Virus record (IMG/VR): IMGVR_UViG_3300030493_000012
Direction: 5' to 3' (one strand)
From: a virus
DNA length: 64,000 nucleotides
In this document: one piece after another, positions 1-64,000 of the stretch
Layout: each line of letters starts with the position of its first letter
Numbering within the stretch: position 1 is the first letter of the stretch
Made by a program: the position numbers and the translations under genes
Notes under the pieces: generated by a model
Told to the model about the DNA's origin: nothing
Database searches by the model: none
The model's input: the letters and a program-made list of their open reading frames with translations, nothing else

Positions 1-1750
1 TGACATGTAAACTTGAAACTGGCCCCGGCAAATAGCCACCAGCATAAGCACCGGCGCGTTCAATAGCTGGAATTAAACCGTCGCTTTTTGTTTTAATTAA
101 TTCACCAGTCCTTGTATCTAGTTTTATATTAGACTGCTTAAATCCGGCTATAATTCCCGGCGCTAACAACGCCGCATTTTTTTGAGCAGCAAAAGACCTT
201 TCAACCTGTGCTAGATATTGTTTTTGAACATCTACTAGCGTTATTTTTTTTGAAATTAATTGTTCGGTTAAGTTCTTCTCTTGAGACAAATAATCAACTA
301 AATTCTTTTCAATAGACCTTTGCAAGTCAACCTGTGTAGTTATTCCAGAAACGGTCTTAAACGCTTGAAAAAAGTCAGCGCCAAGGCGAGAGGCAATTCC
401 TTGCAATCCCTTGAAAGCCAAAAACACACCGGGGCCACTCAAAAACTGGCCTATTCCTTCAAGCACTCCTTGGCCTATACTTGCTCCTGTTTCCTCGGCT
501 CTTTTGTCATTGATTGGTTCTAAAATTAAATCATTTACGCTTCCAAGAAGACTTTTAAGAGGTTTAGAAATAGCTGTTCCACCAATATCAGAGCCTAATT
601 GTTTAAAATTAACAAACGTTCTATTTACTAATGCAGATAATGTTTCATTTAGCTCTTTACTACGAACAATAGCTTCATCTGTGGCTGATGTTGATGTTTT
701 TAAGGCGCTGGCGTAAAAAGAATTTTCCTTGCTTAAATCACTTAAATAAGATTTTAAAATGTTAATCTGGAAAACACCACCGACTAATTCTGCTGCTTGA
801 GCCTTTTGAGCGGCACCTAATCTATCGTAAGTTTTAGCGAAATTTTCTAATACTGTTTGAGCCGGAAGGACATTGTTTTGTATGTCTTTTACGGCAACGC
901 CCAAATCTTCCAAAGACTGGATGGTATCAGTACGTTGTAGTCTTGTAAAAATCGTTTTTAACGAGTTACCAATTACAGCGCCACCGCGAGCGGTTGTTTG
1001 TTGCGCGGAAGTAACCAAAGCAATCAATTCATCAATTCCGACGCCTGCATCCTGAGCCGAAGAACCTACGCGACGAATCGCCTCTGCCAAATCTTTTGAC
1101 GAAACCGCGAAAGCAGCGTCAACTTTAGCAAATTTACTGACCAGCATTGTAGAGTCAATAACCTGTTTATTGAAAGAATTTAGAGCCGCCGTAATGCTAT
1201 CAACCGCTGCCGCTGAATCCATTCCAGTTAACTGAACCAAAACCAATGCATCTTTAGTTCTTTTTAATGTCTCTTGAGCAGAAAGACCTTGACGAGCTAA
1301 TTCTGTAGCGGCCTTGGCAACAGCCGAAAATGATTGATTTGTGTTTTTTGCTATGTTAAATAGCTCAACGCCAAAACTTTTCAATCCAGACTTATCGGCG
1401 TTTAAAATGACGTTAATATCTTTTAGTGATTTTTCAACTTCAATAGTTGATTTCACCAACTCTGTCATTGCTCTTTGAACCGAATATAGAGCACCAACTG
1501 AGGCACCGAACGCCAAAACACGCGCATTTGAAGCCTCTAAAGACTTATTAAACTCATTTACAGAAGCGGAAATCCTACCCAATGGCCTTGACATGTTATC
1601 GCCAATAGATAGTTTTTTGAAATTCTTATCTAAATTACCGATGGCACGGTTAGCCTCATTTGCAAATTGGTTTAGCTGTCTCGTACCTTTGGAGGTGTCG
1701 AGAATAACTTCCCATAATACTTGTCCAGCCGCTGCTGTTGATGCTGCCAT
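1..1750 (-). CDS. Tail tape measure protein, N-terminal part (continues beyond window start)
   Basis: Not in the ORF track. ATG at 1750 (MAASTAAAGQVLWEV...); the frame appears open to the window edge. Contains TP901-type TMP core (FSAVAKAATELARQGL...KVDAAFAVSSKDLAEAIRRVGS...GNSLKTIFTRL). Confidence 0.85.
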   Translation of the reverse strand, partial: MAASTAAAGQVLWEVILDTSKGTRQLNQFANEANRAIGNLDKNFKKLSIGDNMSRPLGRISASVNEFNKSLEASNARVLAFGASVGALYSVQRAMTELVKSTIEVEKSLKDINVILNADKSGLKSFGVELFNIAKNTNQSFSAVAKAATELARQGLSAQETLKRTKDALVLVQLTGMDSAAAVDSITAALNSFNKQVIDSTMLVSKFAKVDAAFAVSSKDLAEAIRRVGSSAQDAGVGIDELIALVTSAQQTTARGGAVIGNSLKTIFTRLQRTDTIQSLEDLGVAVKDIQNNVLPAQTVLENFAKTYDRLGAAQKAQAAELVGGVFQINILKSYLSDLSKENSFYASALKTSTSATDEAIVRSKELNETLSALVNRTFVNFKQLGSDIGGTAISKPLKSLLGSVNDLILEPINDKRAEETGASIGQGVLEGIGQFLSGPGVFLAFKGLQGIASRLGADFFQAFKTVSGITTQVDLQRSIEKNLVDYLSQEKNLTEQLISKKITLVDVQKQYLAQVERSFAAQKNAALLAPGIIAGFKQSNIKLDTRTGELIKTKSDGLIPAIERAGAYAGGYLPGPVSSLHV

Positions 1751-1775
1751 AATACCTTACGCCTTTAACTATTAA

Positions 1776-1781
1776 TTACAC
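1776..1781 (-). promoter_or_regulatory. RGTGTAA putative late-promoter motif (representative; all copies listed in findings)
   Basis: GTGTAA 25 nt upstream of the TMP start; the same motif precedes at least 11 late genes. Confidence 0.65.
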
Positions 1782-1787
1782 TAAATA

Positions 1788-2780
1788 CTATCCTTGCATG
1801 GCAATCAAGTCCTTCATTGATAACTTACCTCCCTTTTGCTTGGCTTTCTCAAATAACTGATTAGATTGTTTTAATTCATTACCCATACCAAGCTTTTCGT
1901 AATCAGCCTTACTTGCACCAACCAAAGACACAGCAACACCTTCGGTCGGTTGTTTTTCCATGATTTTTTCAGCATTTCTGGTACTTTCATGCCAATCAAG
2001 CAATTTATCAGGGTCGCCTAAGTAAATTTCTGGTATTTTGTCATGATTTTCGGAAATAATGTTCTTAAACAAGCGCCCGAAGCCAAACAAATCAGCCTGA
2101 AAAATAGTTAAATCAACCACAGGTTTACCATAATAGATGTATGGATTATCCTGACAAAGATAAAAAGAGTTTAAAAACAATGGTATTAGAGCAACTTTCT
2201 TGATGTTTCTTTGGCAAAATAACTCATTAAATTCATTATAGATAGTCACCAAGGCCAAAGTTAACTCGCCATCCAAATCATCATATTCTTCATTATTGTA
2301 AAGCAATTCCGTGGCTTTTTTGTCTTTGAATGTAGAATTACGCAAATAATATTCATTCATCTGTTTGGTGGCGTATAATTCAGCAGTTAAACCAACCAAT
2401 TCATCCTTTTCTGACTCTAATTTCTGGACTTTTTTTGATTGTTCAATAATTTGAGCCTCGACCGCCTCTCTTTGAGAGGGAATTGTCATTTTTGTTTTTG
2501 TAACTCTCAAAGTTGCCACGAAGCGAGCTAATTCATCTAGCTCTTTTTGCTGTTTTGTAGTCCATAATCCTTTTTTGTCTAAATATTCTAATTTGAACTT
2601 TTCAGTTGGTAATTTTTTGCTTACTGCTTTTTCAAAGAATCCATTATAAACATTATCAATATCACAATTATCAATAGGCGTGGCATGTCTAATATAGATT
2701 TCTTTGTCTATTGGCTTAAAATAAAAAGGCGACATCCCTTTCAGAATATCGCCAAATATTCTTTTTAAGTTATCGGCCAT
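1788..2780 (-). CDS. Putative tail assembly chaperone-like protein
   Basis: 330-aa charged helical ORF directly upstream of TMP; function inferred from position only. Confidence 0.5.
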   Translation of the reverse strand: MADNLKRIFGDILKGMSPFYFKPIDKEIYIRHATPIDNCDIDNVYNGFFEKAVSKKLPTEKFKLEYLDKKGLWTTKQQKELDELARFVATLRVTKTKMTIPSQREAVEAQIIEQSKKVQKLESEKDELVGLTAELYATKQMNEYYLRNSTFKDKKATELLYNNEEYDDLDGELTLALVTIYNEFNELFCQRNIKKVALIPLFLNSFYLCQDNPYIYYGKPVVDLTIFQADLFGFGRLFKNIISENHDKIPEIYLGDPDKLLDWHESTRNAEKIMEKQPTEGVAVSLVGASKADYEKLGMGNELKQSNQLFEKAKQKGGKLSMKDLIAMQG

Positions 2781-2782
2781 AC

Positions 2783-3532
2783 TTAAACATCAGTCTTGAA
2801 TAGCTGCAAAACAGCATCGAAATCTTCTTTTGTTACCGCCTTGCCCGAATACCAGAAGCCAGTCAAGAACATAAATCTACGAATAACAGAAACAATAAAA
2901 GAATCCTCTTCTTCTTCAAGTTTGTCATTAGATTTTAGCTTAGCTTCATAGGTCGCGCCATCAAATAAAGGTATTGGCTCGCCATTTTTATCCTTAGCAG
3001 ACAAAAAGAGAGTCCACCAAATAATTGTTTTGTTTTTAGCCCAAACTTCGGCGGTATGCTCAAATAAATCATTATACTCTTTTTCAATTTCGCGCAATTG
3101 GTCATAAACAGCCATAAACTCCTTATTGACAGCCTCATCTGACTCTTTTTCTTCTGGAGTTTTGTCCTCAATAGCTTTTTCGGCTGAACGAATTAGTTTT
3201 TCTTGTAATTCTACAAATTTCTTGTATAAATCATCGCGCTTGTCTTGGTCTTGCTTGGGCAAATAACCGCCCGCTTCTTCGTATCGTTTCATCAATAATT
3301 TCTTTGGCAGAAGACCTTTTTCAATACCTTCCGCGAGCTTAATACCATAGAATAACTCGGCCTCTTCAACCATTGAACGAGTTGGGCGTAATAAATGAAA
3401 AGTATTAGGTACAGATTTTTTGACTTTCTTAGTTGTTTTGATTTCATTACCAGATTCGTCTTTGGTAATTTCAACTTCATCAACCAAATCTTCTTTGTCC
3501 AATGTGAAGGAATATAGGATTTTTTTAGCCAT
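2783..3532 (-). CDS. Conserved-looking hypothetical protein, possible tail chaperone
   Basis: 249 aa, acidic coiled-coil; 2-nt gap to next gene. Confidence 0.5.
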   Translation of the reverse strand: MAKKILYSFTLDKEDLVDEVEITKDESGNEIKTTKKVKKSVPNTFHLLRPTRSMVEEAELFYGIKLAEGIEKGLLPKKLLMKRYEEAGGYLPKQDQDKRDDLYKKFVELQEKLIRSAEKAIEDKTPEEKESDEAVNKEFMAVYDQLREIEKEYNDLFEHTAEVWAKNKTIIWWTLFLSAKDKNGEPIPLFDGATYEAKLKSNDKLEEEEDSFIVSVIRRFMFLTGFWYSGKAVTKEDFDAVLQLFKTDV

Positions 3533-3535
3533 ATT

Positions 3536-3832
3536 TTATTCTTTGTTCTCTAAATTTTTCAGTTCTGCCAGTTTTTGCTCAACAACTTCTTTGAATGATT
3601 TTCCTGTGGATTTCGCCATTCCAAATAATTCATTCGCAAGAGCAAGATTTTGAGAGCCATCAATATTCAATGTTTTGTTTATATTATCTAATTTATTCTT
3701 GATTTCTAATTCAGATAAAAGAAAAGCCTCGATTTCAGCATAAGTCAAGCCTTGAGCCACCAATTCTGGCGCTATTTTAGCCATTTTTTCGCCTATGTTG
3801 TCATCTAATTTATGGAAATCTTTGGCGCTCAT
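3536..3832 (-). CDS. Hypothetical protein
   Basis: 98 aa, coupled to neighbours (TAATG overlap). Confidence 0.6.
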   Translation of the reverse strand: MSAKDFHKLDDNIGEKMAKIAPELVAQGLTYAEIEAFLLSELEIKNKLDNINKTLNIDGSQNLALANELFGMAKSTGKSFKEVVEQKLAELKNLENKE

Positions 3833-4113
3833 TAATTTGTATTTAAATATTTCTTAGTAACAAGACAGCCGCCAGTATAACCAGCGAAGTTATATTCAGT
3901 TTTATGGTTTGTCAAATATTCGGTTATGGGATTTTTACAAATACATGTTGCCGAAGATACGCAAAAAAAATCTTTTTTATCTAAATCTTTTAAACCACGA
4001 AAATATTCAGGCCAAGCTGAGCCTTTCAAAGCAATATTGTCATTAATAGTCTTTTCCCAAGCCAGTGCTTGATTTTCGAGCCAATCATTTAGTTGTCGAA
4101 TTTCGGCGCTCAT
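3832..4113 (-). CDS. Hypothetical protein
   Basis: 93 aa, coupled. Confidence 0.55.
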   Translation of the reverse strand: MSAEIRQLNDWLENQALAWEKTINDNIALKGSAWPEYFRGLKDLDKKDFFCVSSATCICKNPITEYLTNHKTEYNFAGYTGGCLVTKKYLNTN

Positions 4114-4262
4114 TTTTTGTTTATTAATTCACAAATCAATTCTTTGTATATCTTAGCCTTCAAACGGTTGATTCTGTTAATATTTCTTGCTTTATTTTTA
4201 GCTCGGATTTCAGGAGATTTCCAAGGACAACATTCTTGTTCTGTAATTTCGTTATTTTTCAT
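4110..4262 (-). CDS. Small hypothetical protein (50 aa, below track cutoff)
   Basis: MKNNEITEQECCPWKSPEIRAK...; fills the gap and ends in an ATGA overlap with the next gene. Confidence 0.5.
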   Translation of the reverse strand: MKNNEITEQECCPWKSPEIRAKNKARNINRINRLKAKIYKELICELINKK

Positions 4263-4503
4263 AATCTAAACAATTTTCAGTAATTTCGTGCCATTTATTG
4301 GTGTGGACTGGACATTTGTATTTTAAGACTGGATTTACAAAAGCAAGATTGGTTATAGTGATGTAATTAGTTACGAAAACATCATTGGTTTTGGTTATCA
4401 TGCTGTGGTTTTGAGGCTTTTTACCAAGGTTAAGTATAAAAGAAATAGACACAACCAAACTAAGCACAACAAGTATAGAAAGTAATTGTTGGTTTATTTT
4501 CAT
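4252..4503 (-). CDS. Small membrane-anchored protein
   Basis: N-terminal hydrophobic stretch LLSILVVLSLVVSISFIL; CPVH motif. Confidence 0.55.
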   Translation of the reverse strand: MKINQQLLSILVVLSLVVSISFILNLGKKPQNHSMITKTNDVFVTNYITITNLAFVNPVLKYKCPVHTNKWHEITENCLDYEK

Positions 4504-4730
4504 TAATTTTCGGGCTTTAACAAAATATTAACTTTTTCAAAATTGGCCTCGACATCACGATATGAATCATTACTGGAATCCAATATTTTTTTGCGAATTT
4601 GTTTTAGTTTGTCGGGGGGAAATTGATAACCTTCAATTATCAAGTCTTCAAAAATTGACAATGAAACTTTGGCATTAGAAATGAAATGCCTGTTTATGTT
4701 GAACAACAAAATGCCTTTTAATCCTTCCAT
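4503..4730 (-). CDS. Hypothetical protein
   Basis: 75 aa, preceded by GTGTAA at 4764-4769. Confidence 0.6.
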   Translation of the reverse strand: MEGLKGILLFNINRHFISNAKVSLSIFEDLIIEGYQFPPDKLKQIRKKILDSSNDSYRDVEANFEKVNILLKPEN

Positions 4731-4763
4731 AGCCTTTTAAAAACCACCTTTCCTTATAGGAGA

Positions 4764-5531
4764 TTACACTAAAACGGGGGCGTTTTCGGAACTAATTTTC
4801 GGCGGCTCAACCGGCTCATCTTTAACTTTTAATTTAATATCCTCTTTTACCTTAGCTAAATTATCCGCTTTCCACAAAGGGCGAAGATTTTTATAATTAA
4901 AACACTCTTTAAATTCTTCTGGATTTTCGAGCCGGAAACTACAACAAGGCCGAATATGGTCTAAATGGGTCCGGCTCCCGTCTTTGATGTCTTCCCATGT
5001 CATTCCTACAGGCGCGACCGATAAAAGATGGTCTATTAATTCTTTTAATGAGCATCCAAGCATATCAAGAGATTTACATACTTTGTATGTGCTCTTTTGT
5101 TTTATCAATTTTCTAATACGGCTCCGAAGTCTTAACGCCAAAATATATCCTAAATCAGTTTTTCTTCTTTCTTGATGCCTTATACTTCTCCATTCTTTTC
5201 GCTTTTCTTTAGCCTCTGGCGTTTGTCGTCTTTGCTTTACTTTATTCTTATTGCTGTTGTACCAGTTTGTTTGTCTTTGTTTAATATGTTCTGCGTTTTT
5301 TTGATAATATTCTTTACATTTTTCTAGCCTAGACTCTTTGTGTCTTTTATAATCTTCTCTTTTTTCGTTTAGTGTCTTTTCGTGATTTTCATAATATTTA
5401 TCTTTTCTACATTGCTTACAGGTTGGACGATAACCGTCTTTACTCTTTTTTAACAAACCAAACTCCGAGAGTAATTTTACCTGTTTACATTCTCCGCATT
5501 TTTTCTGTGTATTATTTATTAGAGGTTCCAT
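4764..5531 (-). CDS. Free-standing HNH-type endonuclease
   Basis: N-terminal CxxC...CxxC zinc finger; C-terminal HLDHIRPCCSF...CFNYKNLRPLWKADNLAK beta-beta-alpha-metal-like motif. Confidence 0.75.
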   Translation of the reverse strand: MEPLINNTQKKCGECKQVKLLSEFGLLKKSKDGYRPTCKQCRKDKYYENHEKTLNEKREDYKRHKESRLEKCKEYYQKNAEHIKQRQTNWYNSNKNKVKQRRQTPEAKEKRKEWRSIRHQERRKTDLGYILALRLRSRIRKLIKQKSTYKVCKSLDMLGCSLKELIDHLLSVAPVGMTWEDIKDGSRTHLDHIRPCCSFRLENPEEFKECFNYKNLRPLWKADNLAKVKEDIKLKVKDEPVEPPKISSENAPVLV

Positions 5532-5540
5532 AAAGTTAAT

Positions 5541-5563
5541 AAAAAAGCCTCAAAAAGAGGCTT
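5541..5563 (-). terminator. Intrinsic terminator after tail tube gene
   Basis: AAGCCTC-TTTTT-GAGGCTT followed by a T-run on the minus strand. Confidence 0.8.
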
Positions 5564-5578
5564 GTTTTGTGATTATTA

Positions 5579-6730
5579 TTAGTTGACTCCACTCATAAAA
5601 ACGCCGATTTGCGTCTGCTGAGGCCCGCCTACTTGAGTCACGAAGTTCATGCTTACGCTCTTATTACCTTGTAAACTTGAACTAAAGTTTTCGCTCTCCA
5701 AACGAGCGCCACGAAGTTGGAAATAAGCAGCAACGGCGCTGTCATCTCTCGTAACGGTATCTGGGCGGTACAGTCGAACGCCAATGTTGTATTTGCCAGT
5801 ATCCGAGAACAGTTGCACAAGCGAGCCGGTCGCAAACTCCCCAACGTCCGCCGTTATTGACATTGTAGCCTGAACTGGAAACCGTGGTTCGCGGGAAAAT
5901 GGAAACTTTGTTCCTAGTTTGCGGAGTGGGTCACGCGCCAAATCAAAACTAATGGCATAATTCTGTATTTTAACGTCAGTTAAATCTACGCCTGCGTTTC
6001 CACCAAAAGTACCGAAATCAACAACAATATCACCCGGTTTCAATACTGTAATACCAATCTCACTTCCAACCGAGCCAGTTGGATTTGTCAAAGCATGTGG
6101 CAACATGAAAGTGTTGCTCGCGATTGGTGTACCATCAGAAGGATTGATTGCAGGAATCAGACCGCTGGTATAGTTATTGAAATTAACATTAGCCCCTTCA
6201 AAACGAACGGAACAACTGGGAATTCCACCAACCGCGCCCTCTGTGCTATAAGAAGAAATAAAACAATTTCCGAAACCAAGAGTATTTCCGCCGACACTTG
6301 TGGGCGCACCGGCAATCGAAATTGCGTCGTTGCCTTCTGCTACAGTTCTAATAAAATAATTCTTTTCATCAGTTTCTTTAGTCAATAATCCTGATAAACA
6401 ACTTACCATTGTTCCAGAACTAATATGTAATCCTAAAATTCTCTCATTATACAAAGACGCCAATAAATATGAAATATCCAATGAAACAGTAGGCTCATTG
6501 ATTGACTCTTGTGAAATTGCGGCTAACTGGTTGAATTGATTTACATCAGTTCGAGGAATATTAAATCCATAGTTTGCGCTTTGAACACGCAAAAGCTCCT
6601 TGACTAAAGAGCCTGAAATTGGCCCGACAGCACCAGCGCCACCATCACCGGCAGAAAAGTGATACCCAGTTGCAGGAGATGGGCCAACATAGACAGCTTC
6701 AGATTGGTATATTGTGCGATTGCGTGCCAT
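5579..6730 (-). CDS. Major tail (tube) protein
   Basis: 383 aa, beta-rich (LLRVQSANYGFNIPRTDVNQF...PTVSLDISY); lies between head-tail genes and TMP; has own GTGTAA motif and terminator. Confidence 0.7.
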   Translation of the reverse strand: MARNRTIYQSEAVYVGPSPATGYHFSAGDGGAGAVGPISGSLVKELLRVQSANYGFNIPRTDVNQFNQLAAISQESINEPTVSLDISYLLASLYNERILGLHISSGTMVSCLSGLLTKETDEKNYFIRTVAEGNDAISIAGAPTSVGGNTLGFGNCFISSYSTEGAVGGIPSCSVRFEGANVNFNNYTSGLIPAINPSDGTPIASNTFMLPHALTNPTGSVGSEIGITVLKPGDIVVDFGTFGGNAGVDLTDVKIQNYAISFDLARDPLRKLGTKFPFSREPRFPVQATMSITADVGEFATGSLVQLFSDTGKYNIGVRLYRPDTVTRDDSAVAAYFQLRGARLESENFSSSLQGNKSVSMNFVTQVGGPQQTQIGVFMSGVN

Positions 6731-6803
6731 AAATTATTCCTTAATTATTATTGTTACTTAAAATTACACCAAAAACACTCTTTTGATAATTAAAATATCT
6801 ATT

Positions 6804-7661
6804 CTAAAGGCTTCTAGGATACCTGTATTGGCAAATTTCTGTGTCGAAAAATCCTAAATAAATTGGCACTGGAAAGTTGATTGCTCCTAAAAATTGATTT
6901 GTTGAGGCGCTTTTAATGAAAAATGACGTTGAAACATCTTTGGTGGCGGCTAATCCTGTATAATTAAACCCATTAATACCACTAACTAATCCACCCATTG
7001 TATTAAATGGCATTTCATAGTTTTCAATTTTCGGAACATATCTTCTGGCCGTGTCTCTAATCAAAGACTGAACTGAATTTAATTTAAAATCTGAATCAGC
7101 TAAAATTACGCCTCTTAATCTATAATTTGTTTCATCCTGCCCGCCAAAGGCAAAAGGTGTATTTTCGGACTTGCCAAATTTCAAATAAATAGCTGGATAT
7201 ACAGTTTCATTATTGACTAAACCTGTGGGCGAAATTGGAATTTTTGTTTTATTCTGGAATTTTGACTCAATAAGTAAGGTTTCCTCGGTTTTGGAGGTAA
7301 TGTAAATATTAAAATCTTTAATGCTAAAATTACCGCTAACATTAGCTCCAACTGAGCCAGAGAAATATAAACGACCATTTTGATAGTCTATTTCATGAAG
7401 CCCGCTTATATTCTTACTAATTAAGACATTATTTACTGAAACGCCGGTCATTATATTAGCCCCGCTAATGCTTGAGTCAACCACTAACTGAGTATATGGT
7501 AAAGCATAAGTTGTAAAATTCCCGCTTGGCCCCTTAAATATCGTATTAGAAGGATAAAAAACAGACGAAACATTAGAAATAGCCTCGCCTTTTGAACAAA
7601 TAAAATTGTCCAGCCATAAGGCATAACTCGACATTACTGTATTGTCTAATTGAGGCTTCAT
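6804..7661 (-). CDS. Putative tail completion/terminator protein
   Basis: Position; VYPAIYL...FAFGG motif. Confidence 0.5.
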   Translation of the reverse strand: MKPQLDNTVMSSYALWLDNFICSKGEAISNVSSVFYPSNTIFKGPSGNFTTYALPYTQLVVDSSISGANIMTGVSVNNVLISKNISGLHEIDYQNGRLYFSGSVGANVSGNFSIKDFNIYITSKTEETLLIESKFQNKTKIPISPTGLVNNETVYPAIYLKFGKSENTPFAFGGQDETNYRLRGVILADSDFKLNSVQSLIRDTARRYVPKIENYEMPFNTMGGLVSGINGFNYTGLAATKDVSTSFFIKSASTNQFLGAINFPVPIYLGFFDTEICQYRYPRSL

Positions 7662-8278
7662 TCTACATTATCTATCATCTTTAAGGCGGCTCTGAAATCT
7701 TTTAACATTGTTGGCAAATACCTATCTACGCCTTTGTATTGAATACTTTTTATCTCTTTTACAGACTGAACACCTTCTTTCGAATAAGAATTTGGAGTTC
7801 CGAAAATACCTAAATAATAATTTAGCCCGCTAATACCATTTTCAATTGCATAAATCCAACTTCCACTAGCCCACTTTGGCATTGGCGCTGACCTATCAAA
7901 ATCTTTCTTCAATGGTATATTTACACTGAATTTATAGCCGAGCCTGCCTTTTTGTGTTACTGGCAAGTCTTGAGGATTATTTTCAACAAATATTCGCTCT
8001 AATTCTTCTAAAACCGGCGAAATTGCATCATAACCAGCATCGAAACCTATAAAACCAAACAATGTACCATGTGATTTGCCTGATAAGTAGGCGCTTCCTT
8101 CATTATGTTCTTGAAGTTCTTTTGTGACTCCGTGGCTTGAAAATTCGCTAATTAAGTTTTCTCTCAAAAGCTGAACTTTTTCTTTCAAATTCAAAAAAGC
8201 AGAACGCCTAGTAGCAGAAGTGTGTTTTGTTACCGTTTTCTGGAAATTATCAAGGAAAATTCTAGTTTTGACAGCCAT
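7658..8278 (-). CDS. Putative neck/tail completion protein
   Basis: Position in head-tail cluster; 206 aa. Confidence 0.45.
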   Translation of the reverse strand: MAVKTRIFLDNFQKTVTKHTSATRRSAFLNLKEKVQLLRENLISEFSSHGVTKELQEHNEGSAYLSGKSHGTLFGFIGFDAGYDAISPVLEELERIFVENNPQDLPVTQKGRLGYKFSVNIPLKKDFDRSAPMPKWASGSWIYAIENGISGLNYYLGIFGTPNSYSKEGVQSVKEIKSIQYKGVDRYLPTMLKDFRAALKMIDNVE

Positions 8279-8706
8279 TATTTTACCCTTTCTAAGGTAT
8301 AGGCATAAGTTTCCAAGCCTAGGTAATTTCTAATGCCATCGTCACTAATTAAATTAAATAGCTGGCCGTCCACCAGAATATTGACAATTTTACCACCATT
8401 AATGAAATTTCTAGCATCAGCACGAACTTTAATTCTAGTTTTGCCATCAGGAACAGCCACTGGAACATTGCCGTTTTGCCTTAAAGTTTGATTTCCATGA
8501 CTAATTTTAGCTAAAAATCGGCCACTAACATAGTCATAAGTAGTATTTTGAGTTGATTCTCCATAACCTGCATATTGAGAATTATCAACAACTATGGTTT
8601 GAATTGGCTCTTTAAATACAGTAATATATCGGCTATAGGTGTCAAAACCGTTATAAGCAGCACCTGTAGCAGCAGTTATTTGAGTTGAATTTAATAAACT
8701 GGACAT
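8278..8706 (-). CDS. Putative head closure protein
   Basis: 142 aa beta-rich; position. Confidence 0.45.
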   Translation of the reverse strand: MSSLLNSTQITAATGAAYNGFDTYSRYITVFKEPIQTIVVDNSQYAGYGESTQNTTYDYVSGRFLAKISHGNQTLRQNGNVPVAVPDGKTRIKVRADARNFINGGKIVNILVDGQLFNLISDDGIRNYLGLETYAYTLERVK

Positions 8707-9182
8707 TATTCACTGGTTCGAGAGTATTTATTGACAACCATATCAGCCAAAACATCATTTCCTGGTATTGACAATGGAGTTGAGCCTGTTAGTTTGTAGC
8801 CTTGAGTTAATTTGGATAATGCAGAACGCTCATCATCAAGTAATGTTTTAAATGTTTTTGCGACTTCGTTTCTGTTCAAAAATCGAGTTGTGGTATTATC
8901 GTCCGAAATTTCTAAGACAGAATCAAAAGCCTGAGCGCCAAGGCCAGAATTTATTCTTTTTTGATAATAGTAGATTTTGTATAAATGATAAAATACAGAT
9001 TTTTCTTCGTCACTTGGTTCAGGATTTATAGCATAAGTTGTTTCGGAAATTTCAAAATCAGTATGTAGCAAAAGATTGACCTCGCCAACTTTGTTTTTCA
9101 GCCAAGTAATAATAGCAGGAACAGACAAATCCGTGTCCTCTAAATCATCATAAAGTTCTTGAGCTATGTCTGTGGCTGTCAT
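8706..9182 (-). CDS. Putative head-tail adaptor
   Basis: 158 aa helical; position. Confidence 0.45.
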   Translation of the reverse strand: MTATDIAQELYDDLEDTDLSVPAIITWLKNKVGEVNLLLHTDFEISETTYAINPEPSDEEKSVFYHLYKIYYYQKRINSGLGAQAFDSVLEISDDNTTTRFLNRNEVAKTFKTLLDDERSALSKLTQGYKLTGSTPLSIPGNDVLADMVVNKYSRTSE

Positions 9183-9185
9183 AAA

Positions 9186-11135
9186 TTAAAGCTCCGTTCC
9201 GTTTTTCGTCCAGGAGGTGAGTATGCCGTTGATGTACACCTGAACGTTTGTTACTGCGGTCGTCCCGTCAACTTCCTTGGAATACCAAGTATTGGTGATG
9301 CTCTTGGTTGCGGTGGTTCCGATGTGCGAAAGTGCGCTGATGGTGGTGGTTCCTCCGAGCCAGTTGGTTCCTTCACCAGCAAACACAACTTGCAAATTTG
9401 TAGAAGAATTAAAAAGTTGAAATTGTCCTGCTCGTCCTGCCGCTGCACCCCCTGATCCAGATGAACCAGTTTTAAGCATAACGCGCACATCTCCACCACT
9501 TCCTCCAACGACTGTTCCACTCGTGGGCGTTGCGCCTGCGCCGAGTTCAAAAATAAAAGACGAGGCATCCACAACCCTGGTTGCTGCCGCAAATCCATTT
9601 CGTCCCATCCAGTAAGTATCATTCCCCAAGGAGCTTCTGTTGTCTCTCGCCGAATTGGTCACGGCGAAATAATCATGTCCTGTGGACTGAGCGTAACTGC
9701 CACTTGTCCCCATATTCAGACACAGCCTCTCACCCGCTGGGTTGTAAAGCCAAGTGCCAGTGTTTCCAGTTCGAGACAAAATTGCACCTCGGCGGTTTGA
9801 GAAATAACTGTTATATCCGGTCGTGTCCGTGTACATGTACGAATATCCGGCGGGGTCGAGTAAAAGCCGCGTACCTTCAGTTACGGGGAATAGTTGCCCA
9901 ACTTGATTAATTCCCCAACGATTCGTGCCCCAAGTGCCGAAATAAATCGGCATCGAATTGCTTGTGCCAGTTCCACTGGCAAAAGTCCCCAGATTCATCC
10001 CCGTAGAAGTAAGGCTCATCTGGTACTTCTCAAAATTCACCGCGTCACCATAGCCAGCGCGATGCAGAGTAATTGTGGAGTTGGTTAGTAAATTTAAGCC
10101 GTTGGTTAAGGTTAAATGTGCAAAATTTGTATCTGTTACCGCAGTTCCATGAATAGTTATTACTCCGTCATTTGTAATTAATAAAATATTAGTTCCCTGT
10201 AATAAAGACGTTACTGTATAAATATTTGTGGCTAAATTTATTTGGTTAGTTAAAAACTCTCTATTGGCCATTACATTAGTATTGATATCCAAAATATTAG
10301 GATTATTTGAACTTAATCCATAACCAACACCGGCCCAAGGAATTACGTCATTTGTTGTTAATGAGGATGTTCCAAAACCATTGGTTGCTGTGTTTATGTA
10401 ATTAGTCAAAAAAGCTCGCGAGGCTAAATAATTCGTATCAGCAATACTTGATAAAGTATAAATTGACCGCCCGCTTACAACATTAGAAACTATAGTAATA
10501 TTTGTGCCAACAGCAACACTCGGAAGCCAGTTTGTATGTGCTAAAAAGTTCGTAATTGAGGCAGTTACAAATCCATTAGTGGCCGTATCAATATAATTAG
10601 TCAGAAAAGTCCTAGAGGCCAAAACATTTGTGTTTCCAGAAAATGTTAATTCCCAATTGTTAGTTGTAATATCAACGCCTGAACCAGCAGTTAAAATATA
10701 AATTTGATTTGTTCCAGCTAAACCATTAGTTATTGAACTTGTCACGAATCCATTTGTTGCAGTTTCAAGATAATTGGTCAAAAATATTCTGGTCGCTATA
10801 ACATTAGTGTCAACCTTAATAATTCCTGAATTTGTAATTATGGTCAAATTGTCGAAATTAGTAAAAGAAACATCACTATAACTTGAAGCCGAAATTGTCA
10901 CTGAATTGTCAGCATTGGTCACAAATACCATGTTTGTCCCAATTAAAAGATTTGACTTGGTAAATATGTTGTTGGTGAAGATAAAATTCGAAGGCTTGGA
11001 TAAAACACCATTTGAATCAACCATCACAGTTCTTAAAGCCCCGGCCATAAAAGCAGGGTCATTGGCTGGCGCTGAATTTAACACAGAACCAACTATCGTC
11101 ATTAAAAACAAAACAAAATAATTAATAAATTTCAT
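9186..11135 (-). CDS. Thr/Asn-rich fibre-like protein with signal-peptide-like N-terminus
   Basis: Likely start ATG 11135 (MKFINYFVLFLMTIVGSVLNSAPA); four TN(V/Y)xAxRxFLTNxIxxATN repeats; Gly/Thr-rich C-terminal half. Confidence 0.65.
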   Translation of the reverse strand: MKFINYFVLFLMTIVGSVLNSAPANDPAFMAGALRTVMVDSNGVLSKPSNFIFTNNIFTKSNLLIGTNMVFVTNADNSVTISASSYSDVSFTNFDNLTIITNSGIIKVDTNVIATRIFLTNYLETATNGFVTSSITNGLAGTNQIYILTAGSGVDITTNNWELTFSGNTNVLASRTFLTNYIDTATNGFVTASITNFLAHTNWLPSVAVGTNITIVSNVVSGRSIYTLSSIADTNYLASRAFLTNYINTATNGFGTSSLTTNDVIPWAGVGYGLSSNNPNILDINTNVMANREFLTNQINLATNIYTVTSLLQGTNILLITNDGVITIHGTAVTDTNFAHLTLTNGLNLLTNSTITLHRAGYGDAVNFEKYQMSLTSTGMNLGTFASGTGTSNSMPIYFGTWGTNRWGINQVGQLFPVTEGTRLLLDPAGYSYMYTDTTGYNSYFSNRRGAILSRTGNTGTWLYNPAGERLCLNMGTSGSYAQSTGHDYFAVTNSARDNRSSLGNDTYWMGRNGFAAATRVVDASSFIFELGAGATPTSGTVVGGSGGDVRVMLKTGSSGSGGAAAGRAGQFQLFNSSTNLQVVFAGEGTNWLGGTTTISALSHIGTTATKSITNTWYSKEVDGTTAVTNVQVYINGILTSWTKNGTEL

Positions 11136-11136
11136 A

Positions 11137-11625
11137 TTAGGTATAATCTGGCGGGCCAAGCACTAACTGTTGGTCATAAGCGCCAACCGCACGATAACCA
11201 GTAATAGCTCCATCCCAAACCTGCAAATGACCATTTTGGAATCGGTAATTGTCGCCAGTAACAGGAACCACCTGAATAACTACATCAGTATTTGTGATTT
11301 CTGGGTCAACAATTGCTTTGCCTTGTAAAACTCTTTCCGCGCCAGTTATTGAGGTGTAAATTTCAACATCGTAATATAAATTTCCGGCTGGTAATGATTC
11401 TGTGTCATCGGCACCTAAAGCCAAAAGAACCATGCCACTAGCCGGAACCACAACGTTCGGCTCAAGGTTCATTATAGCCGTGCTGGAAGAATAACGATAT
11501 TTGATAACGCCGCGAGCAGAATATCCAGTCAAATTTCTTGCCGTACCGCCGGTGTCAGTGACGGTGTAAAGCAAAGAATAACTGCTTCCTTGAGCTATAA
11601 GTAAATCATAGACTGTTGCGGCCAT
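11137..11625 (-). CDS. BppU-N-like virion structural protein
   Basis: IAQGSSYSL...RNLTGYSARG...LYYDVEI...RVLQGKAIVDPEIT pattern. Confidence 0.65.
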   Translation of the reverse strand: MAATVYDLLIAQGSSYSLLYTVTDTGGTARNLTGYSARGVIKYRYSSSTAIMNLEPNVVVPASGMVLLALGADDTESLPAGNLYYDVEIYTSITGAERVLQGKAIVDPEITNTDVVIQVVPVTGDNYRFQNGHLQVWDGAITGYRAVGAYDQQLVLGPPDYT

Positions 11626-11637
11626 AGTTTTTAATTA

Positions 11638-12024
11638 TTAAACAGGCTGTTCGATTGGTGTCTCTGGCACTGGCGGGGGCCAATTAAACCCTTCAAGGCT
11701 AAAATATCTAGCCAAAGCCGTTTTTGCCTCATTGCGCTTGGCAAGAACCTCTTCATCAGTTAAATTAATATCACTAGCTACGCTTCTTAAAAATTCGGTT
11801 GTTTTATTTATTCTTTGTGTTCTATAACTTGCGCCAGTAGAATCCCAACCTTTTTGTGCGTAAGCAAGAATTTCTTGGATTGAGATTGGCCGAATATGTG
11901 GAGCATCAACTAATGTTCCTTCTTGTGCTCTAACACAGTAAATTAAATCAATTAGAGTATTTTCGGAAAAATCCAATGAACCAATCTCTTGGTTATCAGC
12001 AAAAATTTTAATCTGAATATTCAT
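11638..12024 (-). CDS. Hypothetical protein
   Basis: 128 aa; GTGTAA at 12051-12056. Confidence 0.6.
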   Translation of the reverse strand: MNIQIKIFADNQEIGSLDFSENTLIDLIYCVRAQEGTLVDAPHIRPISIQEILAYAQKGWDSTGASYRTQRINKTTEFLRSVASDINLTDEEVLAKRNEAKTALARYFSLEGFNWPPPVPETPIEQPV

Positions 12025-12075
12025 AGTGTAAAATAAAGTTTCTCCTTTAATTACACCAAATCCTGCTTCTAAAAA

Positions 12076-12465
12076 CTATTCAGACTCAGGTGCATCAATA
12101 TATTTTGCTCGCTGGCCTGTCTGCTTTAACTCTTCCATGACTTGTTCTTTTGTCAAGGTTGATTTTGGGCGGCTAAAACCTGTTTTTTGTTCTTTAATCA
12201 GATTTTCAAATTTAACTTTTCGAGCAATATTGACCTCACCATCACCTAAAACATCAACTTTAAACATTTCTGGACTAGTTTCAATTTCAGGCTCTAGTTC
12301 TGGCTCCGCTAATTCATTCTTAATAATAGGCGTGATTTTCGGCACAATTTTCGGACTATTCGCCATTACAATAGACATTCCTTTACCACAAACATTACAA
12401 AATTTAGGTTTTTGGAGAGTATAAAGATTTTCGGCACCACAACTTGGACAGTAACTTTTCAACAT
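12076..12465 (-). CDS. Zinc-ribbon protein
   Basis: CPSCG...KPKFCNVCG. Confidence 0.65.
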   Translation of the reverse strand: MLKSYCPSCGAENLYTLQKPKFCNVCGKGMSIVMANSPKIVPKITPIIKNELAEPELEPEIETSPEMFKVDVLGDGEVNIARKVKFENLIKEQKTGFSRPKSTLTKEQVMEELKQTGQRAKYIDAPESE

Positions 12466-12515
12466 AATTTTGCCTCTTTAAACTAGATTTAGTTTGTTTT
12501 AAACTAAGAGTTGGA

Positions 12516-12872
12516 TTAAAGCATTAATTTACGAATAATTTCGTTTTTCTTTTGAGCGTCGGACCGAACAGTTTGAGCGCCACCAACTTTATAAAAAGAA
12601 CAATAGCCTCGAAATTCGTTAATTAAAGCATTCATTCCGCGAGTTCGTTCGTTTTTGTCAGTTGGGTCTGTAATCTTTATTCCGAAATTAAGAGCATACT
12701 CGTACAACTCATTGGCAGACATAGATTTAAGCTTGGTCTCGAACTCGGACTCATCAATTGTGCCGAATTTATTACCTGAATTGCCAAAATAGGCATTTAT
12801 AGTGGCGCTCTTAACTTGCTTTGGAACAACCTGACCGTTGGCTTGCTTTAATTCTTTGAGTTTCTTTTTCAT
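12516..12872 (-). CDS. Hypothetical protein
   Basis: 118 aa; GTGTAA at 12887-12892. Confidence 0.6.
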   Translation of the reverse strand: MKKKLKELKQANGQVVPKQVKSATINAYFGNSGNKFGTIDESEFETKLKSMSANELYEYALNFGIKITDPTDKNERTRGMNALINEFRGYCSFYKVGGAQTVRSDAQKKNEIIRKLML

Positions 12873-12930
12873 ATCTTTACAAGAGATTACACTTAATGTT
12901 ACGAAAATATCTTGACTTTCGGAAGTATTT

Positions 12931-13929
12931 TTAGGCGGTTATTAAGGATTTATCAATAATAGATTCTGGAGTTTCAAGAGGCTCTTGGATTGTAAGTGCC
13001 TCTGGCTCAGGAATATAGATTGGAGCATTTTGCGGCTCAATAGGAGGTTCGATTTTATAGGTAAATAAATGAGGATACCTTTGCTTAAAAATAAAAAGTT
13101 GTTCTAATATTCTTGGATTTTTCCATTTTCTATCAAGAGTCGGCAAGTTCGGAATCGTGTTAATTACCTCAACAATAGCCATAGCCATTGGCCCGCAAAC
13201 AGCATATCCATAAGCTCTGGAGCCTTTTATTGAATATATTTTACTATTGTTTGGTCCTCTTATTGTTAAAAATTTGTCGTATAAGAAAGACTTGATCCAC
13301 TCTAAAATTTTGATACTTGCGCTAATCCAAGTTATTGAGACTTCATTATTTTTAGTGTTTCTTATCTGGACGCTGCCATCGCCATCCGTATAACCCGCTA
13401 AGTAGCAGAAAGATAGGTAATCATTTAAATTAGGAGGCGCTAATCTGTACGTCTTTTTTGGCTCTATGTTGAAATTGTTTTTCAAATCTACTAAACATTT
13501 TTGAGCGCCACTTATTCTTATTGATTTGCAATAGCTAATTAACCCGCTTTTTCTTTTCATGTTTTCGTCTCGGATGTTTCCTGTAAATTTCATTTGAGCC
13601 TTTAAAATTTCAACTTGCAACTTGTCTTTTTCGTGCAACGTTAAAACAAGCAACGCACCGTGATGGTGCTTAGGATAAGCGATATACCCATCTGCGGCTA
13701 AATAACCAGCCCAATAAGAATTTAATGGATTCGGTATTGCAAAAAAATCATCATCATGTGAATATTTTTTAGGTTTATAATAGTTACTAATACCTATTTT
13801 ATGAGCCTTTGTTCTACATGCGCTGTCGGTTTTATTTATAAGTTTACCAATTTCAGAATAACTTATATTAGTCTCGGCTAATTCTTTTAATTTAGCGACC
13901 TTTTCTTCTGTCCATCTGTTTTCATTCAT
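12931..13929 (-). CDS. Free-standing double-motif LAGLIDADG homing endonuclease
   Basis: YWAGYLAADGYI and YLAGYTDGDGSV motifs; N-terminal HTH-like RWTEEKVAKLKEL. Confidence 0.85.
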   Translation of the reverse strand: MNENRWTEEKVAKLKELAETNISYSEIGKLINKTDSACRTKAHKIGISNYYKPKKYSHDDDFFAIPNPLNSYWAGYLAADGYIAYPKHHHGALLVLTLHEKDKLQVEILKAQMKFTGNIRDENMKRKSGLISYCKSIRISGAQKCLVDLKNNFNIEPKKTYRLAPPNLNDYLSFCYLAGYTDGDGSVQIRNTKNNEVSITWISASIKILEWIKSFLYDKFLTIRGPNNSKIYSIKGSRAYGYAVCGPMAMAIVEVINTIPNLPTLDRKWKNPRILEQLFIFKQRYPHLFTYKIEPPIEPQNAPIYIPEPEALTIQEPLETPESIIDKSLITA

Positions 13930-13960
13930 ATACTATACATCCTTTGCTATTATAGGCACT

Positions 13961-13992
13961 AAAAAACCGAATATCAATAAAATATTCGGTTT
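13961..13992 (-). terminator. Intrinsic terminator after major capsid gene
   Basis: AACCGAATAT-loop-ATATTCGGTT plus T-run on the minus strand. Confidence 0.8.
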
Positions 13993-14007
13993 GTGAATTG
14001 ATTTTGA

Positions 14008-15093
14008 TTAGACTTCTAATCCGGTAACACAGCGACTATCCACGCAAATACGCCCCTCTTCGACCCCGCCGTAAAATCCCAACTTGCCCGAACGCTTAGT
14101 GAATGTATCATCCACATTCAATTGTAGCTCGCTTCCGTTTTCAGTATTTTGTGCTACAGCGCGAATTAATGCGCCACGGCTCGAATCTACGGCTAAAACA
14201 ATCTCGTCAGAGGCAGTTGTAAAGCCGCTAGTTTGATAAGCTCCGTATAATATATTGTACGCTTGCCCAATACCCAGTTCCGCGAGTTCAACTACGTTCT
14301 TTTTGTAGATAGACATTGCACCGGCTGAATCGTATATTTGCTGGCGCACGTTGTCCGGGAGCGGAATTGCGGTTGACTCGTCGGTGTTGGGAACTGCGCG
14401 AGTATTCATAGGTTGATAAGCCCAGCTTCTTAACTGCTCTCCCATTTCGTACGAAATAAACAAATCGGTATATCCATTTGAAAATGGATTAGCCGGTGTT
14501 CCAGAATTGAAGGCAGTGTTTAAGCGTTTACCCAATGTCAAGAGACGATTAAAATCATCTAACTGTAGAACATTGGCAGTAGTCGCGTCAATAACGTGCG
14601 CGGTTCCTTTAGTAGAAGCTTCCGCGAGCGTCTTTAGAACAACCAACCAAGCGTTACGGTCTTGACGAATCGCTACTTCTTGTGCAGCTCGATTAAGAGC
14701 CATTGATACATAAGGAAGGCGACCGCGCTGAACGTTACGAGTTAACAAAGCAATGGCAGTTTCGAGTTGGTAGGTCTGAACCTTTAACTCTTGCAAACCA
14801 GTAACTACGCTGGTGCCAGTGCCGCCAGCAATACTCTGGCTCCACACTTGTACTTGGTCAACACCAGTACCGTAGAACATGTCAAGAGGGAAACTCGCAT
14901 CGTCGTCCTGAGCGAATTGCCAATCAGTGTAAATCAGTTTCGCGGTAGATAAAAAATTAACTACTTGCTGAATAACTGGCCCCATAGCGGCGGCGAAATC
15001 TTCGCGGGCTTTCATGGCTGTGGTTAAGTCATTAGAAGCCATAGCTTTGATTAAAGCCACTTGCTCTTGAGTGTTTTTGAATTGAATCTTCAT
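14008..15093 (-). CDS. Major capsid protein
   Basis: 361 aa after protease/scaffold and decoration genes; high-expression-like codon usage; ends KLGFYGGVEEGRICVDSR. Confidence 0.8.
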   Translation of the reverse strand: MKIQFKNTQEQVALIKAMASNDLTTAMKAREDFAAAMGPVIQQVVNFLSTAKLIYTDWQFAQDDDASFPLDMFYGTGVDQVQVWSQSIAGGTGTSVVTGLQELKVQTYQLETAIALLTRNVQRGRLPYVSMALNRAAQEVAIRQDRNAWLVVLKTLAEASTKGTAHVIDATTANVLQLDDFNRLLTLGKRLNTAFNSGTPANPFSNGYTDLFISYEMGEQLRSWAYQPMNTRAVPNTDESTAIPLPDNVRQQIYDSAGAMSIYKKNVVELAELGIGQAYNILYGAYQTSGFTTASDEIVLAVDSSRGALIRAVAQNTENGSELQLNVDDTFTKRSGKLGFYGGVEEGRICVDSRCVTGLEV

Positions 15094-15135
15094 ATTTTGT
15101 TTTTTGCTTAAAGATTTATACTGATTTGTTTAGAA

Positions 15136-15678
15136 TTATAGTTCCAGCTTAAATAACACAACACCATTGCTGTCTTTTGGCCCAAGGAATTTTCCTACCT
15201 TGGTTGCGGTTGAAGCAGAATCACCAGTCACGCTAATTTCTGCATTGCTATTAAGATAAGCATTTGCACCAACTGTTACAGTGCCACCAACACCAGAATA
15301 AAGGAAAATACCTTTTGTTACAATATTGACGCCACAGCCAGAGATAATCCAGTTATTCTCAATTGCTTTGCGAGGATTGTAGATTAGTTTTTCGCCATTC
15401 TCGTCGGTCTCGCGTACATCGTACAGGAGCATACCGATTGCGGCATCACCAGTTCCGTTGCAAGCCGCCACTTGAGCAGGCAGACCCCAACGAACCGATT
15501 CAGTACCAGCGAAGTCGTAACCGGCAGTGCCTACGACAGAAGAGAATTGGTCAGCAGCAAATCCGCTTACAATTTTAACGAACGTACCGGCCTGCGCTGG
15601 CATAGTGCCTGAGTAACCGTACAGACCATTGATACAATCGTTTTCGTCAACTACGCGGAAGGGTTTAATTGTTGGCAT
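15136..15678 (-). CDS. Capsid decoration/cement protein
   Basis: 180 aa Gly/Ala-rich, immediately upstream of MCP. Confidence 0.6.
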   Translation of the reverse strand: MPTIKPFRVVDENDCINGLYGYSGTMPAQAGTFVKIVSGFAADQFSSVVGTAGYDFAGTESVRWGLPAQVAACNGTGDAAIGMLLYDVRETDENGEKLIYNPRKAIENNWIISGCGVNIVTKGIFLYSGVGGTVTVGANAYLNSNAEISVTGDSASTATKVGKFLGPKDSNGVVLFKLEL

Positions 15679-15741
15679 ATATTTTTTCCTTATTATTTAT
15701 CGTTATAATTAGTTACACTGATTTTTTATTTTTTCCAATAA

Positions 15742-17274
15742 TTATTTGCTTTTTTGAACACAAGCATCGAAACTAAATGCTTTCTTGTATTTATTTTCAG
15801 TGGATTCCTGTGCTGTGGAACCATTTGGAATTGTTGGAGTTACAGGTGTGGCTGTTGCCAAGGCGGCTGCAACTACATCAGTTTTAACTTCCTCTTTTTT
15901 GGTTTCAACTGCCTTTTCAACCACTTTTTCAGTCACGACAGTTTCAGAAGCAATAGAAGCTTTTACTTTCTTATTACATTCACTTTCCTTCATTTCTTCC
16001 TCTTCCATCATTTTCTTGGCTTTCTTGGTCTTGTTTTTCATCAAAACCTTCATTTTCTTCGCATAAGCCTCAAATTGCTCATCAGTCATGTCTTTAATAT
16101 CAGCAACAATAATAGCCCGCTCTTCATTATCAAGTTCAAATTCCTCACTTAATGATTCCATGCGGCAGTTAAACTTTGTTTCTGCTTCTTGTGCATCTTT
16201 GGCGGCAACAAGCTCAGTTAGCTTCTTATTTACTTCATCTAGCTGCTTTTTCAAGGTTTCTTGGTCAGCGGCCAATGAAGAATTCTTGGTTTCTAGCTCT
16301 TTGATCTGATTTTCTTTGGCCACTTTCTCAGCTTCCCACTTTTCGTTGGCCTTTTTGATTTCAGAGTCAAACATGTCGGTAATCGAAGATGCAGTACATT
16401 CCTTAAGTGTTTCTTCGTTAAGTTCTTTGATGCTAGTAATTTTCATAATTTCTTTGTTAGTTATTACACTTGATTTATCTAAACTAATATTTTCTGATTC
16501 AATTTTTACTGATGCCTCTATTTCCAAAGGCTCGTCATTTGGCTTAATCAAAGCAATTCCTTTGACTTCGGCGGCTGGATTTTCAACTAATCCCATGCCA
16601 GCGGGAATCAAAAAGTCACCTTTAATGACTCTATATACATATTTACCATCTTTTTTGCCCGAACCGCCATTCATTAACAAGAAATCCTCAAATTTAGCTT
16701 TTTCAGCCTCGTCTGTTATGATTTGGCACTCATTTACATTTTTTGAGCCTATGGCAATGTCATAATCGTTATAATATAGCTCCCAGCTTGTAGATATTGA
16801 GCCATAAGAATCAGATGACTCATCTGCTGAATCCTCTAATTTCTGAATTAATTCCTCTGATAGCAAGGTTTTGTAAATAACTGTGGCATAAGCCATATTA
16901 AAAGGCTCATTTAGCTCGCTGGCTTGTTCTTCTGTCAATAATTCATTTGAGCCGAACTTACTATAGCCAGTATTACAAATAACACCACATATATTTGAGC
17001 GGTCGTGTGAAATGTCAAGCGGTTTTATGTAAAAGAATTTGTTAATAGCAATAGCTGTTTTTGCATCTAAAGAATCACCATTTGCGTTCATTCTGCCAGC
17101 TACAGCGCCATTAAAAACACAACCAATCAAATCAATATTCTTCTTCAAATCAATGTTTGAAGGAAAAAGGCTCTTTAAAGCATCTAAACTAGCTGTAGCC
17201 AACAGTTTATCTATCTCGTCATGGTAAACTTTGGTTATTTTACCGCTAAATGATGTCTTGTATTTAAAAGGCAT
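15742..17274 (-). CDS. Prohead protease fused to coiled-coil scaffold
   Basis: N-terminal NANGD...ISHDRS...STSWEL...GMGLVENPAAEVKG protease-like motifs; acidic coiled-coil C-terminal half. Confidence 0.7.
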   Translation of the reverse strand: MPFKYKTSFSGKITKVYHDEIDKLLATASLDALKSLFPSNIDLKKNIDLIGCVFNGAVAGRMNANGDSLDAKTAIAINKFFYIKPLDISHDRSNICGVICNTGYSKFGSNELLTEEQASELNEPFNMAYATVIYKTLLSEELIQKLEDSADESSDSYGSISTSWELYYNDYDIAIGSKNVNECQIITDEAEKAKFEDFLLMNGGSGKKDGKYVYRVIKGDFLIPAGMGLVENPAAEVKGIALIKPNDEPLEIEASVKIESENISLDKSSVITNKEIMKITSIKELNEETLKECTASSITDMFDSEIKKANEKWEAEKVAKENQIKELETKNSSLAADQETLKKQLDEVNKKLTELVAAKDAQEAETKFNCRMESLSEEFELDNEERAIIVADIKDMTDEQFEAYAKKMKVLMKNKTKKAKKMMEEEEMKESECNKKVKASIASETVVTEKVVEKAVETKKEEVKTDVVAAALATATPVTPTIPNGSTAQESTENKYKKAFSFDACVQKSK

Positions 17275-17275
17275 C

Positions 17276-17662
17276 TTATTTTTTGGTTAAATCAACCTCT
17301 GCAATTCTACCTTGGCGGCTGGCATATACTGTCACAAGTGGCTTAACATCAAAATCTTCTGACAAACCACATTTATCAAGAACTTTTTTTAATTGAGTTG
17401 CGGTCAGCTTTGGCAAGTGTCCAATTGTATGTTCGTATTGAACTTCTTGCAGCCTGTCCATATATTTCCAAACATTATCAATCATTTGGTACATATAACT
17501 ATAAGCCTCATACAAATCCTCTTTTGAACACATTTCCTCTTCCTTCTCTTCGCCTTCTGGCTCTGCCATATCATCAGCCTTGGCAACAGGAAGTTTAGCC
17601 TGAATTTTGGCTTGAAGTTCAGTAATCTTGGCTTGTAATTCTTTGAGTTCTTCTAGTTTCAT
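17276..17662 (-). CDS. Hypothetical acidic protein
   Basis: 128 aa; GTGTAA at 17693-17698. Confidence 0.6.
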   Translation of the reverse strand: MKLEELKELQAKITELQAKIQAKLPVAKADDMAEPEGEEKEEEMCSKEDLYEAYSYMYQMIDNVWKYMDRLQEVQYEHTIGHLPKLTATQLKKVLDKCGLSEDFDVKPLVTVYASRQGRIAEVDLTKK

Positions 17663-17692
17663 AGCTATAAAATAAAAATATCTAATTGTTAA

Positions 17693-18562
17693 TTACACCT
17701 TACTTAATAAAAACTCTAGCTTTTCTTCAATTGAAGCAATTTTCATGTCTATGATTGTGAAGGCGTGAGTTATTAAAATTTCCTGATTTTTGGCGTTTGG
17801 TAGAATGATTGGCAACTGAATATTTGGTGTAAAATCTGAATAAATTTCGTAACCAACAGCAGTTTTCGATTCTCCTGTATAAGTTCCATTAATAATTAGC
17901 TCCCACTTATTAACAGACAAATCTCCTTGTTTTAGCCCGCTTGGTATAACTGAATCAACTAAAATCAAACTCTCTTTTTCTGAATTAACAACATTTCGGA
18001 CTGTCACTTCTATAAATTTCTTTTGTGGTATGGCGTTATATTCAATATCCAAAACAGCACCAGAACCAGAGCCTCCTTCCATCATTCCAACTTGAGGATA
18101 ATTCAAATAAATACCCTTTTCGACTAATCCTATTCTTTGAATTTCACCATTTTCGGAAACTTGGTTAACTTTAATCTGAGTTACTTTTGTTTGGTTATCA
18201 AACTTACTTAGTGCCAAAACGCCACCCGCCACAGTTAAAACATCACCAACTTTATAATTTGAACCAGCATTTTTTATACTGTTAACTGTTAATAATTCGT
18301 ATTCGTTGTAAGTTAAAATAGCTTTGTCGCCTCTGAATATCTCAGCCCCACAGTTGCCTTTTATTTTGATTTGAAATTCATTTAAAACCTCAAATTTCTG
18401 GCTATAAGACAAAGGATTTGTTTTAATTACCTGATAAAAACAGGAATCGGAGCTAAATTTGATAAAACTACCTTTTTTAACAGATTGCCAAGAAGCAGAA
18501 GAGTCGCTTATTACTCTGCTTGAATCTTTACTTATAGAACAAGTGCCTATCGAATTTTTCAT
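17693..18562 (-). CDS. Putative virion structural protein
   Basis: beta-rich; NAGSNYKVGDVLTVAGG and GGSGSGAVLDI motifs typical of virion proteins. Confidence 0.55.
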   Translation of the reverse strand: MKNSIGTCSISKDSSRVISDSSASWQSVKKGSFIKFSSDSCFYQVIKTNPLSYSQKFEVLNEFQIKIKGNCGAEIFRGDKAILTYNEYELLTVNSIKNAGSNYKVGDVLTVAGGVLALSKFDNQTKVTQIKVNQVSENGEIQRIGLVEKGIYLNYPQVGMMEGGSGSGAVLDIEYNAIPQKKFIEVTVRNVVNSEKESLILVDSVIPSGLKQGDLSVNKWELIINGTYTGESKTAVGYEIYSDFTPNIQLPIILPNAKNQEILITHAFTIIDMKIASIEEKLEFLLSKV

Positions 18563-18565
18563 ACT

Positions 18566-21500
18566 TTACCAAGTTGCAAAAGCCGCTCTACCCCAAGCAT
18601 TTACGCCCGTGCAGCAATATAAGAAGCCGCCGCTTACTGCTAATTGACCAACTGTACCCATCGTGTTATAAGCAGAAGGAACATTTCGATTAATTTCCAA
18701 GTGCATTGAGCCGCCAGTAATAAACACACCGGAATAAAAATTCAAATAACAGCTATCATCTCTGATTGATACCTTGTTTGTGGTTCGGCTATCTGCTAAA
18801 TAAGTTACTCCGTTATGTGAGACGGCAATAGAATTTCCTCTAATTAAAGCATTTGAGCCTGTAATTGAAGAGTTTGTGCCGTTTAATATTGTAACATATT
18901 CACCAGTCCCAATTAAATGAGCCAGACCATTAACAATGGTAGAATGATGGCCGGTTTGAATTACATTGTTTTGGCCATTAAGAATTGTATTATAAATTCT
19001 TGTTCCTTCTAGCGCGGTTGGTGAAATTTGGTTATTAGAGCCGTTCGGCACTGCTGAATGGTAAGCATTAACAACAGATAAATAACTAGAAACAGCATTA
19101 GAATAAACACCACTAATTAAATTAGTGCTACCAGCGCCGATAAAAGCGCCCATTGACAGAGCTTCGCTTGAAGCAATTTCATTTGAATCGCCACCGCAAA
19201 TAACTGATAATCCAGCTTGTGATATGGTGTTTCCATTGCCACCAAGAATTGATGCGTAATTTTCAGCCAAATCTTTAATTACATTACCATCACCGCCACC
19301 AATAACGCTATAAAGACAAGAGCCGCTAATTATATTGCTTCCGCCACCACCAATGAAGCTGTAATTCGAGCTAGAATTTATTAAATTAGTATCACCGCCG
19401 CCGATTACAGAATAAGTAGCTAATGCTGAATTACTTGCGCCACCTAATATTGCAGAATTTGATTCCACGCTATTGGTAAATCCGCCAGCAACAACTCCGT
19501 AATTTGGTGTCGCAGTATTGGCGGAAACTATATTTCCACCTCCACCGCCGATAAAACCATGATTTACACCAGTTTGTATTGAGTTTAATTGGCCACCGCA
19601 AACAACACCATGACTTCCACTAATTACGTTTCCTTGCCCTCCACCAATAAAACTATACGCACCTGTTATGTAATTAGCGCCACCACCTAAAATTCCGCCG
19701 TTATTGGAGCCAATCGTATTGGCCAAACCGCCACCAATAGTAGAATATTGCCCAAGAGTTATTTTATTGGTAAGACCACCAACAATAACTCCATAATTTG
19801 CCGTAATAGAATTTGTATTTCCATTGCCAACAAAAGAATATGTTCCTTTAATTGTATTACTTGCTCCACCAACAACGCTTGCAAAAGCGGCTAACGCTTT
19901 GTTCGTGCTTCCGCCAACCACAATTGTTGCATTGTTTGTTGCGTTTCCAGAAGCCAAATTGCTTTGACCGCCACCAACGAAAGAACCTATACCAGCAGCG
20001 ATATTGGCATTACCGCCACAAACTACAGAATAATAACTGTGAGCGTTATTATATCCAGTGATTAAGTTTGTATCGCCGCCACCAATGACGGAATGTGTAT
20101 TTGAAGCGCTTCCCATTTTGTTGGTTGCGCCACCGCCAATAAAACAGTAATTTGAACCTTGTCCGATATAGTTATTTTCACCGCAACCAATGATTGAAGA
20201 TATTCTATTAGTATTGATTGTATTTTGGTATCCGGCAACGATGCTTGAATAAATAGCTGAAACACCACCTTCTAACATATTACTTTTTCCAGCCAAAATC
20301 GAACCATAAGAGCCTGAAATTATATTGCCTTCACCAGCGCCAATGAATGATTTTGACGCCAAACTAGTAACTTTATTGTTCAAACCACCAACCACAACGC
20401 CATAATCATTAGTTACAGAATTGCCTTGTCCAGCACCAACAAAACAATAAGAAATAGTTGACGAACCACTTATAATGTTTGAATTGCCACCGCCAATAAA
20501 TCCATAACTAGAATTTCTTTCAACATTGTTTTCGCCAGCCACAATTGCGGACGAAATTCCAGAAGAAGAATTATTCTTACCAGCGCCGATAAACATAAAA
20601 ACGCCAGATTCGGCATTTTGATGACCGCCAATTAAAACAGAACCAGAAGAGGAATAAATTCGATTATTATAACCGCCACCTATAAAATTACCGGGATTTG
20701 AATCTGTTTCATCAGTCAAAAGATTTATAATTGAGTTAGTGCTGCCGCCACCAATCATTGATTGTTTAGATGTAACAGTATTATTATCACCGCAAACAAC
20801 TGATGTTTCAACGCCGCTGGCTATATTTGTATTTCCAGCGCCAATAAAGGAGTGGCCGCCAGCAGTATCATAAATAATGTTTGATTCGCCAGCTATAATA
20901 CAAGAATTATCACCAACTAAATAATTATCATAACCGCCACCAATCATTGACCTTGCTCCACTTACTCTGTTCTGAAACCCGCCAACAACTGTTGCGCTCG
21001 GCCCGTTGATTACAGTATTGGAATGTCCACCAACAATAGTACAATATTCTCCTTCTGTGATGGTATTAGAAAGACCGCCGCCAATAAATCCAAAATCATC
21101 CTTAATCTGATTTGTACTACCGCCAAGAATAGAAGAGTTAGTGTTTCCTACGATTTTATTTGATTGACCGCCTATAATTAATGAATAATCAGAGTCTCCA
21201 GAGATAAAATTAAGTCTTCCAGCGCCAATAATTGCATGGTCACTTAATGAAGAAATTCGATTTCCAGTTCCGCCTAAAATTACTGTATATGCGCCACTTA
21301 CATAATTATTTGAACCGGCTAAAATACCAGCAAATAATCCATTAGCCTCATTTACTTCATAATTGCCACCAATAATCTTTTGAGCTACCAAAGTTCCACT
21401 TCTGACAGCTAAATAACCACCTGTAACCAATAACCCGCCACTAAACACATGAAAACGAGCATAAGATTCACCTAAAGTTCCGCCAATAACTGGAGCATTA

Positions 21501-21649
21501 GAATTACTTAAGAAATCACCACTGTAAATACTTCCGAGAATATTGCCTTGTGAGATTTTATAATTTTGACCACCATCAACTACAGGATAAATTGTAGCGT
21601 CGGTGCTTACTCCTAATTCCGTTAAATTTGTAATTGAACTATCTGCCAT
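18566..21649 (-). CDS. Gly-rich repetitive tail fibre / beta-helical adhesin-like protein
   Basis: Dozens of (I/V)GGGxxNx(I/A) repeats; fibre-type C-terminus GTVGQLAVSGGFLYCCTGVNAWGRAAFATW. Confidence 0.75.
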   Translation of the reverse strand: MADSSITNLTELGVSTDATIYPVVDGGQNYKISQGNILGSIYSGDFLSNSNAPVIGGTLGESYARFHVFSGGLLVTGGYLAVRSGTLVAQKIIGGNYEVNEANGLFAGILAGSNNYVSGAYTVILGGTGNRISSLSDHAIIGAGRLNFISGDSDYSLIIGGQSNKIVGNTNSSILGGSTNQIKDDFGFIGGGLSNTITEGEYCTIVGGHSNTVINGPSATVVGGFQNRVSGARSMIGGGYDNYLVGDNSCIIAGESNIIYDTAGGHSFIGAGNTNIASGVETSVVCGDNNTVTSKQSMIGGGSTNSIINLLTDETDSNPGNFIGGGYNNRIYSSSGSVLIGGHQNAESGVFMFIGAGKNNSSSGISSAIVAGENNVERNSSYGFIGGGNSNIISGSSTISYCFVGAGQGNSVTNDYGVVVGGLNNKVTSLASKSFIGAGEGNIISGSYGSILAGKSNMLEGGVSAIYSSIVAGYQNTINTNRISSIIGCGENNYIGQGSNYCFIGGGATNKMGSASNTHSVIGGGDTNLITGYNNAHSYYSVVCGGNANIAAGIGSFVGGGQSNLASGNATNNATIVVGGSTNKALAAFASVVGGASNTIKGTYSFVGNGNTNSITANYGVIVGGLTNKITLGQYSTIGGGLANTIGSNNGGILGGGANYITGAYSFIGGGQGNVISGSHGVVCGGQLNSIQTGVNHGFIGGGGGNIVSANTATPNYGVVAGGFTNSVESNSAILGGASNSALATYSVIGGGDTNLINSSSNYSFIGGGGSNIISGSCLYSVIGGGDGNVIKDLAENYASILGGNGNTISQAGLSVICGGDSNEIASSEALSMGAFIGAGSTNLISGVYSNAVSSYLSVVNAYHSAVPNGSNNQISPTALEGTRIYNTILNGQNNVIQTGHHSTIVNGLAHLIGTGEYVTILNGTNSSITGSNALIRGNSIAVSHNGVTYLADSRTTNKVSIRDDSCYLNFYSGVFITGGSMHLEINRNVPSAYNTMGTVGQLAVSGGFLYCCTGVNAWGRAAFATW

Positions 21650-21682
21650 ATTATGCCTTATTCCTTGTGCTTAATTACACCG

Positions 21683-23098
21683 CTAATATAAAAGTTGGTA
21701 GTTATCGTACAACATAAACTTGCTTGAATTATCCTCTTGTAAAAGGTAATCTCCACTTTCTTGTGTCAAAAATCCTGCAAAAACTTGGTCAGAAAATCCT
21801 GTTGATGTATTCAAAAGTCCGCTAATAAACAAACCTTTAGAATAATCATCTAAATCAATTTCTGTAGCAAAGTTTAGTGTGGCCACCATATTTGAACCAA
21901 CCCCAACTGAAAAATCCGAAGATATAAATTTACAGCCTTTAATGTCGTATCTAACACCAATGCCTTCTTGATAATAAGTTGGATTTTCAAGCTTGATGGC
22001 CAAATCATAATATTCGTTCTTTTCATTAAGCCGAGCTAATGAGCCTGTCATTAATTCGTTAGCTAAAATTCCAAATGAACAAGTTACTGGAACTGGAAAC
22101 TTAATTGGCCTATCTGCTGGAAATCTATGCCCAATTTGATTAATTTCTTCTCTTGGCAAATTCAAATCTAACGTATATCCTTGAATTGCAAGGTTTTCAA
22201 TGTTTAACAGCAAATCTTTTGAGCTAGAATTATTAGAAGCAACTACTCCTGTGCCATTAATAGCATTTAAATCATGTCTTGGTCTTGAAGTTAAATCAAT
22301 TTTAATATCACCGGGCAATAAAAGCGGAACTAAACTCATTTTATTAACAGAAGGTATGGCAAAATGCATACCGCTGATACTTTCTGCTGTTTTATTGTTT
22401 ATCGCCGGAACGACACAGCCGCTTCCGCTTGATAGATATTCAACATTATAGCACGAAAATGAAACGCTAACTGCTGGAGCCGCACCAACCTCTCCTTTGG
22501 CAGAATAAGAGTTCAAATAACTATTTCCAAAGGCGAAAACGCCATAATTTGGACTATCTGGAGCTATTTGTTCTTGTCCGGTGCTAAAATTATTTAAATC
22601 ATAACCCTCTTGCCTTACCGCCACAAAGAAATTGCGACAATCTCGGTTTTTGAAAGGCCATCTGATTGGATTAATTTCTCTGTCTTCGGTTCTGTCTAAG
22701 AATCCGCTAATACAACACACACCATAATTATTGCTATAATAAGGAGCGTCATTTAAAAAAGGTTGTGCGTAATTGCAATAAAACCCAAGCCTTAATTCAT
22801 TCAAAATACCAGCCTGAACATAATCAAAACTCAAATTTACAGTTGGCGCAAAAATTGGCTGGCTATCTAAAGAAGCTTTTTTGCCTACAGCCTGTTGTGC
22901 AACTCTATTTGTTTGAATTGAATAGCCTACCGACTGAATTCTGTTGATTTCCTTTAATAGATTATAATTAGCGCCAGAACCATGAGAACTTGAAACCGAA
23001 TCGTTCAAAACTCCTAAATCATTAATAAAATGATAGCCAGTACAAGGTGCTGGCCCAGCAAATACTCCTAAAGTATTGTATATGATGCGATTACGCAT
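21683..23098 (-). CDS. Second tail-tube-like protein (paralog of 5579-6730)
   Basis: Start MRNRIIYNTLGVFAGPAPCTGYHF versus MARNRTIYQSEAVYVGPSPATGYHF; ATG overlaps the portal stop (TAATG). Confidence 0.7.
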   Translation of the reverse strand: MRNRIIYNTLGVFAGPAPCTGYHFINDLGVLNDSVSSSHGSGANYNLLKEINRIQSVGYSIQTNRVAQQAVGKKASLDSQPIFAPTVNLSFDYVQAGILNELRLGFYCNYAQPFLNDAPYYSNNYGVCCISGFLDRTEDREINPIRWPFKNRDCRNFFVAVRQEGYDLNNFSTGQEQIAPDSPNYGVFAFGNSYLNSYSAKGEVGAAPAVSVSFSCYNVEYLSSGSGCVVPAINNKTAESISGMHFAIPSVNKMSLVPLLLPGDIKIDLTSRPRHDLNAINGTGVVASNNSSSKDLLLNIENLAIQGYTLDLNLPREEINQIGHRFPADRPIKFPVPVTCSFGILANELMTGSLARLNEKNEYYDLAIKLENPTYYQEGIGVRYDIKGCKFISSDFSVGVGSNMVATLNFATEIDLDDYSKGLFISGLLNTSTGFSDQVFAGFLTQESGDYLLQEDNSSKFMLYDNYQLLY

Positions 23099-25134
23099 TA
23101 TTTTTTGCTCCAATAAAGGAGTGAGGCTGTATAATCATCTAATTGAAACTCATAAGCCAAACCTTGAATTTCTTTTACTCTGTCTGGATTTTTGTCCAAA
23201 GGTTTTTCAAGATATTCTGGCATTTTAGAGGCCCAGCTTTGAACTTCCTCGTTTGCAATAATGCAAGCGGCAATATCTTCTGCTACTTCGTTTTGTTCGT
23301 CACTTAATTTCTTTAATTTGAATTTTTTCTTTAAAGAAGTCTTAATTTCAGCCATTAACATATCGGCAGCTTTAATGTTATCAGTTAATTTTTTCAAACT
23401 GTATTCATCGCTGCCGCCCAAAGGCTTAATTTTCTTGGTTGTTTGAGGGGCTGGTGTGCCCGATGGCCTGCCATTCACCTTGGCAGAATCTTCTTCTTTC
23501 TTTACGCCGCCAATTAAAGGTTCATAGAATCCTTTGTCTTTATATTCAACAAATTTAGCCTGATTTTCCAAAGACTCTTCTGGATTTGGTAATTTGTAAG
23601 TGTTTATGGCTTCGATAGTTTCGGATGGCGTTAAAATACCAATTTCGGCTAGACGAGTATAAATACGCGCATAATCAATTTCATCTTTGAGCCTAATTTC
23701 TTGAAAATCTGGCTTTGGATAGGTTTTGAAGCCTAATTCTTTGCTAATTCTTTTAATTTCAGGAATCAAAAACTCGTCTTTGAAGATTTCTCTTGCTTGG
23801 CGCAGTCTTTCAACAAAGATTTCAACTGATATTGATTTATTGGAGTATTTTTCGCCACTTGTATTGCCGCTAATGATGTTATTTAGGCCAATAGCAATAT
23901 CTCTGTCCAACACTTCATACTTTTTGGGGTCTAAAATATCACCGATTTCAGGAATAACGAACTTTGCATCGGTAGTAAAATCAGCCACCAGAACACGACC
24001 AACACTTTGGTTTTCAAAGATTGTTTTTAGTGCTTCGATGTTTTTAGCGTTAACTGTATAGTCGCCATTTTTGCTTTCATAGCCAGTTTTGACCAAAAGA
24101 ACAACCTGTTGCATGGTTCGACAAATCTGAGCGTCCATGCGTTTCATTTCTTCTTTTCTATTAATGTCATCCAATACGCAATAACCTAAAGGCACAGCAA
24201 AAGGCTCATAATCCTGTTTATTATAGGCCACATAGTACAAATCCTTCTTACTTAAAGGCATTAAAATTGAAGTCGAAACCTTTTCTTTGATTTGTTTTTT
24301 TACTTCTGGCGCTAATGAGTCAAAAATTCGTTTGTCTTCATCTGTTTTAGCCTCACGAAGCCTTTGAACCTCATAATCAGTTAATTCTTTGTAAAGGACT
24401 GGTGCTAAAAAGGTCGTGGAGCCGCCCATTAAAATATCTGTGGGATTTAAGACAATGTATTTTGATGGAATGTTGTAAGTAGCTCCTTCTGAAAGACTTG
24501 CGCCATATTCTTTGGTTATTTCATTAACTGCATTATCATTAAGTTTGACATTCAGAGTATAGGTAAAAACATTACAAGACCTAAATAATTCACGGAAAAA
24601 CTGTCTTTGAAAGCCATTCATATTAATAGCTTTGAAATAACTATCAAAGAAATCGCGTGTTTTTTTGTTGCCTTTTGTCAGATAGATTGGCCCAGAGGCA
24701 AATTCGACCATCAAATCAATGATGTTTCGATAGATTGAGAAATTGTAATAGCATTTTTGGCACAGCAAAACAGCGTCTTTAATACTAACATAAGTATTGC
24801 CACCGTAATCACTTTTACTAAAAGGAGCAATGCCATCGGCGATATTTTGAAATCTATGTGCTGGCTCGGTAATTGCCGACTTGTTACCTCTCGTTGAGGC
24901 TTTTGTCATTTTAACGCCTTCAAACAAATCAACAGAAACAGGCTCGGTTCCTTGGTTTAGTTTAACTAACGGATTTGGCGCTGGTTGAGCCGCCAAAGCA
25001 ACTTGGACATCTCTTATAACCACTTTACCATCAACAACCTCGGCGTTTGGAATTTTACCAGCCTTGTAGTGCCTCCATGCTGTTGTAAAGGAAACTCCTT
25101 TTTCGTTTGCGTATTGACCCAAAGACTTGTTCAT
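23098..25134 (-). CDS. Portal protein with N-terminal HTH-like extension
   Basis: 678 aa next to terminase; CYYNFSIYRNIIDLM, PFAVPLGYCVLDDI portal-like segments. Confidence 0.75.
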   Translation of the reverse strand: MNKSLGQYANEKGVSFTTAWRHYKAGKIPNAEVVDGKVVIRDVQVALAAQPAPNPLVKLNQGTEPVSVDLFEGVKMTKASTRGNKSAITEPAHRFQNIADGIAPFSKSDYGGNTYVSIKDAVLLCQKCYYNFSIYRNIIDLMVEFASGPIYLTKGNKKTRDFFDSYFKAINMNGFQRQFFRELFRSCNVFTYTLNVKLNDNAVNEITKEYGASLSEGATYNIPSKYIVLNPTDILMGGSTTFLAPVLYKELTDYEVQRLREAKTDEDKRIFDSLAPEVKKQIKEKVSTSILMPLSKKDLYYVAYNKQDYEPFAVPLGYCVLDDINRKEEMKRMDAQICRTMQQVVLLVKTGYESKNGDYTVNAKNIEALKTIFENQSVGRVLVADFTTDAKFVIPEIGDILDPKKYEVLDRDIAIGLNNIISGNTSGEKYSNKSISVEIFVERLRQAREIFKDEFLIPEIKRISKELGFKTYPKPDFQEIRLKDEIDYARIYTRLAEIGILTPSETIEAINTYKLPNPEESLENQAKFVEYKDKGFYEPLIGGVKKEEDSAKVNGRPSGTPAPQTTKKIKPLGGSDEYSLKKLTDNIKAADMLMAEIKTSLKKKFKLKKLSDEQNEVAEDIAACIIANEEVQSWASKMPEYLEKPLDKNPDRVKEIQGLAYEFQLDDYTASLLYWSKK

Positions 25135-25240
25135 GCAAGTATTTACACTTAATTTTCACTTTTGAAAATTGAATTTTCATTTTCTGACTTTTGGTGTAAT
25201 GTTTAGTGGATAGATAAATAAACAATCATAACTAAAACTT

Positions 25241-25465
25241 ATGCCGTTGCCCTCTCCAAAAAAATCACAAAATAAAAAAAGTTTTCTCTCTTCGTGTATG
25301 GCTAATCCAACTATGAATCGCGAATTTTCTGACAATAAAAGGCGATACGCGGTATGTAACAGCCTCTGGGAGAAGCACTTAAAGAAAAACAGTGCCGAAG
25401 AATTAGATTTCGAAGAAGTAATGAAAGAAGAAGAGAAGTGTCCTGTCTGGATTATTGACAACTAA
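25241..25465 (+). CDS. Small conserved phage protein (MPLPSP...SCM...EFSD..RRYAVC type)
   Basis: Recognisable small phage family; own GTGTAA at 25194-25199. Confidence 0.6.
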   Translation: MPLPSPKKSQNKKSFLSSCMANPTMNREFSDNKRRYAVCNSLWEKHLKKNSAEELDFEEVMKEEEKCPVWIIDN

Positions 25466-26364
25466 AGTAAATTCTTAGAATAAGCTAGTTGTAAGTCAAT
25501 TTTGGTAATTTCGACTGTGGAAAGCAACTTCTGGATAATTCTGGCTGCTTCGCCTCTGTTGTGAACGAACAAAAATTGAACATTCGGAAAGCTTTGCACA
25601 CACTCTCTGACGTTATGAAAGATAAAATCTGGTGAAACCTTGGTTTTCGATTTTATCCAAGCTAATTCGTTGAAATTCAAGGCTACTTCAAATTTTTCCT
25701 CTATTAGCACAACCATTTGTTTGTTGGCAATTAAACTTCTTTGAAATTCTCTGGATAATCTGTCATAACCAGTTCCAAATGAGGAAATAAAATCAATTAA
25801 GGATTTTCGTTCTATAAAAAGCTCTTTAGCTTCGGAAGTATAATCTCCATAGTCTAATTTGCAAACTTCTGTTGGTAAAGCTAAATTTAACCCCTTCTGT
25901 TCGCGTGTATCGGTAATAATTTTGTCTAATTCAACAGTATGGAATCTAAAATCGTCATAATCATAAAATCTTTCCAACAAACCTAGCTCTTTACATAAAC
26001 CCAGATACTTTTGAGGAAATATTTTGTCATAATAAGCTATCGGAGGCAAATCATCTAGGCTTTTGATTTCAACATAAGATGGAACATAGACAATTTTGCC
26101 TTCATTTTTTCTCTGAATCAATAAGTTTCGACAATATTCCTGTTTTTTGTCTAAAGGCTGTAAATTAAGCCATTGCTTGAGGTTGGCTCGATTGATAAAG
26201 TCCTGCTTGAAGTATTGCTCCTGATTGCGAAAAGGAATAACCTCCTTGGTCAACAAATCAAAGCGTGGGCTATATTGATGAAAATAAGACTCTTGGCTTA
26301 GTTTATGTTCACGCCAGAAATGCTTGTTATCTTTAACTTCTTGGTTGCAAATTTGACAAATCAT
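25462..26364 (-). CDS. ERCC4/XPF-type nuclease with N-terminal zinc finger
   Basis: ITDTREQK...KLDYGDY...FIERKSLIDFISS; CQIC...HFWREH. Confidence 0.75.
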   Translation of the reverse strand: MICQICNQEVKDNKHFWREHKLSQESYFHQYSPRFDLLTKEVIPFRNQEQYFKQDFINRANLKQWLNLQPLDKKQEYCRNLLIQRKNEGKIVYVPSYVEIKSLDDLPPIAYYDKIFPQKYLGLCKELGLLERFYDYDDFRFHTVELDKIITDTREQKGLNLALPTEVCKLDYGDYTSEAKELFIERKSLIDFISSFGTGYDRLSREFQRSLIANKQMVVLIEEKFEVALNFNELAWIKSKTKVSPDFIFHNVRECVQSFPNVQFLFVHNRGEAARIIQKLLSTVEITKIDLQLAYSKNLL

Positions 26365-28266
26365 TTAGATTAAGGTTGGCGCAAACATTTCGGTCTTTTT
26401 AGCTTCTAGTTTAGTGAAAAACATATCAAAATATATCTTAGCCGCCCAATTAGCCATCAATAAACAAGTATAATTATCGCGCCTAGCTCTATTTACTGAT
26501 TTATCGCGTCTTAATTCTTGAGGCAAATCATATTGCAAAGTGCCTTGTGAAGTGGCTTTTACCTCAATAAGACCCAATTGAGCCTTGGTTTCGTCTATCC
26601 ATTCGTCTTGTTCATAAATCATTTCTGCCGTGGCTGAATTGTCGTCAATTTTTTCACCATTCTTATCTGTGTATTTAAAAGGTAATTTGACTTCAATATA
26701 ACGCTCAAACGCCTGCTTGTTAGCCTGACATTTTGAGCCAAACCATACTTTTTCAGCAGAAATTTGGTTATGGAGGCTTTCGTTCATGTGTCTAATTGAC
26801 ATAGAATGGAACTTTTGAGCATAAATGAAAGTTTTAGAGCTTTGATTATACTGATTTTTGGCTTTCTTAATTTCATCAATATAAGCGCGAGGCTCTTCTT
26901 CATCTAAATTAGCGTCAATAAAACCTAGCTTAATGTTTTTGTCTTTGGCAATAACAGATTCATTATAACCAGAAATAAACTCCGTACCAGAAGCATCAAT
27001 AGCACAGAATATGATATTAAACTGTGTTAGGAGGAAAGTAAAATAATCATAATGGTCTTTTAATTCACCACCCGCTCGACCATAAGTATGGACTAAGGTT
27101 ATTTTACGCTCATCAAAATTAACTAAATATACGCCCATCGCAAAAAAGTCCGATGATTTACTTGCTGAATAAGAAGGGTCAATTGTTAGAATATAGCTGG
27201 AATTTTTGTCACCAATAATTTGTGTAGTGGGAAAATTACCAACCTTAATCGTGCAATCTTGGAGTTTTTTGACATTGAAATAACTATCGCTGGCGTCTGA
27301 GAACAAAGCCTTGTATTCGCGCTTAAAATATTCAGAATTTTCGCCAATTGAAGTTTTAGCTGCTTCAATTTGAGTATAGTCCATGAATGAACCCTTTGGA
27401 ATCGCTTCATAGGACATCCTGATTGCAAAATAGCTAGGACGGTCTTTCTCGTCCTTTACTGCTGGAGGATTTTCAATGTTTTCAATGATTGATTGATATA
27501 ACTCATAAAGATATTCAAATTTATAAGAAGCAGAAGACAGAATGTGGTATTTGTTTTTTGGGAATGATATTCTATCGGCCTCAGTAATAACTCCAGCGGC
27601 AATAAGTTCATCTTCTCTGGCTCTAATCATTGATTCTTGACTGAAATCTTGTTTAGCTGTTAAGAATGGGCGAATTACTAATTCTTGAATATCTTTTGTA
27701 ATCAATAAACCTTCGTCCACGCATACGCACGATGCGCGTGTGCCGCGTAAGCCATCACCCCCGCTACCAGATGTTAAAGGCAAAGCAAACACTTCCGAAT
27801 TAGCCGGGCTTGGAATTTTGAGCCTAAAAATATCATTACCTTTTCTCAACGAGTCTGGAAAGCATTGTTTTAATAAAAAGTTCTCTTTATTGTTAATCCA
27901 CTTATCGCACTCTTCCAAAATAGCTCTTGAACGACGAAAGTTTGCAGAAATGATACAAAGCTTACTGTTAAAGTGAAAAATTGGATACAGTAAAGCAAAC
28001 ACGCTCAGCAAAAAAGATTTGCTCGAACCCCGCCCTGCTACAATAATGCCATTGTCTCTATATAACATCGCCTTCAAAATTAACTCTTGAATAGGCTCAA
28101 GTTTAATCTTAGTAAACAAATAAACCATGAAGCCTAAATTATATCTTAAGAATTTTGCCAAAGTAATTCTTGCCGTTACGTCATTCAAGGTTCCCGTTAA
28201 TTGCTTAACCTCTTCATTGAAATCTTTAACGCTTACAGTCTTTTGTGCTCCGGTGTACCAAGCCAT
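26365..28266 (-). CDS. terL: Terminase large subunit
   Basis: Walker A AGRGSSKS, Walker B CVCVDE, RNase H-like LTIDPS...SDF and C-terminal RRDNY. Confidence 0.9.
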   Translation of the reverse strand: MAWYTGAQKTVSVKDFNEEVKQLTGTLNDVTARITLAKFLRYNLGFMVYLFTKIKLEPIQELILKAMLYRDNGIIVAGRGSSKSFLLSVFALLYPIFHFNSKLCIISANFRRSRAILEECDKWINNKENFLLKQCFPDSLRKGNDIFRLKIPSPANSEVFALPLTSGSGGDGLRGTRASCVCVDEGLLITKDIQELVIRPFLTAKQDFSQESMIRAREDELIAAGVITEADRISFPKNKYHILSSASYKFEYLYELYQSIIENIENPPAVKDEKDRPSYFAIRMSYEAIPKGSFMDYTQIEAAKTSIGENSEYFKREYKALFSDASDSYFNVKKLQDCTIKVGNFPTTQIIGDKNSSYILTIDPSYSASKSSDFFAMGVYLVNFDERKITLVHTYGRAGGELKDHYDYFTFLLTQFNIIFCAIDASGTEFISGYNESVIAKDKNIKLGFIDANLDEEEPRAYIDEIKKAKNQYNQSSKTFIYAQKFHSMSIRHMNESLHNQISAEKVWFGSKCQANKQAFERYIEVKLPFKYTDKNGEKIDDNSATAEMIYEQDEWIDETKAQLGLIEVKATSQGTLQYDLPQELRRDKSVNRARRDNYTCLLMANWAAKIYFDMFFTKLEAKKTEMFAPTLI

Positions 28267-28269
28267 AAA

Positions 28270-29448
28270 TTATGAATTAATTACTCCTTCATCTAAACCC
28301 CAAATTTGAATATGCAAATCATCTAAACTCTTAATTCTTTGAATTTCATCTTTTAGCTTAGATTTTCGTACCTCGGCTAATTGTATTAATTGGTTTCTTT
28401 TGTCTTCGTTCTTCCAAGCTTCAATTAACTGAATTAAACTGGCATTTTCTAATACTCTATTCTTAATCCTATCATTTCTTGTACCTTCAAGATTTTTCCA
28501 AGCTGCTGATTGGCGTTTTTGGTTATCGTCCATCTCTTTACGCAAATTTTTAATGTCTTCAACTAATGACATCGAGATTTTTCGGCCTTCTGAATCATCG
28601 GCACAAGCAGATTTATAAGCCTTTAAGTCCTCTAGTTCGCCCTGCATATCTGTCAAAGCCACAATATCGCAACAAACATTACACACCAAGTCTAGCTCAA
28701 TCTCTGACAAATCGGGTTTATCCCAAATAAATCGAATATATGACTGTTCGAACAGTTCTTTGTTTTTTGGGTTTTTGTAATTATTAATCAACATTATATA
28801 ACGATACATGTGGCAAAACCTAATCAAAGACTTCATGCAGGTCTGTAGTTTAGGATTGTTATCAATATCATCAACGTTAATAGCGTTCAAAATATATTTA
28901 TTAACACGAAAAGCGGCTTTTCTAATTGTGGTCGGTGGCTCATAATCACCTTTAGAATTTTCGTTATTATTAGTAGCCTGACTGCCTAATTCATTTTTAA
29001 TATAATCAAGCACCAACCTTACTTCACCGCTGCCAAAAGAACATTCTTTCTTGAAGATAATATTGGTCATTTCTATTACCTTCATGGTTTTACAGTTGGC
29101 GGCAACAAATTCTTTCTGTTCCTCTGTTAAAAATGGTTTATCTTTGGTTTTGTTCTTTAATTCTTCTTCTAATTTGGTTTGGCGCTCGGTTAGAAAGGTT
29201 TTAACTGATTTAGAATACCTGCTTCTGCCATCCAGCTCCAATTCTGTCAATTCACCAAACGCCTCAATTACTAATTCTCGAATAGAAGGAGGATTGTCTT
29301 TGCGGCTGTTCCATAAATTAATGATTTTAGCCTCTTGTTCTTTTGTTAAAACAGAGTCAATGACAAAAGTAGCGGGCTTAACCTCTTGTTTTGGAGGCTC
29401 AATAACTGGCGGTTGTTCGAATAAACTAATATCTTCTTCTATATCCAT
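28270..29448 (-). CDS. Hypothetical protein, possible terminase small subunit
   Basis: Directly upstream of terL; HTH-like N-terminus and coiled-coil C-terminus. Confidence 0.4.
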   Translation of the reverse strand: MDIEEDISLFEQPPVIEPPKQEVKPATFVIDSVLTKEQEAKIINLWNSRKDNPPSIRELVIEAFGELTELELDGRSRYSKSVKTFLTERQTKLEEELKNKTKDKPFLTEEQKEFVAANCKTMKVIEMTNIIFKKECSFGSGEVRLVLDYIKNELGSQATNNNENSKGDYEPPTTIRKAAFRVNKYILNAINVDDIDNNPKLQTCMKSLIRFCHMYRYIMLINNYKNPKNKELFEQSYIRFIWDKPDLSEIELDLVCNVCCDIVALTDMQGELEDLKAYKSACADDSEGRKISMSLVEDIKNLRKEMDDNQKRQSAAWKNLEGTRNDRIKNRVLENASLIQLIEAWKNEDKRNQLIQLAEVRKSKLKDEIQRIKSLDDLHIQIWGLDEGVINS

Positions 29449-29453
29449 AATCT

Positions 29454-30122
29454 CTAAATGTCGAAATCTTTATTATAAACCAACTCTCTGGCTTGACGGC
29501 TAATAGCTTTTCTTATCATTTTCAAATACTTATGGCCGCGAGCCATTTCAACTTCTGTCTGATAACCAAGCAATTTGACGACTTTTTCATCATCCAAATT
29601 ATCAATAAAACACCATTTGTAGATTTTGAACTCATAAGGGCGCAAAACCAGTTTCATTTTTTTATTCAATTCACGAATTGCAGGCTCAACATCAGTAATT
29701 TCACCTGATTTTTCATAAACCTCCTTCTGATGGTTCTCAATAGGCAAAGGCATCTTAATATCGTGTGCGAATTTTTTGTTTTTGCACCATTTCAAGAATA
29801 AAGGACAACTTTCGCATTGAGTGCCATAAAGTTCACATAAATCGCCACCTTGGTTAAATTCACAGGCATTACAAGGCTTAGAATAGACCGAGAAATTATT
29901 ACGAATTAAATTACTTATCTGGTTTGAAATGATAGCATTGAGCCAGTTAACTAAAGGCTTCTTTTGGTCATATAAATGCCATTTTTTCCAAATATGAAGG
30001 CGTAAAATTTGCGCTACATCATCATAATCCATTGATGTTAAAGAAGTTAGAGTCCACTTTCCGCGCCTTTTCTTGATTTCGGTATCAATTGTGGCGATTG
30101 AGTCTTCAAAAGTGATAGGCAT
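29454..30122 (-). CDS. Phage sigma-70/ECF-like factor with Cys-rich insertion
   Basis: Region-2-like MDYDDVAQILRLHIWKKWHLYD...NWLNAIISNQISNLIR; region-4-like C-terminus. Confidence 0.7.
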   Translation of the reverse strand: MPITFEDSIATIDTEIKKRRGKWTLTSLTSMDYDDVAQILRLHIWKKWHLYDQKKPLVNWLNAIISNQISNLIRNNFSVYSKPCNACEFNQGGDLCELYGTQCESCPLFLKWCKNKKFAHDIKMPLPIENHQKEVYEKSGEITDVEPAIRELNKKMKLVLRPYEFKIYKWCFIDNLDDEKVVKLLGYQTEVEMARGHKYLKMIRKAISRQARELVYNKDFDI

Positions 30123-30173
30123 ATAATAGTATCTTATACCTATTTTAACCTACCAAAGTTCCGAAAATCAAAG

Positions 30174-30932
30174 TTATTTTGCTGGAAACATCGGCTCAAC
30201 TCTGCTGTCATCAAGTGTTTTCAGAATAAAACCTAGAATATCAGACCTTTTAATGTCCTCGTCCCCTAACGAAAAACAATAAATTCCATTATCTCTTGAT
30301 TGCTGATTATCAAAAAGGTCATAAATTCTTTTAAATGCTCCTTGTTTTTTAGCGGGCAAATCTGTTTGTGAAAAGTCACCAACAAAGACCATTTTAGACT
30401 TCATACCATATCTTGTCAGTAAAAGTTTATATTCACCAAAAGTATAATTATTGGCTTCTTCCATTAAAATGTATTTAACAGCCCAGCTTAAACCGCGAGC
30501 AAAATTAACAGGAACAAAAGTTACTCTATTGTCTTGCTGGAGTTTTTGATTATCTTCGGCCTTTAATAATTCTTGACATTTATCAGTGAATACTTGATAA
30601 TAGGGTAATAGCTTGCTAAGAAGGTCGCCTTTCAAGTAACCCAAACTGGCCGAATCAGAGACTTCTAATGCGGTTCTAACGAAAATAATATCAGAGACTT
30701 TCTTTGTTGATAGTAATTTTAATCCACAATAAGTTGCCAAAATTGACTTGCCCGTTCCCGCATTCCCGTTTACAAATACAATTTTTGATTTGCTATCTAA
30801 GATGGTATCAATAATTTCTTTCTGTTTAGTTGTCCAAGGCAATTCTTTTATGAAAATTGAGCCTTTGAATTTATCTCTTTGTGGAATCGTCGGTGAATTG
30901 TCTTTTAGATAAGAAACTTCTTGTTTTTGCAT
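30174..30932 (-). CDS. phoH: PhoH-like ATPase
   Basis: GNAGTGKS, VRTALE, LGYLKGD, ARGLSW, LMEEANN, VFVGDFSQTDL; likely start ATG 30932, 11 nt after GTGTAA. Confidence 0.9.
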   Translation of the reverse strand: MQKQEVSYLKDNSPTIPQRDKFKGSIFIKELPWTTKQKEIIDTILDSKSKIVFVNGNAGTGKSILATYCGLKLLSTKKVSDIIFVRTALEVSDSASLGYLKGDLLSKLLPYYQVFTDKCQELLKAEDNQKLQQDNRVTFVPVNFARGLSWAVKYILMEEANNYTFGEYKLLLTRYGMKSKMVFVGDFSQTDLPAKKQGAFKRIYDLFDNQQSRDNGIYCFSLGDEDIKRSDILGFILKTLDDSRVEPMFPAK

Positions 30933-30939
30933 ATTTAAG

Positions 30940-32325
30940 TTAATTACACTCAAGAGGTTGCGGCTGGTGAACCTTTTTCCATCTATGGCTCGACTCTAAG
31001 TGCTTTATTAGATGCAATAGTTTATGTTTCATTATATAACCGTAAGTAGCCATGTCGTTTTTGATAAAATCTTTCAGTGTTGTGTATTTTCCAACAACCG
31101 CCGATATGTCGTCTATGGTGCGCGGTCTTCTTGGCTTATCGCGCATGTGCTCAATAGCGGTATCAATCAATTTCATTTTCCATAATCTATGATAAACCTT
31201 TTTCTCTTTATCTTTAAAATCTCTAAATGATGAATAGCTTTTAGCAACATTAAGTAAATCTTCTTTATTATAAATTTTAGAAAAAACATCGCCAACCTTA
31301 TAATTTAATATATCACTTTCGGTAATACTTTTGTTGCAAATTTTGTTTATCTTGTCTAAATTACCGACCAACTGTTGTTTTACATCTTCTTCGTATTTTC
31401 GATTGTTCTCTCTAATGTAAATAATGTTAATTTTCTTTTCTGCAAACTTTTCCAGCTTAAGAGCATCATTTTTATTATCAAGATGCCAACCTTTGCCGTT
31501 GTACTCAAAAGCTAAATTAAAATCTGGATAATAAACATCAACCTCATAAGGAGGAATGATTTTTCGACTATTGTATATAGCTTTGACACCTAAAATTCCA
31601 TCCATTATATCTTGAAGTATCATTTGCGGAATACTAAAACTACAAACCGCCATGTGACCGCAAATCGCCTCCAAAAAGCCGGAGTTTCTAGCTACTTGGT
31701 ACGCGGAACCATCTTTTGTTTGAAATTCTGCTCTCGACTTGTATTTCAAAGCAATTTCTTTTAATAAATCAAACGTTAAATCTCTTCCTAAAATTGTTTT
31801 ATTTCTTTTTACTAAAAGCTCTTTTCTAGCTTCCGTCTTTTTTCTTTCAAACTGCTCAGACCTCTGTAGTTTTAACCTCCTTGCCTTTGCTACAATAAGA
31901 GACTTCTTACATCCAAGTTCTGTAGAAATTAGTTGTGTTGAAGTATTTGGGTATAATTCTATTAATCTATTTGTTTTTTCGTCCGTCCATCCAAATGGAT
32001 TTTTACGGCAATCTTCTGAACAAAATAGCCGATACCTATCTTTATATCCCGCAATAAACTCCTTTTTACAAGATTTGCAAATTTTAACAGATTCAACCCA
32101 AATCTTTTTTCTTAATTCGGTTCTTTCTTTAGACAGTCCTTGAAGAAGCCTTCTTTTGTCGCCTTGGTTTTTACCACTGCATTTTCGGCAAAGACATCTG
32201 TTTTCATTATTTTTAAGTGTCTTTCGGTGATTGGAAACCGACCTAAAATAATGCTCTCCGCAAACATCACATTTAATTTCTATCTCTTCCTGAACCGTTT
32301 TAGGTAAAACTTCTGAAACTATCAT
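30940..32325 (-). CDS. Putative free-standing PD-(D/E)xK/Vsr-like endonuclease with zinc fingers and repeated helical modules
   Basis: YEVDVYYPDFNLAFEYNGKGWH; CxxC pairs; repeated A.KY.S..EF..KD..AY modules. Confidence 0.65.
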   Translation of the reverse strand: MIVSEVLPKTVQEEIEIKCDVCGEHYFRSVSNHRKTLKNNENRCLCRKCSGKNQGDKRRLLQGLSKERTELRKKIWVESVKICKSCKKEFIAGYKDRYRLFCSEDCRKNPFGWTDEKTNRLIELYPNTSTQLISTELGCKKSLIVAKARRLKLQRSEQFERKKTEARKELLVKRNKTILGRDLTFDLLKEIALKYKSRAEFQTKDGSAYQVARNSGFLEAICGHMAVCSFSIPQMILQDIMDGILGVKAIYNSRKIIPPYEVDVYYPDFNLAFEYNGKGWHLDNKNDALKLEKFAEKKINIIYIRENNRKYEEDVKQQLVGNLDKINKICNKSITESDILNYKVGDVFSKIYNKEDLLNVAKSYSSFRDFKDKEKKVYHRLWKMKLIDTAIEHMRDKPRRPRTIDDISAVVGKYTTLKDFIKNDMATYGYIMKHKLLHLIKHLESSHRWKKVHQPQPLECN

Positions 32326-32333
32326 AATTAAAT

Positions 32334-32477
32334 CTAATTCATCTCCTTAAACTTAACCCCGGCAATTTGACGTGCCAAAAGATAAATAATCGCAAAAATT
32401 GTCAAGCCAGCCATCGCTACAATAAAGACTGGCGACACAAGAATCACGCCAATTGACAAAAGAATGTCTTTTAACAT
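32334..32477 (-). CDS. Small membrane peptide
   Basis: MLKDILLSIGVILVSPVFIVAMAGLTIFAIIYLLAR; likely start 32477. Confidence 0.5.
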   Translation of the reverse strand: MLKDILLSIGVILVSPVFIVAMAGLTIFAIIYLLARQIAGVKFKEMN

Positions 32478-32481
32478 AAAT

Positions 32482-32862
32482 TTATGCCTGAGAATCGCCT
32501 TTTCCAATCCTAAAACTGCCGTCTTCAAAGTGTTGTGTGCTAAATTCAATAAATTCCGAGTCTTCAAGTGCTATAAACTGATGTGGCGCAAAAGGCGGAA
32601 TGTGAATAATTGAACCTTGTTCTAAAATTACCTTCAACTCTTCGCCTGTAAATAAATTGAAATGAATTAGCTCGATTTTACCTTTAATTAGATATAGATG
32701 CTCTCGCTTGCCGTGCATATGAGCCGAACATTTTTTGCCTTTCTCAAAGACTAAAATCTTTCCACAATAATCAGGAGAATTGCATATCCAAACTTCTTTT
32801 CCCCAGCCTTTTTTATGAATTTCGGGCTTTGTGAACTCAATATTTTGAGGTTTATATTCCAT
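32482..32862 (-). CDS. Cupin-domain protein (sugar isomerase-like)
   Basis: KGWGKEVWI...CSAHMHGKREHLY...HIPPFAPHQF; true start ATG 32862, 6 nt after TATAAT. Confidence 0.8.
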   Translation of the reverse strand: MEYKPQNIEFTKPEIHKKGWGKEVWICNSPDYCGKILVFEKGKKCSAHMHGKREHLYLIKGKIELIHFNLFTGEELKVILEQGSIIHIPPFAPHQFIALEDSEFIEFSTQHFEDGSFRIGKGDSQA

Positions 32863-33009
32863 TTGAATATTATAGCCAAAGAAACTCAAAAAGTCAAGTT
32901 TTAGGTTGGCTATATTCGACTGGAACAATGTTTGGCTCGTTAGGAAGTCTAGTTTGGCAGCTTGAAAAACCAAGAATCGTTACTAATAAACAAACATAAA
33001 CTATCTTTT

Positions 33010-33465
33010 TCATAGTCTAAAGAAAAATATACTCTCAATTTCGTCCTTTGTCAACTCAACAATCTTGGAATTTTGAGGCTCAAAAAATCCCATTGTCAAA
33101 TTTCCACCTTCATTATAATAAAAGAAAACATTAATTGCATGACCTTGCATATCAATATCTCTGGTATAATAAATTTCTCCGAAGGCTAAATCAGCCAAAA
33201 TATCGCTGGTGGCTTTGTCTTTTTGGTGTAATTCTTTAATCCAAAAATTAGCGCCCAAGGCAAAATTATCACAGTCTCTCTTGCCTACAATATACTTGCC
33301 AATTTTATTATTGAATTTATATTTTTCCCACGATTTAGCAAATTTTACCTTTATCCAGTCAAGCGAAGGACATAAATACTCGTCATCTCCAAAATAAACA
33401 TGCCTAAAATCTATTTCTTTAGATTTAAGCAGTTCAACTATTTCGTCGGAAGTCGTTATGTGCAT
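33010..33465 (-). CDS. MOA-lectin-C/papain-like cysteine protease family protein
   Basis: RDCDNFA...FGEI...GHAINVF...FFEPQN. Confidence 0.65.
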   Translation of the reverse strand: MHITTSDEIVELLKSKEIDFRHVYFGDDEYLCPSLDWIKVKFAKSWEKYKFNNKIGKYIVGKRDCDNFALGANFWIKELHQKDKATSDILADLAFGEIYYTRDIDMQGHAINVFFYYNEGGNLTMGFFEPQNSKIVELTKDEIESIFFFRL

Positions 33466-33674
33466 TAGAATTCTTTACCGCAAGCAAAACACTTCTTTTC
33501 TTTGCCTTCAACTAAAACTAAACTGTCTTTTTTGCATGAAGGACAGGTTTGGCGGTCTAAACTATAACTTTTCCAGCAAATTTCGGAGTAGTTGTCTCGA
33601 AAAGATTTGGAAAAGCAATTTCGTGGCTTAGAGCCTTTGCCATTAGACGATTTGCTCTTGTCCATTAGCTTCAA
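33465..33674 (-). CDS. Small zinc-ribbon protein
   Basis: GKGSKPRN...CPSC...CFACG. Confidence 0.5.
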   Translation of the reverse strand: MKLMDKSKSSNGKGSKPRNCFSKSFRDNYSEICWKSYSLDRQTCPSCKKDSLVLVEGKEKKCFACGKEF

Positions 33675-33948
33675 TTACTGGAGTTGGTGCAATTTCGGCA
33701 GGAGGATTTTTTAGAGCGGCCTTTTCGGCTCGACGCTTATCGCGCTCTTCAATTTGATACTTTTTAGCGTAATTAATGTAGCGGTCGCGGTTTTTAACAT
33801 AATGGTCTTTGTCATGCTTTTGAGTGCAAGCCTTGCATTGATACTTGAAACCATGTTTTGCGCCTTTTTGACGATAAAAATGCTCCTTGGTTAAAGGCTT
33901 TTCTTCGGTGCATTTGCTACAGATTCGAGTTAAATTTCGGTCAATCAT
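33643..33948 (-). CDS. Small zinc-finger protein (HNH N-terminal-type finger only)
   Basis: CSKCTEEKPL...F...CKAC; GTGTAA at 33957-33962. Confidence 0.55.
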   Translation of the reverse strand: MIDRNLTRICSKCTEEKPLTKEHFYRQKGAKHGFKYQCKACTQKHDKDHYVKNRDRYINYAKKYQIEERDKRRAEKAALKNPPAEIAPTPVIEANGQEQIV

Positions 33949-34200
33949 ACTTTGTATTACACTAATTTTCGGAATGTGACGAAAACTAATTTTCGAACTG
34001 ACATTTGCATTGAATTTGTGTATCTGGCTGGACTACAGCATTTAAAAGTCAACAATATCTTTTGTTTTGCTGAATATTTTGCAGCATAGAGGTTTTTGAT
34101 TCTCAAATATGAGAAATTCATTGTCATCTGACCGAACTGAGATAAATCGTTGTTTCATACTGTTAATTACAGTACAAAAGTGACGAAAATGTTACAAAAA

Positions 34201-35502
34201 TTAAACAGACTCGTTCCAGCCAAGCGAAGCATAAAAAGTCTCGGCCTGCGAGCTAAATCTTTGAATACCAAGAACTATTGTATCTGGATTTCCTGTAATT
34301 CCAACACCTAAAGACACTTTATTTTTAATCTCAGAATTGATTGTGCCTTCAAATTGAGCCTGACCATAGCCTTCTGTCATAACAAGACCGCTAACAATTT
34401 TGGTTGAATTGTCTGTCCCAATTGCCGCTCTAACAGCAGAATAAGGTACTCCTGTATAAGACAAAGCGGTTCCTGTTAAAGTTGGATTATAATATAAGAC
34501 CCACCTAAAAGCCGCCGTTGTCGTGCAAATCATGCTTAAAGATTTAATATCAATTTCAGCATCATAACATCCAGACCTAAGTTGCACAGCAATAATAGGA
34601 TAGACATCAGAATCATTTAATGTAACAAAAGGATTCGCGCCTCTGCTTGTTGAAATATCAAAACCATTTTGCTCTCTTCCGCCTTCTGATGCTACAGAGG
34701 CACAAATACATACCAAAGATGCCGCGCCACCACTTCCGCCGTTGCTAATTTCATACCTTAGAGGTAAATTAGGCGTGGCCATATAGACTTTATCAACTAA
34801 ATTGGCGTGATGAAAGGCATGGCAATAAACAAAAATACCATCAATTACAAAACCCATTCTGACAGAACCAGTTCCGAGCCATTCATAATCAATTAAAAAG
34901 ATTTGAGCCTTGGAAGTGTCTATTGTTTTACCAGAAGGCCCGGTTCCATCCAAAGAATCAATATTCCAGTCTGCTTGCTCGACTGTTTCATACTCAATCG
35001 AACCATTGGTTTTGTTTCTAATTCTAAACCTTAAAGCCGCGCCTGCTAATTCAAAAAGAATACCATTATTATCATCAAATAAACCAATCCTGCGCGTGAC
35101 GCCTGTAACCGCCGCTCCTAAAACGCCAGTCATTAGAACTAGTTGCGAACGACCGGGTTGATAATTAAATCTCCTTTTAGTTTGTCTGACTCTAGTTCCT
35201 GCTGTAGAAGCACTTACAGCTATAGTTGTTGAGGCTTGGCCCAAATTGTACGTTGACGTAGTGCCGGTTCCAGAGGTTTGCTGGTCGTCCCAATATAATG
35301 GCCGATTATCAATTAATTGTTTGGAATCAAAAATAACATGAGGCTGCGATATTCTTAAGCGTCCGAAGGCGTCTAAAGTGGCGGCGTCCAATGAGCCAGT
35401 AATACCCGGTTGCATCTTATCTAGCAAGGGGTTATAATACATTGGCGTGATGAACTTGTTAGTTCCGCCATCACCGTAGTCAATTATTGGTCTGTTGGGC
35501 AC
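34201..35502 (-). CDS. Putative virion structural protein
   Basis: DAFGRLRISQPHVIFDS motif family, beta-rich; GTG start with GTGTAA 25 nt upstream. Confidence 0.65.
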   Translation of the reverse strand: MPNRPIIDYGDGGTNKFITPMYYNPLLDKMQPGITGSLDAATLDAFGRLRISQPHVIFDSKQLIDNRPLYWDDQQTSGTGTTSTYNLGQASTTIAVSASTAGTRVRQTKRRFNYQPGRSQLVLMTGVLGAAVTGVTRRIGLFDDNNGILFELAGAALRFRIRNKTNGSIEYETVEQADWNIDSLDGTGPSGKTIDTSKAQIFLIDYEWLGTGSVRMGFVIDGIFVYCHAFHHANLVDKVYMATPNLPLRYEISNGGSGGAASLVCICASVASEGGREQNGFDISTSRGANPFVTLNDSDVYPIIAVQLRSGCYDAEIDIKSLSMICTTTAAFRWVLYYNPTLTGTALSYTGVPYSAVRAAIGTDNSTKIVSGLVMTEGYGQAQFEGTINSEIKNKVSLGVGITGNPDTIVLGIQRFSSQAETFYASLGWNESV

Positions 35503-35540
35503 AAAACTTTAGTATTCTTGATTATTATTACACTTTTATG

Positions 35541-35569
35541 TTGACTTTTTGGCGCAATTTGGCTATCAT
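35541..35569 (+). promoter_or_regulatory. Sigma70-type promoter, leaderless geometry
   Basis: TTGACT-17-TATCAT-6-ATG(35576). Confidence 0.8.
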
Positions 35570-35575
35570 TGAAAT

Positions 35576-35968
35576 ATGCGAGAATTAAAATTTAGAGTTT
35601 GGACAGGTAATAAAATGGAATATAACGTAATGGTTGGTTTTTTGGGCGCATTTTACGTCCAAGGAATTAATCCGCATGATTCTGCTTGTCTTAGTAGTTT
35701 TAATACAATTTATTCTAAAGAAACACCAGTAATGCAATTTACAGGATTGAAAGATTCGACCGGAAAAGATATTTACGAAGGAGATATTATTTTTGACGGA
35801 GAAAGTTCTACTAAAATAATGAAAAAATTTTTTATTGAATATAATAAAGACTATGGCCGTTTTACAGCAATAGGAGTAGGTCGAGAAAGCTGGACTTGGG
35901 TTCTTGATATTCGCTCAACCGGAAAAGTTGTCGGTAATATTTTCGAAAATCTCGAACTACTTAAATAA
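35576..35968 (+). CDS. YopX-family protein 1
   Basis: LKFRVW...MQFTGLKD..GKDIYEGDI...VVGNIFENLELL. Confidence 0.9.
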   Translation: MRELKFRVWTGNKMEYNVMVGFLGAFYVQGINPHDSACLSSFNTIYSKETPVMQFTGLKDSTGKDIYEGDIIFDGESSTKIMKKFFIEYNKDYGRFTAIGVGRESWTWVLDIRSTGKVVGNIFENLELLK

Positions 35969-35970
35969 TC

Positions 35971-36354
35971 ATGAGAGAATTAAAATTTAGAATTTGGCAA
36001 AAAAATCAAAATACTTGGTGCGACGAGTCTTTTTATATTAGTCCAAATGGAAAATGGATCATGCAAGAAGGTAATTATGAAAATATTCATCATTTAAACA
36101 ATGGAAAGTTCATAGTCCAGCAATTTACCGGAGTAAAAGACTCGGATGAGAAAGAAATTTTTGAAGGAGACATTGTAAATGTCAAATTCAGAAAATGCGG
36201 CGAACAAATTTGTGAAATTAAATATGACACAATGGGATTTGAATGCTTCTTGATAACAAAAGAAGAGCCTAGTTTTCCGATGTGTATTAAAGATATAATA
36301 ATTAAAATTAAAGTTATTGGCAATATCTTTGAAAATCCAGAATTATTGAAATGA
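35971..36354 (+). CDS. YopX-family protein 2
   Basis: LKFRIW...QQFTGVKD..KEIFEGDIV...VIGNIFENPELL. Confidence 0.9.
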   Translation: MRELKFRIWQKNQNTWCDESFYISPNGKWIMQEGNYENIHHLNNGKFIVQQFTGVKDSDEKEIFEGDIVNVKFRKCGEQICEIKYDTMGFECFLITKEEPSFPMCIKDIIIKIKVIGNIFENPELLK

Positions 36355-36845
36355 ATAATAGAATATTGAAATTTAGAGTTTATGACAACAAAAACAAACG
36401 CTTTTTGCTTCCTTATCCATTTTTAGACGTTAGAGCAGTTAATTCTTTCGAAGGAGAAAAGCACATTGACTCATTTTTATTGTGCGGAAATGGTGAATTA
36501 GCATTTAATCTAAAATTTTATTGCGCGGCTAATAAAGAAGAAAATCAAATTAGATATTCAATTTTGCAATTTACAGGTTTATTGGATGCAAATAACAAAG
36601 AAATATTTGAAGGGGACATAGTTAAAACCGACCCAAAACACATGGCTTCGGCTTTAGGTTTAGTTCCTAATTACACAAAAGGCTATATTGACTGGGTTAA
36701 TGAATCATGGAAAGTATGCCAATCAAAAATCGGAGCCACACATTTAGGAGATTTTGCGACTTGCCATTGTTGTAATTGTGGGCTGGAAATTATTGGAAAT
36801 ATATTTGAAAACCCTGAAATTTTAGAACAAAACAATGAACAATAA
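36351..36845 (+). CDS. YopX-family protein 3
   Basis: LKFRVY...LQFTGLLD..KEIFEGDIV...IIGNIFENPEIL. Confidence 0.9.
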   Translation: MNNRILKFRVYDNKNKRFLLPYPFLDVRAVNSFEGEKHIDSFLLCGNGELAFNLKFYCAANKEENQIRYSILQFTGLLDANNKEIFEGDIVKTDPKHMASALGLVPNYTKGYIDWVNESWKVCQSKIGATHLGDFATCHCCNCGLEIIGNIFENPEILEQNNEQ

Positions 36846-37251
36846 CTTTATATTAAGAGCATGGGACAGAGAAACTAAAAAATTCGCCTCTGTGGCTAGT
36901 TTGGTCATGTTGAGATATGGTCAAGTTGACGCACCAGACCGGCACTATTCATTTTCAAATGACGACTATGATAGATTTGAGTTTTGCAGATTTACTGGGC
37001 TTTTTGATAATAACAACAAACCGATTTTCGAGAATGATATTGTAAAAACGATTTATGACGCTGATAAAATTGGAAAGGTTGTTTTTAGTTCCTCGTTAGC
37101 GTCATTTAGAGTAGCCTCGCTAACAAGAGAGCTAAGTATGCCAATCGTCACATATCGAGTAAATGAAAATTCTCCTAACGAAGGCAAGTTTTTATTGATT
37201 ATAGAAGAGGTTATCGGGAATGTGTTTGAGAATCCAGAGTTAATTTCTTGA
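36835..37251 (+). CDS. YopX-family protein 4
   Basis: ILRAWD...RFTGLFD..KPIFENDIV...VIGNVFENPELI. Confidence 0.9.
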   Translation: MNNNFILRAWDRETKKFASVASLVMLRYGQVDAPDRHYSFSNDDYDRFEFCRFTGLFDNNNKPIFENDIVKTIYDADKIGKVVFSSSLASFRVASLTRELSMPIVTYRVNENSPNEGKFLLIIEEVIGNVFENPELIS

Positions 37252-37282
37252 CAAAAAGTAATGATTAGAATATCATAAAAAT

Positions 37283-37495
37283 ATGAAAATCCTAAAACAC
37301 GCAGCTAAACAAAAAAGATTACGATATTATTATGGAAAATGTTCAAATTGTGGATGTGTTGTTTCTGCTAATTCTGATGAAATTATTTCGTATGGATGGA
37401 GCAGAATATGTCCACCTTATTATTATGTAAGTTGTCCAGAACGAGGCTGTAAAAATACAATAGGCTTATATTCAAAGAAAAAATCTATAAAATAA
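37283..37495 (+). CDS. Small zinc-ribbon protein
   Basis: CSNCGC...CPERGC; TTGACA-17-TATCAT-6-ATG. Confidence 0.7.
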   Translation: MKILKHAAKQKRLRYYYGKCSNCGCVVSANSDEIISYGWSRICPPYYYVSCPERGCKNTIGLYSKKKSIK

Positions 37496-37496
37496 T

Positions 37497-37955
37497 ATGT
37501 ACAATACCTTAATTGAAAACCCGCGCAAGATAGAGTTTAGAGTTTGGGAAATTGAAGATAGAAAGATGTTCTATTTACCATCACCAATGTATAGAGCAGA
37601 GGCTTATGAAAAATTTCTAATTACCTTGGACGGAAAAATCTTTTATTATGACAAAAAGAATAGGCTAGAGTCCGAACTCTTTATAGTTCAACAGTTTACC
37701 GGCCTTTTGGATAAAGAAAAAAACAAGATTTTCGAAGGTGACATTGTTCGTTTTGGTAAAAACAATAAATTCCCAATTGACCGAAGCGCCAGAATATTAG
37801 AAGGAATTGTGGAATGGGAGCCAGCCGGGGCTATGTTTGTCGTGGTTGTCTATAATAAAGAAGAAGATAATGTTGTTGAGGAAATCCATGAATTAAGACA
37901 GGCAGACAAGATTTATACTGTGGTTGGAAATGTATTTGAAGGCATCAAAATATGA
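37497..37955 (+). CDS. YopX-family protein 5
   Basis: IEFRVW...QQFTGLLD..KIFEGDIV...VVGNVFEG. Confidence 0.9.
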   Translation: MYNTLIENPRKIEFRVWEIEDRKMFYLPSPMYRAEAYEKFLITLDGKIFYYDKKNRLESELFIVQQFTGLLDKEKNKIFEGDIVRFGKNNKFPIDRSARILEGIVEWEPAGAMFVVVVYNKEEDNVVEEIHELRQADKIYTVVGNVFEGIKI

Positions 37956-38323
37956 AATTGTATATAGAAAAATCTCAGATAGATAAAAAACTTTGTATTC
38001 ATTGCGAACATTGCTCTGTTTATGCCGGAATTGGCGCGAAAGACAGGATAATGTGCGGTCTGTATAGAGATAAAATTGACAATTCTGAGATTTATTACGC
38101 ATGGCAAAGCAGGAGTCTTTTGGGAAAATGCGGAGGACGAAAATGGAAAGTTTCTTCTAATTTGGTAATTTGTGAGTCTAAAGAAAAAGCCGACCATCTT
38201 CGTTCGGAAGATTGGATTGAAGGATTTATGCCGTTCGCTAGAGAGGTTGTTAAGAATAATCAAAAGATTTCTATCACATGTGGCGGATTAGACTCTGCTA
38301 TTGAACGAGTTAGGAAGGAATAA
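37952..38323 (+). CDS. Hypothetical Cys-rich protein
   Basis: CIHCEHC...C...CG; ATGA overlap. Confidence 0.6.
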   Translation: MKLYIEKSQIDKKLCIHCEHCSVYAGIGAKDRIMCGLYRDKIDNSEIYYAWQSRSLLGKCGGRKWKVSSNLVICESKEKADHLRSEDWIEGFMPFAREVVKNNQKISITCGGLDSAIERVRKE

Positions 38324-38327
38324 AATT

Positions 38328-38576
38328 ATGGCCAACCCAATGTCTCACCGCTATTATACCACAGAAGAACTTCTTATGATGGAGAAGCAAAAGAATATCG
38401 AAAAGTCAGAAAAGTTAGTTGCGGCTTATGAAAAGATTATTGAGTTGCAAAACAAAATAAATGAATTAGCTTTTCCCACGCCTCAAATTAAAAGCAGCAA
38501 AACTGGATTTTATGAGACTTGGAAATCAGAAATATTTAGTCCGAAATTTAAAGCCACAGTAACAGAGGTTGATTAG
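38328..38576 (+). CDS. Hypothetical protein
   Basis: Likely start MANPMSH. Confidence 0.55.
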   Translation: MANPMSHRYYTTEELLMMEKQKNIEKSEKLVAAYEKIIELQNKINELAFPTPQIKSSKTGFYETWKSEIFSPKFKATVTEVD

Positions 38577-38579
38577 ATT

Positions 38580-38726
38580 ATGAGCTACGACATACTTGGT
38601 AAAGCCATAGATAAACTCCTTAAGGTTTGTGCTATATTACTTTTTATTTTTGTGCCGCTTGGACTTTGGAAAATAGTAGATATTGTAGTTTGGCTTTGGG
38701 ATAAATTTAGTATAACAATTAACTAA
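38580..38726 (+). CDS. Small membrane peptide (48 aa)
   Basis: ...LLFIFVPLGLWKIVDIVVWL; fills operon gap. Confidence 0.5.
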   Translation: MSYDILGKAIDKLLKVCAILLFIFVPLGLWKIVDIVVWLWDKFSITIN

Positions 38727-38727
38727 T

Positions 38728-39033
38728 ATGCACACAAAACACCATTCTTTATTCAAAGAGGTATTAGCAGAAAATGTCGTAAATTATCAATACAATATTA
38801 TTGAATTTGGAATATCGGAAGGCTATGATGAACGAAAGAGACCAGAATATATTTACAAATTAAAAACCTTTAATGGCGCATTTAAGAATGAAACAAAATC
38901 ATTTGAATTTAGATATTTTAGATATTTAGATAAAGATGAAATACAAAAGTTTGTTTTTAGGTCACTATCTGAGCAAGACAGTAATTTTGAGTTCAAAAAT
39001 GGCAAGTTCAATAAACGATTTATTTGTTATTAA
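38728..39033 (+). CDS. Hypothetical protein
   Basis: 101 aa in operon. Confidence 0.55.
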   Translation: MHTKHHSLFKEVLAENVVNYQYNIIEFGISEGYDERKRPEYIYKLKTFNGAFKNETKSFEFRYFRYLDKDEIQKFVFRSLSEQDSNFEFKNGKFNKRFICY

Positions 39034-39037
39034 AATT

Positions 39038-39265
39038 ATGTCCAACCCAGCCTATCCAAGAAATTTTAATGAATTAAATTATTTTGAAACTCAGGCTTGT
39101 GTTGAAAAGGCTGAGAAAGACGAATTGATTCTCAGATATAATAAAATAATTGCCGAGCTAACTGTCAAAAATGAAATTTTACAAAAAGAATTGGATGATT
39201 TAAAATTAAAACATAGAGTGGCTAAAAAATCAAAAGTTTTGGTAAAGGATATGCAACTAGACTAA
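39038..39265 (+). CDS. Small coiled-coil protein
   Basis: Likely start MSNPAYP. Confidence 0.5.
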   Translation: MSNPAYPRNFNELNYFETQACVEKAEKDELILRYNKIIAELTVKNEILQKELDDLKLKHRVAKKSKVLVKDMQLD

Positions 39266-39408
39266 TTCTGTGAACTTAATACTTATTATTATCTGTTTAG
39301 TTTTGATTAATGTTTTCAACGAAGATTAGTTTCTTGAATATTAAAACCTCGCGCTTAGAATTTCAAACATAAAATAACTCAATTAGAATTTAATTTCAAA
39401 AGAAAAAT

Positions 39409-39660
39409 ATGAAACACTGGACAACCAAAGAATTTATTCTGTTTAGCGACAAAAATTTCAGCCTCCAAATTAATCAAAAACTGGAATGCAAAATTATCAA
39501 CAATAATGATTGTATTTACGATGGTGTTGACATTGACCTTCTTATAGATAGTCTTAACGCCGAAATTAACAAAAAAATCGAACTTAGAAATAAAATCGAA
39601 AAATGTGGAAGCATTATTCGTGAAAAGTTAAGAAATAAAACTTTTGTGTTTATCGAGTGA
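39409..39660 (+). CDS. Hypothetical protein
   Basis: 83 aa. Confidence 0.5.
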   Translation: MKHWTTKEFILFSDKNFSLQINQKLECKIINNNDCIYDGVDIDLLIDSLNAEINKKIELRNKIEKCGSIIREKLRNKTFVFIE

Positions 39661-40785
39661 CTCCAATTTTCTAGAATATAACGTTTAAGTATTAAAACCT
39701 GTTTATTATGTTAAAGATATAAAGCCTAATAAACTAGGTAATTGTATTGTGCAGTGGCGATTTATTATTTTCGGAACATTCGGTTTTGGAATTTTCGGCC
39801 ATTTTTATCAAGCCAATTTTGTGGCTAAGCTAAATAATCTGTTTAGTTTTCTTTTGAAAAAGGCAGCTTCGCCAGTTTTTTGATATTCATTGATATTAAT
39901 AGTTATCAAAACACAAGGCCGAACACAACAATTGATGTTGGTTGATAAATTTATTTTCGGAACTTTAATTTTCGAGCTAAATCTTCTATTTTTTAAAAAC
40001 ACACAAATAACATAGAGACTCAGAATACATAGACTGAATAAACAAAGATAGAGTATTTTCGGAACTATTTTAATTTTAATTAAGTGGCGGATTTTTTCAG
40101 ATGAACAAAATGGAGATAAAGACAAGGCATAAAAGATATATTGAAGAATAGATTAAATAAAGCATTTTCGTATGTTTAGTTAATTATGGTTAATTTTCGA
40201 TTTTTTAGAATTAAGGAATACAACGAAGACATAGAATGTTTACAAAGAAACAAGCAATATAAAAAAGCATTGGATTGATTAAATACCTGTAGATAAACAT
40301 AAAGATATAGAACATTTTCGTATGTTTTTAGGTTGGTATTTTAAATCGGAGAATTGTAGAGGCCACTGCGGCCAAAAAAATTTGGATAAGTTTTTTTTAT
40401 TCGCAAAATCATGGGGTCTAATACTTGAAAAAATATTCCGAAAATATCAAAGGCAGGTCTTACTTGGCATGATTCTAGAATCAATAAACCTTTATACTGT
40501 CATTAGCTTATCTAAATACTTCATTGTTTTTCTAACTATCTTCTATGTTTTTCAAAGTTGGCACACTTTTAAATCGTTTTTAAGGCCAGTCTAATGGTAA
40601 AAATTTTTTGTTCTCAATTGTGAGCAAATGCTTGATATATAGCAACTTACAACACAAAACCAAAATTGCCCGCTATGGTTACTCTAATGGGCTGTTTTTT
40701 GCGGCAAATTCAATCCTAGAGAGTTTTGAGAATAAGTCTCAATAGAATGACGACTTGTTTAATCGTGATTCAATCTAACCAAAGC
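39661..40785. other. Long AT-rich non-coding region where plus and minus gene blocks converge
   Basis: No credible ORF; CATTTTCGTATGTTT repeated at 40163 and 40313. Confidence 0.55.
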
Positions 40786-40812
40786 AAAAAAACCCCCGCT
40801 TGTTGAGCGGGG
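40786..40812 (-). terminator. Intrinsic terminator
   Basis: CCCCGC-TCAACAA-GCGGGG plus T-run. Confidence 0.85.
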
Positions 40813-40831
40813 TGTTGTGTGGATTGATTGC

Positions 40832-41218
40832 CTAGGCTTGCGCTTGCGCGTCTCTTGTGGCCATTGCTTCGCCCATTGCCATGATTGGACAGTTATCAAG
40901 TAAGCTGGTATCGTTGTCAGCTTGCCCCATCTTATAGGTGAATGAATACTTGCCATTGGCCCCAACGGCAACCCGACAAGCCCGCTCGCTATCCTGCCCA
41001 AGGTAAAGCCCTTTTTGAATGCCGATAGCGTCAAGCAAATCAGAAGCTTTAATGCAAGCCGCGATGGCGGGAGCAGCATCACGGCGAATAGACGCAAGCA
41101 ATGCGTGATTGGCTTGGCAAGCTTGGTTAGACTCCAAGCGTTTAGCCCACGTTGCTCCTCTGCGATTGAAGATAGCCCGCCCGGTTTTTTGAGTAAGGAT
41201 TTTTTCGAGTTTATTCAT
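40832..41218 (-). CDS. Hypothetical protein
   Basis: Likely start MNKLEKIL. Confidence 0.6.
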   Translation of the reverse strand: MNKLEKILTQKTGRAIFNRRGATWAKRLESNQACQANHALLASIRRDAAPAIAACIKASDLLDAIGIQKGLYLGQDSERACRVAVGANGKYSFTYKMGQADNDTSLLDNCPIMAMGEAMATRDAQAQA

Positions 41219-41259
41219 TGTATTAGTTAATTTAATGTTGTGGTTTTTTGTTACGAAAA

Positions 41260-41418
41260 TTAACCAACTAATTCCCAAACGCGGTTTGCCCTGTCTTGGG
41301 CCGCAAAATACTTATCGTTGTTTGCGCTGTCATTGCCCTCCCAAAACATGGTGGTTAGCTTGTAAAGGTTAGATGCGATTGCTTGCAATTTGCGGGCCAA
41401 TTCTAGGTTTTTGTTCAT
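41260..41418 (-). CDS. Small hypothetical protein (52 aa)
   Basis: MNKNLELARKLQAIAS...; TTGACG promoter upstream. Confidence 0.5.
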   Translation of the reverse strand: MNKNLELARKLQAIASNLYKLTTMFWEGNDSANNDKYFAAQDRANRVWELVG

Positions 41419-41568
41419 AATGTTTTTAATGTTTAATTGTTTAATTTAACAAGGTGAATCTAACACAATCCTTTAATCCGTCAATATCTTTTTTAATCTT
41501 TTTTTCGATTATAGTTTTCCTAATATTCCGAAAAGCTTTTCCTAATAATCCTAATCTGCGAAAGCAAT

Positions 41569-41592
41569 AAAAAACCTAGGTTTTACCCTAGG
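41569..41592 (-). terminator. Intrinsic terminator
   Basis: CCTAGG-GTAAAA-CCTAGG plus T-run. Confidence 0.75.
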
Positions 41593-41621
41593 CTGTTCTG
41601 TAATTGTTTTTAATGCTTTGT

Positions 41622-42071
41622 TTAGCCAACGCTAATAATGCTTTGATCTTTTACCGTGAAACATTCGGGGGAATCTTCACTTGTGCGGAATTCGCTTGCA
41701 AGGCAAAGAGCTTGCGCGGTTTCCTTGGTGCAAGGCAATCCATCGCAGTAATATTCAACCGATGGGCGCAAATTTTCAAAGCTGGCCGGATATAATCTGA
41801 CATAATCATTCCCATTATGCCCGATAATATAGGGGTAGTTAATCCAATTACCCCAAGGCAAAGATTGAACCGGCCCACGTTCCCCGGACTCAATACCTTG
41901 TTTGACTGTCCCAAGATTGGCAAAGTTAATCCCCGCCCGAACATAGGCGCAAGTCCTTTTGACTACGCTATTTGAGACTCCTTTGCGAGTCTTAAGCGGG
42001 CGCGCCCATGTAACGGGTAAATGCTGGCCATTATGATTTTTGAGCCTATTAATTATGTCAATGGGTTGCAT
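41622..42071 (-). CDS. Conserved-type phage hypothetical protein
   Basis: 149 aa, LPWGNW..YPYII.H. Confidence 0.65.
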   Translation of the reverse strand: MQPIDIINRLKNHNGQHLPVTWARPLKTRKGVSNSVVKRTCAYVRAGINFANLGTVKQGIESGERGPVQSLPWGNWINYPYIIGHNGNDYVRLYPASFENLRPSVEYYCDGLPCTKETAQALCLASEFRTSEDSPECFTVKDQSIISVG

Positions 42072-42105
42072 GATTTTGTTTTATTTGTTGTTTTCCGAAA
42101 ATGGT

Positions 42106-42300
42106 TTATTCGTGAATGCCGATAGAATACTGATTAAACGGCAAATTGCAGTTTTCCCATGCTTGGATTTGAATAAGTTTTCCAAAGCAATTGTCGTTTG
42201 AAAAGGCTAATTTTTTACCTTGCAATTGGCTGGCGCGGTTTTTGAGACTGGCAATTGATTGTTTTGCCTTATTGACTACTGAAATTTGTTTTGTACTCAT
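42106..42300 (-). CDS. Hypothetical protein
   Basis: 64 aa. Confidence 0.5.
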   Translation of the reverse strand: MSTKQISVVNKAKQSIASLKNRASQLQGKKLAFSNDNCFGKLIQIQAWENCNLPFNQYSIGIHE

Positions 42301-42393
42301 AAAATTTTGTTTCTTACTGTATTCACTTTGTATTATTTAAACCTAGAATGCAAGCTCTATTTTGGACTATTTAGGCGAAAGCAATTTTCTCAA

Positions 42394-42684
42394 TTATGAG
42401 AATAAATCAAAGGTTACATTTTCAACCTTGCAATCCCAATAATCAGACAAAATAGCTTCTGCCCGCGAAAACCACAATTCCTTATTAAAGTTAATATCAT
42501 TATCCGTCAAATCCAAATTTTGAGACTGGCCAAAAATCTCGACTTTGCCAAAATCATTCAAATTGCCCGTAACATTCACGCCAGCCATATTACAATAGGT
42601 TGAATTGCACCCAAGCAACATTGCGCTTGAATCATCTATTTGAACCAAAGGTTTTCCGCAAGCTTTACAAATTAAATTTTTCAT
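42394..42684 (-). CDS. Hypothetical zinc-binding protein
   Basis: CKACG...C...C; TTGCCA-17-TAAGGT-6-ATG. Confidence 0.65.
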   Translation of the reverse strand: MKNLICKACGKPLVQIDDSSAMLLGCNSTYCNMAGVNVTGNLNDFGKVEIFGQSQNLDLTDNDINFNKELWFSRAEAILSDYWDCKVENVTFDLFS

Positions 42685-42920
42685 AATTTCACCTTAAACT
42701 TTTCAAACTATCATGGCAAGGTTTATTTTAGACTATTTTTTCTCAAATTTGAGAATTAACCACAAAATCAAACTCCACTAAGTTTTTGGCCTAGTGGAGT
42801 ATCACATATATTTGACTAAATGGGCGGGCTTTTGTTTTCGTGCATATATATTTAGGCTTATTGATTTGAAAATCCGATTATTAAGGCTAGAGCAACAAAA
42901 ATCAATATCATATTTCTAGC

Positions 42921-43364
42921 CTAGGCCAAACCCGCGTTATTGTCAATCTTGTTTTGCTCAAAAATTCGGGCTTCGTTGCAAGCTGCCTTGTAAGCTTCAC
43001 AAACAAGCATAAAATCGTCAAAATTGACTTTAATCCCATAATCATCTAATGAAGCCCATGCACCGTCAAAATCATCGCCAAGCATTTTAATGCTTTCCAA
43101 GGCTAACACCCGGTTTTTGAGACTGAAATTATCATGCAAAGCTTTCCGCCATGCCGCGAATGCTGGCATCGTTGCAAGCTTTTCAGCATATTTTGCCTTG
43201 CATTTTTCAAAGTGTGCTTTCGGGTCAATTCCCGGTTTGACTTTGCCCCAAACTTTCCATCCGTGCCCGTAGTTTTTCAGGATTTTTCCATCCGCGCAGT
43301 AGCAAACTTTGTGTGTCAAACGTTCAATTTGCCCCAATTCACCATGCTTATAGATTGTTGCCAT
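42921..43364 (-). CDS. Hypothetical protein
   Basis: 147 aa; TTGACA-17-TAGTGT promoter. Confidence 0.65.
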   Translation of the reverse strand: MATIYKHGELGQIERLTHKVCYCADGKILKNYGHGWKVWGKVKPGIDPKAHFEKCKAKYAEKLATMPAFAAWRKALHDNFSLKNRVLALESIKMLGDDFDGAWASLDDYGIKVNFDDFMLVCEAYKAACNEARIFEQNKIDNNAGLA

Positions 43365-43439
43365 AATTTTTTATTTAATTTATTGTTTGCCTAACATCTA
43401 CACACTAAACTTTTGTGCTTGGTTTGTCAATATCCAAAA

Positions 43440-43724
43440 TCAGGAAAAATAAGCAACAATTTCCCAACGTCCACTGGACATTTTATACCAAACAAATTCA
43501 AGATATACCTTGCCAAGCAAAGTTTGAATTTCCCAATTTTTCCGCCCCTCATTGCCAACAAAACCAAACAAGGTTAAAGAATCATCATTCAAGGGAATAT
43601 GGTTATCAGCCAAAACTTGAACAATACCATTAAAAGACTGCCCCAAAGTCTCAAAGTAATTGTTTGTTGTGGTAAAAGGAGCAATTTCCTTATTGAGTTT
43701 TTTAACTAAAGCGTTTTTGGTCAT
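43440..43724 (-). CDS. Hypothetical protein
   Basis: Likely start MTKNALV; ends SGRWEIVAYFS. Confidence 0.6.
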   Translation of the reverse strand: MTKNALVKKLNKEIAPFTTTNNYFETLGQSFNGIVQVLADNHIPLNDDSLTLFGFVGNEGRKNWEIQTLLGKVYLEFVWYKMSSGRWEIVAYFS

Positions 43725-43780
43725 AATTTTTTGTTTTTTTTCTGTCAACCTATTCGCCTTAAATTTTTTTAACTAAGCTG

Positions 43781-44134
43781 TCAATGGCAAAGATTAAAAT
43801 TTTTGAACCAAGCAAACTGTAATTTCCTCGCCTCAATTTCATGTGGCCGATTGACATAAGGCATTAAACATTCTTTACCATACCAAAACTCTTTTCCTTT
43901 ATGTATTTGCAACTTGCCCTTTAAAATTTGCAAACAATGAATATATTCATGGGCTAAGCCTATTATTTGGCTGTCTAATACTCTGCATATATTTACCCTA
44001 ATGCTTTTAGGCTGGCCGTTTTGCAAAACTAATTCTGCCACTGTACTATTTAAACTCCAATCTTTGAAAAACTCTATGGCTAAAGGCTTAATGCCAGCTT
44101 TTCGCGCAAAGTATTTGTTTGCCCTTGCCAGCAT
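43781..44134 (-). CDS. Putative HExxH metallopeptidase-like protein
   Basis: LAHEYIHCLQ...PHEIEA. Confidence 0.6.
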   Translation of the reverse strand: MLARANKYFARKAGIKPLAIEFFKDWSLNSTVAELVLQNGQPKSIRVNICRVLDSQIIGLAHEYIHCLQILKGKLQIHKGKEFWYGKECLMPYVNRPHEIEARKLQFAWFKNFNLCH

Positions 44135-44135
44135 A

Positions 44136-44219
44136 TTAAAACAAGGCTAATGCCAAAAACAAAACAGCGACAACAAAACAGCCAATTACATCCAAAGTTA
44201 TTTCAAAGTTATGTTTCAT
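44136..44219 (-). CDS. 27-aa membrane peptide
   Basis: MKHNFEITLDVIGCFVVAVLFLALALF; TTTACT-17-TATTGT-6-ATG; stop 1 nt before next ATG. Confidence 0.5.
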   Translation of the reverse strand: MKHNFEITLDVIGCFVVAVLFLALALF

Positions 44220-44311
44220 TTATTGACAATAAACTTATTTAGCCTAAAAGTAAAGAATTATTTGAATTTATTTAGCGAGAGCAATTCTCAATTTTGAGAA
44301 TTATAGACAAC

Positions 44312-44338
44312 AAAAAGCCCAGCTTATTAGGCCGGGCT
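44312..44338 (-). terminator. Probable intrinsic terminator (possibly bidirectional)
   Basis: AGCCC...GGGCT flanked by A and T runs. Confidence 0.55.
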
Positions 44339-44353
44339 GATTTTTTGGTTTAT

Positions 44354-44512
44354 TTAGCTAACATTGCAAGCGGCATAAAACCGCGCAAAGTCGAATCGCG
44401 GATTAGCCTTTTTACAGGTTTCCGCCGTCAATTCTGCCTGTTTTCGGCGCTCTGCCTTATCGGCAATCTTGCTAATGTTTTCCGCAAAGAGTTTGAAGTG
44501 TTTTTTTGTCAT
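44354..44512 (-). CDS. Small conserved phage protein (MTKKHF...NPRFD..RF type)
   Basis: 52 aa, below track cutoff. Confidence 0.65.
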   Translation of the reverse strand: MTKKHFKLFAENISKIADKAERRKQAELTAETCKKANPRFDFARFYAACNVS

Positions 44513-44609
44513 TTTTTTATTATTGTTAAAGGTTTCTTATTACTTTTTTACTCTAAATTATTTATGCTTGGTTGTAAAGCTTTTATTTGGATTATTTCAG
44601 CGAGAGCAA

Positions 44610-45188
44610 TTAATCCATCCGGCTATCAGTATAAGCATTAATCCCGTATTTTGAAAGCACGGCGCAAAAGGCATTACAATATTTCTCTTTGCGGTCTAAG
44701 CTTTGGTTAAAATCATGGCAGGGAAAGGCCCAACCGCCATAATAGTTTTTATAACCCATTTTGTTGGCTTTCAACCATTTAGCAAAGCCAGAATTTCCCG
44801 GCTTGATAACAGCATTCGCGAATCCGCAACATCCTTCATTGACAACCCAACTTTGGACAACCGGGCTTGAATCATCCAAGGGATTGGCATGACCTTGAAC
44901 AACCATTGGGACTGGCTTGGACGCATTGCCAGCGGCTAGGCCAGCGGCATGGGCCTCATTGAATACCTTTTGATAATCAAGTTTAACGGTCAAAGTTTTG
45001 CCATTTGACTTGTCAATCCCGCCAAGCGCAATCAATTCATTTTTGACCGTAACCGGGTCATTTTGAGCGCGGGTTATAAAACCGCTGGCTTGGCCCTTGG
45101 TTAGCGTCAATTTTCTGACATCCGTTTTTGTGGCCAAATAAAGAGCAAAACTTTGGCGTGGCGTCATGTTTTCGATTGTATCAATCAT
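44610..45188 (-). CDS. Conserved-type phage hypothetical protein
   Basis: EGCCGFA...NQSLDRKE.Y..AF..VL...GI.A...SRMD. Confidence 0.7.
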   Translation of the reverse strand: MIDTIENMTPRQSFALYLATKTDVRKLTLTKGQASGFITRAQNDPVTVKNELIALGGIDKSNGKTLTVKLDYQKVFNEAHAAGLAAGNASKPVPMVVQGHANPLDDSSPVVQSWVVNEGCCGFANAVIKPGNSGFAKWLKANKMGYKNYYGGWAFPCHDFNQSLDRKEKYCNAFCAVLSKYGINAYTDSRMD

Positions 45189-45453
45189 TTTTTTGTTTTG
45201 TTAATTGTTTGCCTAACGATTTAACCTTAGTTTTTTGCGCCTAATCTGTCAATTCTAATTTTCAAGATTTTTCAGCAAGTTTTTGATGTCAATCCCAAGA
45301 CAATACAAAGAGACTTTAGCCCGCTCTTTGTTGTCGCTATTGACGCAAGATTTTAAAGTTTCAAACTCAATTCTGGCATTTTCCAGAATTTGCATAAAAA
45401 TAAGGTTATCTTTCATAATTTAAACTCTATTCTTTTTAACCTTGTTTGTCAAT

Positions 45454-45798
45454 CTAAACTTTGGAATATTTGCTTTCGTCCAAAGTAAGATGATTGTCAG
45501 TTTTGTCATTCAACCACAAAGTTTTGACAATTGCGCGATTGCCATCAGGAATCAAAGCCAGTGAAATATCTTTAGTCTCATTGTAAGACTGGCGGATAAC
45601 AACTTTCGCAACACTTTGCCCCAAAATTTCACATTCAACCACATTTTGCGCTGTTATGTCAATTTCCAGAGGGGGCTTAACTTTGCCGTATCTGTCATTC
45701 AGACAAGCTTGCAAACTATGCATGGTAAACTTGCAAACATAATGGCCCAAAGCTTTATTGACCGTGACTGGCAAACCGATTTGTTTATGATATAACAT
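45454..45798 (-). CDS. Hypothetical protein
   Basis: 114 aa, ends KTLWLNDKTDNH.TLD.SKY. Confidence 0.65.
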   Translation of the reverse strand: MLYHKQIGLPVTVNKALGHYVCKFTMHSLQACLNDRYGKVKPPLEIDITAQNVVECEILGQSVAKVVIRQSYNETKDISLALIPDGNRAIVKTLWLNDKTDNHLTLDESKYSKV

Positions 45799-46087
45799 AA
45801 TTTGTTTTTTTGTTATATCTAAACTTAGGCTAATTTGTTTTAATTGTCAACTTTTTATTCAAACTATTTTTGATGATTAGTTAGCGCCAACAATAAAGCC
45901 ATTGTTATAAAGATTATTAGCATAATTTATAGGCCGGAAAAGTAGTGGCGGCAGCAAAAACAAAAGTTTTACCTTGGCTAGGAACATTAGGAACCGCCGA
46001 TTGCCAGTCAAAACAATCTTTTATTTACGGGCTAATATTTGTAACCAAGGCATGGTTTTCTCATTTCTGAGAATATACCATTTGAAA

Positions 46088-46306
46088 TTATTTAATTGCT
46101 CTCGCTGTATTATTCTCAATAAACCAGTCTGGCACATTGCTAGTTTGGAATTCCAAGTGTGTATTTTTGTAGATTAGCCCAAAGCTTGCATGATTTTTGT
46201 TGGCAAACCAAATTTCTGGCTTGTTATCTTCATTAAGCAAAATGTGTTGCCCGTTGCCAATGTAACAATTGTATTTGTAGCCAGCCTGTTTTAATGTTTG
46301 CTTCAT
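46088..46306 (-). CDS. Hypothetical protein (leaderless geometry)
   Basis: TTGACA-17-TAGGCT-6-ATG. Confidence 0.65.
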   Translation of the reverse strand: MKQTLKQAGYKYNCYIGNGQHILLNEDNKPEIWFANKNHASFGLIYKNTHLEFQTSNVPDWFIENNTARAIK

Positions 46307-46721
46307 AGTTTTAGCCTAACTTTTCAGAACAAAAATGTCAACCTAGTTTTTGGGTAAACTTTCCAAATACTTCATTGCCCCGTTGTAAGTGTTTTGCGCC
46401 TGTTTTTCCTCGCCATTAAAACAAGGATAATAGTCACAATAACCGGCCTTGCGAGCTTTGTCAATTTGCTCGTTTTGCTCTTTTGTCAGTGATTCAAAGT
46501 TTGTTTCCATATTTTTAGTTTGTATTTTTTAGCACGGTTTGTCAAATAAAATTAGTCTAAATCTTTTTTCCAATTATTTCGGTCTAATTTGGAACCTTTA
46601 CCCCTTTTAGGCTTAACCATTCTGGTTTTAAATTCTTGCATGTTGCGCCGGATTTTCCGAAAATTTTCTTTGTAATTGTGCATAATTTTAGTTTTAATTA
46701 TTTATACACAAAAAGCAATCT

Positions 46722-46955
46722 CTATTTGAAACAATTAGGGCAGCGATAATCTAAACGGCCATTAACAGCCCAACCAATTGGCGGTTGAATGAATTTATTC
46801 TTTAAACACTTTTCAATTTCGCCATTAAAATCATCAAGCGTCATTTTGCCAGTATTAGTGCAAATTGTGGTTGAACTATAAGCTTGAGCGCCACACTTTT
46901 TGCAAGTAACCACTGGGCAAACCTTTATTTCGGCGCTAATTAATGTTTGAATCAT
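46722..46955 (-). CDS. Small zinc-binding protein
   Basis: CKKCG...CPNC; promoter adjacent. Confidence 0.6.
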   Translation of the reverse strand: MIQTLISAEIKVCPVVTCKKCGAQAYSSTTICTNTGKMTLDDFNGEIEKCLKNKFIQPPIGWAVNGRLDYRCPNCFK

Positions 46956-46986
46956 ATTTTTAGTTTTAATTTTTGCGCCTCAAATG

Positions 46987-47175
46987 TCAAACTTTATTAT
47001 AAGTAATTCGCCCTGTATATTCAAGCAAATTAACCATTAGCTTGCAAATCAAAATCCCAAGCAACACCCCATCACCAAAATTCAAATCCGAAATCACAAA
47101 CCAAGCTTTCCAGCCAAGGTAAAGAGAAACATAAAAATGCCAATATGCAAAAATTACTCTGTCAAGTGTGTCCAT
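46987..47175 (-). CDS. Small membrane protein
   Basis: Hydrophobic; TTGTAT-17-AAATAT-6-ATG. Confidence 0.55.
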   Translation of the reverse strand: MDTLDRVIFAYWHFYVSLYLGWKAWFVISDLNFGDGVLLGILICKLMVNLLEYTGRITYNKV

Positions 47176-47363
47176 AATTCTATATTTGGTTATTTAGTCC
47201 GAAAATACAAGTTCTAATTTGGTTTATTTTAGCGAGAGCAATTAGCGACAGCCAAAAATTAAAAACAGAGTTTTGTTTTAGCTTTGTATCTCTGTTAATG
47301 CTTAACGATAACCCGGACTTTGTAAGTCTTATTACCGTCCAATTTAGGTTTGCAGCCTAAAAA

Positions 47364-47552
47364 TTAATTATCAATTGGTTGAAAAACCGTCCCGGCTGGC
47401 AACCTACTAATGTGCCTTAATCCATCATGCTCTCGGCGTTTGTTATAATACCATAACGCCTCATCTTCTTTTGTTTCCATTGGTTTATCAGAAACAATTT
47501 CTGAACATGACGACATCCAATCGGTGAGAGGAAAAATTACTTTGTATTTCAT
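47364..47552 (-). CDS. Hypothetical protein
   Basis: TTGACA-17-TAAATT-6-ATG. Confidence 0.65.
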   Translation of the reverse strand: MKYKVIFPLTDWMSSCSEIVSDKPMETKEDEALWYYNKRREHDGLRHISRLPAGTVFQPIDN

Positions 47553-47590
47553 GTTTTAAATTTAAACTATTTTATTTACTTTGTCAATCT

Positions 47591-47764
47591 TTATTCCAAA
47601 ATTTTCTCTTGAATTTTAAAATTTGGAACATAGGAGGAAATTTTTCGGATTGATTTTATTTCATTGGCGACAAAATCATCTGCCTTTTTTTGGCTGTCAA
47701 AAATCCTAATCAAATACCATTCTTCATTATCGCCAGCAATGTTAAAAACGCAATAAACTTTCAT
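47591..47764 (-). CDS. Hypothetical protein
   Basis: True start MKVYCVF, 6 nt after AATAAT. Confidence 0.6.
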   Translation of the reverse strand: MKVYCVFNIAGDNEEWYLIRIFDSQKKADDFVANEIKSIRKISSYVPNFKIQEKILE

Positions 47765-47852
47765 ATTTTGATTATTGATTATTTGGCCTATGATGTCAAC
47801 AAAAAAACTGGCTAAGTTTTTATGCCTAGCCAACTTTGCGAATCTTTTACCG

Positions 47853-48545
47853 TTAAACCAGAGCCAAAGACTCTGCCCCAACCGCTTCCCAGACATTGCG
47901 AGTGTCAAGATTAGTCAAACCCTGCCACGCTCGCGCCTTGGCATTCGCGCCAGCCCCAAACTCACTACTGGCCAACTGCTTAAGCCGATTTTCCCCGCCG
48001 CTTGACTCATGACTATAAAAATCAGTCACAGCCGAAAAACAATCAAGCATAGTTTCCCCGCGATTACCAGCCCCGCGCACAAACAATTCCCCAAGCCGTT
48101 CGACAGTGTTAGTTGCACGGGTGGACAGCTTGCGCTTTTCGCCACCGGTCATAAACCCGGCAAAGATATTCTTGGCGCGGCCAGCATCGCAGGTTTCCCC
48201 GGCCAAAGTTTCCATCTTGGCTTGGAAGATTTCGCGGCCAGATTGCATTTCGATAATGGCCTTTTCAACTTCGTCCAATCGGCTGTCAATATTGGCGGTG
48301 TGCTTCAAGTAAAAATTAATGTTGTGATTTTCGGCCAGCGAAATATTCAAAGTATTCTGGCACACAACACAGGTGTTGCAATCAAACAATGACAGCCCCA
48401 TTGACCCGTCATGACTCCAAGCCGCCACCATTCGATTATTGAATTCGCGATTTGCAATGTCAAACTTATCCTTAACGCCTTCAATTTTGACCGTAACGGC
48501 ATACTTGCTACGCCCGCCACCAGTCAATATCTTTCCAGCCAACAA
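47853..48545 (-). CDS. DUF932/DUF945-like protein, apparently N-terminally truncated
   Basis: WSHDGS...VVCQNTL...KHTA...YSAVTDF-like motifs; in-frame stop just upstream. Confidence 0.6.
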   Translation of the reverse strand: MLAGKILTGGGRSKYAVTVKIEGVKDKFDIANREFNNRMVAAWSHDGSMGLSLFDCNTCVVCQNTLNISLAENHNINFYLKHTANIDSRLDEVEKAIIEMQSGREIFQAKMETLAGETCDAGRAKNIFAGFMTGGEKRKLSTRATNTVERLGELFVRGAGNRGETMLDCFSAVTDFYSHESSGGENRLKQLASSEFGAGANAKARAWQGLTNLDTRNVWEAVGAESLALV

Positions 48546-48881
48546 AATTAAATGGCCTAACGCCGCTTGTTACTTCAATGACGAAAAAAGTGTTTTTGGT
48601 TTCCATGTTTCTATATTTACCTATTTGAGCGGCCAAGTCAACTAAAAATCAATCTATTTTTAATCGGCGGCAGCCAAGTATTTCTTCAAAACCTCTGCTC
48701 TTTTCTTATACAAACCATCCAAAACAATCTCTTGCCTTGCCATTTCAGCCTCTAAATTGATTATTTCAACACTCAAATTCTCATGTTCATCAGCCAAGAT
48801 GTTTTTTTTGTTAAAAGTATATGTTTTGTCCATACTTTTATAATTAACTAAAAAAACACGAAAATCAAGAAAAAACTTAGT

Positions 48882-49274
48882 TTATTTTGCTTTTTTAAGC
48901 TCTTTTTGAACTTTTAGCCAGTAATTTTGTGTTAAATGCTTCTTTTTTGCAAAATTTGGGCCTGAATTCCAACATCGGGCCATGCTTTCAAAGTCCTGTA
49001 TTTTAACAGATTGTGGACAATACCTATTAAGATAAGCCTCCATTACTTTTACAGAGTAGGCTAAGTTAGTACATTGAATATAAGAGCCGCTAATTTTAGA
49101 ATCAATCCAACAATTTTTGCTAATCATCAGTGGGCCTAATGACATTTTTGAATCCCCATATATTAGCCCAACTTTACCAGAACTTTCAACTTGATGAATA
49201 GCTTGGACAAACTTTGCTGGCAAAGCCGCGTTTGTATTTAAAGCCAAAATAATGGGGATTAGGTATTTAAGCAT
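48882..49274 (-). CDS. Secreted lysozyme-like (i-type/transglycosylase-like) muramidase
   Basis: Signal-like MLKYLIPIILALNTNA; AIHQVESSG...GD...GPL...ARCWNSGPN. Confidence 0.7.
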   Translation of the reverse strand: MLKYLIPIILALNTNAALPAKFVQAIHQVESSGKVGLIYGDSKMSLGPLMISKNCWIDSKISGSYIQCTNLAYSVKVMEAYLNRYCPQSVKIQDFESMARCWNSGPNFAKKKHLTQNYWLKVQKELKKAK

Positions 49275-49374
49275 AATTTTGTAAGAATTGGCGACAGCCC
49301 AAACCAAGCTATCAGCGTTTTTAGAGGCTTTAGACTCTTTGCAACCTTTTTATTAAAAATAAGAATAAAGAAAA

Positions 49375-49628
49375 GTGTCGCACATTCATCCTACTTTCTT
49401 TTATTTCCTTCTGGAACACCAAGGTTAACTCGCTTTGTGCAAGTCGGCTTGGTAAGAAAGCTCCAGCGACCTATCATTATTGACGGCTAGACAGCTAATC
49501 CAGCTAGTAATTTAATTCAGGTTTTCTTCCCTAGGTTATTTTGCCAGTGTGCTACACTGAATTGTTTAACCTTTCACTTTTTCTCTATTCTTGCGGTTGC
49601 AAGCCGCTTTACTTTGATTGCTCTCGCT
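49375..49628 (-). ncRNA. Candidate structured RNA or long 5' leader
   Basis: TTGACT-17-TAGTAT promoter (49635-49663), no ORF, several predicted helices. Confidence 0.4.
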
Positions 49629-49795
49629 AACTAAATACTAAATTAAACAAACACCAAAGTCAAATTTTATTTCTAAAAAAGGTCTGACGGTCTCAGGTCG
49701 CTCAGCTTGAATAGCAAGGATTCAAACGCTGCCCTCAATGAACCGCCAGATTGTTAAGAGCCGGGAAGGCTCGCAACATCCTAAGATTAAGTTTT

Positions 49796-50137
49796 TTAAC
49801 TGAAAAAGTCAACAATTTTCTTTGCCAAACTGAAAAAGTCAAAACTAGCCTTTTCTTCCATCCTGCCCAAAGCTATTTTCACTCCAGTCTTATAGCAGAA
49901 ATTGTCCATTTTGGAGCAAACAGCAGACCCGACAAACCTACCTTGCGGGCCATCCAATTCAATGATTGTCAAGCCGCCCTTTGGATGTCGGCGCTTGCCA
50001 TCCAAATCCTTAATAGGCTCAACTTTTTGCCTCTTGACAATCGGAACGCCGAAATTGGCATAACGATAGTGCTTTACGCGAACCTTATAACCTTTTTGGC
50101 GCAGGCTCTGGATTGATTCACTTGATAGGTTGGGCAT
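49796..50137 (-). CDS. Conserved-type phage hypothetical protein
   Basis: GGLT...G.A.CS..DNF....G..IALGR; TTGACA-17-TAATAT-6-ATG. Confidence 0.7.
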   Translation of the reverse strand: MPNLSSESIQSLRQKGYKVRVKHYRYANFGVPIVKRQKVEPIKDLDGKRRHPKGGLTIIELDGPQGRFVGSAVCSKMDNFCYKTGVKIALGRMEEKASFDFFSLAKKIVDFFS

Positions 50138-50154
50138 ATTCTTATATTAGGTTT

Positions 50155-50403
50155 TTATTTATTGTTTGTCAAATTAAAAAGCTCAAAATCAAAATAAACT
50201 CTGCATTTGCCATCTCCTATCATTTCTTCATACAATTCGCCTATTTTTTGACGCAAATTATTTAGATATAAATTTTCTTCTTGTGGTTCGCCGTCAAATA
50301 CTGATAAATCTATGCTTGTGGACAATTCAAAATGAGAAGAGAAAAGACCCACTGATGGGTCATTGGGAAATTCAATATAGATTTTTTCAATTGTGCGTGT
50401 CAT
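50155..50403 (-). CDS. Hypothetical acidic protein
   Basis: TTGACA-17-AAATAT-6-ATG. Confidence 0.6.
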   Translation of the reverse strand: MTRTIEKIYIEFPNDPSVGLFSSHFELSTSIDLSVFDGEPQEENLYLNNLRQKIGELYEEMIGDGKCRVYFDFELFNLTNNK

Positions 50404-50434
50404 GTTTCTATATTTGATTATTTAACCAGAATTG

Positions 50435-50662
50435 TCAAGCAGAATATAAAACAACCAATCTCTTTACAATCTCCTTATTAATAGCATAATTACCGGCGCG
50501 GGTAAAATTCAGATTAACTTTTTTGGCTTTTCCATCTTCCAAAATAAACACACTTCCAGTTTGGCCGCTTAACCAGTTATTTATTTCGGCCTCAGCTTTC
50601 AAAAGAGGAAAATCTTTTAAGGCAAAATCAGATTGAAAATTTATTACTGGCGTTCGCGGCAT
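50435..50662 (-). CDS. Hypothetical protein
   Basis: TTGATT-17-TAATAT-6-ATG. Confidence 0.6.
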   Translation of the reverse strand: MPRTPVINFQSDFALKDFPLLKAEAEINNWLSGQTGSVFILEDGKAKKVNLNFTRAGNYAINKEIVKRLVVLYSA

Positions 50663-50693
50663 AATCCTATATTAAGCCAATTAAACGAAAGAA

Positions 50694-50897
50694 TCAAGTT
50701 TTAAAATACAAACTTTGGTATTTTGTGGTTTCATTCAGGCCATCATAATAACCTTGCCAATAAGCTCTAATTAAAGGATTAATATCATCAAGCCCAAATT
50801 GCATTTTGCGCCGGTTAGCAAAACAGAGCATATCAGAATCATCATGCACATAACCACTGGCAAACCCGGCTCTATATTCTTTCTGTATCTTTGTCAT
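50694..50897 (-). CDS. Hypothetical protein
   Basis: TTGACT-17-TAGGTT-6-ATG. Confidence 0.6.
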   Translation of the reverse strand: MTKIQKEYRAGFASGYVHDDSDMLCFANRRKMQFGLDDINPLIRAYWQGYYDGLNETTKYQSLYFKT

Positions 50898-50928
50898 GCT
50901 TTAAACCTAATCTTTTCGGAAAACAAAG

Positions 50929-51177
50929 TCAATTATAAGTATTAATTGTTTGCATAGCCGCAACGCCTCTTTCCATCTTTTGTTCAATGCCATTGGTATC
51001 AAAGACTTTGATAAAACGCGGATAAGCTGAACCTTGTGATTTAAGATTTTGCGTCAATTGAAACCACAGGCTAAAAATAGCTTTACGCGAGCCAAAAACT
51101 TCAAAATGATTCTCGCTTTCAAACATTGACTCAGTTGTATCTGATGCTTCTGTATATTGGAGCTTGAAAATATTCAT
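50929..51177 (-). CDS. Hypothetical protein
   Basis: TTGACA-17-TAATCT promoter. Confidence 0.6.
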   Translation of the reverse strand: MNIFKLQYTEASDTTESMFESENHFEVFGSRKAIFSLWFQLTQNLKSQGSAYPRFIKVFDTNGIEQKMERGVAAMQTINTYN

Positions 51178-51227
51178 AATTGCTATTTCTAATTAAAGAT
51201 TAGACTATTTTTACAAGCTTGTCAAAT

Positions 51228-51258
51228 AAAAAAATACCAAGTTTGCTGTCCTTGGTAT
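51228..51258 (-). terminator. Intrinsic terminator
   Basis: ATACCAAG...CTTGGTAT plus T-run. Confidence 0.65.
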
Positions 51259-51274
51259 CGCATCCAACAACAAA

Positions 51275-51550
51275 TTAGCTAACCTTAATCCATTCGCCGC
51301 CCCACGGCTGGCCATTCAAATACCATTGATAATTCTTTTGGTAAATTGAAACTCCAAATATAGCATTAAGCCGCTCTTTGGTGGTATTGCTAAACCAGCC
51401 AGCGTTGGTTATCCAAATATCTTTGTTACACCATTTGGCGATTTTATTGCCATGCAAATAAAGAGCTTGGCCATCACTTACTGTATTTCCCAAAGACTTG
51501 GCTTGACGGCTATTAAAAGCTCCCACTATCTTGTCTGTAATTTTGCGCAT
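51275..51550 (-). CDS. Conserved-type phage hypothetical protein
   Basis: LHGNKIA...AGW.SNTTKERLNA. Confidence 0.7.
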   Translation of the reverse strand: MRKITDKIVGAFNSRQAKSLGNTVSDGQALYLHGNKIAKWCNKDIWITNAGWFSNTTKERLNAIFGVSIYQKNYQWYLNGQPWGGEWIKVS

Positions 51551-51622
51551 TTTTGTGCTTTGTTTTTATTTAAGGTTTATTAACTACTTATTCAGAATAG
51601 ATTTTTTCGTAACCAAAAGCAA

Positions 51623-51820
51623 CTAAATTTTCTTAATATTCCGAATTGTCACATTTTCAACGGCTTGATAAAGTTTTTGAGCATATTCAAGAACCGCTTT
51701 TGCACTTACATCATAGAATACAGTGGACTTTACAACAATTCCGCGCTTTAGTTGCTCGTTTTTGTCGTTGACAACTCTAACCAAATCCCCATCTTTAATT
51801 GTGTCGGTCTGCATAAGCAA
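51623..51820 (-). CDS. Hypothetical protein
   Basis: 65 aa; start uncertain. Confidence 0.45.
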   Translation of the reverse strand: MLMQTDTIKDGDLVRVVNDKNEQLKRGIVVKSTVFYDVSAKAVLEYAQKLYQAVENVTIRNIKKI

Positions 51821-51865
51821 TAGTAATGGCCATTATTAAAAACAAAACTAGCATTTTTGGCGGGG

Positions 51866-52054
51866 CTAAACCAGAGACACAACTTCAATCTTGGTTTGTT
51901 CCCCAGCCTTTGGCTTCCCCTTGCCTCGCTTAACCCATTCGCCATTTCGCATGACAAAAGTAATGTTCTTGGTGGTATAGATACGCTTGCGGCCACGGCG
52001 CTTTGGCGTTACTGGCACAACCGGCGTTTCGACTGTATTTTGTGTTTCATTCAT
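51866..52054 (-). CDS. Small basic protein with AT-hook-like motifs
   Basis: PKRRGRKR and KRGKGKPK. Confidence 0.55.
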   Translation of the reverse strand: MNETQNTVETPVVPVTPKRRGRKRIYTTKNITFVMRNGEWVKRGKGKPKAGEQTKIEVVSLV

Positions 52055-52099
52055 AGTTTTATTATTAAGTTTAGTCTAATGTTCTGAAAATGTCAATCT

Positions 52100-52366
52100 T
52101 TATTCTTCAATTTCTGCCACCATTTTGACAGACTTGACTTCTTGAAACCGATAGTCGCTAGTAAAATCACTAACAAAATGAATCAAGACCTTGCCACAAG
52201 GCGAGTATGTAACAATTTTTCCATTGTAAACAAAAGCAATTGCATTATTATACAAATCATCATTTGGCCTAGATGTAACCAAATAAGGAACGCCCTGGGC
52301 AATTTCGGTTGCAGACAAGGTTGTGTTTGCTCGCTTTGTCTTTTTGATTTCAAGTTCAATTTTCAT
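52100..52366 (-). CDS. Hypothetical protein
   Basis: TTGACT-17-TAACAT promoter. Confidence 0.6.
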   Translation of the reverse strand: MKIELEIKKTKRANTTLSATEIAQGVPYLVTSRPNDDLYNNAIAFVYNGKIVTYSPCGKVLIHFVSDFTSDYRFQEVKSVKMVAEIEE

Positions 52367-52412
52367 AGTTTTTGCTTTATTTAATGTTAAATTTTTGGTT
52401 ACGAAAAGTCAA

Positions 52413-52643
52413 TCATTTAATTTCGATTGTGGCGTCACTCTTGAAAAACATCAAGCCGCCATCAATAGCGTCAACAATAGAAGTTTTTGCAGAATTCCAA
52501 ATACGACCGTCGCTCAATCGAACAGCCAGATAACGACCATCTGGATTCGAAAGCACATAAACATTACCATCTGGGTCTCGAAACAAATCGCCAGCTTTGA
52601 AATCGGTTTTTCGGATAATATCTTTGGTTATGATTTTGTTCAT
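52413..52643 (-). CDS. Hypothetical protein
   Basis: TTGACT-17-TAAACT-6-ATG. Confidence 0.65.
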   Translation of the reverse strand: MNKIITKDIIRKTDFKAGDLFRDPDGNVYVLSNPDGRYLAVRLSDGRIWNSAKTSIVDAIDGGLMFFKSDATIEIK

Positions 52644-52680
52644 AGTTTGAGTTTAGGTTAAAAATTTAAAAGAGTCAAGA

Positions 52681-52971
52681 TTATTCAGCAGCCAGCCAAG
52701 TAAACAATTCCTTAGAAGTTTCAAAAACAAAAACTTCAAAATTGGCATTAATTAGATTCTTAAGAAGCCCCGCTAAAGTAGGCTCATCGTAAATACAATA
52801 ACCATTTCCTTTGGTAAGCTGGTTTGTTGACAGTAGTTTATAAAATCCCATCTCGTATTTTTCTCTGGTTACGAAAGCTTTTTCGCCGCAACGCTTTACT
52901 CCAATAAAATGTTTTGGCGTAACGTCTTGCACTTTAATTTCGGTTGTATTATCAATAATAACTTTAATCAT
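52681..52971 (-). CDS. Hypothetical protein
   Basis: TTGACT-17-TAAACT-6-ATG. Confidence 0.65.
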   Translation of the reverse strand: MIKVIIDNTTEIKVQDVTPKHFIGVKRCGEKAFVTREKYEMGFYKLLSTNQLTKGNGYCIYDEPTLAGLLKNLINANFEVFVFETSKELFTWLAAE

Positions 52972-53014
52972 AGTTTTAGTTTAGTTTAAAAGTTCCGAAA
53001 AGTCAATCTTTTAT

Positions 53015-53305
53015 TTAAATAAACCGCCCGTCCTTGTCAGTATATTTCTTTTTAACTGGCGAGGCTGGATAATCTTTGCTAATAGCTTCATGCTTTGTCA
53101 TGCTGTTGTTGCCAGAATTACCAGTCCCCTGATTCTTGAAAACAGTCATTTGCATATTGCGCTTGACATTCTGCGAAATAACCTGAGTGCCAGCCTTTTT
53201 GGCCGCAAAATTAAAGGTTTGTGAACCAACAGTCACACTGGTTTGTCCAGTCTTGCGGAAGGTTTTAAGGGCGGAATTGAATCGGGCTTTGGTGTTTTTA
53301 TTCAT
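53015..53305 (-). CDS. Hypothetical basic protein
   Basis: TTGCAT-17-TATTAT promoter. Confidence 0.6.
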   Translation of the reverse strand: MNKNTKARFNSALKTFRKTGQTSVTVGSQTFNFAAKKAGTQVISQNVKRNMQMTVFKNQGTGNSGNNSMTKHEAISKDYPASPVKKKYTDKDGRFI

Positions 53306-53702
53306 TGTTTTGGCGTTCGCGGTTTGTTCTATATTTCAATAATAGGTTATTTAGTCCGAAAATGCAAGTGTTATTTCCAACTAATATTCAAATCAGTAAG
53401 AATCTTTCGCGCCAAATAAATTTCACCATCAGCGCATCCTGTATAATAGGCATTATCATAATTACCACCACAAGATGTATCAAAATCAGAATCATCAGAA
53501 AGCATTTTTTGCTTGGCTGTGGTTTTTAGTTCTTCAATCAATTTTTCCATAATTTAGATTATTGTTTATTCGGCCTAAAATGTCAAGTTTTATTTTCTGA
53601 AAATGGTGGGCCTTATGGCTTGAGTTGACCATAATGACAGCTTATGAGGCTGCTGTTATTTACCTCGTTTTAACTAAAGGCCCGTAAGTTGCTGATTATC
53701 AA

Positions 53703-54116
53703 TCAATTATCAAGAACAATCGGCCAATTACTTTCAACATACCTACTTGCCTCTTCAAAATTCCTAGGCTTGTCATTGTAAAGTTTAAAAACACAACCAT
53801 CAAGCCCGCCAAAGACAATTTTGCCATTATAAGTTTCCATCGGCACAACAAAAGTTAGTTTGTCAGAATACTTTTTTCCAAGTTCCATCTTAAAAACTGG
53901 CTTAAAATTTTTGGCAAGAAAAGACTCAAAATCTTGCTTGTTTTGGATAAGAGAACCATCAGGAACATCAGAACTACTAAAAGTCTTATTGTCCAAATTC
54001 AAAGTGAGATAATTATCGCTAAGTACATGATTGTCGCGCTTAAATCCATACTTTTCAGCTAGTTCAACACAAGAGAGGCTGTTTATAACAACAATGTTGG
54101 AGATTTCAATTTTCAT
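53703..54116 (-). CDS. Hypothetical protein (C-domain shared with 57860-58327)
   Basis: TTGACT-17-TAAACT-6-ATG. Confidence 0.65.
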   Translation of the reverse strand: MKIEISNIVVINSLSCVELAEKYGFKRDNHVLSDNYLTLNLDNKTFSSSDVPDGSLIQNKQDFESFLAKNFKPVFKMELGKKYSDKLTFVVPMETYNGKIVFGGLDGCVFKLYNDKPRNFEEASRYVESNWPIVLDN

Positions 54117-54171
54117 AATTTAAGTTTAGAGTTTTGTGTTTAAAGAGTCAAGTTTATTGTTTGATTAAACC

Positions 54172-54182
54172 AGCGAGAGCAA
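54172..54182 (-). promoter_or_regulatory. TTGCTCTCGCT box centred at about -61 (representative copy)
   Basis: 20 bp upstream of the -35 at 54146-54151; the same spacing is seen at other promoters. Confidence 0.65.
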
Positions 54183-54812
54183 TTAATGATAACGATAAGC
54201 CACATTTTTAACTTTGGTTGACCAGCAAAGCCGACAATCCAAACATTTATTGTTTTGTTTTGGTGCGCGGCAAGTCCAGCCATTCCTAACAACCGTTGAT
54301 GTTGTAACACCAAGGCTTTGCGCCAAAGTTGTAAAGGCCGGGCCATCAATCATGTAACTTGAAAGCCTAATATTCAGGTTTTTCGGAACCTTGTTACCCT
54401 TTTTAATATAAGAACTGACAATCGAAATCTCTTTAGTTGGCAACCAAAATTTAATCCGGCCACACAAAGAGGCAATTTCGCAAATTTGAGCCAGCATTTT
54501 TTCAGATTGCAAATCTCCCGAATCAAACCAACGAAAGTAACCGCTTGATTCTGTGGCATTTATAACGGTTGCCATTGCCAGCACAAAATTAGGATGATTA
54601 AAAGCATTTAGCCGAAAATCATGGGCATTTTTAACATTATCATAAAGATAATTACCACGGCGAGCATAGCATTTATTGCAAACGCTTCCCTCAATTTCAT
54701 ATAATTTGCCGCCAGTAATGCATTTTAGTGCCGAAATTGAATAACCATAACAAGGCATTTTGCTTGGTTCGCTCAAATTACCAATAATGGCCTTTGCTTC
54801 GTTTAATGTCAT
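54183..54812 (-). CDS. Gp88-like phage protein
   Basis: LSEPSKMPC..Y...C...VCNKCYA..GNY...YFRWFDSGDLQS...FWLPTKE. Confidence 0.75.
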   Translation of the reverse strand: MTLNEAKAIIGNLSEPSKMPCYGYSISALKCITGGKLYEIEGSVCNKCYARRGNYLYDNVKNAHDFRLNAFNHPNFVLAMATVINATESSGYFRWFDSGDLQSEKMLAQICEIASLCGRIKFWLPTKEISIVSSYIKKGNKVPKNLNIRLSSYMIDGPAFTTLAQSLGVTTSTVVRNGWTCRAPKQNNKCLDCRLCWSTKVKNVAYRYH

Positions 54813-54888
54813 ACTTAAAGACTAATCTTTATTTACGTTTATGTCAACTTATTTTGTAAGGATTCACGCTTCTGGTGTAACCTAATAT

Positions 54889-55779
54889 ATGAAAACATTT
54901 ATTTATGCTCTTTTCTGCCCAATAGACAATACGCCAAGATATGTCGGGAAATCTAACGAAATGAGATTTCCATACCGATTAAAAGAACACGTAAGGCCTT
55001 CAACACTAAAAACAAACACACATAAAAACAACTGGATAAAATGGCTTTTAAAACAAGGTAAAAAACCGATTATTAAAATAATTGATATTGGTGACGAAAA
55101 CACATACGCATTAAAAGAAAAATATTGGGTAAAATGCTATAAAAAGCTTGGATTTGATTTAACAAACGCAACTGAAGGAGGCGAAGGTATGGCGAGATTA
55201 AAAGACAAAAGAGTTATTAAAGAAGAACAAAAAATCAATATAAGTAACACATTAAAAAAGCTTTACAAAGAACATCCCGAAATAATTACAAAAGCAATTC
55301 CTAAAATAGTGGCGACCAGAGCAACACAAAACACAAACAAAAATTCAAAATTCAAAAAAGGGATTTCATTATGCCATCTTGGCTATAGAACATACGCTTC
55401 TAAACATCATAACCGAATAGAGATAGCCATAACTAAAACTCTGGAAGAGGCGGTTTTTATAAAAGATGTTGTCTATTTACTTTTATATCCAAACGCTTAT
55501 GTTCCAATTAACGACATCAAAACATACGAAAATTTAGATAAATTAGAGTTTATTAAAAAAATCTTAAGAAAATCTTATTCAAGTAGGTTTTATGGCGTAA
55601 ACAAATACGGAAAAAAATGGGCGGTAAGAGATAAAAATGACAATAGAGTTGGTGTTTTTGAAACCGAGGAAGCGGCAGCGCAACAATCCGCAATAATAAG
55701 AAATTCTAATATTGAAAGTATCACCAGAAAAGATAAATTTGATATTTTTATGGAAATGCTCAGTGACAAAACTTATTAA
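54889..55779 (+). CDS. GIY-YIG endonuclease with AP2-like C-terminal domain
   Basis: FIYAL...YVGKS...R..EH...E..W...LTNATEGGEG; SSRFYGVNKYGKKW; GTGTAA 8 nt upstream. Confidence 0.8.
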   Translation: MKTFIYALFCPIDNTPRYVGKSNEMRFPYRLKEHVRPSTLKTNTHKNNWIKWLLKQGKKPIIKIIDIGDENTYALKEKYWVKCYKKLGFDLTNATEGGEGMARLKDKRVIKEEQKINISNTLKKLYKEHPEIITKAIPKIVATRATQNTNKNSKFKKGISLCHLGYRTYASKHHNRIEIAITKTLEEAVFIKDVVYLLLYPNAYVPINDIKTYENLDKLEFIKKILRKSYSSRFYGVNKYGKKWAVRDKNDNRVGVFETEEAAAQQSAIIRNSNIESITRKDKFDIFMEMLSDKTY

Positions 55780-55780
55780 T

Positions 55781-55876
55781 TCACTTTTTGTCACAAGTAA
55801 AGCCAACTGGCAGATTAAAAATTGCAATGTATTTAGGCAATTTGGCGTTACCGAAACTGAATTTGAGTTTTTCCAT
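55781..55876 (-). pseudogene. Truncated N-terminus of a second Gp88-like gene
   Basis: MEKLKFSFGNAKLPKYIAIFNLPVGFTC then stop at the endonuclease end; TTGACA-17-CAATAT-6-ATG intact. Confidence 0.55.
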
Positions 55877-55911
55877 GATTTAATATTGTATTTAATTTCC
55901 GAAAATGTCAA

Positions 55912-56151
55912 CTAAAACATTGAAGCAAAATCGGCGCGGCCATCGCTCCATCCATAACTATAACCATTGGCAAAATTCCTAGCTTCTTTTTCTTCTTTAA
56001 TATAGAAAGTTTTGACTAAGGTTTTTTGTTTGGTTTCGCCGTTTTCAACATAAACAGCAATGCCTTTACCCCACAATCCGACACAAACCATTGATTGTGA
56101 ATTACCTAGTTGAGCCGCAAAAAGCATTTCTTTAATGTCGTTAATAATCAT
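55912..56151 (-). CDS. Hypothetical protein
   Basis: TTGACT-17-TAACCT-6-ATG. Confidence 0.6.
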   Translation of the reverse strand: MIINDIKEMLFAAQLGNSQSMVCVGLWGKGIAVYVENGETKQKTLVKTFYIKEEKEARNFANGYSYGWSDGRADFASMF

Positions 56152-56419
56152 ATTTTTAGGTTAAGCTAAATTCCAAACAAAGTCAACTTTTTATTTTATT
56201 TAAATAAGCGAGAGCAACTAGTCAAGCGCACAATTAATATTTTCTGTATCAATTTTAAAACTATCACTAACAAAAGTCCCCTCTGGTAATTCAGCGTTAT
56301 CTGCCTTATTGATAGCCTCTTCCAGACAAGATGCCTCAATTTCCATGTCGCCGCACATTGTCCAAGTAACAGGAATAGTAAATCTCATGTCTATATTTAA
56401 GGCTTAATTAACGAAAATG

Positions 56420-56698
56420 TCAAGTTTGTTCTGGCGCAAATCCGTCAATAGAAATAATATTGTAAATCTCGGTTTTCTCAATTTTGAGAATTTCAATTTT
56501 GTCTCTCAAAGTTTGATTATGCATTCGCTCTAAAAACTCTATATACTCAATAGCCGCCGCTTCGTTTAGAAAAATACTATTAACATCAATATTGGCAAGA
56601 AATCTTTCTAACGGGTTTAAGTGTGCCGTGTATTCAAACTCAAAATACTTTTCAGTATTTTTAAGGCGCAAAACATAATAAGTGGAGATTTTCGTCAT
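56420..56698 (-). CDS. Hypothetical protein
   Basis: TTGACT-17-CATCAT-6-ATG. Confidence 0.6.
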   Translation of the reverse strand: MTKISTYYVLRLKNTEKYFEFEYTAHLNPLERFLANIDVNSIFLNEAAAIEYIEFLERMHNQTLRDKIEILKIEKTEIYNIISIDGFAPEQT

Positions 56699-56733
56699 GT
56701 TCTAATGATGAATTAAAAAGATTAAGAAGTCAA

Positions 56734-56928
56734 CTATTTAATACCTAATTCCGGCAAAGAACCAACAATATTTTTCAAAACATTTCTAATTGGTTTTAAA
56801 TCAACCATTACCGCCCGAACAGCGACGTTTGGATGAACAGTAGATTTAATTACATTTTCAAGTGCTTGAACGAAAATTTTCTTTTCCGATTCTAACTGTT
56901 GAATCCGAGCTATCAAATTAGTATCCAT
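56734..56928 (-). CDS. Hypothetical protein
   Basis: True start MDTNLIA; TTGACT-17-TATTCT-6-ATG. Confidence 0.6.
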   Translation of the reverse strand: MDTNLIARIQQLESEKKIFVQALENVIKSTVHPNVAVRAVMVDLKPIRNVLKNIVGSLPELGIK

Positions 56929-57707
56929 ATTTAAAGAATAGATTTTCGTAACAAAGAAGTCAATTATAAAAAGAAATAAGAGCAAGAAAAATCAAAGCTT
57001 CCAAATCTGATACGATGGGAAAGCAACAATAAATCTCACCCTCGACTATTTTACACTTTTTAGTTATTAAAATCAATTATTTTGTTATGTTTTTCCAAGT
57101 TTTGAGTGTAAGATATTATGATACGATGGTAATAACCCAAAATATCCTCAGTTATGAGTCTGCTTGCCACTATGGCCTAAAAAGAGCAGAGAATAATGAC
57201 ATTAGAATAAGACAGGTAATTGATAGCGTGATTACTGTTAAGACAACCAAAGCCCGTAAAAAGGGTCTCCACAAACTTGCTAACATCAAGGAGGTATTTC
57301 GGGAGAACGCGCCTTCACAGTGGATGCAATCGAATAATAAATCAAATAAGATTGTTCTAAATGCTGATACCTTAAACCGACAGGGCGAAGGAACACAGTT
57401 AGAAACACAAGAACATAGGCATTGCCAGAACTTATTCTTTCAAACTAATCAGGTGAGTCTCAGAGCAAAGAGCAGAACTGAAGATACGCTACCGCGAGCC
57501 TAAAAGATACCGCGCTTGATTATTGGTTTATTTGGTAATTAGAAAAATTACTAAATGGGTTTCCTTTGCTTGTTTCCTTAACCTCCAAGGCTATAGGCGA
57601 AGAAAGCACTAAATCGAAGGCGTTAGCCGAAGATTTATTAGCGGAGCTAATTAATAAATATAAATAAATCATTTGATTAGTCCGAAAACAGAGTGTATAA
57701 TCTATTG

Positions 57708-57751
57708 AGCCTTACTAGCAACTTCGGCTGGTTTAAAAGGCTTATTTTTTT
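57708..57751 (+). ncRNA. Candidate ~44-nt hairpin small RNA
   Basis: TTGATT(57673)-17-TATAAT(57696) directly followed by a hairpin and T-run, with no ATG. Confidence 0.55.
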
Positions 57752-57859
57752 AATTAAAATTAATTCGCGCCAGCCAAATCTAATTCATGATAAGTCCAAA
57801 TACTCTCAATCATGTTGCTCTCGCTGATTGAATTAAAATTAATCTAAGAATTAGCCGCG

Positions 57860-58327
57860 TTAGCCAACATCAGCCAGTTTATAACTTCCAAGCCTCTCAA
57901 TTGTCTCAGCCTCAGACATTTGCTCTCCATTATTATAAAGATTAAAATCACAACCTTTACAGCCACCAAGAACATATTTGTTTGAGCCTTCAACTGAAAT
58001 AGGAACAATAAAACTTTTTTTGTTTGAATAATAATACCTCTTACCAACCTCAATTTTTGGTTTGTTCAGTTTTTCCAAGATAGAATCAATGTTGGAAAGT
58101 TCCGAAAATTCAACTAAATGGAAATCTTCTGGGGCATTGAAGGTTGCATTTATATAAGTAGGATAATAATAAACAATTGGATAAGCATTAATACATACGT
58201 TTTTAATTGTATCTTCCAAGATGATTTCCGAAATTTTACAGCCAATTTTAGAGGCCAAAAAATAAAGCGCGGCCAGTTTTTCAGCCTGATTGTTTGTCTT
58301 AATAGCGATATTCTTAATAGTAATCAT
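57860..58327 (-). CDS. Hypothetical protein, paralog pair member
   Basis: NNQAEKLAALYFLA motif. Confidence 0.7.
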   Translation of the reverse strand: MITIKNIAIKTNNQAEKLAALYFLASKIGCKISEIILEDTIKNVCINAYPIVYYYPTYINATFNAPEDFHLVEFSELSNIDSILEKLNKPKIEVGKRYYYSNKKSFIVPISVEGSNKYVLGGCKGCDFNLYNNGEQMSEAETIERLGSYKLADVG

Positions 58328-58385
58328 AGTTTTGTGGTTTAATCTATAGTCAAATAATACATTTTCGTGCTAATGAAGTCAAGGT

Positions 58386-58805
58386 TTAATTAGCGTCAAG
58401 CGAAAGTTTAGCCTTATACAATTCCTCAAGCACAGAGATAGGAAAACTTTGGCATCCTACAACCACCTTATCTTTGTAAACTTTAGCTGTATGTTCTTTG
58501 TTGAGAACAACTTCCACAAACTTTAACGCTAAATAAGAATCAAAGTTTTTGAGGTCAGAAAACTTCACAATTGTTATATCGTGGCCAACGTCAGAACAGG
58601 TAGCGGTAACAATTTCGCCACTAATATAAACATAAGGATGTTGCATTACCAGACTATTATTGGCAAGAGTATTTTTCAGAACAATATCTGAAATCTTACA
58701 GCCCGACTTTGCTGCCAAAAAGTACAAAGCCGCCAGTTTTTCAGCTTGGTTATTTATTTTAATGCGAATATTGCTGTATTTATTGTTCATATTTTTGGTG
58801 TTCAC
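58386..58805 (-). CDS. Hypothetical protein, paralog pair member
   Basis: NNQAEKLAALYFLA motif; C-terminal VVVGCQSF. Confidence 0.7.
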   Translation of the reverse strand: MNTKNMNNKYSNIRIKINNQAEKLAALYFLAAKSGCKISDIVLKNTLANNSLVMQHPYVYISGEIVTATCSDVGHDITIVKFSDLKNFDSYLALKFVEVVLNKEHTAKVYKDKVVVGCQSFPISVLEELYKAKLSLDAN

Positions 58806-59030
58806 GATTTGTTACTATTAAGAGTATTGATTAAAAAGGATTAATTGTCAATCTTTATCTACATTAAATTCAACAATTTCAGAAAGCCCAACAACACAAG
58901 AGTCGCCATTTTCCAACCAAAAGTTCATATAACCTTGGCTCCATTCTAAATTAATAATTTTAAATTGCTCGCTGGTTTTGTCTGTATAGTAAATAGTTAG
59001 TGTCATAATCAAATTATTGATTTTCGGAAC

Positions 59031-59441
59031 TTAATTGTCAATCTTTTTAACCAATTTCACGCCATCACAAAACACTGTTTTCCAAGGGCAATTAACAACA
59101 ATATTAGATTGATTAGTAAGAATAGTCTCGTTATTCCAAAATTCTATGATTATGCTTAAACGACTATTGTTACTCATTTTTCTCCCAATAACAGGATTCA
59201 AAACTTCGCACTCATAAATCCTAAGTTTTTCCATATTTCCGCAATAAGACATTGCCTCTGAAAAATCCGCAAAAACAAATAGTTTGGATTTTTTTAGCTT
59301 GGGGTAAACAAATTCATTTAATTTATATTCTACAACCAGAGAACTATCGGCAGTCCAAGAAGACCATAAACAATTATCAGAAGACTCAAAGACAACTTTG
59401 TAGTATTTTGTATTGCTCTCGCTAGTTGTGTTGTTTTCCAT
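59031..59441 (-). CDS. Hypothetical protein
   Basis: True start MENNTT; TTGATT-17-TATTCT-6-ATG. Confidence 0.65.
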   Translation of the reverse strand: MENNTTSESNTKYYKVVFESSDNCLWSSWTADSSLVVEYKLNEFVYPKLKKSKLFVFADFSEAMSYCGNMEKLRIYECEVLNPVIGRKMSNNSRLSIIIEFWNNETILTNQSNIVVNCPWKTVFCDGVKLVKKIDN

Positions 59442-59516
59442 AATCAAAGAATAGACTTTAAAAGCGGCCAAATCAAGTATTATTTATTGTAAACTTTTAT
59501 AAACAAACCAAAACTA

Positions 59517-59702
59517 TTATTTAGTTCCGAAAAGTTCTGGCCGTCGCTGTTTTGCATCACAGCCACAATCAAAGCCATTAGCAAAAGCTTTGGCTAGTTG
59601 CTCGGCATTGTGTTCGCCATAATAATCAAAACCATAAGACTCAAGTTTAATATCGTTAATATAAACAGCGTAGCAATATGTTTCGCGTTTGATTTTTGTC
59701 AT
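59517..59702 (-). CDS. Hypothetical protein
   Basis: TTGACA-17-TATCTT-6-ATG. Confidence 0.6.
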   Translation of the reverse strand: MTKIKRETYCYAVYINDIKLESYGFDYYGEHNAEQLAKAFANGFDCGCDAKQRRPELFGTK

Positions 59703-59891
59703 AATTAAAAGATAGAGTAAATGAACAATGATGTCAATTCTTTTTAGCTCGCTTCTTGGCCTTCTTTTTAAGCTTAGATTCTTTCATTAAGTGTTGATAA
59801 TAAGCATCTAACATCCAAGAGTATGATTGATTTTTTGTCATGGTTTTAGATTAAGTTAAATATACACAGGAGTCAACATAAATTTTGAATC

Positions 59892-60005
59892 ACGACCTAT
59901 TAAGTCGTTATTTGATTATTTCGGAATGACGACTAATTTAGTGTGTGTTTGAGTTTGGAATGACGACCAATCAAGTCGTTATTAAACCACGACCATTTTA
60001 GTCGT
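59892..60005. repeat. Cluster of ACGAC-N7-GTCGT palindromes
   Basis: Perfect copies at 59892, 59963 and 59989; half-degenerate copy at 59929. Confidence 0.75.
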
Positions 60006-60451
60006 ATTTCGGCGGAAAAGAGCGAGTTTCGACAGCCTCAATCAAATAACCTAAATAACCAATTTCAATCATTCTTTATATGTATGTTATGGCTAATCTT
60101 AACTCAATCTGTGAATCTGAAAGTCTCTCTTTATTTGTAAGTCTCTCAAAACCAAATATTTATATTTATTTTTAACCAATCTTAAAATTGTATTTTAGCC
60201 TATGTATTATCCTTATAACCGGCTCAATTTCTTATGCTACGAAAATCAAAACCAAATTAGCACGAAAATCAATTTTGTCAAAAATAAGAAACACTCTCTG
60301 TCTTATATTTAATGTCTTCAATTAGCTAGACTATAATCTTACTTAGCCCCGGCAAGGCTGTTTGTAATGCTCAATAGTCCGAAAATGATTAGTCCGAAAA
60401 GCCTCGGCCAGCTAGTTTTTACTAGTACGAAAAGAGAAAAAAAGAATTATA

Positions 60452-61210
60452 TTAATTTGTTTTCAGTCTATTAATTATAATCTCATAATACTTTTGTTCC
60501 TTCTCAATTCCAATAAAATTTCGATTAAGATTTTTAGCCGCAACCAATGTTGAGCCAGAACCGGCGCAGTTATCCAAAACTAAGTCGCCTTCATTTGAAT
60601 AGGTCTTAATTAGATATTCTAATAAATCCACAGGTTTTTGCGAAGGATGCAATGTTCCTAATCTGTTTGGAATACTGGCAAACTTCTTAATTGAAGTAGG
60701 ATTCCTTAATAAAGATATTTGTTTTAATGAGTCTTGTTTTTCAAGCCCGGTTGTAGATTCTCCATGATTGCGATAAGAACCAAAATTTTTACCAGTGGCA
60801 AATCTAGCCTTCGATTTCTCTGTGAAGCCTTCTCTTTCTTCTTGTATTGCATTAAACGCACCATGATAAAAGACAGAAACGATTTCATGATTTCTCATTG
60901 GCTGCTTTTTTGATAAAGCAATTCCACTTGGTTTAGACTTATGCCAAATCCAGTCGTATCGGAAATTCTTAATATTGCTCATTCTCAAATACGAAGAAAA
61001 TGGCTCGCTCCCGAAAAGTGCAATAACACAAGAATCTTTTCTTATTCTAATATATTCTGGCCATAATTTTTCAAAAGGAATTATAATATCCCAAGAATTT
61101 GAAGTTGAGCCATAAGGAAGGTCGCAGATAATTAAATCAATTGATTTATCATCAATTTCTTTCATCTTTTCAAGGCAGTCAGCACAGTAAACTTGATTAA
61201 TTTCTAACAT
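60452..61210 (-). CDS. Orphan beta-class N6/N4 DNA methyltransferase
   Basis: DLIICDLPYG (motif IV) before HPSQKP...VLDNCAGSGST (motif I); no cognate nuclease adjacent. Confidence 0.9.
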   Translation of the reverse strand: MLEINQVYCADCLEKMKEIDDKSIDLIICDLPYGSTSNSWDIIIPFEKLWPEYIRIRKDSCVIALFGSEPFSSYLRMSNIKNFRYDWIWHKSKPSGIALSKKQPMRNHEIVSVFYHGAFNAIQEEREGFTEKSKARFATGKNFGSYRNHGESTTGLEKQDSLKQISLLRNPTSIKKFASIPNRLGTLHPSQKPVDLLEYLIKTYSNEGDLVLDNCAGSGSTLVAAKNLNRNFIGIEKEQKYYEIIINRLKTN

Positions 61211-61457
61211 ATTTTATTTCAAAATACTTTCTTAAATGGTAAGCATAAGCTATTCTTTTTATTCTTAGTCTATAACTTTTCTCCCATTCTTCTGGTGCTT
61301 GCAAGATTGAATGAATTTTAGAGGCAAAATCCGCCGCTCTATCATAATAACAAAAAGGAATAAACCTACCATGATTAGCCTCAGAAAGAGCAATTTCCCA
61401 GTATTCAGAGAAAGTTAGCTTTTCTGGACTATAAATAAACAATTCTTTTTTATCCAT
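61197..61457 (-). CDS. Hypothetical protein
   Basis: 86 aa. Confidence 0.55.
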   Translation of the reverse strand: MDKKELFIYSPEKLTFSEYWEIALSEANHGRFIPFCYYDRAADFASKIHSILQAPEEWEKSYRLRIKRIAYAYHLRKYFEIKYVRN

Positions 61458-61833
61458 ATTAATCCTCTAATCCTAATGCTAGACTAAAACCTTCATTCAA
61501 GATTTCTTGAACTACGGACTCAGGAATATTGTGTTTGGCGGCTAACTCTTTGACCTTTTCGGCAATTTGTTCGGTTAAGTTCATGATTTAATTATTCGCT
61601 TTATTGCGTTTAATGTCAAGATTTAGTTACGAAAAGCCGCTCGTTAGTCAGTTAAAGCCATAAAAACATAATACGGCCACGCCAAAACTCGCTTCAAAAA
61701 GTATTTTCGGAAAGTCCAAAACTGATTAAATTTAATTAGCCCGAAAACAAAAGGCAATATTCCGAAAAGCCCACCAATGCCAAAATAAATAATTGGAATA
61801 AGAATTAAATCATCCATAAATCAGTAGTTTGTT

Positions 61834-62052
61834 TTAACTCATCCGATAGATAGTCCAACCAAAACCATTTTTATTCCATCGTTTTTTGTGCCAATCAATA
61901 TGCACAATTTCGAGCAAAACTTCTAGTCCCAAGATATTTAGACCGAAAATAATATTGTAATAATCCCAATGGCAAGTAGCACTAAACCACTCTGAATTAT
62001 TGTAATGTCCGGTCAAGGCCCAAGGCCACTTTGGATTGTGAAAGATTGTCAT
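61834..62052 (-). CDS. Hypothetical aromatic-rich protein
   Basis: TTGACA-17-TAGACT-6-ATG. Confidence 0.6.
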   Translation of the reverse strand: MTIFHNPKWPWALTGHYNNSEWFSATCHWDYYNIIFGLNILGLEVLLEIVHIDWHKKRWNKNGFGWTIYRMS

Positions 62053-62095
62053 GTTTTTAGTCTATGTTAAACAAACAACGATGTCAATCATAATT

Positions 62096-62305
62096 TTATT
62101 CAACCAGCCTCAAATATTCCACGTTGGCCAAAATACAAGAGACATAAATAGTCTCATTTTGATTCCAAAACCCCTCGTCTAGTCTCACAACAACTGGCTT
62201 AATCGCAGTATCGCTCAACTCAATTGGCGAGCTAATAATAGTTCCAACTGTGTTTTGTGCAATATTAATTCTTACCTTGTCGCCAATTTTCAAATTTACC
62301 TTCAT
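62096..62305 (-). CDS. Small KOW/SH3-like protein
   Basis: LKIGDKVRI...VGTI; TTGACA-17-AATTAT-6-ATG. Confidence 0.6.
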   Translation of the reverse strand: MKVNLKIGDKVRINIAQNTVGTIISSPIELSDTAIKPVVVRLDEGFWNQNETIYVSCILANVEYLRLVE

Positions 62306-62344
62306 GCTTTAATAATTAACTTTTCGTCACTAAATGTCAAACGT

Positions 62345-62581
62345 TTATTCTGGCTTAATCAACCATTCTTTAATCTGCTCATGGCTAACACCATAAAGAC
62401 CGTCATGCTGTGTCAACATATACTTGATAGTGCCAATCAGCATATCAGGCTCGCAAAAATCATCTGGATATTCCAAGTCGCCCAAAATATCAGAATAAAA
62501 CTCAAAGGTTTCTTTTTTAGACCAGTTCTTTTCAATAGCCTTGGCTGCAACTGTTTTAGAAATGTCAAAATGTTGGCTCAT
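62345..62581 (-). CDS. Hypothetical acidic protein
   Basis: 78 aa. Confidence 0.55.
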   Translation of the reverse strand: MSQHFDISKTVAAKAIEKNWSKKETFEFYSDILGDLEYPDDFCEPDMLIGTIKYMLTQHDGLYGVSHEQIKEWLIKPE

Positions 62582-62590
62582 AAGTTTTGT

Positions 62591-62785
62591 TTATTCTATA
62601 ACCTCGCCTTCGTGAATAAAAGACTTAAGGTGTTTGTCTATATCTACTTTGTCTGAATAATTCTTTTTAAGATAAGCTAATTCACCGTCCAAAAGATAAT
62701 TAGTTGCCAATTCTTTGGTTTTAAAAATTTTGTCAACCACCGCGCAGTTGTAACCGTCAGTTGTATAAGTAAAGTAAACTTTCAT
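62591..62785 (-). CDS. Hypothetical protein
   Basis: 64 aa. Confidence 0.55.
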   Translation of the reverse strand: MKVYFTYTTDGYNCAVVDKIFKTKELATNYLLDGELAYLKKNYSDKVDIDKHLKSFIHEGEVIE

Positions 62786-62791
62786 AGTTTA

Positions 62792-63034
62792 TCACTCAAG
62801 CCTGTTTTTAATAGCATCCTCAATCTTATTCCATTCTTTTGAACAAAAATCGCCAAAAAACTCAGGATGGTTACGATGAATTTCTAAAAATACCTCTCTC
62901 AATTCTGGACAAGTACCATAGATATGGCCGGTAATTATTGCCGTATTCAAAACGGCCAAAAATTCCTTAGCCAGTTGGCCTGAAAAACGAACGTCAAATT
63001 CTACTTCCATTGTTTTTTTAATGTTTTTAACCAT
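62792..63034 (-). CDS. Hypothetical protein
   Basis: 80 aa. Confidence 0.55.
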   Translation of the reverse strand: MVKNIKKTMEVEFDVRFSGQLAKEFLAVLNTAIITGHIYGTCPELREVFLEIHRNHPEFFGDFCSKEWNKIEDAIKNRLE

Positions 63035-63049
63035 AATTTTAGAATAGTC

Positions 63050-63277
63050 TTAAAGACCGCCAAAGTCAAGTTTTCCTTTATTGTCCATTATGATTTTTAG
63101 CTCTGTGACATGACAACCCTGTTTGTGGCCACAGATATAAGATTTAGCCTCTCTTTCCGACAAGGCACAATAATATTCAATGCCATCAATCAAAACCATG
63201 AAGAAATTATTATCTTGTTTTATTTCGTATTTCATTTTAATCAAAGAAACCGCCTTTTTGCTTGTGCCTGCAAACAT
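63050..63277 (-). CDS. Hypothetical protein
   Basis: True start probably MKYEIKQ. Confidence 0.5.
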   Translation of the reverse strand: MFAGTSKKAVSLIKMKYEIKQDNNFFMVLIDGIEYYCALSEREAKSYICGHKQGCHVTELKIIMDNKGKLDFGGL

Positions 63278-63507
63278 AGCACAGCAAACTAATTAGCGCG
63301 AATAATCCAATGACCAAAAGAAAATTCATCTTATTTATTCTTAGAATCAAAACTCAACACAACACACTTCAAATTCGTCATATCAAGCCACCAACCCGGC
63401 TCAACCATATTTTCATTACCAACCGTAATTTTGTCAATTTCGGCAATTCTGGTAATAATTTCGGCCTTTAGTTCTTCAAATTTCTGGTGTGGAATTTCGT
63501 TCATAAA

Positions 63508-63720
63508 TTAAGATTCACTAAAATTTCTGGACTCTACCAAATAAATATTGCGAAAAGAACCTTTGTTTTTTGCGCTCTTTCTCATTAGTTCATAATGAAA
63601 CGAAAAAGCCTCTCCAAAATCCAAAAATCCTCGGCAATTTCTTTCTCGCCAATAATCGCCATCTTCACTTCCGATAGTCGGCCATTCATATTCATCGTAA
63701 ATAACAAAGTATTTATACAT
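63508..63720 (-). CDS. Hypothetical protein
   Basis: TTGACA-17-TAATCT-6-ATG. Confidence 0.65.
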   Translation of the reverse strand: MYKYFVIYDEYEWPTIGSEDGDYWRERNCRGFLDFGEAFSFHYELMRKSAKNKGSFRNIYLVESRNFSES

Positions 63721-63755
63721 AATTAAAGATTAGGCTTAAGTTACGAAAATGTCAA

Positions 63756-63977
63756 CTAAATTAAATTTAAATACGAATCCAAAGTTTTCTGAATTTCAAA
63801 AACATTACCAGTTCCAAAACTATCAGCCGGAAAAATCTGTTTTTCGTTCATAATAATCAAAATACCTTTCAATTTGCGGCCACATAAATAACTTGCAATA
63901 TTGCTAGTTTTTGCAAAGTGTTTAAGCGTCATGTCGTTTTTGTTAATAACAAAGAAAGGAAAGGTTTTGCTGTTCAT
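63756..63977 (-). CDS. Hypothetical protein
   Basis: 73 aa at window end. Confidence 0.55.
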   Translation of the reverse strand: MNSKTFPFFVINKNDMTLKHFAKTSNIASYLCGRKLKGILIIMNEKQIFPADSFGTGNVFEIQKTLDSYLNLI

Positions 63978-64000
63978 AATTTTTAAGATTCGCTAAATTT

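Follow-up and report, generated by a model that had tools for sequence, protein, structure and literature searches.

The stretch analysed here, referred to as the window, covers 64 kb of a ~182-kb contig from an uncultivated groundwater phage, and the motif counts apply to this window. No signs of lysogeny were seen in these 64 kb.

The box and its surroundings in the window

The 11-bp sequence TTGCTCTCGCT (the box) has nine exact matches, all between 44.2 and 59.5 kb, compared with 0.02 expected from 100 dinucleotide-preserving shuffles. The nine copies listed in the initial annotation, with their coordinates and strands, are thereby confirmed, and so is their absence from the remainder of the window: a window scan found no exact TTGCTCTCGCT in 1–44 kb, and confinement of 9/9 copies to 15.2 kb out of 64 kb has p ~1e-5. 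The closest match outside the cluster is a copy with one mismatch at position 32698. Five boxes are in sense orientation (minus strand) and four are reversed (plus strand).

All five sense boxes precede promoters. The box at 44274..44284 is separated by a 19-bp A/T spacer from the -35 element TTTACT (44254-44249). The order on the minus strand is a terminator hairpin (44338-44316), a palindrome (44285-44300), the box, the 19-bp spacer and the -35, and the promoter reads TTTACT, 17 bp, TATTGT, 6 nt, ATG. Three boxes are located immediately 3' of stop codons and 20 bp from a -35: 44599..44609 after the TAA of a 192-aa gene (-35 TTTACA), 54172..54182 after the TAA of a GP88-family gene (-35 TTGACT, 54151-54146; downstream gene leaderless), and 56207..56217 after a TAG (-35 TTGACT; leaderless). 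The box at 47231..47241, also 20 bp from its -35 (TTGTAT), serves a leaderless promoter and is adjoined by a degenerate tandem copy, TGGCTGTCGCT (47244-47254). A variant with two mismatches, TTGCTTTCGCC (42374..42384, minus strand, sense), lies 20 bp from the -35 TTGCAT and 2 nt past a palindrome (42387-42402), and its 3' arm agrees with the pooled pattern described below.

The reversed boxes occupy other positions. ORF 46088-46306 contains the copy at 46096..46106 in its final six codons, and a palindrome (46058-46073) lies 22 nt from the 5' side of this copy. The copy at 49618..49628 forms, on the minus strand, the predicted +1 to +11 of an ORF-free RNA; including its 3' arm this site spans about -8 to +11, and the same arrangement is kept exactly in the related phage L085. 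The intergenic copy at 57815..57825 is found 34 nt past the stop of a 155-aa gene and is itself followed by C-ATG on the minus strand; it sits in a ~66-nt insert with flanks that are 13-nt direct repeats, ATTAATTTTAATT. The copy at 59413..59423 covers codons 7–10 of the leaderless ORF 59031-59441, corresponding to +19 to +29 of its promoter, and has the weakest 3' arm of all copies.

The palindrome, TTCTCA-N4-TGAGAA, occurs in six exact copies versus 0.01 expected and looks operator-like. Three of the six adjoin a box on its 5' side, at 0 nt (44285..44300, strandless, abutting the box at 44274), 2 nt (42387-42402) and 22 nt (46058-46073). A hairpin-forming palindrome in front of three boxes, together with the TGCTCT of the box, which matches the start of E. 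coli rrn boxA, would suit a boxA/nut-like antitermination signal on nascent RNA. This reading is extremely unlikely, considering that sense copies precede their promoters instead of lying in leaders, that 4/9 copies are reversed, that some follow terminators and that the rest of the box is unlike boxA; a boxA/nut element would be located downstream in the transcript and in a single orientation.

The full site and its distance to promoters

In five related phage contigs, 11 more copies were found, of which nine are exact and two have a T variant; genes common to these contigs and the window are only 71–76% identical in DNA. Pooling 21 independent instances from the window and the relatives gives a one-sided site of ~21 bp, A-R-TTGCTCTCGCT-R-R-n-T-n-A-A-T. 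In the 5' flank, A is found at -2 in 17/21 and a purine at -1 in 21/21 instances, and the 3' arm has purines at +12 (19/21) and +13 (20/21), T at +15 (16/21) and A-A-T at +17 to +19 (18, 15 and 15/21, respectively). The arm pattern is present in all slot classes and in both orientations. Copies in the slot between a stop and the next promoter are mostly sense (12 sense, 2 reversed), and those in a leader or at +1 are mostly reversed (2 sense, 5 reversed), and most copies in either slot have the arm pointing to the promoter core, be the site upstream or downstream of it.

A comparison can be drawn with the class I/II sites of CRP and of monomeric activators. Class I sites of the CRP type lie at about -61.5, and the alpha subunit of the polymerase would bind an A/T-rich spacer between site and -35. 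The initial annotation proposed such a class I activator at a fixed -61 position, touching the alpha C-terminal domain of RNA polymerase and boosting weak promoters that would form a middle or boosted class. Several observations in the window are consistent with this. The five sense copies do lie 19–20 bp before a -35 and the variant at 42374 lies 20 bp before one, as had been reported; one copy in a relative has a gap of 19 bp; copies in front of promoters share one orientation; and the intervening 19–20 bp are A/T-rich and UP-element-like. Off-consensus -35s, remarked on earlier for several box promoters, were found in 5/7 long-gap box promoters (six from the window and one from L085), compared with 20 of the 85 cassettes that lack a box in the relatives and the window taken together (Fisher p = 0.015). 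The box accompanies only ~1 in 8 promoter cassettes.

With the geometry -35/17/-10/6/ATG, a 20-bp gap places the box at -66 to -56, and taking the ATG as +1 this is true for the leaderless promoters of 47231, 54172 and 56207. It does not apply to 44274, which is 1 bp nearer to the -35, or to 44599 and 42374, which carry leaders, so that the ATG is not +1 there.

The relatives depart further from a fixed position. Their gaps between box and -35 are 8, 9, 13, 13 and 19 bp, compared with 19–20 bp in the window, and the gaps of 8, 9, 13 and 13 bp precede consensus -35s. The shortest gaps, 8–9 bp, equal the length of the arm, so the full site abuts the -35 and never overlaps it. The homologous box and promoter module of 56207 (24 nt identical up to the ATG) precedes an unrelated gene in L091 with a gap of 13 bp instead of 20 bp, so that the two boxes face different sides of the helix. 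Spacing thus varies among relatives, an outcome that the initial annotation had itself named as speaking against its proposal, and the fixed -61 position has to be given up.

Dependence of these promoters on the box is not supported either, since orthologous weak promoters are found both with and without it. In L095, the orthologous weak promoter behind a shared terminator has no box; at the 44599 slot, the X3/X4 relatives lack ~13 nt and L095 carries the palindrome. A role restricted to upstream positions is at odds with copies at +1, at +21, inside 5' leaders and in terminal codons, three of which are in coding ends (46096, 59413 and 90498 of a relative). No activator was identified among the 69 early-region proteins searched. 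The class I activator is therefore distinctly unlikely; activation by the upstream copies would be one of several possible modes. Judged from sequence, the box looks like the binding site of a putative regulator and not like a classic CRP-style activator site. What is supported is that it is a real, asymmetric and strongly selected site linked to a subset of early promoters, several of them with weak -35s.

Turnover of the box and the ORF-free RNA

Close relatives differ at boxes by clean indels of 11–26 nt. The X4/X6 relatives lack the 564-bp cassette that the window has at the 47231 slot; there, a terminator is joined on 8 nt ahead of a box with one mismatch. In L099, the closest relative, a sense box lies immediately 3' of the stop of the same 155-aa gene that is followed by the reversed box 57815 in the window. 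Such differences, together with the degenerate tandem copy at 47244, could indicate a recombination, mobility or nuclease signal, i.e., a boundary for module exchange or a recognition or nick site of a phage endonuclease, having no direct role in transcription. Boxes come and go as clean units, joints in relatives' contigs are located at 57815, 47239, 44267 and 56222, one junction contains the box, and orientation is opposite at the same junction in the window and L099. Motif-mediated shuffling of promoter cassettes has a documented precedent in the PeSLs of T4-type phages (PMC2839356, PMC4122927).

Counted against intergenic expectation, the joints lose their weight: four were observed versus ~3 expected under the assumption that joints fall preferentially in intergenic DNA, and the enrichment is gone. 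Eleven base pairs are short for homologous exchange, a pure signal predicts neither slot-dependent orientation nor a promoter-facing arm, and the ~50 near-identical promoter cores can themselves explain shuffling. A signal of this kind is accordingly quite improbable.

The PeSLs resemble the box in being conserved promoter-linked motifs of variable regions with small genes without assigned function, where insertions, deletions and replacements at the motifs distinguish one relative from another. Composites of terminator, motif and promoter also exist here; one is at 44274 and another belongs to the X4/X6 relative of 47231. However, a PeSL is itself a composite of a strong sigma-70 promoter and a terminator stem-loop that recurs at indel junctions of variable regions, whereas the box adds 11 bp to a promoter, is present also in leaders and coding ends, and is exact far beyond the needs of recombination. 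Most boxes are without a stem-loop, and the excess at junctions does not rise above the intergenic expectation.

The reversed box at 49618 belongs to a candidate structured, ORF-free RNA of ~320 nt (49307..49628, minus strand). Its promoter (49635..49663, minus strand) consists of TTGACT (49663-49658), 17 bp and TAGTAT (49640-49635), and AGCGAGAGCAA (minus strand) begins 7 nt past this TTGACT-17-TAGTAT, i.e., at predicted +1 to +11, in agreement with the initial annotation. In two phages the predicted +1 coincides exactly with the start of the anti-box, the surrounding promoter spacer having diverged. Conserved 5' and 3' blocks of the RNA pair mutually and leave ~7 nt of the anti-box free at the 5' end; folding of the RNAs of both phages is better than that of shuffled sequences (z = -3.9 and -4.9).

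These features raise the question of recognition through RNA, in which the first 11–12 nt of this transcript (49628 to ~49307, minus strand) would act as a seed or guide, pairing with boxes in read-through transcripts or directing a protein to boxes in DNA. The first 11 nt, which begin with the unpaired 5' end of the folds, are exactly complementary to all boxes, and the purine always present at -1 stands opposite U12, with which it could pair. Targeting of either DNA strand would explain both orientations.

The conserved arm (+12 to +19) is, however, upstream of the predicted start of the RNA, so that pairing cannot explain it; conservation is not confined to the paired stretch, as a small-RNA seed would have it. 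Moreover, terminated RNAs would not include those sense boxes that follow a terminator (44274 and the relative of 47231), L099:467 has the T-variant in sense orientation at +1, and anti-boxes also occur at +1 or within leaders of ordinary mRNAs. The syntenic place in L090 is without such an RNA, the RNA has no Rfam match and no RNA-guided effector was found. RNA-level or RNA-guided recognition is on balance unlikely. Very unlikely is the specific proposal that the ~320-nt RNA is a guide whose first 11–12 nt direct a putative phage protein to boxes on either strand, or pair with box RNAs; if true, it would mean an RNA-programmed regulon with targets movable by copying an 11-bp tag.

Comparison with dispersed phage operators

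Recognition at the DNA level by a putative factor is the best reading of these sequence patterns, and from the initial annotation the asymmetric site for a factor is retained without the fixed-position activator. The sequences themselves establish the site along with its extent, conservation, turnover and orientation rule. There is about an even chance that the box is a dispersed asymmetric operator of a putative DNA-binding factor, comparable to the C1 operators of P1 or the stoperators of L5, and reshuffled together with promoter modules. The box would be the invariant core of the ~21-bp one-sided site, read by a sequence-specific factor that is most likely a phage-encoded protein, either a monomer or one with two unlike domains. 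Together the sites would make up a small regulon of the early accessory region, which is variable ("hyperplastic"), and they fill the few non-coding slots of a very compact genome. The slot running from a stop codon or terminator to the next -35 holds mostly sense copies; reversed copies prevail in the other, which comprises +1 and about +21 of promoters and short leaders. Upstream copies may modulate promoters, by aiding weak -35s or by shielding them from read-through, and copies over +1 or +21 may repress. Gain and loss of sites would result from shuffling of promoter modules between related phages. Clean indels of 11–26 nt are unusual for regulator sites, and the operator model needs this shuffling assumption. 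A regulatory role of the three coding-end copies is not obvious. The anti-box at the RNA 5' end is an operator over +1 in the model, but could mean more. No Pfam or PHROG DNA-binding domain was found among the 69 early-region proteins, and no homologue of P1 C1 or L5 gp71 in the 64-kb window and 35 kb of a relative.

The C1 repressor of P1 has 22 dispersed asymmetric 17-bp operators with the consensus ATTGCTCTAATAAATTT (PMC8546580; NC_005856 annotation). As in the case of the box, these one-sided sites are scattered over the phage genome in both orientations, at or near promoters. The left half of the P1 operator, ATTGCTCT, is identical to A+TTGCTCT, present in 7/9 exact boxes, and its right half, AATAAAT, is A/T-rich and resembles the arm. 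The box site differs by four extra bases (CGCT) between the halves; thus, the left 8 bp are identical but the 17-bp consensus is not matched, owing to the 4-bp insertion. P1 operators show degeneracy, in contrast to the invariant 11-bp core of the box, and P1 is a temperate coliphage whereas the box phage is an uncultivated groundwater phage of ~182 kb. In a tblastn search for a C1 homologue (64 kb plus 35 kb), the best E was 0.07 over 35 residues.

In mycobacteriophage L5, >20 asymmetric 13-mers, located in short intergenic spaces and in promoters, are bound by the repressor as a monomer (PMC9283540; for cluster A operators and stoperators see also PMC6550527). The L5 repressor gp71 (HTH and Stoperator domain) gave nothing below E = 0.8 by tblastn in the window and the relative's 35 kb. 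The sequences are unrelated, most boxes are just upstream of the promoter, and the 64 kb searched yielded only ~10 boxes, all within 17 kb. Orientation is tied to transcription in both systems; that of the box is mirrored around promoters and not uniform along transcription, with 12:2 sense after stops, 2:5 in leaders or at +1, and 4/9 reversed in the window. The L5 sites, ~13 bp long and a score or more per genome, are asymmetric and highly conserved like the box, one class overlapping the promoter and others being found in very short intergenic spaces just past genes. The boxes agree with the definition of such sites (12–14 bp; PMC9283540) in being dispersed, asymmetric and conserved and in lying in short intergenic spaces and at promoters. 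The L5 binder is a monomer in which two unlike domains contact DNA, and a protein of this kind would suit a one-sided site in two parts.

Placement and extent of the box in the early region

The window lies on a groundwater-metagenome phage contig about 182 kb long, JGI24732J26686_1000004 of JGI 3300002171, which represents an uncultivated lineage; a close relative was not found among deposited phages. Terminase, tape-measure and virion genes occupy 1–35 kb of the window. At 35–64 kb, nearly every small minus-strand gene has its own sigma-70-like TTGAC(A/T)-17-TAnnnT promoter, and because these promoters end about 6 nt 5' of the ATG, the roughly 50 single-gene cassettes of the phage are predicted to give leaderless messages. 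The stop codon of one gene mostly touches the -35 of the next.

The 11-bp box TTGCTCTCGCT is found in nine exact copies, against 0.02 expected from dinucleotide-preserving shuffles, and ranks first among the over-represented GC-containing 11-mers of the window. All nine copies fall within 44.2–59.5 kb; the late region offers at best a copy at 32698 with one mismatch. Sense (minus-strand) copies at 44599, 47231, 54172 and 56207 lie 20 bp upstream of a -35, and the one at 44274 lies 19 bp upstream. The variant TTGCTTTCGCC at 42374 is also 20 bp from a -35, and four of these six promoters have an off-consensus -35. Copy 49618, read on the minus strand as AGCGAGAGCAA, begins 7 nt downstream of TTGACT-17-TAGTAT, where an ORF-free stretch has its predicted +1. 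The initial annotation had described these copies, strands and gaps, and the +1 location of 49618, and the description was accurate on rechecking the window. A pattern scan of IMG/VR gave 73 single matches to the box, all chance occurrences in coding contexts.

The extent of the site was determined from 21 independent instances pooled in one orientation. On the 5' flank, A is present at -2 in 17 and a purine at -1 in all 21. The A/T-rich 3' arm has purines at +12 (19/21) and +13 (20/21), T at +15 (16/21), and A-A-T at +17 to +19 (18/21, 15/21, and 15/21). The pattern is present in all slot classes, and this conservation of the flanks indicates a bipartite, one-sided site of about 21 bp. The smallest gaps to a -35 (8–9 bp) equal the length of the arm; the complete site can therefore lie flush against the -35 and does not overlap it. 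The in-frame stop codon seen after the box (11/15, p = 7e-6) was rejected as a feature, being better explained by the purine-purine preference at +12/+13.

Orientation varies with the slot. Between a stop codon or terminator and the next promoter, 12 instances are sense and two reversed, whereas at +1, at about +21 or in leaders, two are sense and five reversed; in either slot, most copies thus have the arm pointing towards the promoter core.

A second element, the 16-bp palindrome TTCTCA-N4-TGAGAA, has six exact copies in the window (34100, 42387, 42740, 44285, 46058, and 56475) against 0.01 expected, and is likely the operator of a dimeric regulator. For three of the six, a box is close by, its 5' side being 0, 2, and 22 nt away, and such neighbourhoods look like composite operator regions. 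Relatives also carry the palindrome, at times in the slot that the box has in the window.

Our reading, held with moderate confidence and resting on one third of the contig (the 64-kb window) plus the contigs of relatives, is that the box would be a dispersed asymmetric operator, with copies that modulate or repress adjacent promoters and are reshuffled with promoter modules. A conserved, exact, portable operator is among the few handles on early-gene timing in uncultivated phages of this kind. If bound by a protein, the site is a bait for a new one-sided DNA-binding regulator, and a natural example of a regulon rewired by a small tag moving with promoter modules.

Gain, loss and spacing of the box in relatives

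Contigs of relatives were located by searching with neighbouring proteins. L085, L094, and L095 jointly make up 35 kb of one 94-kb Logan contig, ERR10034876_14117, the GP88 protein of which is 71% identical; a single JGI sample yielded L090 and L099, the closest relative of the window phage; L091, L092, and L093 are short related contigs. Genes common to the window and these contigs have a DNA identity of only 71–76%. The related contigs add 11 box copies, nine exact and two of the T-variant TTGCTTTCGCT, and the box system was not found in distant GP88-bearing phages (L074–L084, GC 40–60%).

Box positions are not orthologous, and the gap between a pre-promoter box and the -35 is 19 bp (L085:9936), 8 and 13 bp (L091), 9 bp (L093), or 13 bp (L099:2460). 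A module "box, spacer, TTGAC, ...AATTTAGCTTAACCTAAAAATATG" is common to the window (56207) and L091 (487), where it stands before unrelated genes with 20 and 13 bp, respectively, between box and -35. The 192-aa gene is followed, past its stop codon, by a box in the window and by the palindrome in L095; a small gene comes next, with the ending ...N-V-S-stop in the window and ...N-C-S-R-stop in L095, where the last codons come from the box. After a common terminator, the window has palindrome and box and L095 the palindrome alone, the -35 being weak in both. In contigs from two further sequencing runs, some 13 nt are missing at the 44599 box. In L099, the orthologue of the leaderless gene 56218–56388 has a 26-nt insert (T-variant box and A/T tail) exactly between discriminator and ATG, and another orthologous gene has an anti-box 4 nt upstream of its ATG. 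At the junction that carries the reversed 57815 copy in the window, L099 has a sense box immediately 3' of the stop codon, and in L090 a 1-mismatch anti-box begins exactly at +1. The genes 46088–46306 and L085:13065–13298, considered as orthologues with opposite boxes, have no similarity and were ruled out.

The varied gaps and the presence or absence at orthologous places make the fixed -61 position a trait of one genome, not of the element. The initial annotation had interpreted the box as a class I activator site at that fixed distance; its notion of an asymmetric site for a phage or host factor is supported, in the form of a selected one-sided DNA site, but the fixed distance does not hold. 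Since the distance is not conserved, the mechanism is not simply CRP-like, and a strict -61 activator site, suggested by the regular spacing in one genome, is quite improbable; a boxA-like element is far less probable still.

Some stop-to--35 gaps that have no box open with GC-rich relatives of it followed by an A/T run (TTGGCCTATCGGCGGCT, TGGCCTGTCGGCGGCT, TTGCCAGCGGCT, TTGGCTGTTGCT, and TGGCTGTCGCT; L085:8939–8964, 9395–9419, and 19093–19113, L090:1035–1059, and window 47244–47254). These sequences could represent boxes in decay or belong to another family of sites.

When relatives' contigs are aligned on the window, joints fall at 57815, 47239, 44267, and 56222, and the inserted letters of one junction include the box, as would suit a recombination or nuclease signal. 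The surplus of joints at boxes is, however, not significant once the preference of joints for intergenic DNA is allowed for, and such a signal is unlikely. The simplest account of box turnover is exchange between many near-identical promoter cores, by which the upstream half of a promoter module would carry the box along; such exchange has been documented for PeSL promoter cassettes in T4-type phages (PMC2839356, PMC4122927).

At window 57752–57843, an insert of about 66 nt with the reversed 57815 box lies between 13-nt direct repeats ATTAATTTTAATT. It is missing in L099, carries anti-box-C-ATG and a 17-codon ORF, and resembles either what is left of a leadered gene start or a short insertion that duplicated its target.

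A candidate RNA starting at copy 49618

The ORF-free, promoter-driven stretch is a candidate RNA of about 320 nt (window 49307–49628, minus strand; L085 counterpart 14946–15215). It folds better than shuffles (z = -3.9; L085 orthologue, z = -4.9). Between the two, identity is complete over the 5' 45 nt and over a 3' block, and the middle has diverged; in predicted folds, these conserved blocks pair together and about the first 7 nt are unpaired. With its predicted +1 at 49628, the candidate RNA would open with the exact complement of the sense boxes, so that its free 5' end could act as a seed or guide for them. Against this, the conserved arm of the site lies outside the RNA, past its 5' end, terminators precede some sense boxes, +1 copies exist in both orientations, and the RNA is missing from the syntenic place in L090; a seed or guide function is rather doubtful.

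No Rfam family matched the window or the RNA region. The 5'-end pattern had no match in IMG/VR and one, at about chance level, in a 64% GC Erythrobacter MAG. The neighbouring gene has a 113-aa product similar to the small Gp49/Rv2632c-like fold common in phages, an uninformative likeness, and in L090, L091, and L093 the non-coding inserts in the intergenic spot after this gene differ. L091 was considered as carrying the same RNA minus the anti-box and ruled out: its promoter is orthologous and the transcribed part unrelated, which decides nothing on the guide reading. Within the end of the 113-aa gene lies a promoter TTGACT-17-TTAATC (window 49755–49800, minus strand), followed by a conserved TTAGGATGTTGCGAGCCTTCCCGGCTC, also kept in L090, L093, and L085, which could be read as a leaderless ORF of 14 codons or, alternatively, as a small RNA.

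Candidate binders, comparable operators and other repeats

Pfam and PHROGs identified no DNA-binding domain among 69 early-region proteins. The plus-strand ORF 54889–55779 had no Pfam match at E <= 0.01, and PHROGs gave only a weak match to a family of unknown function. Another plus-strand ORF, 57087–57503, is placed like a regulator gene and has only two homologues among 1.8 billion proteins; it was rejected as not coding, its changes relative to L085 being even over codon phases (31/34/29), unlike GP88, the 113-aa gene, and DUF932, which have the expected third-position excess.

The surrounding block 57046–57709 (L099:802–1498, L085:11105–11653), called as a plus-strand ORF of 125–138 aa by gene callers, has 94% identity to its counterpart in the closest relative and 76% to that in L085. 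Because substitutions in it fall evenly on all three codon phases, which is not so for real genes nearby, it is probably a conserved non-coding element, perhaps an RNA. It adjoins a promoter-driven hairpin at 57673–57752.

Among known systems, the P1 C1 operators are 22 dispersed asymmetric 17-mers, ATTGCTCTAATAAATTT (PMC8546580), and the operator/stoperator sites of phage L5 are asymmetric 13-mers, lying at promoters and in short spaces between genes, that a monomeric two-domain repressor binds (PMC9283540). A plus the box and the P1 consensus have ATTGCTCT in common, and the arm is similar to the A/T half of that consensus, but the box site has four bases inserted between the two halves. Searches by tblastn with P1 C1 and the L5 repressor gp71 gave nothing significant in the window and 35 kb of a relative. 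The comparison supports P1 C1 and L5 as the systems that work most like the box sites, a likeness in working and not in membership.

A separate motif, ATTTTCGGAA, has 17 copies on both strands of the whole window against 0.5 expected (for example, at 2046, 7027, 39767, 39953, 40055, 55897, and 59020), and the looser TTTCG[GT]A[AC] has 55. Some of these copies open promoter spacers (TTGACATTTTCGGAA), and many lie elsewhere on either strand, the late region included.

Follow-up and report, generated by a model that had tools for sequence, protein, structure and literature searches.

Why should some 37 small early genes of a phage each directly abut a bacterial-type promoter of their own, and how would the resulting messages be translated? 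The question is raised by an uncultured phage with a genome of about 182 kb, of which a stretch of 64,000 nucleotides (the window; about 35% G+C) was analyzed. Tandem promoter units are found there at a density of about one per 450 bp, between 42.4 and 64 kb, with three more sites at 32.9–37.3 kb (Table 1). The downstream genes are short and belong to no known family, as is usual for the class that is expressed first, and the whole is best explained as the early/accessory gene block of the phage.

An initial annotation had listed 32 starts sharing one geometry, and this geometry (ATG, 6 nt, −10-like hexamer, 17-bp spacer, −35-like hexamer) is present at all 32, of which 30 lie on the minus strand and two (35576 and 37283) on the plus strand. 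Five further sites, at 42911, 46683, 46955, 48833, and 63034, bring the total to 37, and two additional units (ATG at 45416 and 53550) have 7 nt between −10 and ATG. In the logo of the 32 listed sites, the −35 element is nearly invariant (T-35 and T-34 in 32/32, G-33 in 31/32, A-32 in 30/32, C-31 in 29/32), as are A-11 (31/32) and T-7 (32/32) of the −10 element. G-24, A-16, R-15, A-4, and A-3 are also conserved, with a pyrimidine at −1 in 30 of the 32, A/T-rich DNA upstream of the −35, and a spacer that also holds TTTTCG or CGAAAA. The −35 hexamer is weaker at 42684 (TTGCCA), 44219 (TTTACT), 47175 (TTGTAT), and 50662 and 59441 (both TTGATT), and 56388 has T instead of A at −11.

Table 1. Promoter units and related features. 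Hexamer pairs are −35/−10 elements with ATG at +1; "added", site beyond the 32 first listed; "TGA", the TGA within TTGAC ends the upstream gene.
Interval	Strand	Elements	Gene or ORF	Remark
32860..32897	−	TTGACT-17-TATAAT-6-ATG	32482-32862, 126 aa	cupin gene
35541..35578	+	TTGACT-17-TATCAT-6-ATG	35576-35968	first gene of coupled plus-strand operon
37248..37285	+	TTGACA-17-TATCAT-6-ATG	37283-37495, 70 aa	
42682..42719	−	TTGCCA/TAAGGT	42394-42684, 96 aa	
42909..42946	−	TTGACA/TAGGCT	17 aa only	added; doubtful gene
44217..44254	−	TTTACT/TATTGT	44136-44219, 27 aa	abuts 117-aa gene 43781-44134
44316..44338	−			best intrinsic-terminator-like hairpin of the array's gene strand
45414..45452	−	same type, 7 nt from −10 to ATG	45255-45416	0–1 nt leader
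46304..46341	−	TTGACA/TAGGCT	46088-46306, 72 aa	
46508..46545	−	TTGACA/CAAACT	46343-46510, 55 aa	
46681..46718	−	TTGCTT/AAAACT	46552-46683, 43 aa	added
46953..46990	−	TTGACA/AAAACT	46722-46955, 77 aa	added; TGA
47173..47210	−	TTGTAT/AAATAT	46987-47175, 62 aa	
47550..47587	−	TTGACA/TAAATT	47364-47552, 62 aa	
47762..47837	−	TTGACA/AATAAT	47591-47764, 57 aa	hairpin 47837-47804 precedes promoter
48604..48641	−	TTGACT/AAATAT	32 aa	overlaps 5' extension of DUF932 gene 47853-48545
48831..48868	−	TTGATT/AATTAT	48660-48833, 57 aa	added
50135..50172	−	TTGACA/TAATAT	49796-50137, 113 aa	
50401..50438	−	TTGACA/AAATAT	50155-50403, 82 aa	TGA
50660..50697	−	TTGATT/TAATAT	50435-50662, 75 aa	upstream TGA stop at −34, inside −35 hexamer
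50895..50932	−	TTGACT/TAGGTT	50694-50897, 67 aa	TGA
51175..51225	−	same type	50929-51177	13-nt A-rich leader without SD
52641..52678	−	TTGACT/TAAACT	52413-52643, 76 aa	
52969..53006	−	TTGACT/TAAACT	52681-52971, 96 aa	
53548..53586	−	same type, 7 nt from −10 to ATG	53371-53550	
54114..54151	−	TTGACT/TAAACT	53703-54116, 137 aa	
54810..54847	−	TTGACA/TAGTCT	54183-54812, 209 aa	GP88-family gene
55874..55911	−	TTGACA/CAATAT	55781-55876, 31 aa	
56149..56186	−	TTGACT/TAACCT	55912-56151, 79 aa	
56386..56423	−	TTGACA/TTAAAT	56218-56388, 56 aa	TGA
56696..56733	−	TTGACT/CATCAT	56420-56698, 92 aa	
56926..56963	−	TTGACT/TATTCT	56734-56928, 64 aa	ORF-track start: TTG at 56985
59004..59041	−	TTGACA/AATAAT	58848-59006, 52 aa	
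59439..59476	−	TTGATT/TATTCT	59031-59441, 136 aa	
59700..59737	−	TTGACA/TATCTT	59517-59702, 61 aa	TGA
59839..59876	−	TTGACT/TAATCT	59734-59841, 35 aa	
61582..61619	−	TTGACA/AATAAT	41 aa	head of three-gene unit; last gene DNA methylase 60452-61210
62050..62087	−	TTGACA/TAGACT	61834-62052, 72 aa	
62303..62340	−	TTGACA/AATTAT	62096-62305, 69 aa	
63032..63069	−	TTGACT/TATTCT	62792-63034, 80 aa	added
63718..63755	−	TTGACA/TAATCT	63508-63720, 70 aa	3-nt gap, then 63331-63504

In a sequence of about 35% G+C, such matches could be a chance product of A+T richness, and a loose promoter scan of the window does return many (105, against 70 in shuffles). Nevertheless, there are 29 matches to the strict pattern TTGAC-N19-A-N3-T-N6-ATG, where 100 dinucleotide shuffles yield 0.23 on average and 2 at most. 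A matrix covering positions −36 to −1, with the ATG left out and a threshold of 10 bits, gave 54 matches, whereas shuffles give about 2; an ATG stands exactly at +1 in 37 of the 54, and the unit at 63718..63755 scores highest (32.7 bits). All lie within 32.8–64 kb, with none in the late/structural half at 1–32 kb. The distance from −10 to ATG, whose histogram had been named beforehand as a check, behaves likewise. When the promoter was defined without reference to ATG (TTGAC, 17-bp spacer, nAnnnT), there were 60 minus-strand matches, and the next ATG lay 6 nt away in 27 of them, 7 nt away in 3, and 5 nt away in 1. This peak is sharp, restricted to the 17-bp spacer and to the gene strand, and absent with spacers of 15, 16, 18, or 19 bp. 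With matches so specific as to strand, spacer length, and region, and with such an excess of strict matches, chance origin is refuted and retains practically no probability.

Both hexamers and their 17-bp spacing fit the sigma70 consensus. Seven bases after the −10 comes the A of the ATG, with a pyrimidine before it, in line with the proposal that this A would be the start point of canonical sigma70-type promoters. Which polymerase acts, where exactly the 5' end lies, and how ribosomes load are inferred as follows. TTGAC(A/T), 17 bp, and tAnnnT before about 37 genes would be read by the primary, sigma70-family RNA polymerase holoenzyme of the host; transcription would start at the AUG itself or no more than 1 nt from it, yielding an mRNA without 5' leader or Shine-Dalgarno (SD) sequence; and translation would proceed via recognition of the 5'-terminal AUG, through 70S or 30S-IF2-fMet-tRNA loading. 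On the sequence evidence, we regard it as probable that these are host sigma70-type early promoters producing mRNAs with no leader or one of 0–3 nt. A phage-encoded sigma factor or modified polymerase, reading the motif as that of a middle class, would account for the conserved G-24, A-16, R-15, and spacer TTTTCG/CGAAAA, which fall outside the standard consensus. It is nonetheless very improbable, as the hexamers and spacing are those of a primary sigma factor, small gene size and the lack of known families are typical of a first-expressed class, and late genes are already marked by a separate motif. This motif, GTGTAATWA, has 8 matches against 1.4 expected, all on the minus strand and at or below 36.7 kb, so that the two kinds of promoter are kept to different genome regions.

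The start codons also point to leaderless messages. Of the 35 minus-strand sites, 29 have an in-frame stop 3–27 nt upstream of the +1 ATG, often a TAA or TAG supplied by the −10 element, and the +1 ATG is therefore the sole possible start. For 31 of the 37 sites, the ORF opened by this ATG has 40 aa or more, against about 5%, by our own estimate, for a random ATG at the same base composition. Five promoter-linked ORFs measure only 17–35 aa and may not be genes. It had been suggested that the +1 rule corrects several ORF-track starts and reveals genes under 60 aa, and it does both: it performs better than longest-ORF starts, for example for the cupin gene, whose homologues of 115–130 aa fit only the 126-aa form starting at 32862, and it exposes ORFs below 60 aa.

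The reported lack of SD sequences holds as well, the 4-mer core being found at only 1 of the 37 sites. The predicted mRNA 5' ends are A-rich and almost unstructured (−1.15 kcal/mol for the first 35 nt, against −4.07 for internal windows, p = 7e-11), which favors 5'-terminal AUG recognition. The unit at 51175..51225 has a 13-nt leader, and comparable short-leader promoters are found with predicted transcription starts at 52061, 52377, 53332, 58347, 58816, 45815, 45217, and 43395.

The view of each gene as an autonomous cassette stands only in part: there is a promoter per gene, but the units are not insulated. It was also proposed that such units may resist a shut-off of canonical initiation and may ease gene shuffling. 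Promoters fill or overlap the 30–45 nt intergenic gaps and overlap the 3' ends of upstream genes; in six cases the TGA inside the −35 TTGAC is the upstream stop codon. Terminator-like sites are not enriched in the window (21 against 15.3 expected), and only two on the gene strand are convincing. The promoter regions as a set showed no stem-loops (mean z 0.11); the sole unit of hairpin-plus-promoter form, resembling the promoter-early stem-loops (PeSLs) of T4-type phages, is that at 47762..47837, whose hairpin is terminator-like. With gaps so filled and hardly any terminators, transcription is expected to continue into the genes downstream, and nested sets of overlapping messages would result. 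About one gene in four lacks its own promoter and lies, with a 1–3 nt gap or an overlap, as a second or third cistron behind a leaderless first gene; some units are small operons.

These same features suit another reading, in which the promoters are real and most protein comes from long read-through transcripts by internal, SD-less initiation, as in the late genes. The fixed geometry would then merely be a promoter squeezed into the shortest gap in a phage of an SD-independent host, with no selection for leaderless translation. Besides promoters overlapping upstream genes, promoterless downstream cistrons, and the near absence of terminators and stem-loops, the 61 non-leaderless genes argue for it: the SD core is found in 12 of the 61, against 11% of random windows, and their start context (A at −5 to −3, T at −1) is that of the leaderless genes. 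Since SD-less leadered genes share this context, A-4, A-3, and the pyrimidine at −1 could serve internal initiation on read-through transcripts and not the choice of the start site. However, compaction alone predicts a spread of distances, whereas 37 units have 6 nt and two have 7 nt, with no strong site at 4, 5, 8, or 9 nt, and an AUG at the 5' terminus is exactly what leaderless loading requires. We hold compaction as the main account to be rather unlikely, and the two modes are not mutually exclusive.

Arrays of this kind recur in distantly related phages. Relatives with terminases 35–53% identical carry arrays of TTGACA, 16–17 bp, nAnnnT, 6–9 nt, and ATG before small ORFs. In the closest relative compared, the distance from −10 to ATG is 6–9 nt rather than a fixed 6, so the family trait appears to be a very short or absent leader and not the exact +1. 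No homologues of the array genes were found in the relatives compared. This, together with the lack of known families, would suit T4-type PeSL recombination cassettes that shuffle accessory genes, with leaderless expression as a by-product, as would a replacement of about 0.8 kb, starting about 30 nt before a promoter, between G002 and G003, which are closely related to each other and distantly to this phage. Within the window, the units are only about 60–80% identical to each other over 40–56 nt, a poor substrate for homologous exchange, and the stem-loops are absent, which makes such cassettes improbable.

Both kinds of element are already known, as leaderless phage mRNAs and as T4-type early promoter cassettes. 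The textbook leaderless phage mRNA is that of lambda cI, transcribed from PRM, a sigma70 promoter starting at the A of AUG; it involves just one regulatory gene in a temperate phage and is no genome-scale strategy. The promoters of Thermus phages phiYS40 and P23-45 that give leaderless transcripts are not known to have a −35 element. Their leaderless messages are those of the middle and late classes, while the units described here are early, with full −35 and −10 consensus. The host phylum of these phages is itself rich in leaderless genes, and the present genome has 35% G+C. Leaderless mRNAs are documented for phiYS40, and, as is predicted here, most mRNAs of a temporal class of the lytic phages phiYS40 and P23-45 lack a leader and an SD, these phages depending on a host able to translate 5'-AUG messages (PMC3594737).

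The PeSL cassettes of T4-type phages RB49 and phi1 likewise place a strong early promoter of the sigma70 type, A/T-rich on its upstream side, before almost all small genes of unknown family within a variable region, and the upstream gene's stop codon lies just before the promoter (Arbiol et al. 2010, PMC2839356). They include a terminator stem-loop and have an SD plus leader at the end (PMC2839356), whereas stem-loop and SD are absent here and no leader is predicted. Finally, −10 elements adjoining ORFs are known in bacteria (Zheng et al. 2011, PMC3160421; Deinococcus-Thermus study, PMC12340547), with the same TAnnnT about 12 bp upstream of an AUG start and no SD. Those genes are scattered in the host, mostly in high-G+C phyla, and their −35 is often unclear (PMC3160421, PMC12340547), while the phage units form a dense tandem array with a near-invariant TTGAC.

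All 32 start sites proposed in the initial annotation were confirmed, each ATG standing behind a -35-like hexamer, a 17-bp spacer, a -10-like hexamer and 6 nt, so that the A of the ATG would be +1. The logo of the 32 aligned sites reads TTGAC(A/T) at -35 to -30 (T 32, T 32, G 31, A 30 and C 29 of 32), and the -10 element is anchored by A-11 (31/32) and T-7 (32/32). Weaker signals are found at G-24, A-16, R-15, A-4 and A-3, with a pyrimidine at -1 in 30 of the 32 sites and A/T-rich DNA upstream of the -35 element. The G-24 signal arises because many spacers hold the hexamer TTTTCG just after the -35 element, or its complement CGAAAA just before the -10 element. This hexamer may be the site of a regulator acting on the early promoters.

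In total, 29 matches to the strict pattern TTGAC-N19-A-N3-T-N6-ATG were counted; the mean in dinucleotide shuffles is 0.23 (maximum 2). The predicted peak in the distance between the -10 element and the ATG was sought with a definition independent of the start codon (TTGAC, spacer, nAnnnT). It emerged at 6 nt: among the 60 minus-strand promoters with a 17-bp spacer, the next ATG lies at 6 nt in 27, at 7 nt in three and at 5 nt in one, while spacers of 15, 16, 18 and 19 bp and the plus strand give no such peak. A weight matrix covering positions -36 to -1, with the ATG left out, returned 54 matches at a cut-off of at least 10 bits, versus about 2 in shuffles. All of these sit at or beyond 32.8 kb, and 37 have an ATG exactly at +1, which adds five sites to those first listed; two further ATGs stand at 7 nt.

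Start codon assignment gains directly from this rule. The codon is ATG at all 37 sites, and the ORF that it opens reaches at least 40 aa at 31 of them, compared with about 5% expected, by our own estimate, for random ATGs at the same composition. At 29 of the 35 minus-strand sites, the reading frame is closed by a stop 3-27 nt upstream of the +1 ATG, with no alternative start, and this stop is often the TAA or TAG with which the -10 hexamer begins at -12. The claim that the rule corrects starts in the longest-ORF track is borne out by the cupin gene, for which the track gives 163 aa from a TTG. Its homologues are mostly 115-130 aa long and cover only the last 126 aa of the longest ORF, which supports the promoter-linked ATG at 32862. 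Five promoter-linked ORFs, of 17, 27, 31, 32 and 35 aa, are uncertain as genes; the 27-aa ORF adjoins the next gene. The 32-aa ORF overlaps, in another frame, the 5' extension of a DUF932 gene whose Pfam match begins only at model position 41. As a frameshifted N-terminus of this gene, the 32-aa ORF gave no Pfam signal, and the stretch between positions 48431 and 48606 could hold either an upstream mini-ORF or a frameshift, genuine or caused by sequencing error. Within the same stretch lies a second promoter-like site, only 3 nt before the ATG at 48431.

The absence of Shine-Dalgarno (SD) sequences noted initially also stands, as the 4-mer SD core is present at only one of the 37 leaderless sites. 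It is found in 12 of the 61 other genes of the window and in 11% of random windows; the whole phage is thus largely devoid of SD sequences. The starts of the 61 other genes share an A-rich context (A at -5 in 40, at -4 in 36 and at -3 in 38; T at -1 in 45), and the short leaders that exist (12-31 nt) are likewise A-rich. In the predicted leaderless mRNAs, the first 35 nt contain 42% A and fold weakly, with -1.15 kcal/mol versus -4.07 in internal windows of the same genes (p = 7e-11); these starts are slightly less structured than those of other genes.

The window in which the units are embedded is a piece of a contig of about 182 kb from an uncultured phage and has a G+C content of about 35% all along. 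The large terminase, portal-region and virion genes occupy the minus strand between 1 and 35.5 kb, a short plus-strand gene block follows at 35.6-40.6 kb, and the region from 42.4 to 64 kb is a dense run of small minus-strand ORFs. Pfam gives no family for most promoter-linked genes, Rfam detected no RNA family over 39-64 kb, and no tRNA was found by ARAGORN. Megablast with the 42-62 kb region returned no match among cultured phages, whose best protein matches are only 25-37% identical.

Within the dense run, the units are tightly packed. In six genuine cases, the upstream gene ends at -34, its stop codon being the TGA of TTGAC in five of them and the corresponding TGA of a TTGATT hexamer in the sixth; the remaining upstream stops lie at -38 to -47 or within the promoter at -7 to -27. 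There is no enrichment of terminator-like sites (21 versus 15.3 expected), and only two of those on the gene strand are convincing. Folding of the 78-nt units does not exceed expectation (mean z 0.11), and the unit at 47764 is the only one that combines a hairpin with a promoter. With packed units, few terminators and no stem-loops, transcripts should read through into downstream genes.

By a rough gene model, the 42.3-64 kb stretch contains about 66 genes. A strict leaderless promoter precedes 34 of them, two have the 7-nt distance, and about 10 have the same promoter type followed by a leader of 12-31 nt. The remaining genes follow an upstream gene at small gaps or overlaps, as in a three-gene unit that ends in a methylase gene, and a plus-strand site heads a coupled operon of several genes. 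The proposal of one promoter per gene is thus true of roughly 70% of the genes. The related proposal of autonomous cassettes fails at the 3' side, where terminators are not enriched and read-through is expected. Overall, the initial interpretation is partly supported, in its geometry, lack of SD sequences and start codons; autonomy at the 3' side is the part that does not stand.

Coordinates of promoter units, associated genes and sequence elements in the window
Feature	Position(s)	Strand	Remark
Additional sites, ATG at 6 nt	42911, 46683, 46955, 48833, 63034		
ATGs at 7 nt	45416, 53550		
Spacers with TTTTCG (examples)	63720, 55876, 56388, 52971, 47175		just after -35
Spacers with CGAAAA (examples)	50897, 59006, 56928, 62305		just before -10
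Cupin gene	32482-32862	minus	
GP88-family gene	54183-54812	minus	
DUF932 gene	47853-48545		
32-aa ORF	48508-48606		
Gene-strand terminator-like sites	44338-44316, 47837-47804		
Three-gene unit	61584 -> 61197-61457 -> 60452-61210	minus	last gene, methylase
Operon-heading site	35576	plus	
Promoters with no ORF behind	49628-49663 and 49777-49812	minus	starts G 49777 and A 49628 (26.5 and 18.9 bits)
ORF-poor segment	49275-49795		
TTGCTCTCGCT box	44274, 44599, 47231, 54172, 56207		before promoters
TTCTCAA-n-TTGAGAA palindrome	42387-42412, 42740-42765, 44285-44310		
GTTAGGCAAACAAT leader	43395, 45217	minus	start points; genes 42921-43364 and 44610-45188
GTGTAATWA motif	1773, 12048, 16461, 17690, 21672, 30941, 35525, 36668	minus	

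The late and structural genes carry another signal. The motif GTGTAATWA occurs about 20-30 nt before their starts (8 matches versus 1.4 expected), never on the plus strand or beyond 36.7 kb, and is a candidate late promoter. None of these genes has a sigma70-type unit in the matrix scan. The complementary distribution of the two promoter classes is consistent with early promoters recognized by the host holoenzyme and late promoters recognized in another way. Looser variants of the motif precede many more genes.

Several further elements are present in the array. Two strong promoters of the same type are located in an ORF-poor segment of the minus strand and, as no ORF lies behind them, are candidates for small RNA expression; Rfam assigns no family to either candidate. 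The RNA predicted to start at 49628 would begin with AGCGAGAGCAA, the exact complement of the TTGCTCTCGCT box. This box, which has 10 matches versus 0.8 expected, closely follows stop codons and precedes several promoters by about 55-65 nt. The palindrome TTCTCAA-n-TTGAGAA, which looks like an operator, occurs three times, twice directly beside this box. Two minus-strand start points share a 5' leader beginning GTTAGGCAAACAAT, which extends 28-31 nt to the ATGs of the genes behind them and is part of a 65-nt repeat with 71% identity.

Similar arrays can be recognized in relatives of this phage. Hundreds of terminase homologues are found, on contigs of 120-218 kb. IMG/VR relatives with a 35-53% identical terminase contain the strict pattern 2-9 times per record, versus 0 for the reversed control. 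Many of the relatives' terminases (P0002, P0006, P0025 and others) are 1040-1065 aa long and carry intein/homing-endonuclease domains (PF14528, PF14890); the terminase of the window has 633 aa and no intein. The early regions of the fetched relatives show arrays of TTGACA, 16-17 bp, nAnnnT and ATG before ORFs of 50-240 aa, with a distance from the -10 element to the ATG of 6 nt in the related phages G002 and G003, 6-7 nt in G005 and 6-9 nt in G001. As this distance varies, the conserved trait is an absent or 1-3-nt leader, not always the exact +1 position. In tblastn searches with all promoter-linked ORFs against the fetched relatives, only the GP88-family gene matched, and the other early proteins have no detectable homologue there. 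Used as bait, the GP88-family gene retrieved no close metagenome relative, and the phages found through it are unrelated, with 40-60% G+C and no such promoters; a 137-aa early gene used as bait gave no match. G002 (L096 and L097) and G003 (L098), both distant from the window's phage, are collinear at 80-94% identity, except for one segment of about 0.8 kb, which is replaced from a point about 30 nt ahead of a promoter unit. Their array also holds dispersed repeats of about 100 nt; the promoter units of the window are only 60-80% alike.

The host can be narrowed down to some extent by the SD-less start context common to all genes. This A-rich context resembles that of Bacteroidota or cyanobacteria (PMC6847099, PMC3160421), and Flavobacteria bins contain two of the distant relatives. 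The labels of relatives binned in metagenome-assembled genomes are mixed (Flavobacterium, Flavobacteriaceae, Eubacteriales, Cellvibrionales, Verrucomicrobiales) and, therefore, not decisive. Bacteroidetes primary-sigma promoters carry TTTG at -33 and TAnnTTTG at -7 (PMC6847099). The TTTG expected at -8 to -5 is absent from the window sites, where -8 is A or C in 27 of 32 and no TG occurs at -6/-5, which argues against a Bacteroidota host; it was set aside on this ground, despite the start context and the two bins.

Transcription from a sigma70-type promoter is known to start 7 nt after the -10 element, preferably at a purine that follows a pyrimidine. The host primary-sigma holoenzyme would bind the units once the phage DNA is injected, with the A of the AUG as the transcription start, and the resulting 5'-AUG mRNAs would be translated by direct ribosome loading. 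Recognition of a 5'-terminal AUG is described in work cited within PMC5312081 and reviewed in PMC9031893. Read-through transcripts would probably be translated by a second route as well, internal and independent of SD sequences, through the A-rich context that the genes share. Sequence alone does not separate the 5'-terminal from the internal route; the sharpness of the 6-nt peak speaks for selection on the 5'-terminal position of the AUG itself. A more far-reaching reading, to which we give little credence, is that leaderless translation serves this phage clade as a channel dedicated to early expression. The host polymerase would be captured by dozens of consensus promoters, and 5'-AUG messages would stay translatable while the phage or a host defence shuts canonical initiation, through a changed IF2/IF3 balance (as reported for phiYS40) or altered ribosomes. 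If so, the exact geometry with A at +1 would be under selection in its own right.

Should the 5' ends be confirmed, leaderless mRNAs transcribed from canonical -35/-10 promoters would account for the expression of most early genes in a large clade of uncultured phages of 180-215 kb. In practice, start codons can be fixed by the rule "-10, 6 nt, ATG", which also uncovers small genes where longest-ORF tracks err, and the units constitute compact, portable promoter-plus-start modules. In the literature searched, leaderless expression is known only for other temporal classes or hosts, and no description was found of a phage early region built from leaderless sigma70 -35/-10 units. Leaderless mRNAs of the Thermus phage phiYS40 belong to the middle and late classes (PMC3594737). 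The leaderless class of phiYS40 and P23-45 is middle/late, whereas the window units lie in the early/accessory block, with a near-invariant TTGAC, and the late genes carry GTGTAATWA. Leaderless transcripts are absent in phage phiKZ (PMC8244752), and the 5' UTRs of AR9 measure 26-491 nt (PMC5312081).

The promoter-early stem-loop (PeSL) cassettes of T4-type phages are dense sigma70 early promoters before small genes of no known family, and include a terminator stem-loop and an SD sequence (PMC2839356). The window units share with them a strong sigma70-type early promoter, A/T-rich upstream, before genes of no known family in a variable region. They differ in lacking the terminator/attenuator stem-loop, with the exception at 47764, and in that PeSL cassettes end in an SD sequence and a leader, whereas here the ATG follows 6 nt after the -10 element. 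A -10 element adjoining the ORF is documented in Actinobacteria and Deinococcus-Thermus (PMC3160421, PMC12340547). In such leaderless genes, the first T of TAnnnT is located about 12 bp upstream of an AUG start, with no SD sequence, and the window sites agree on each of these points.
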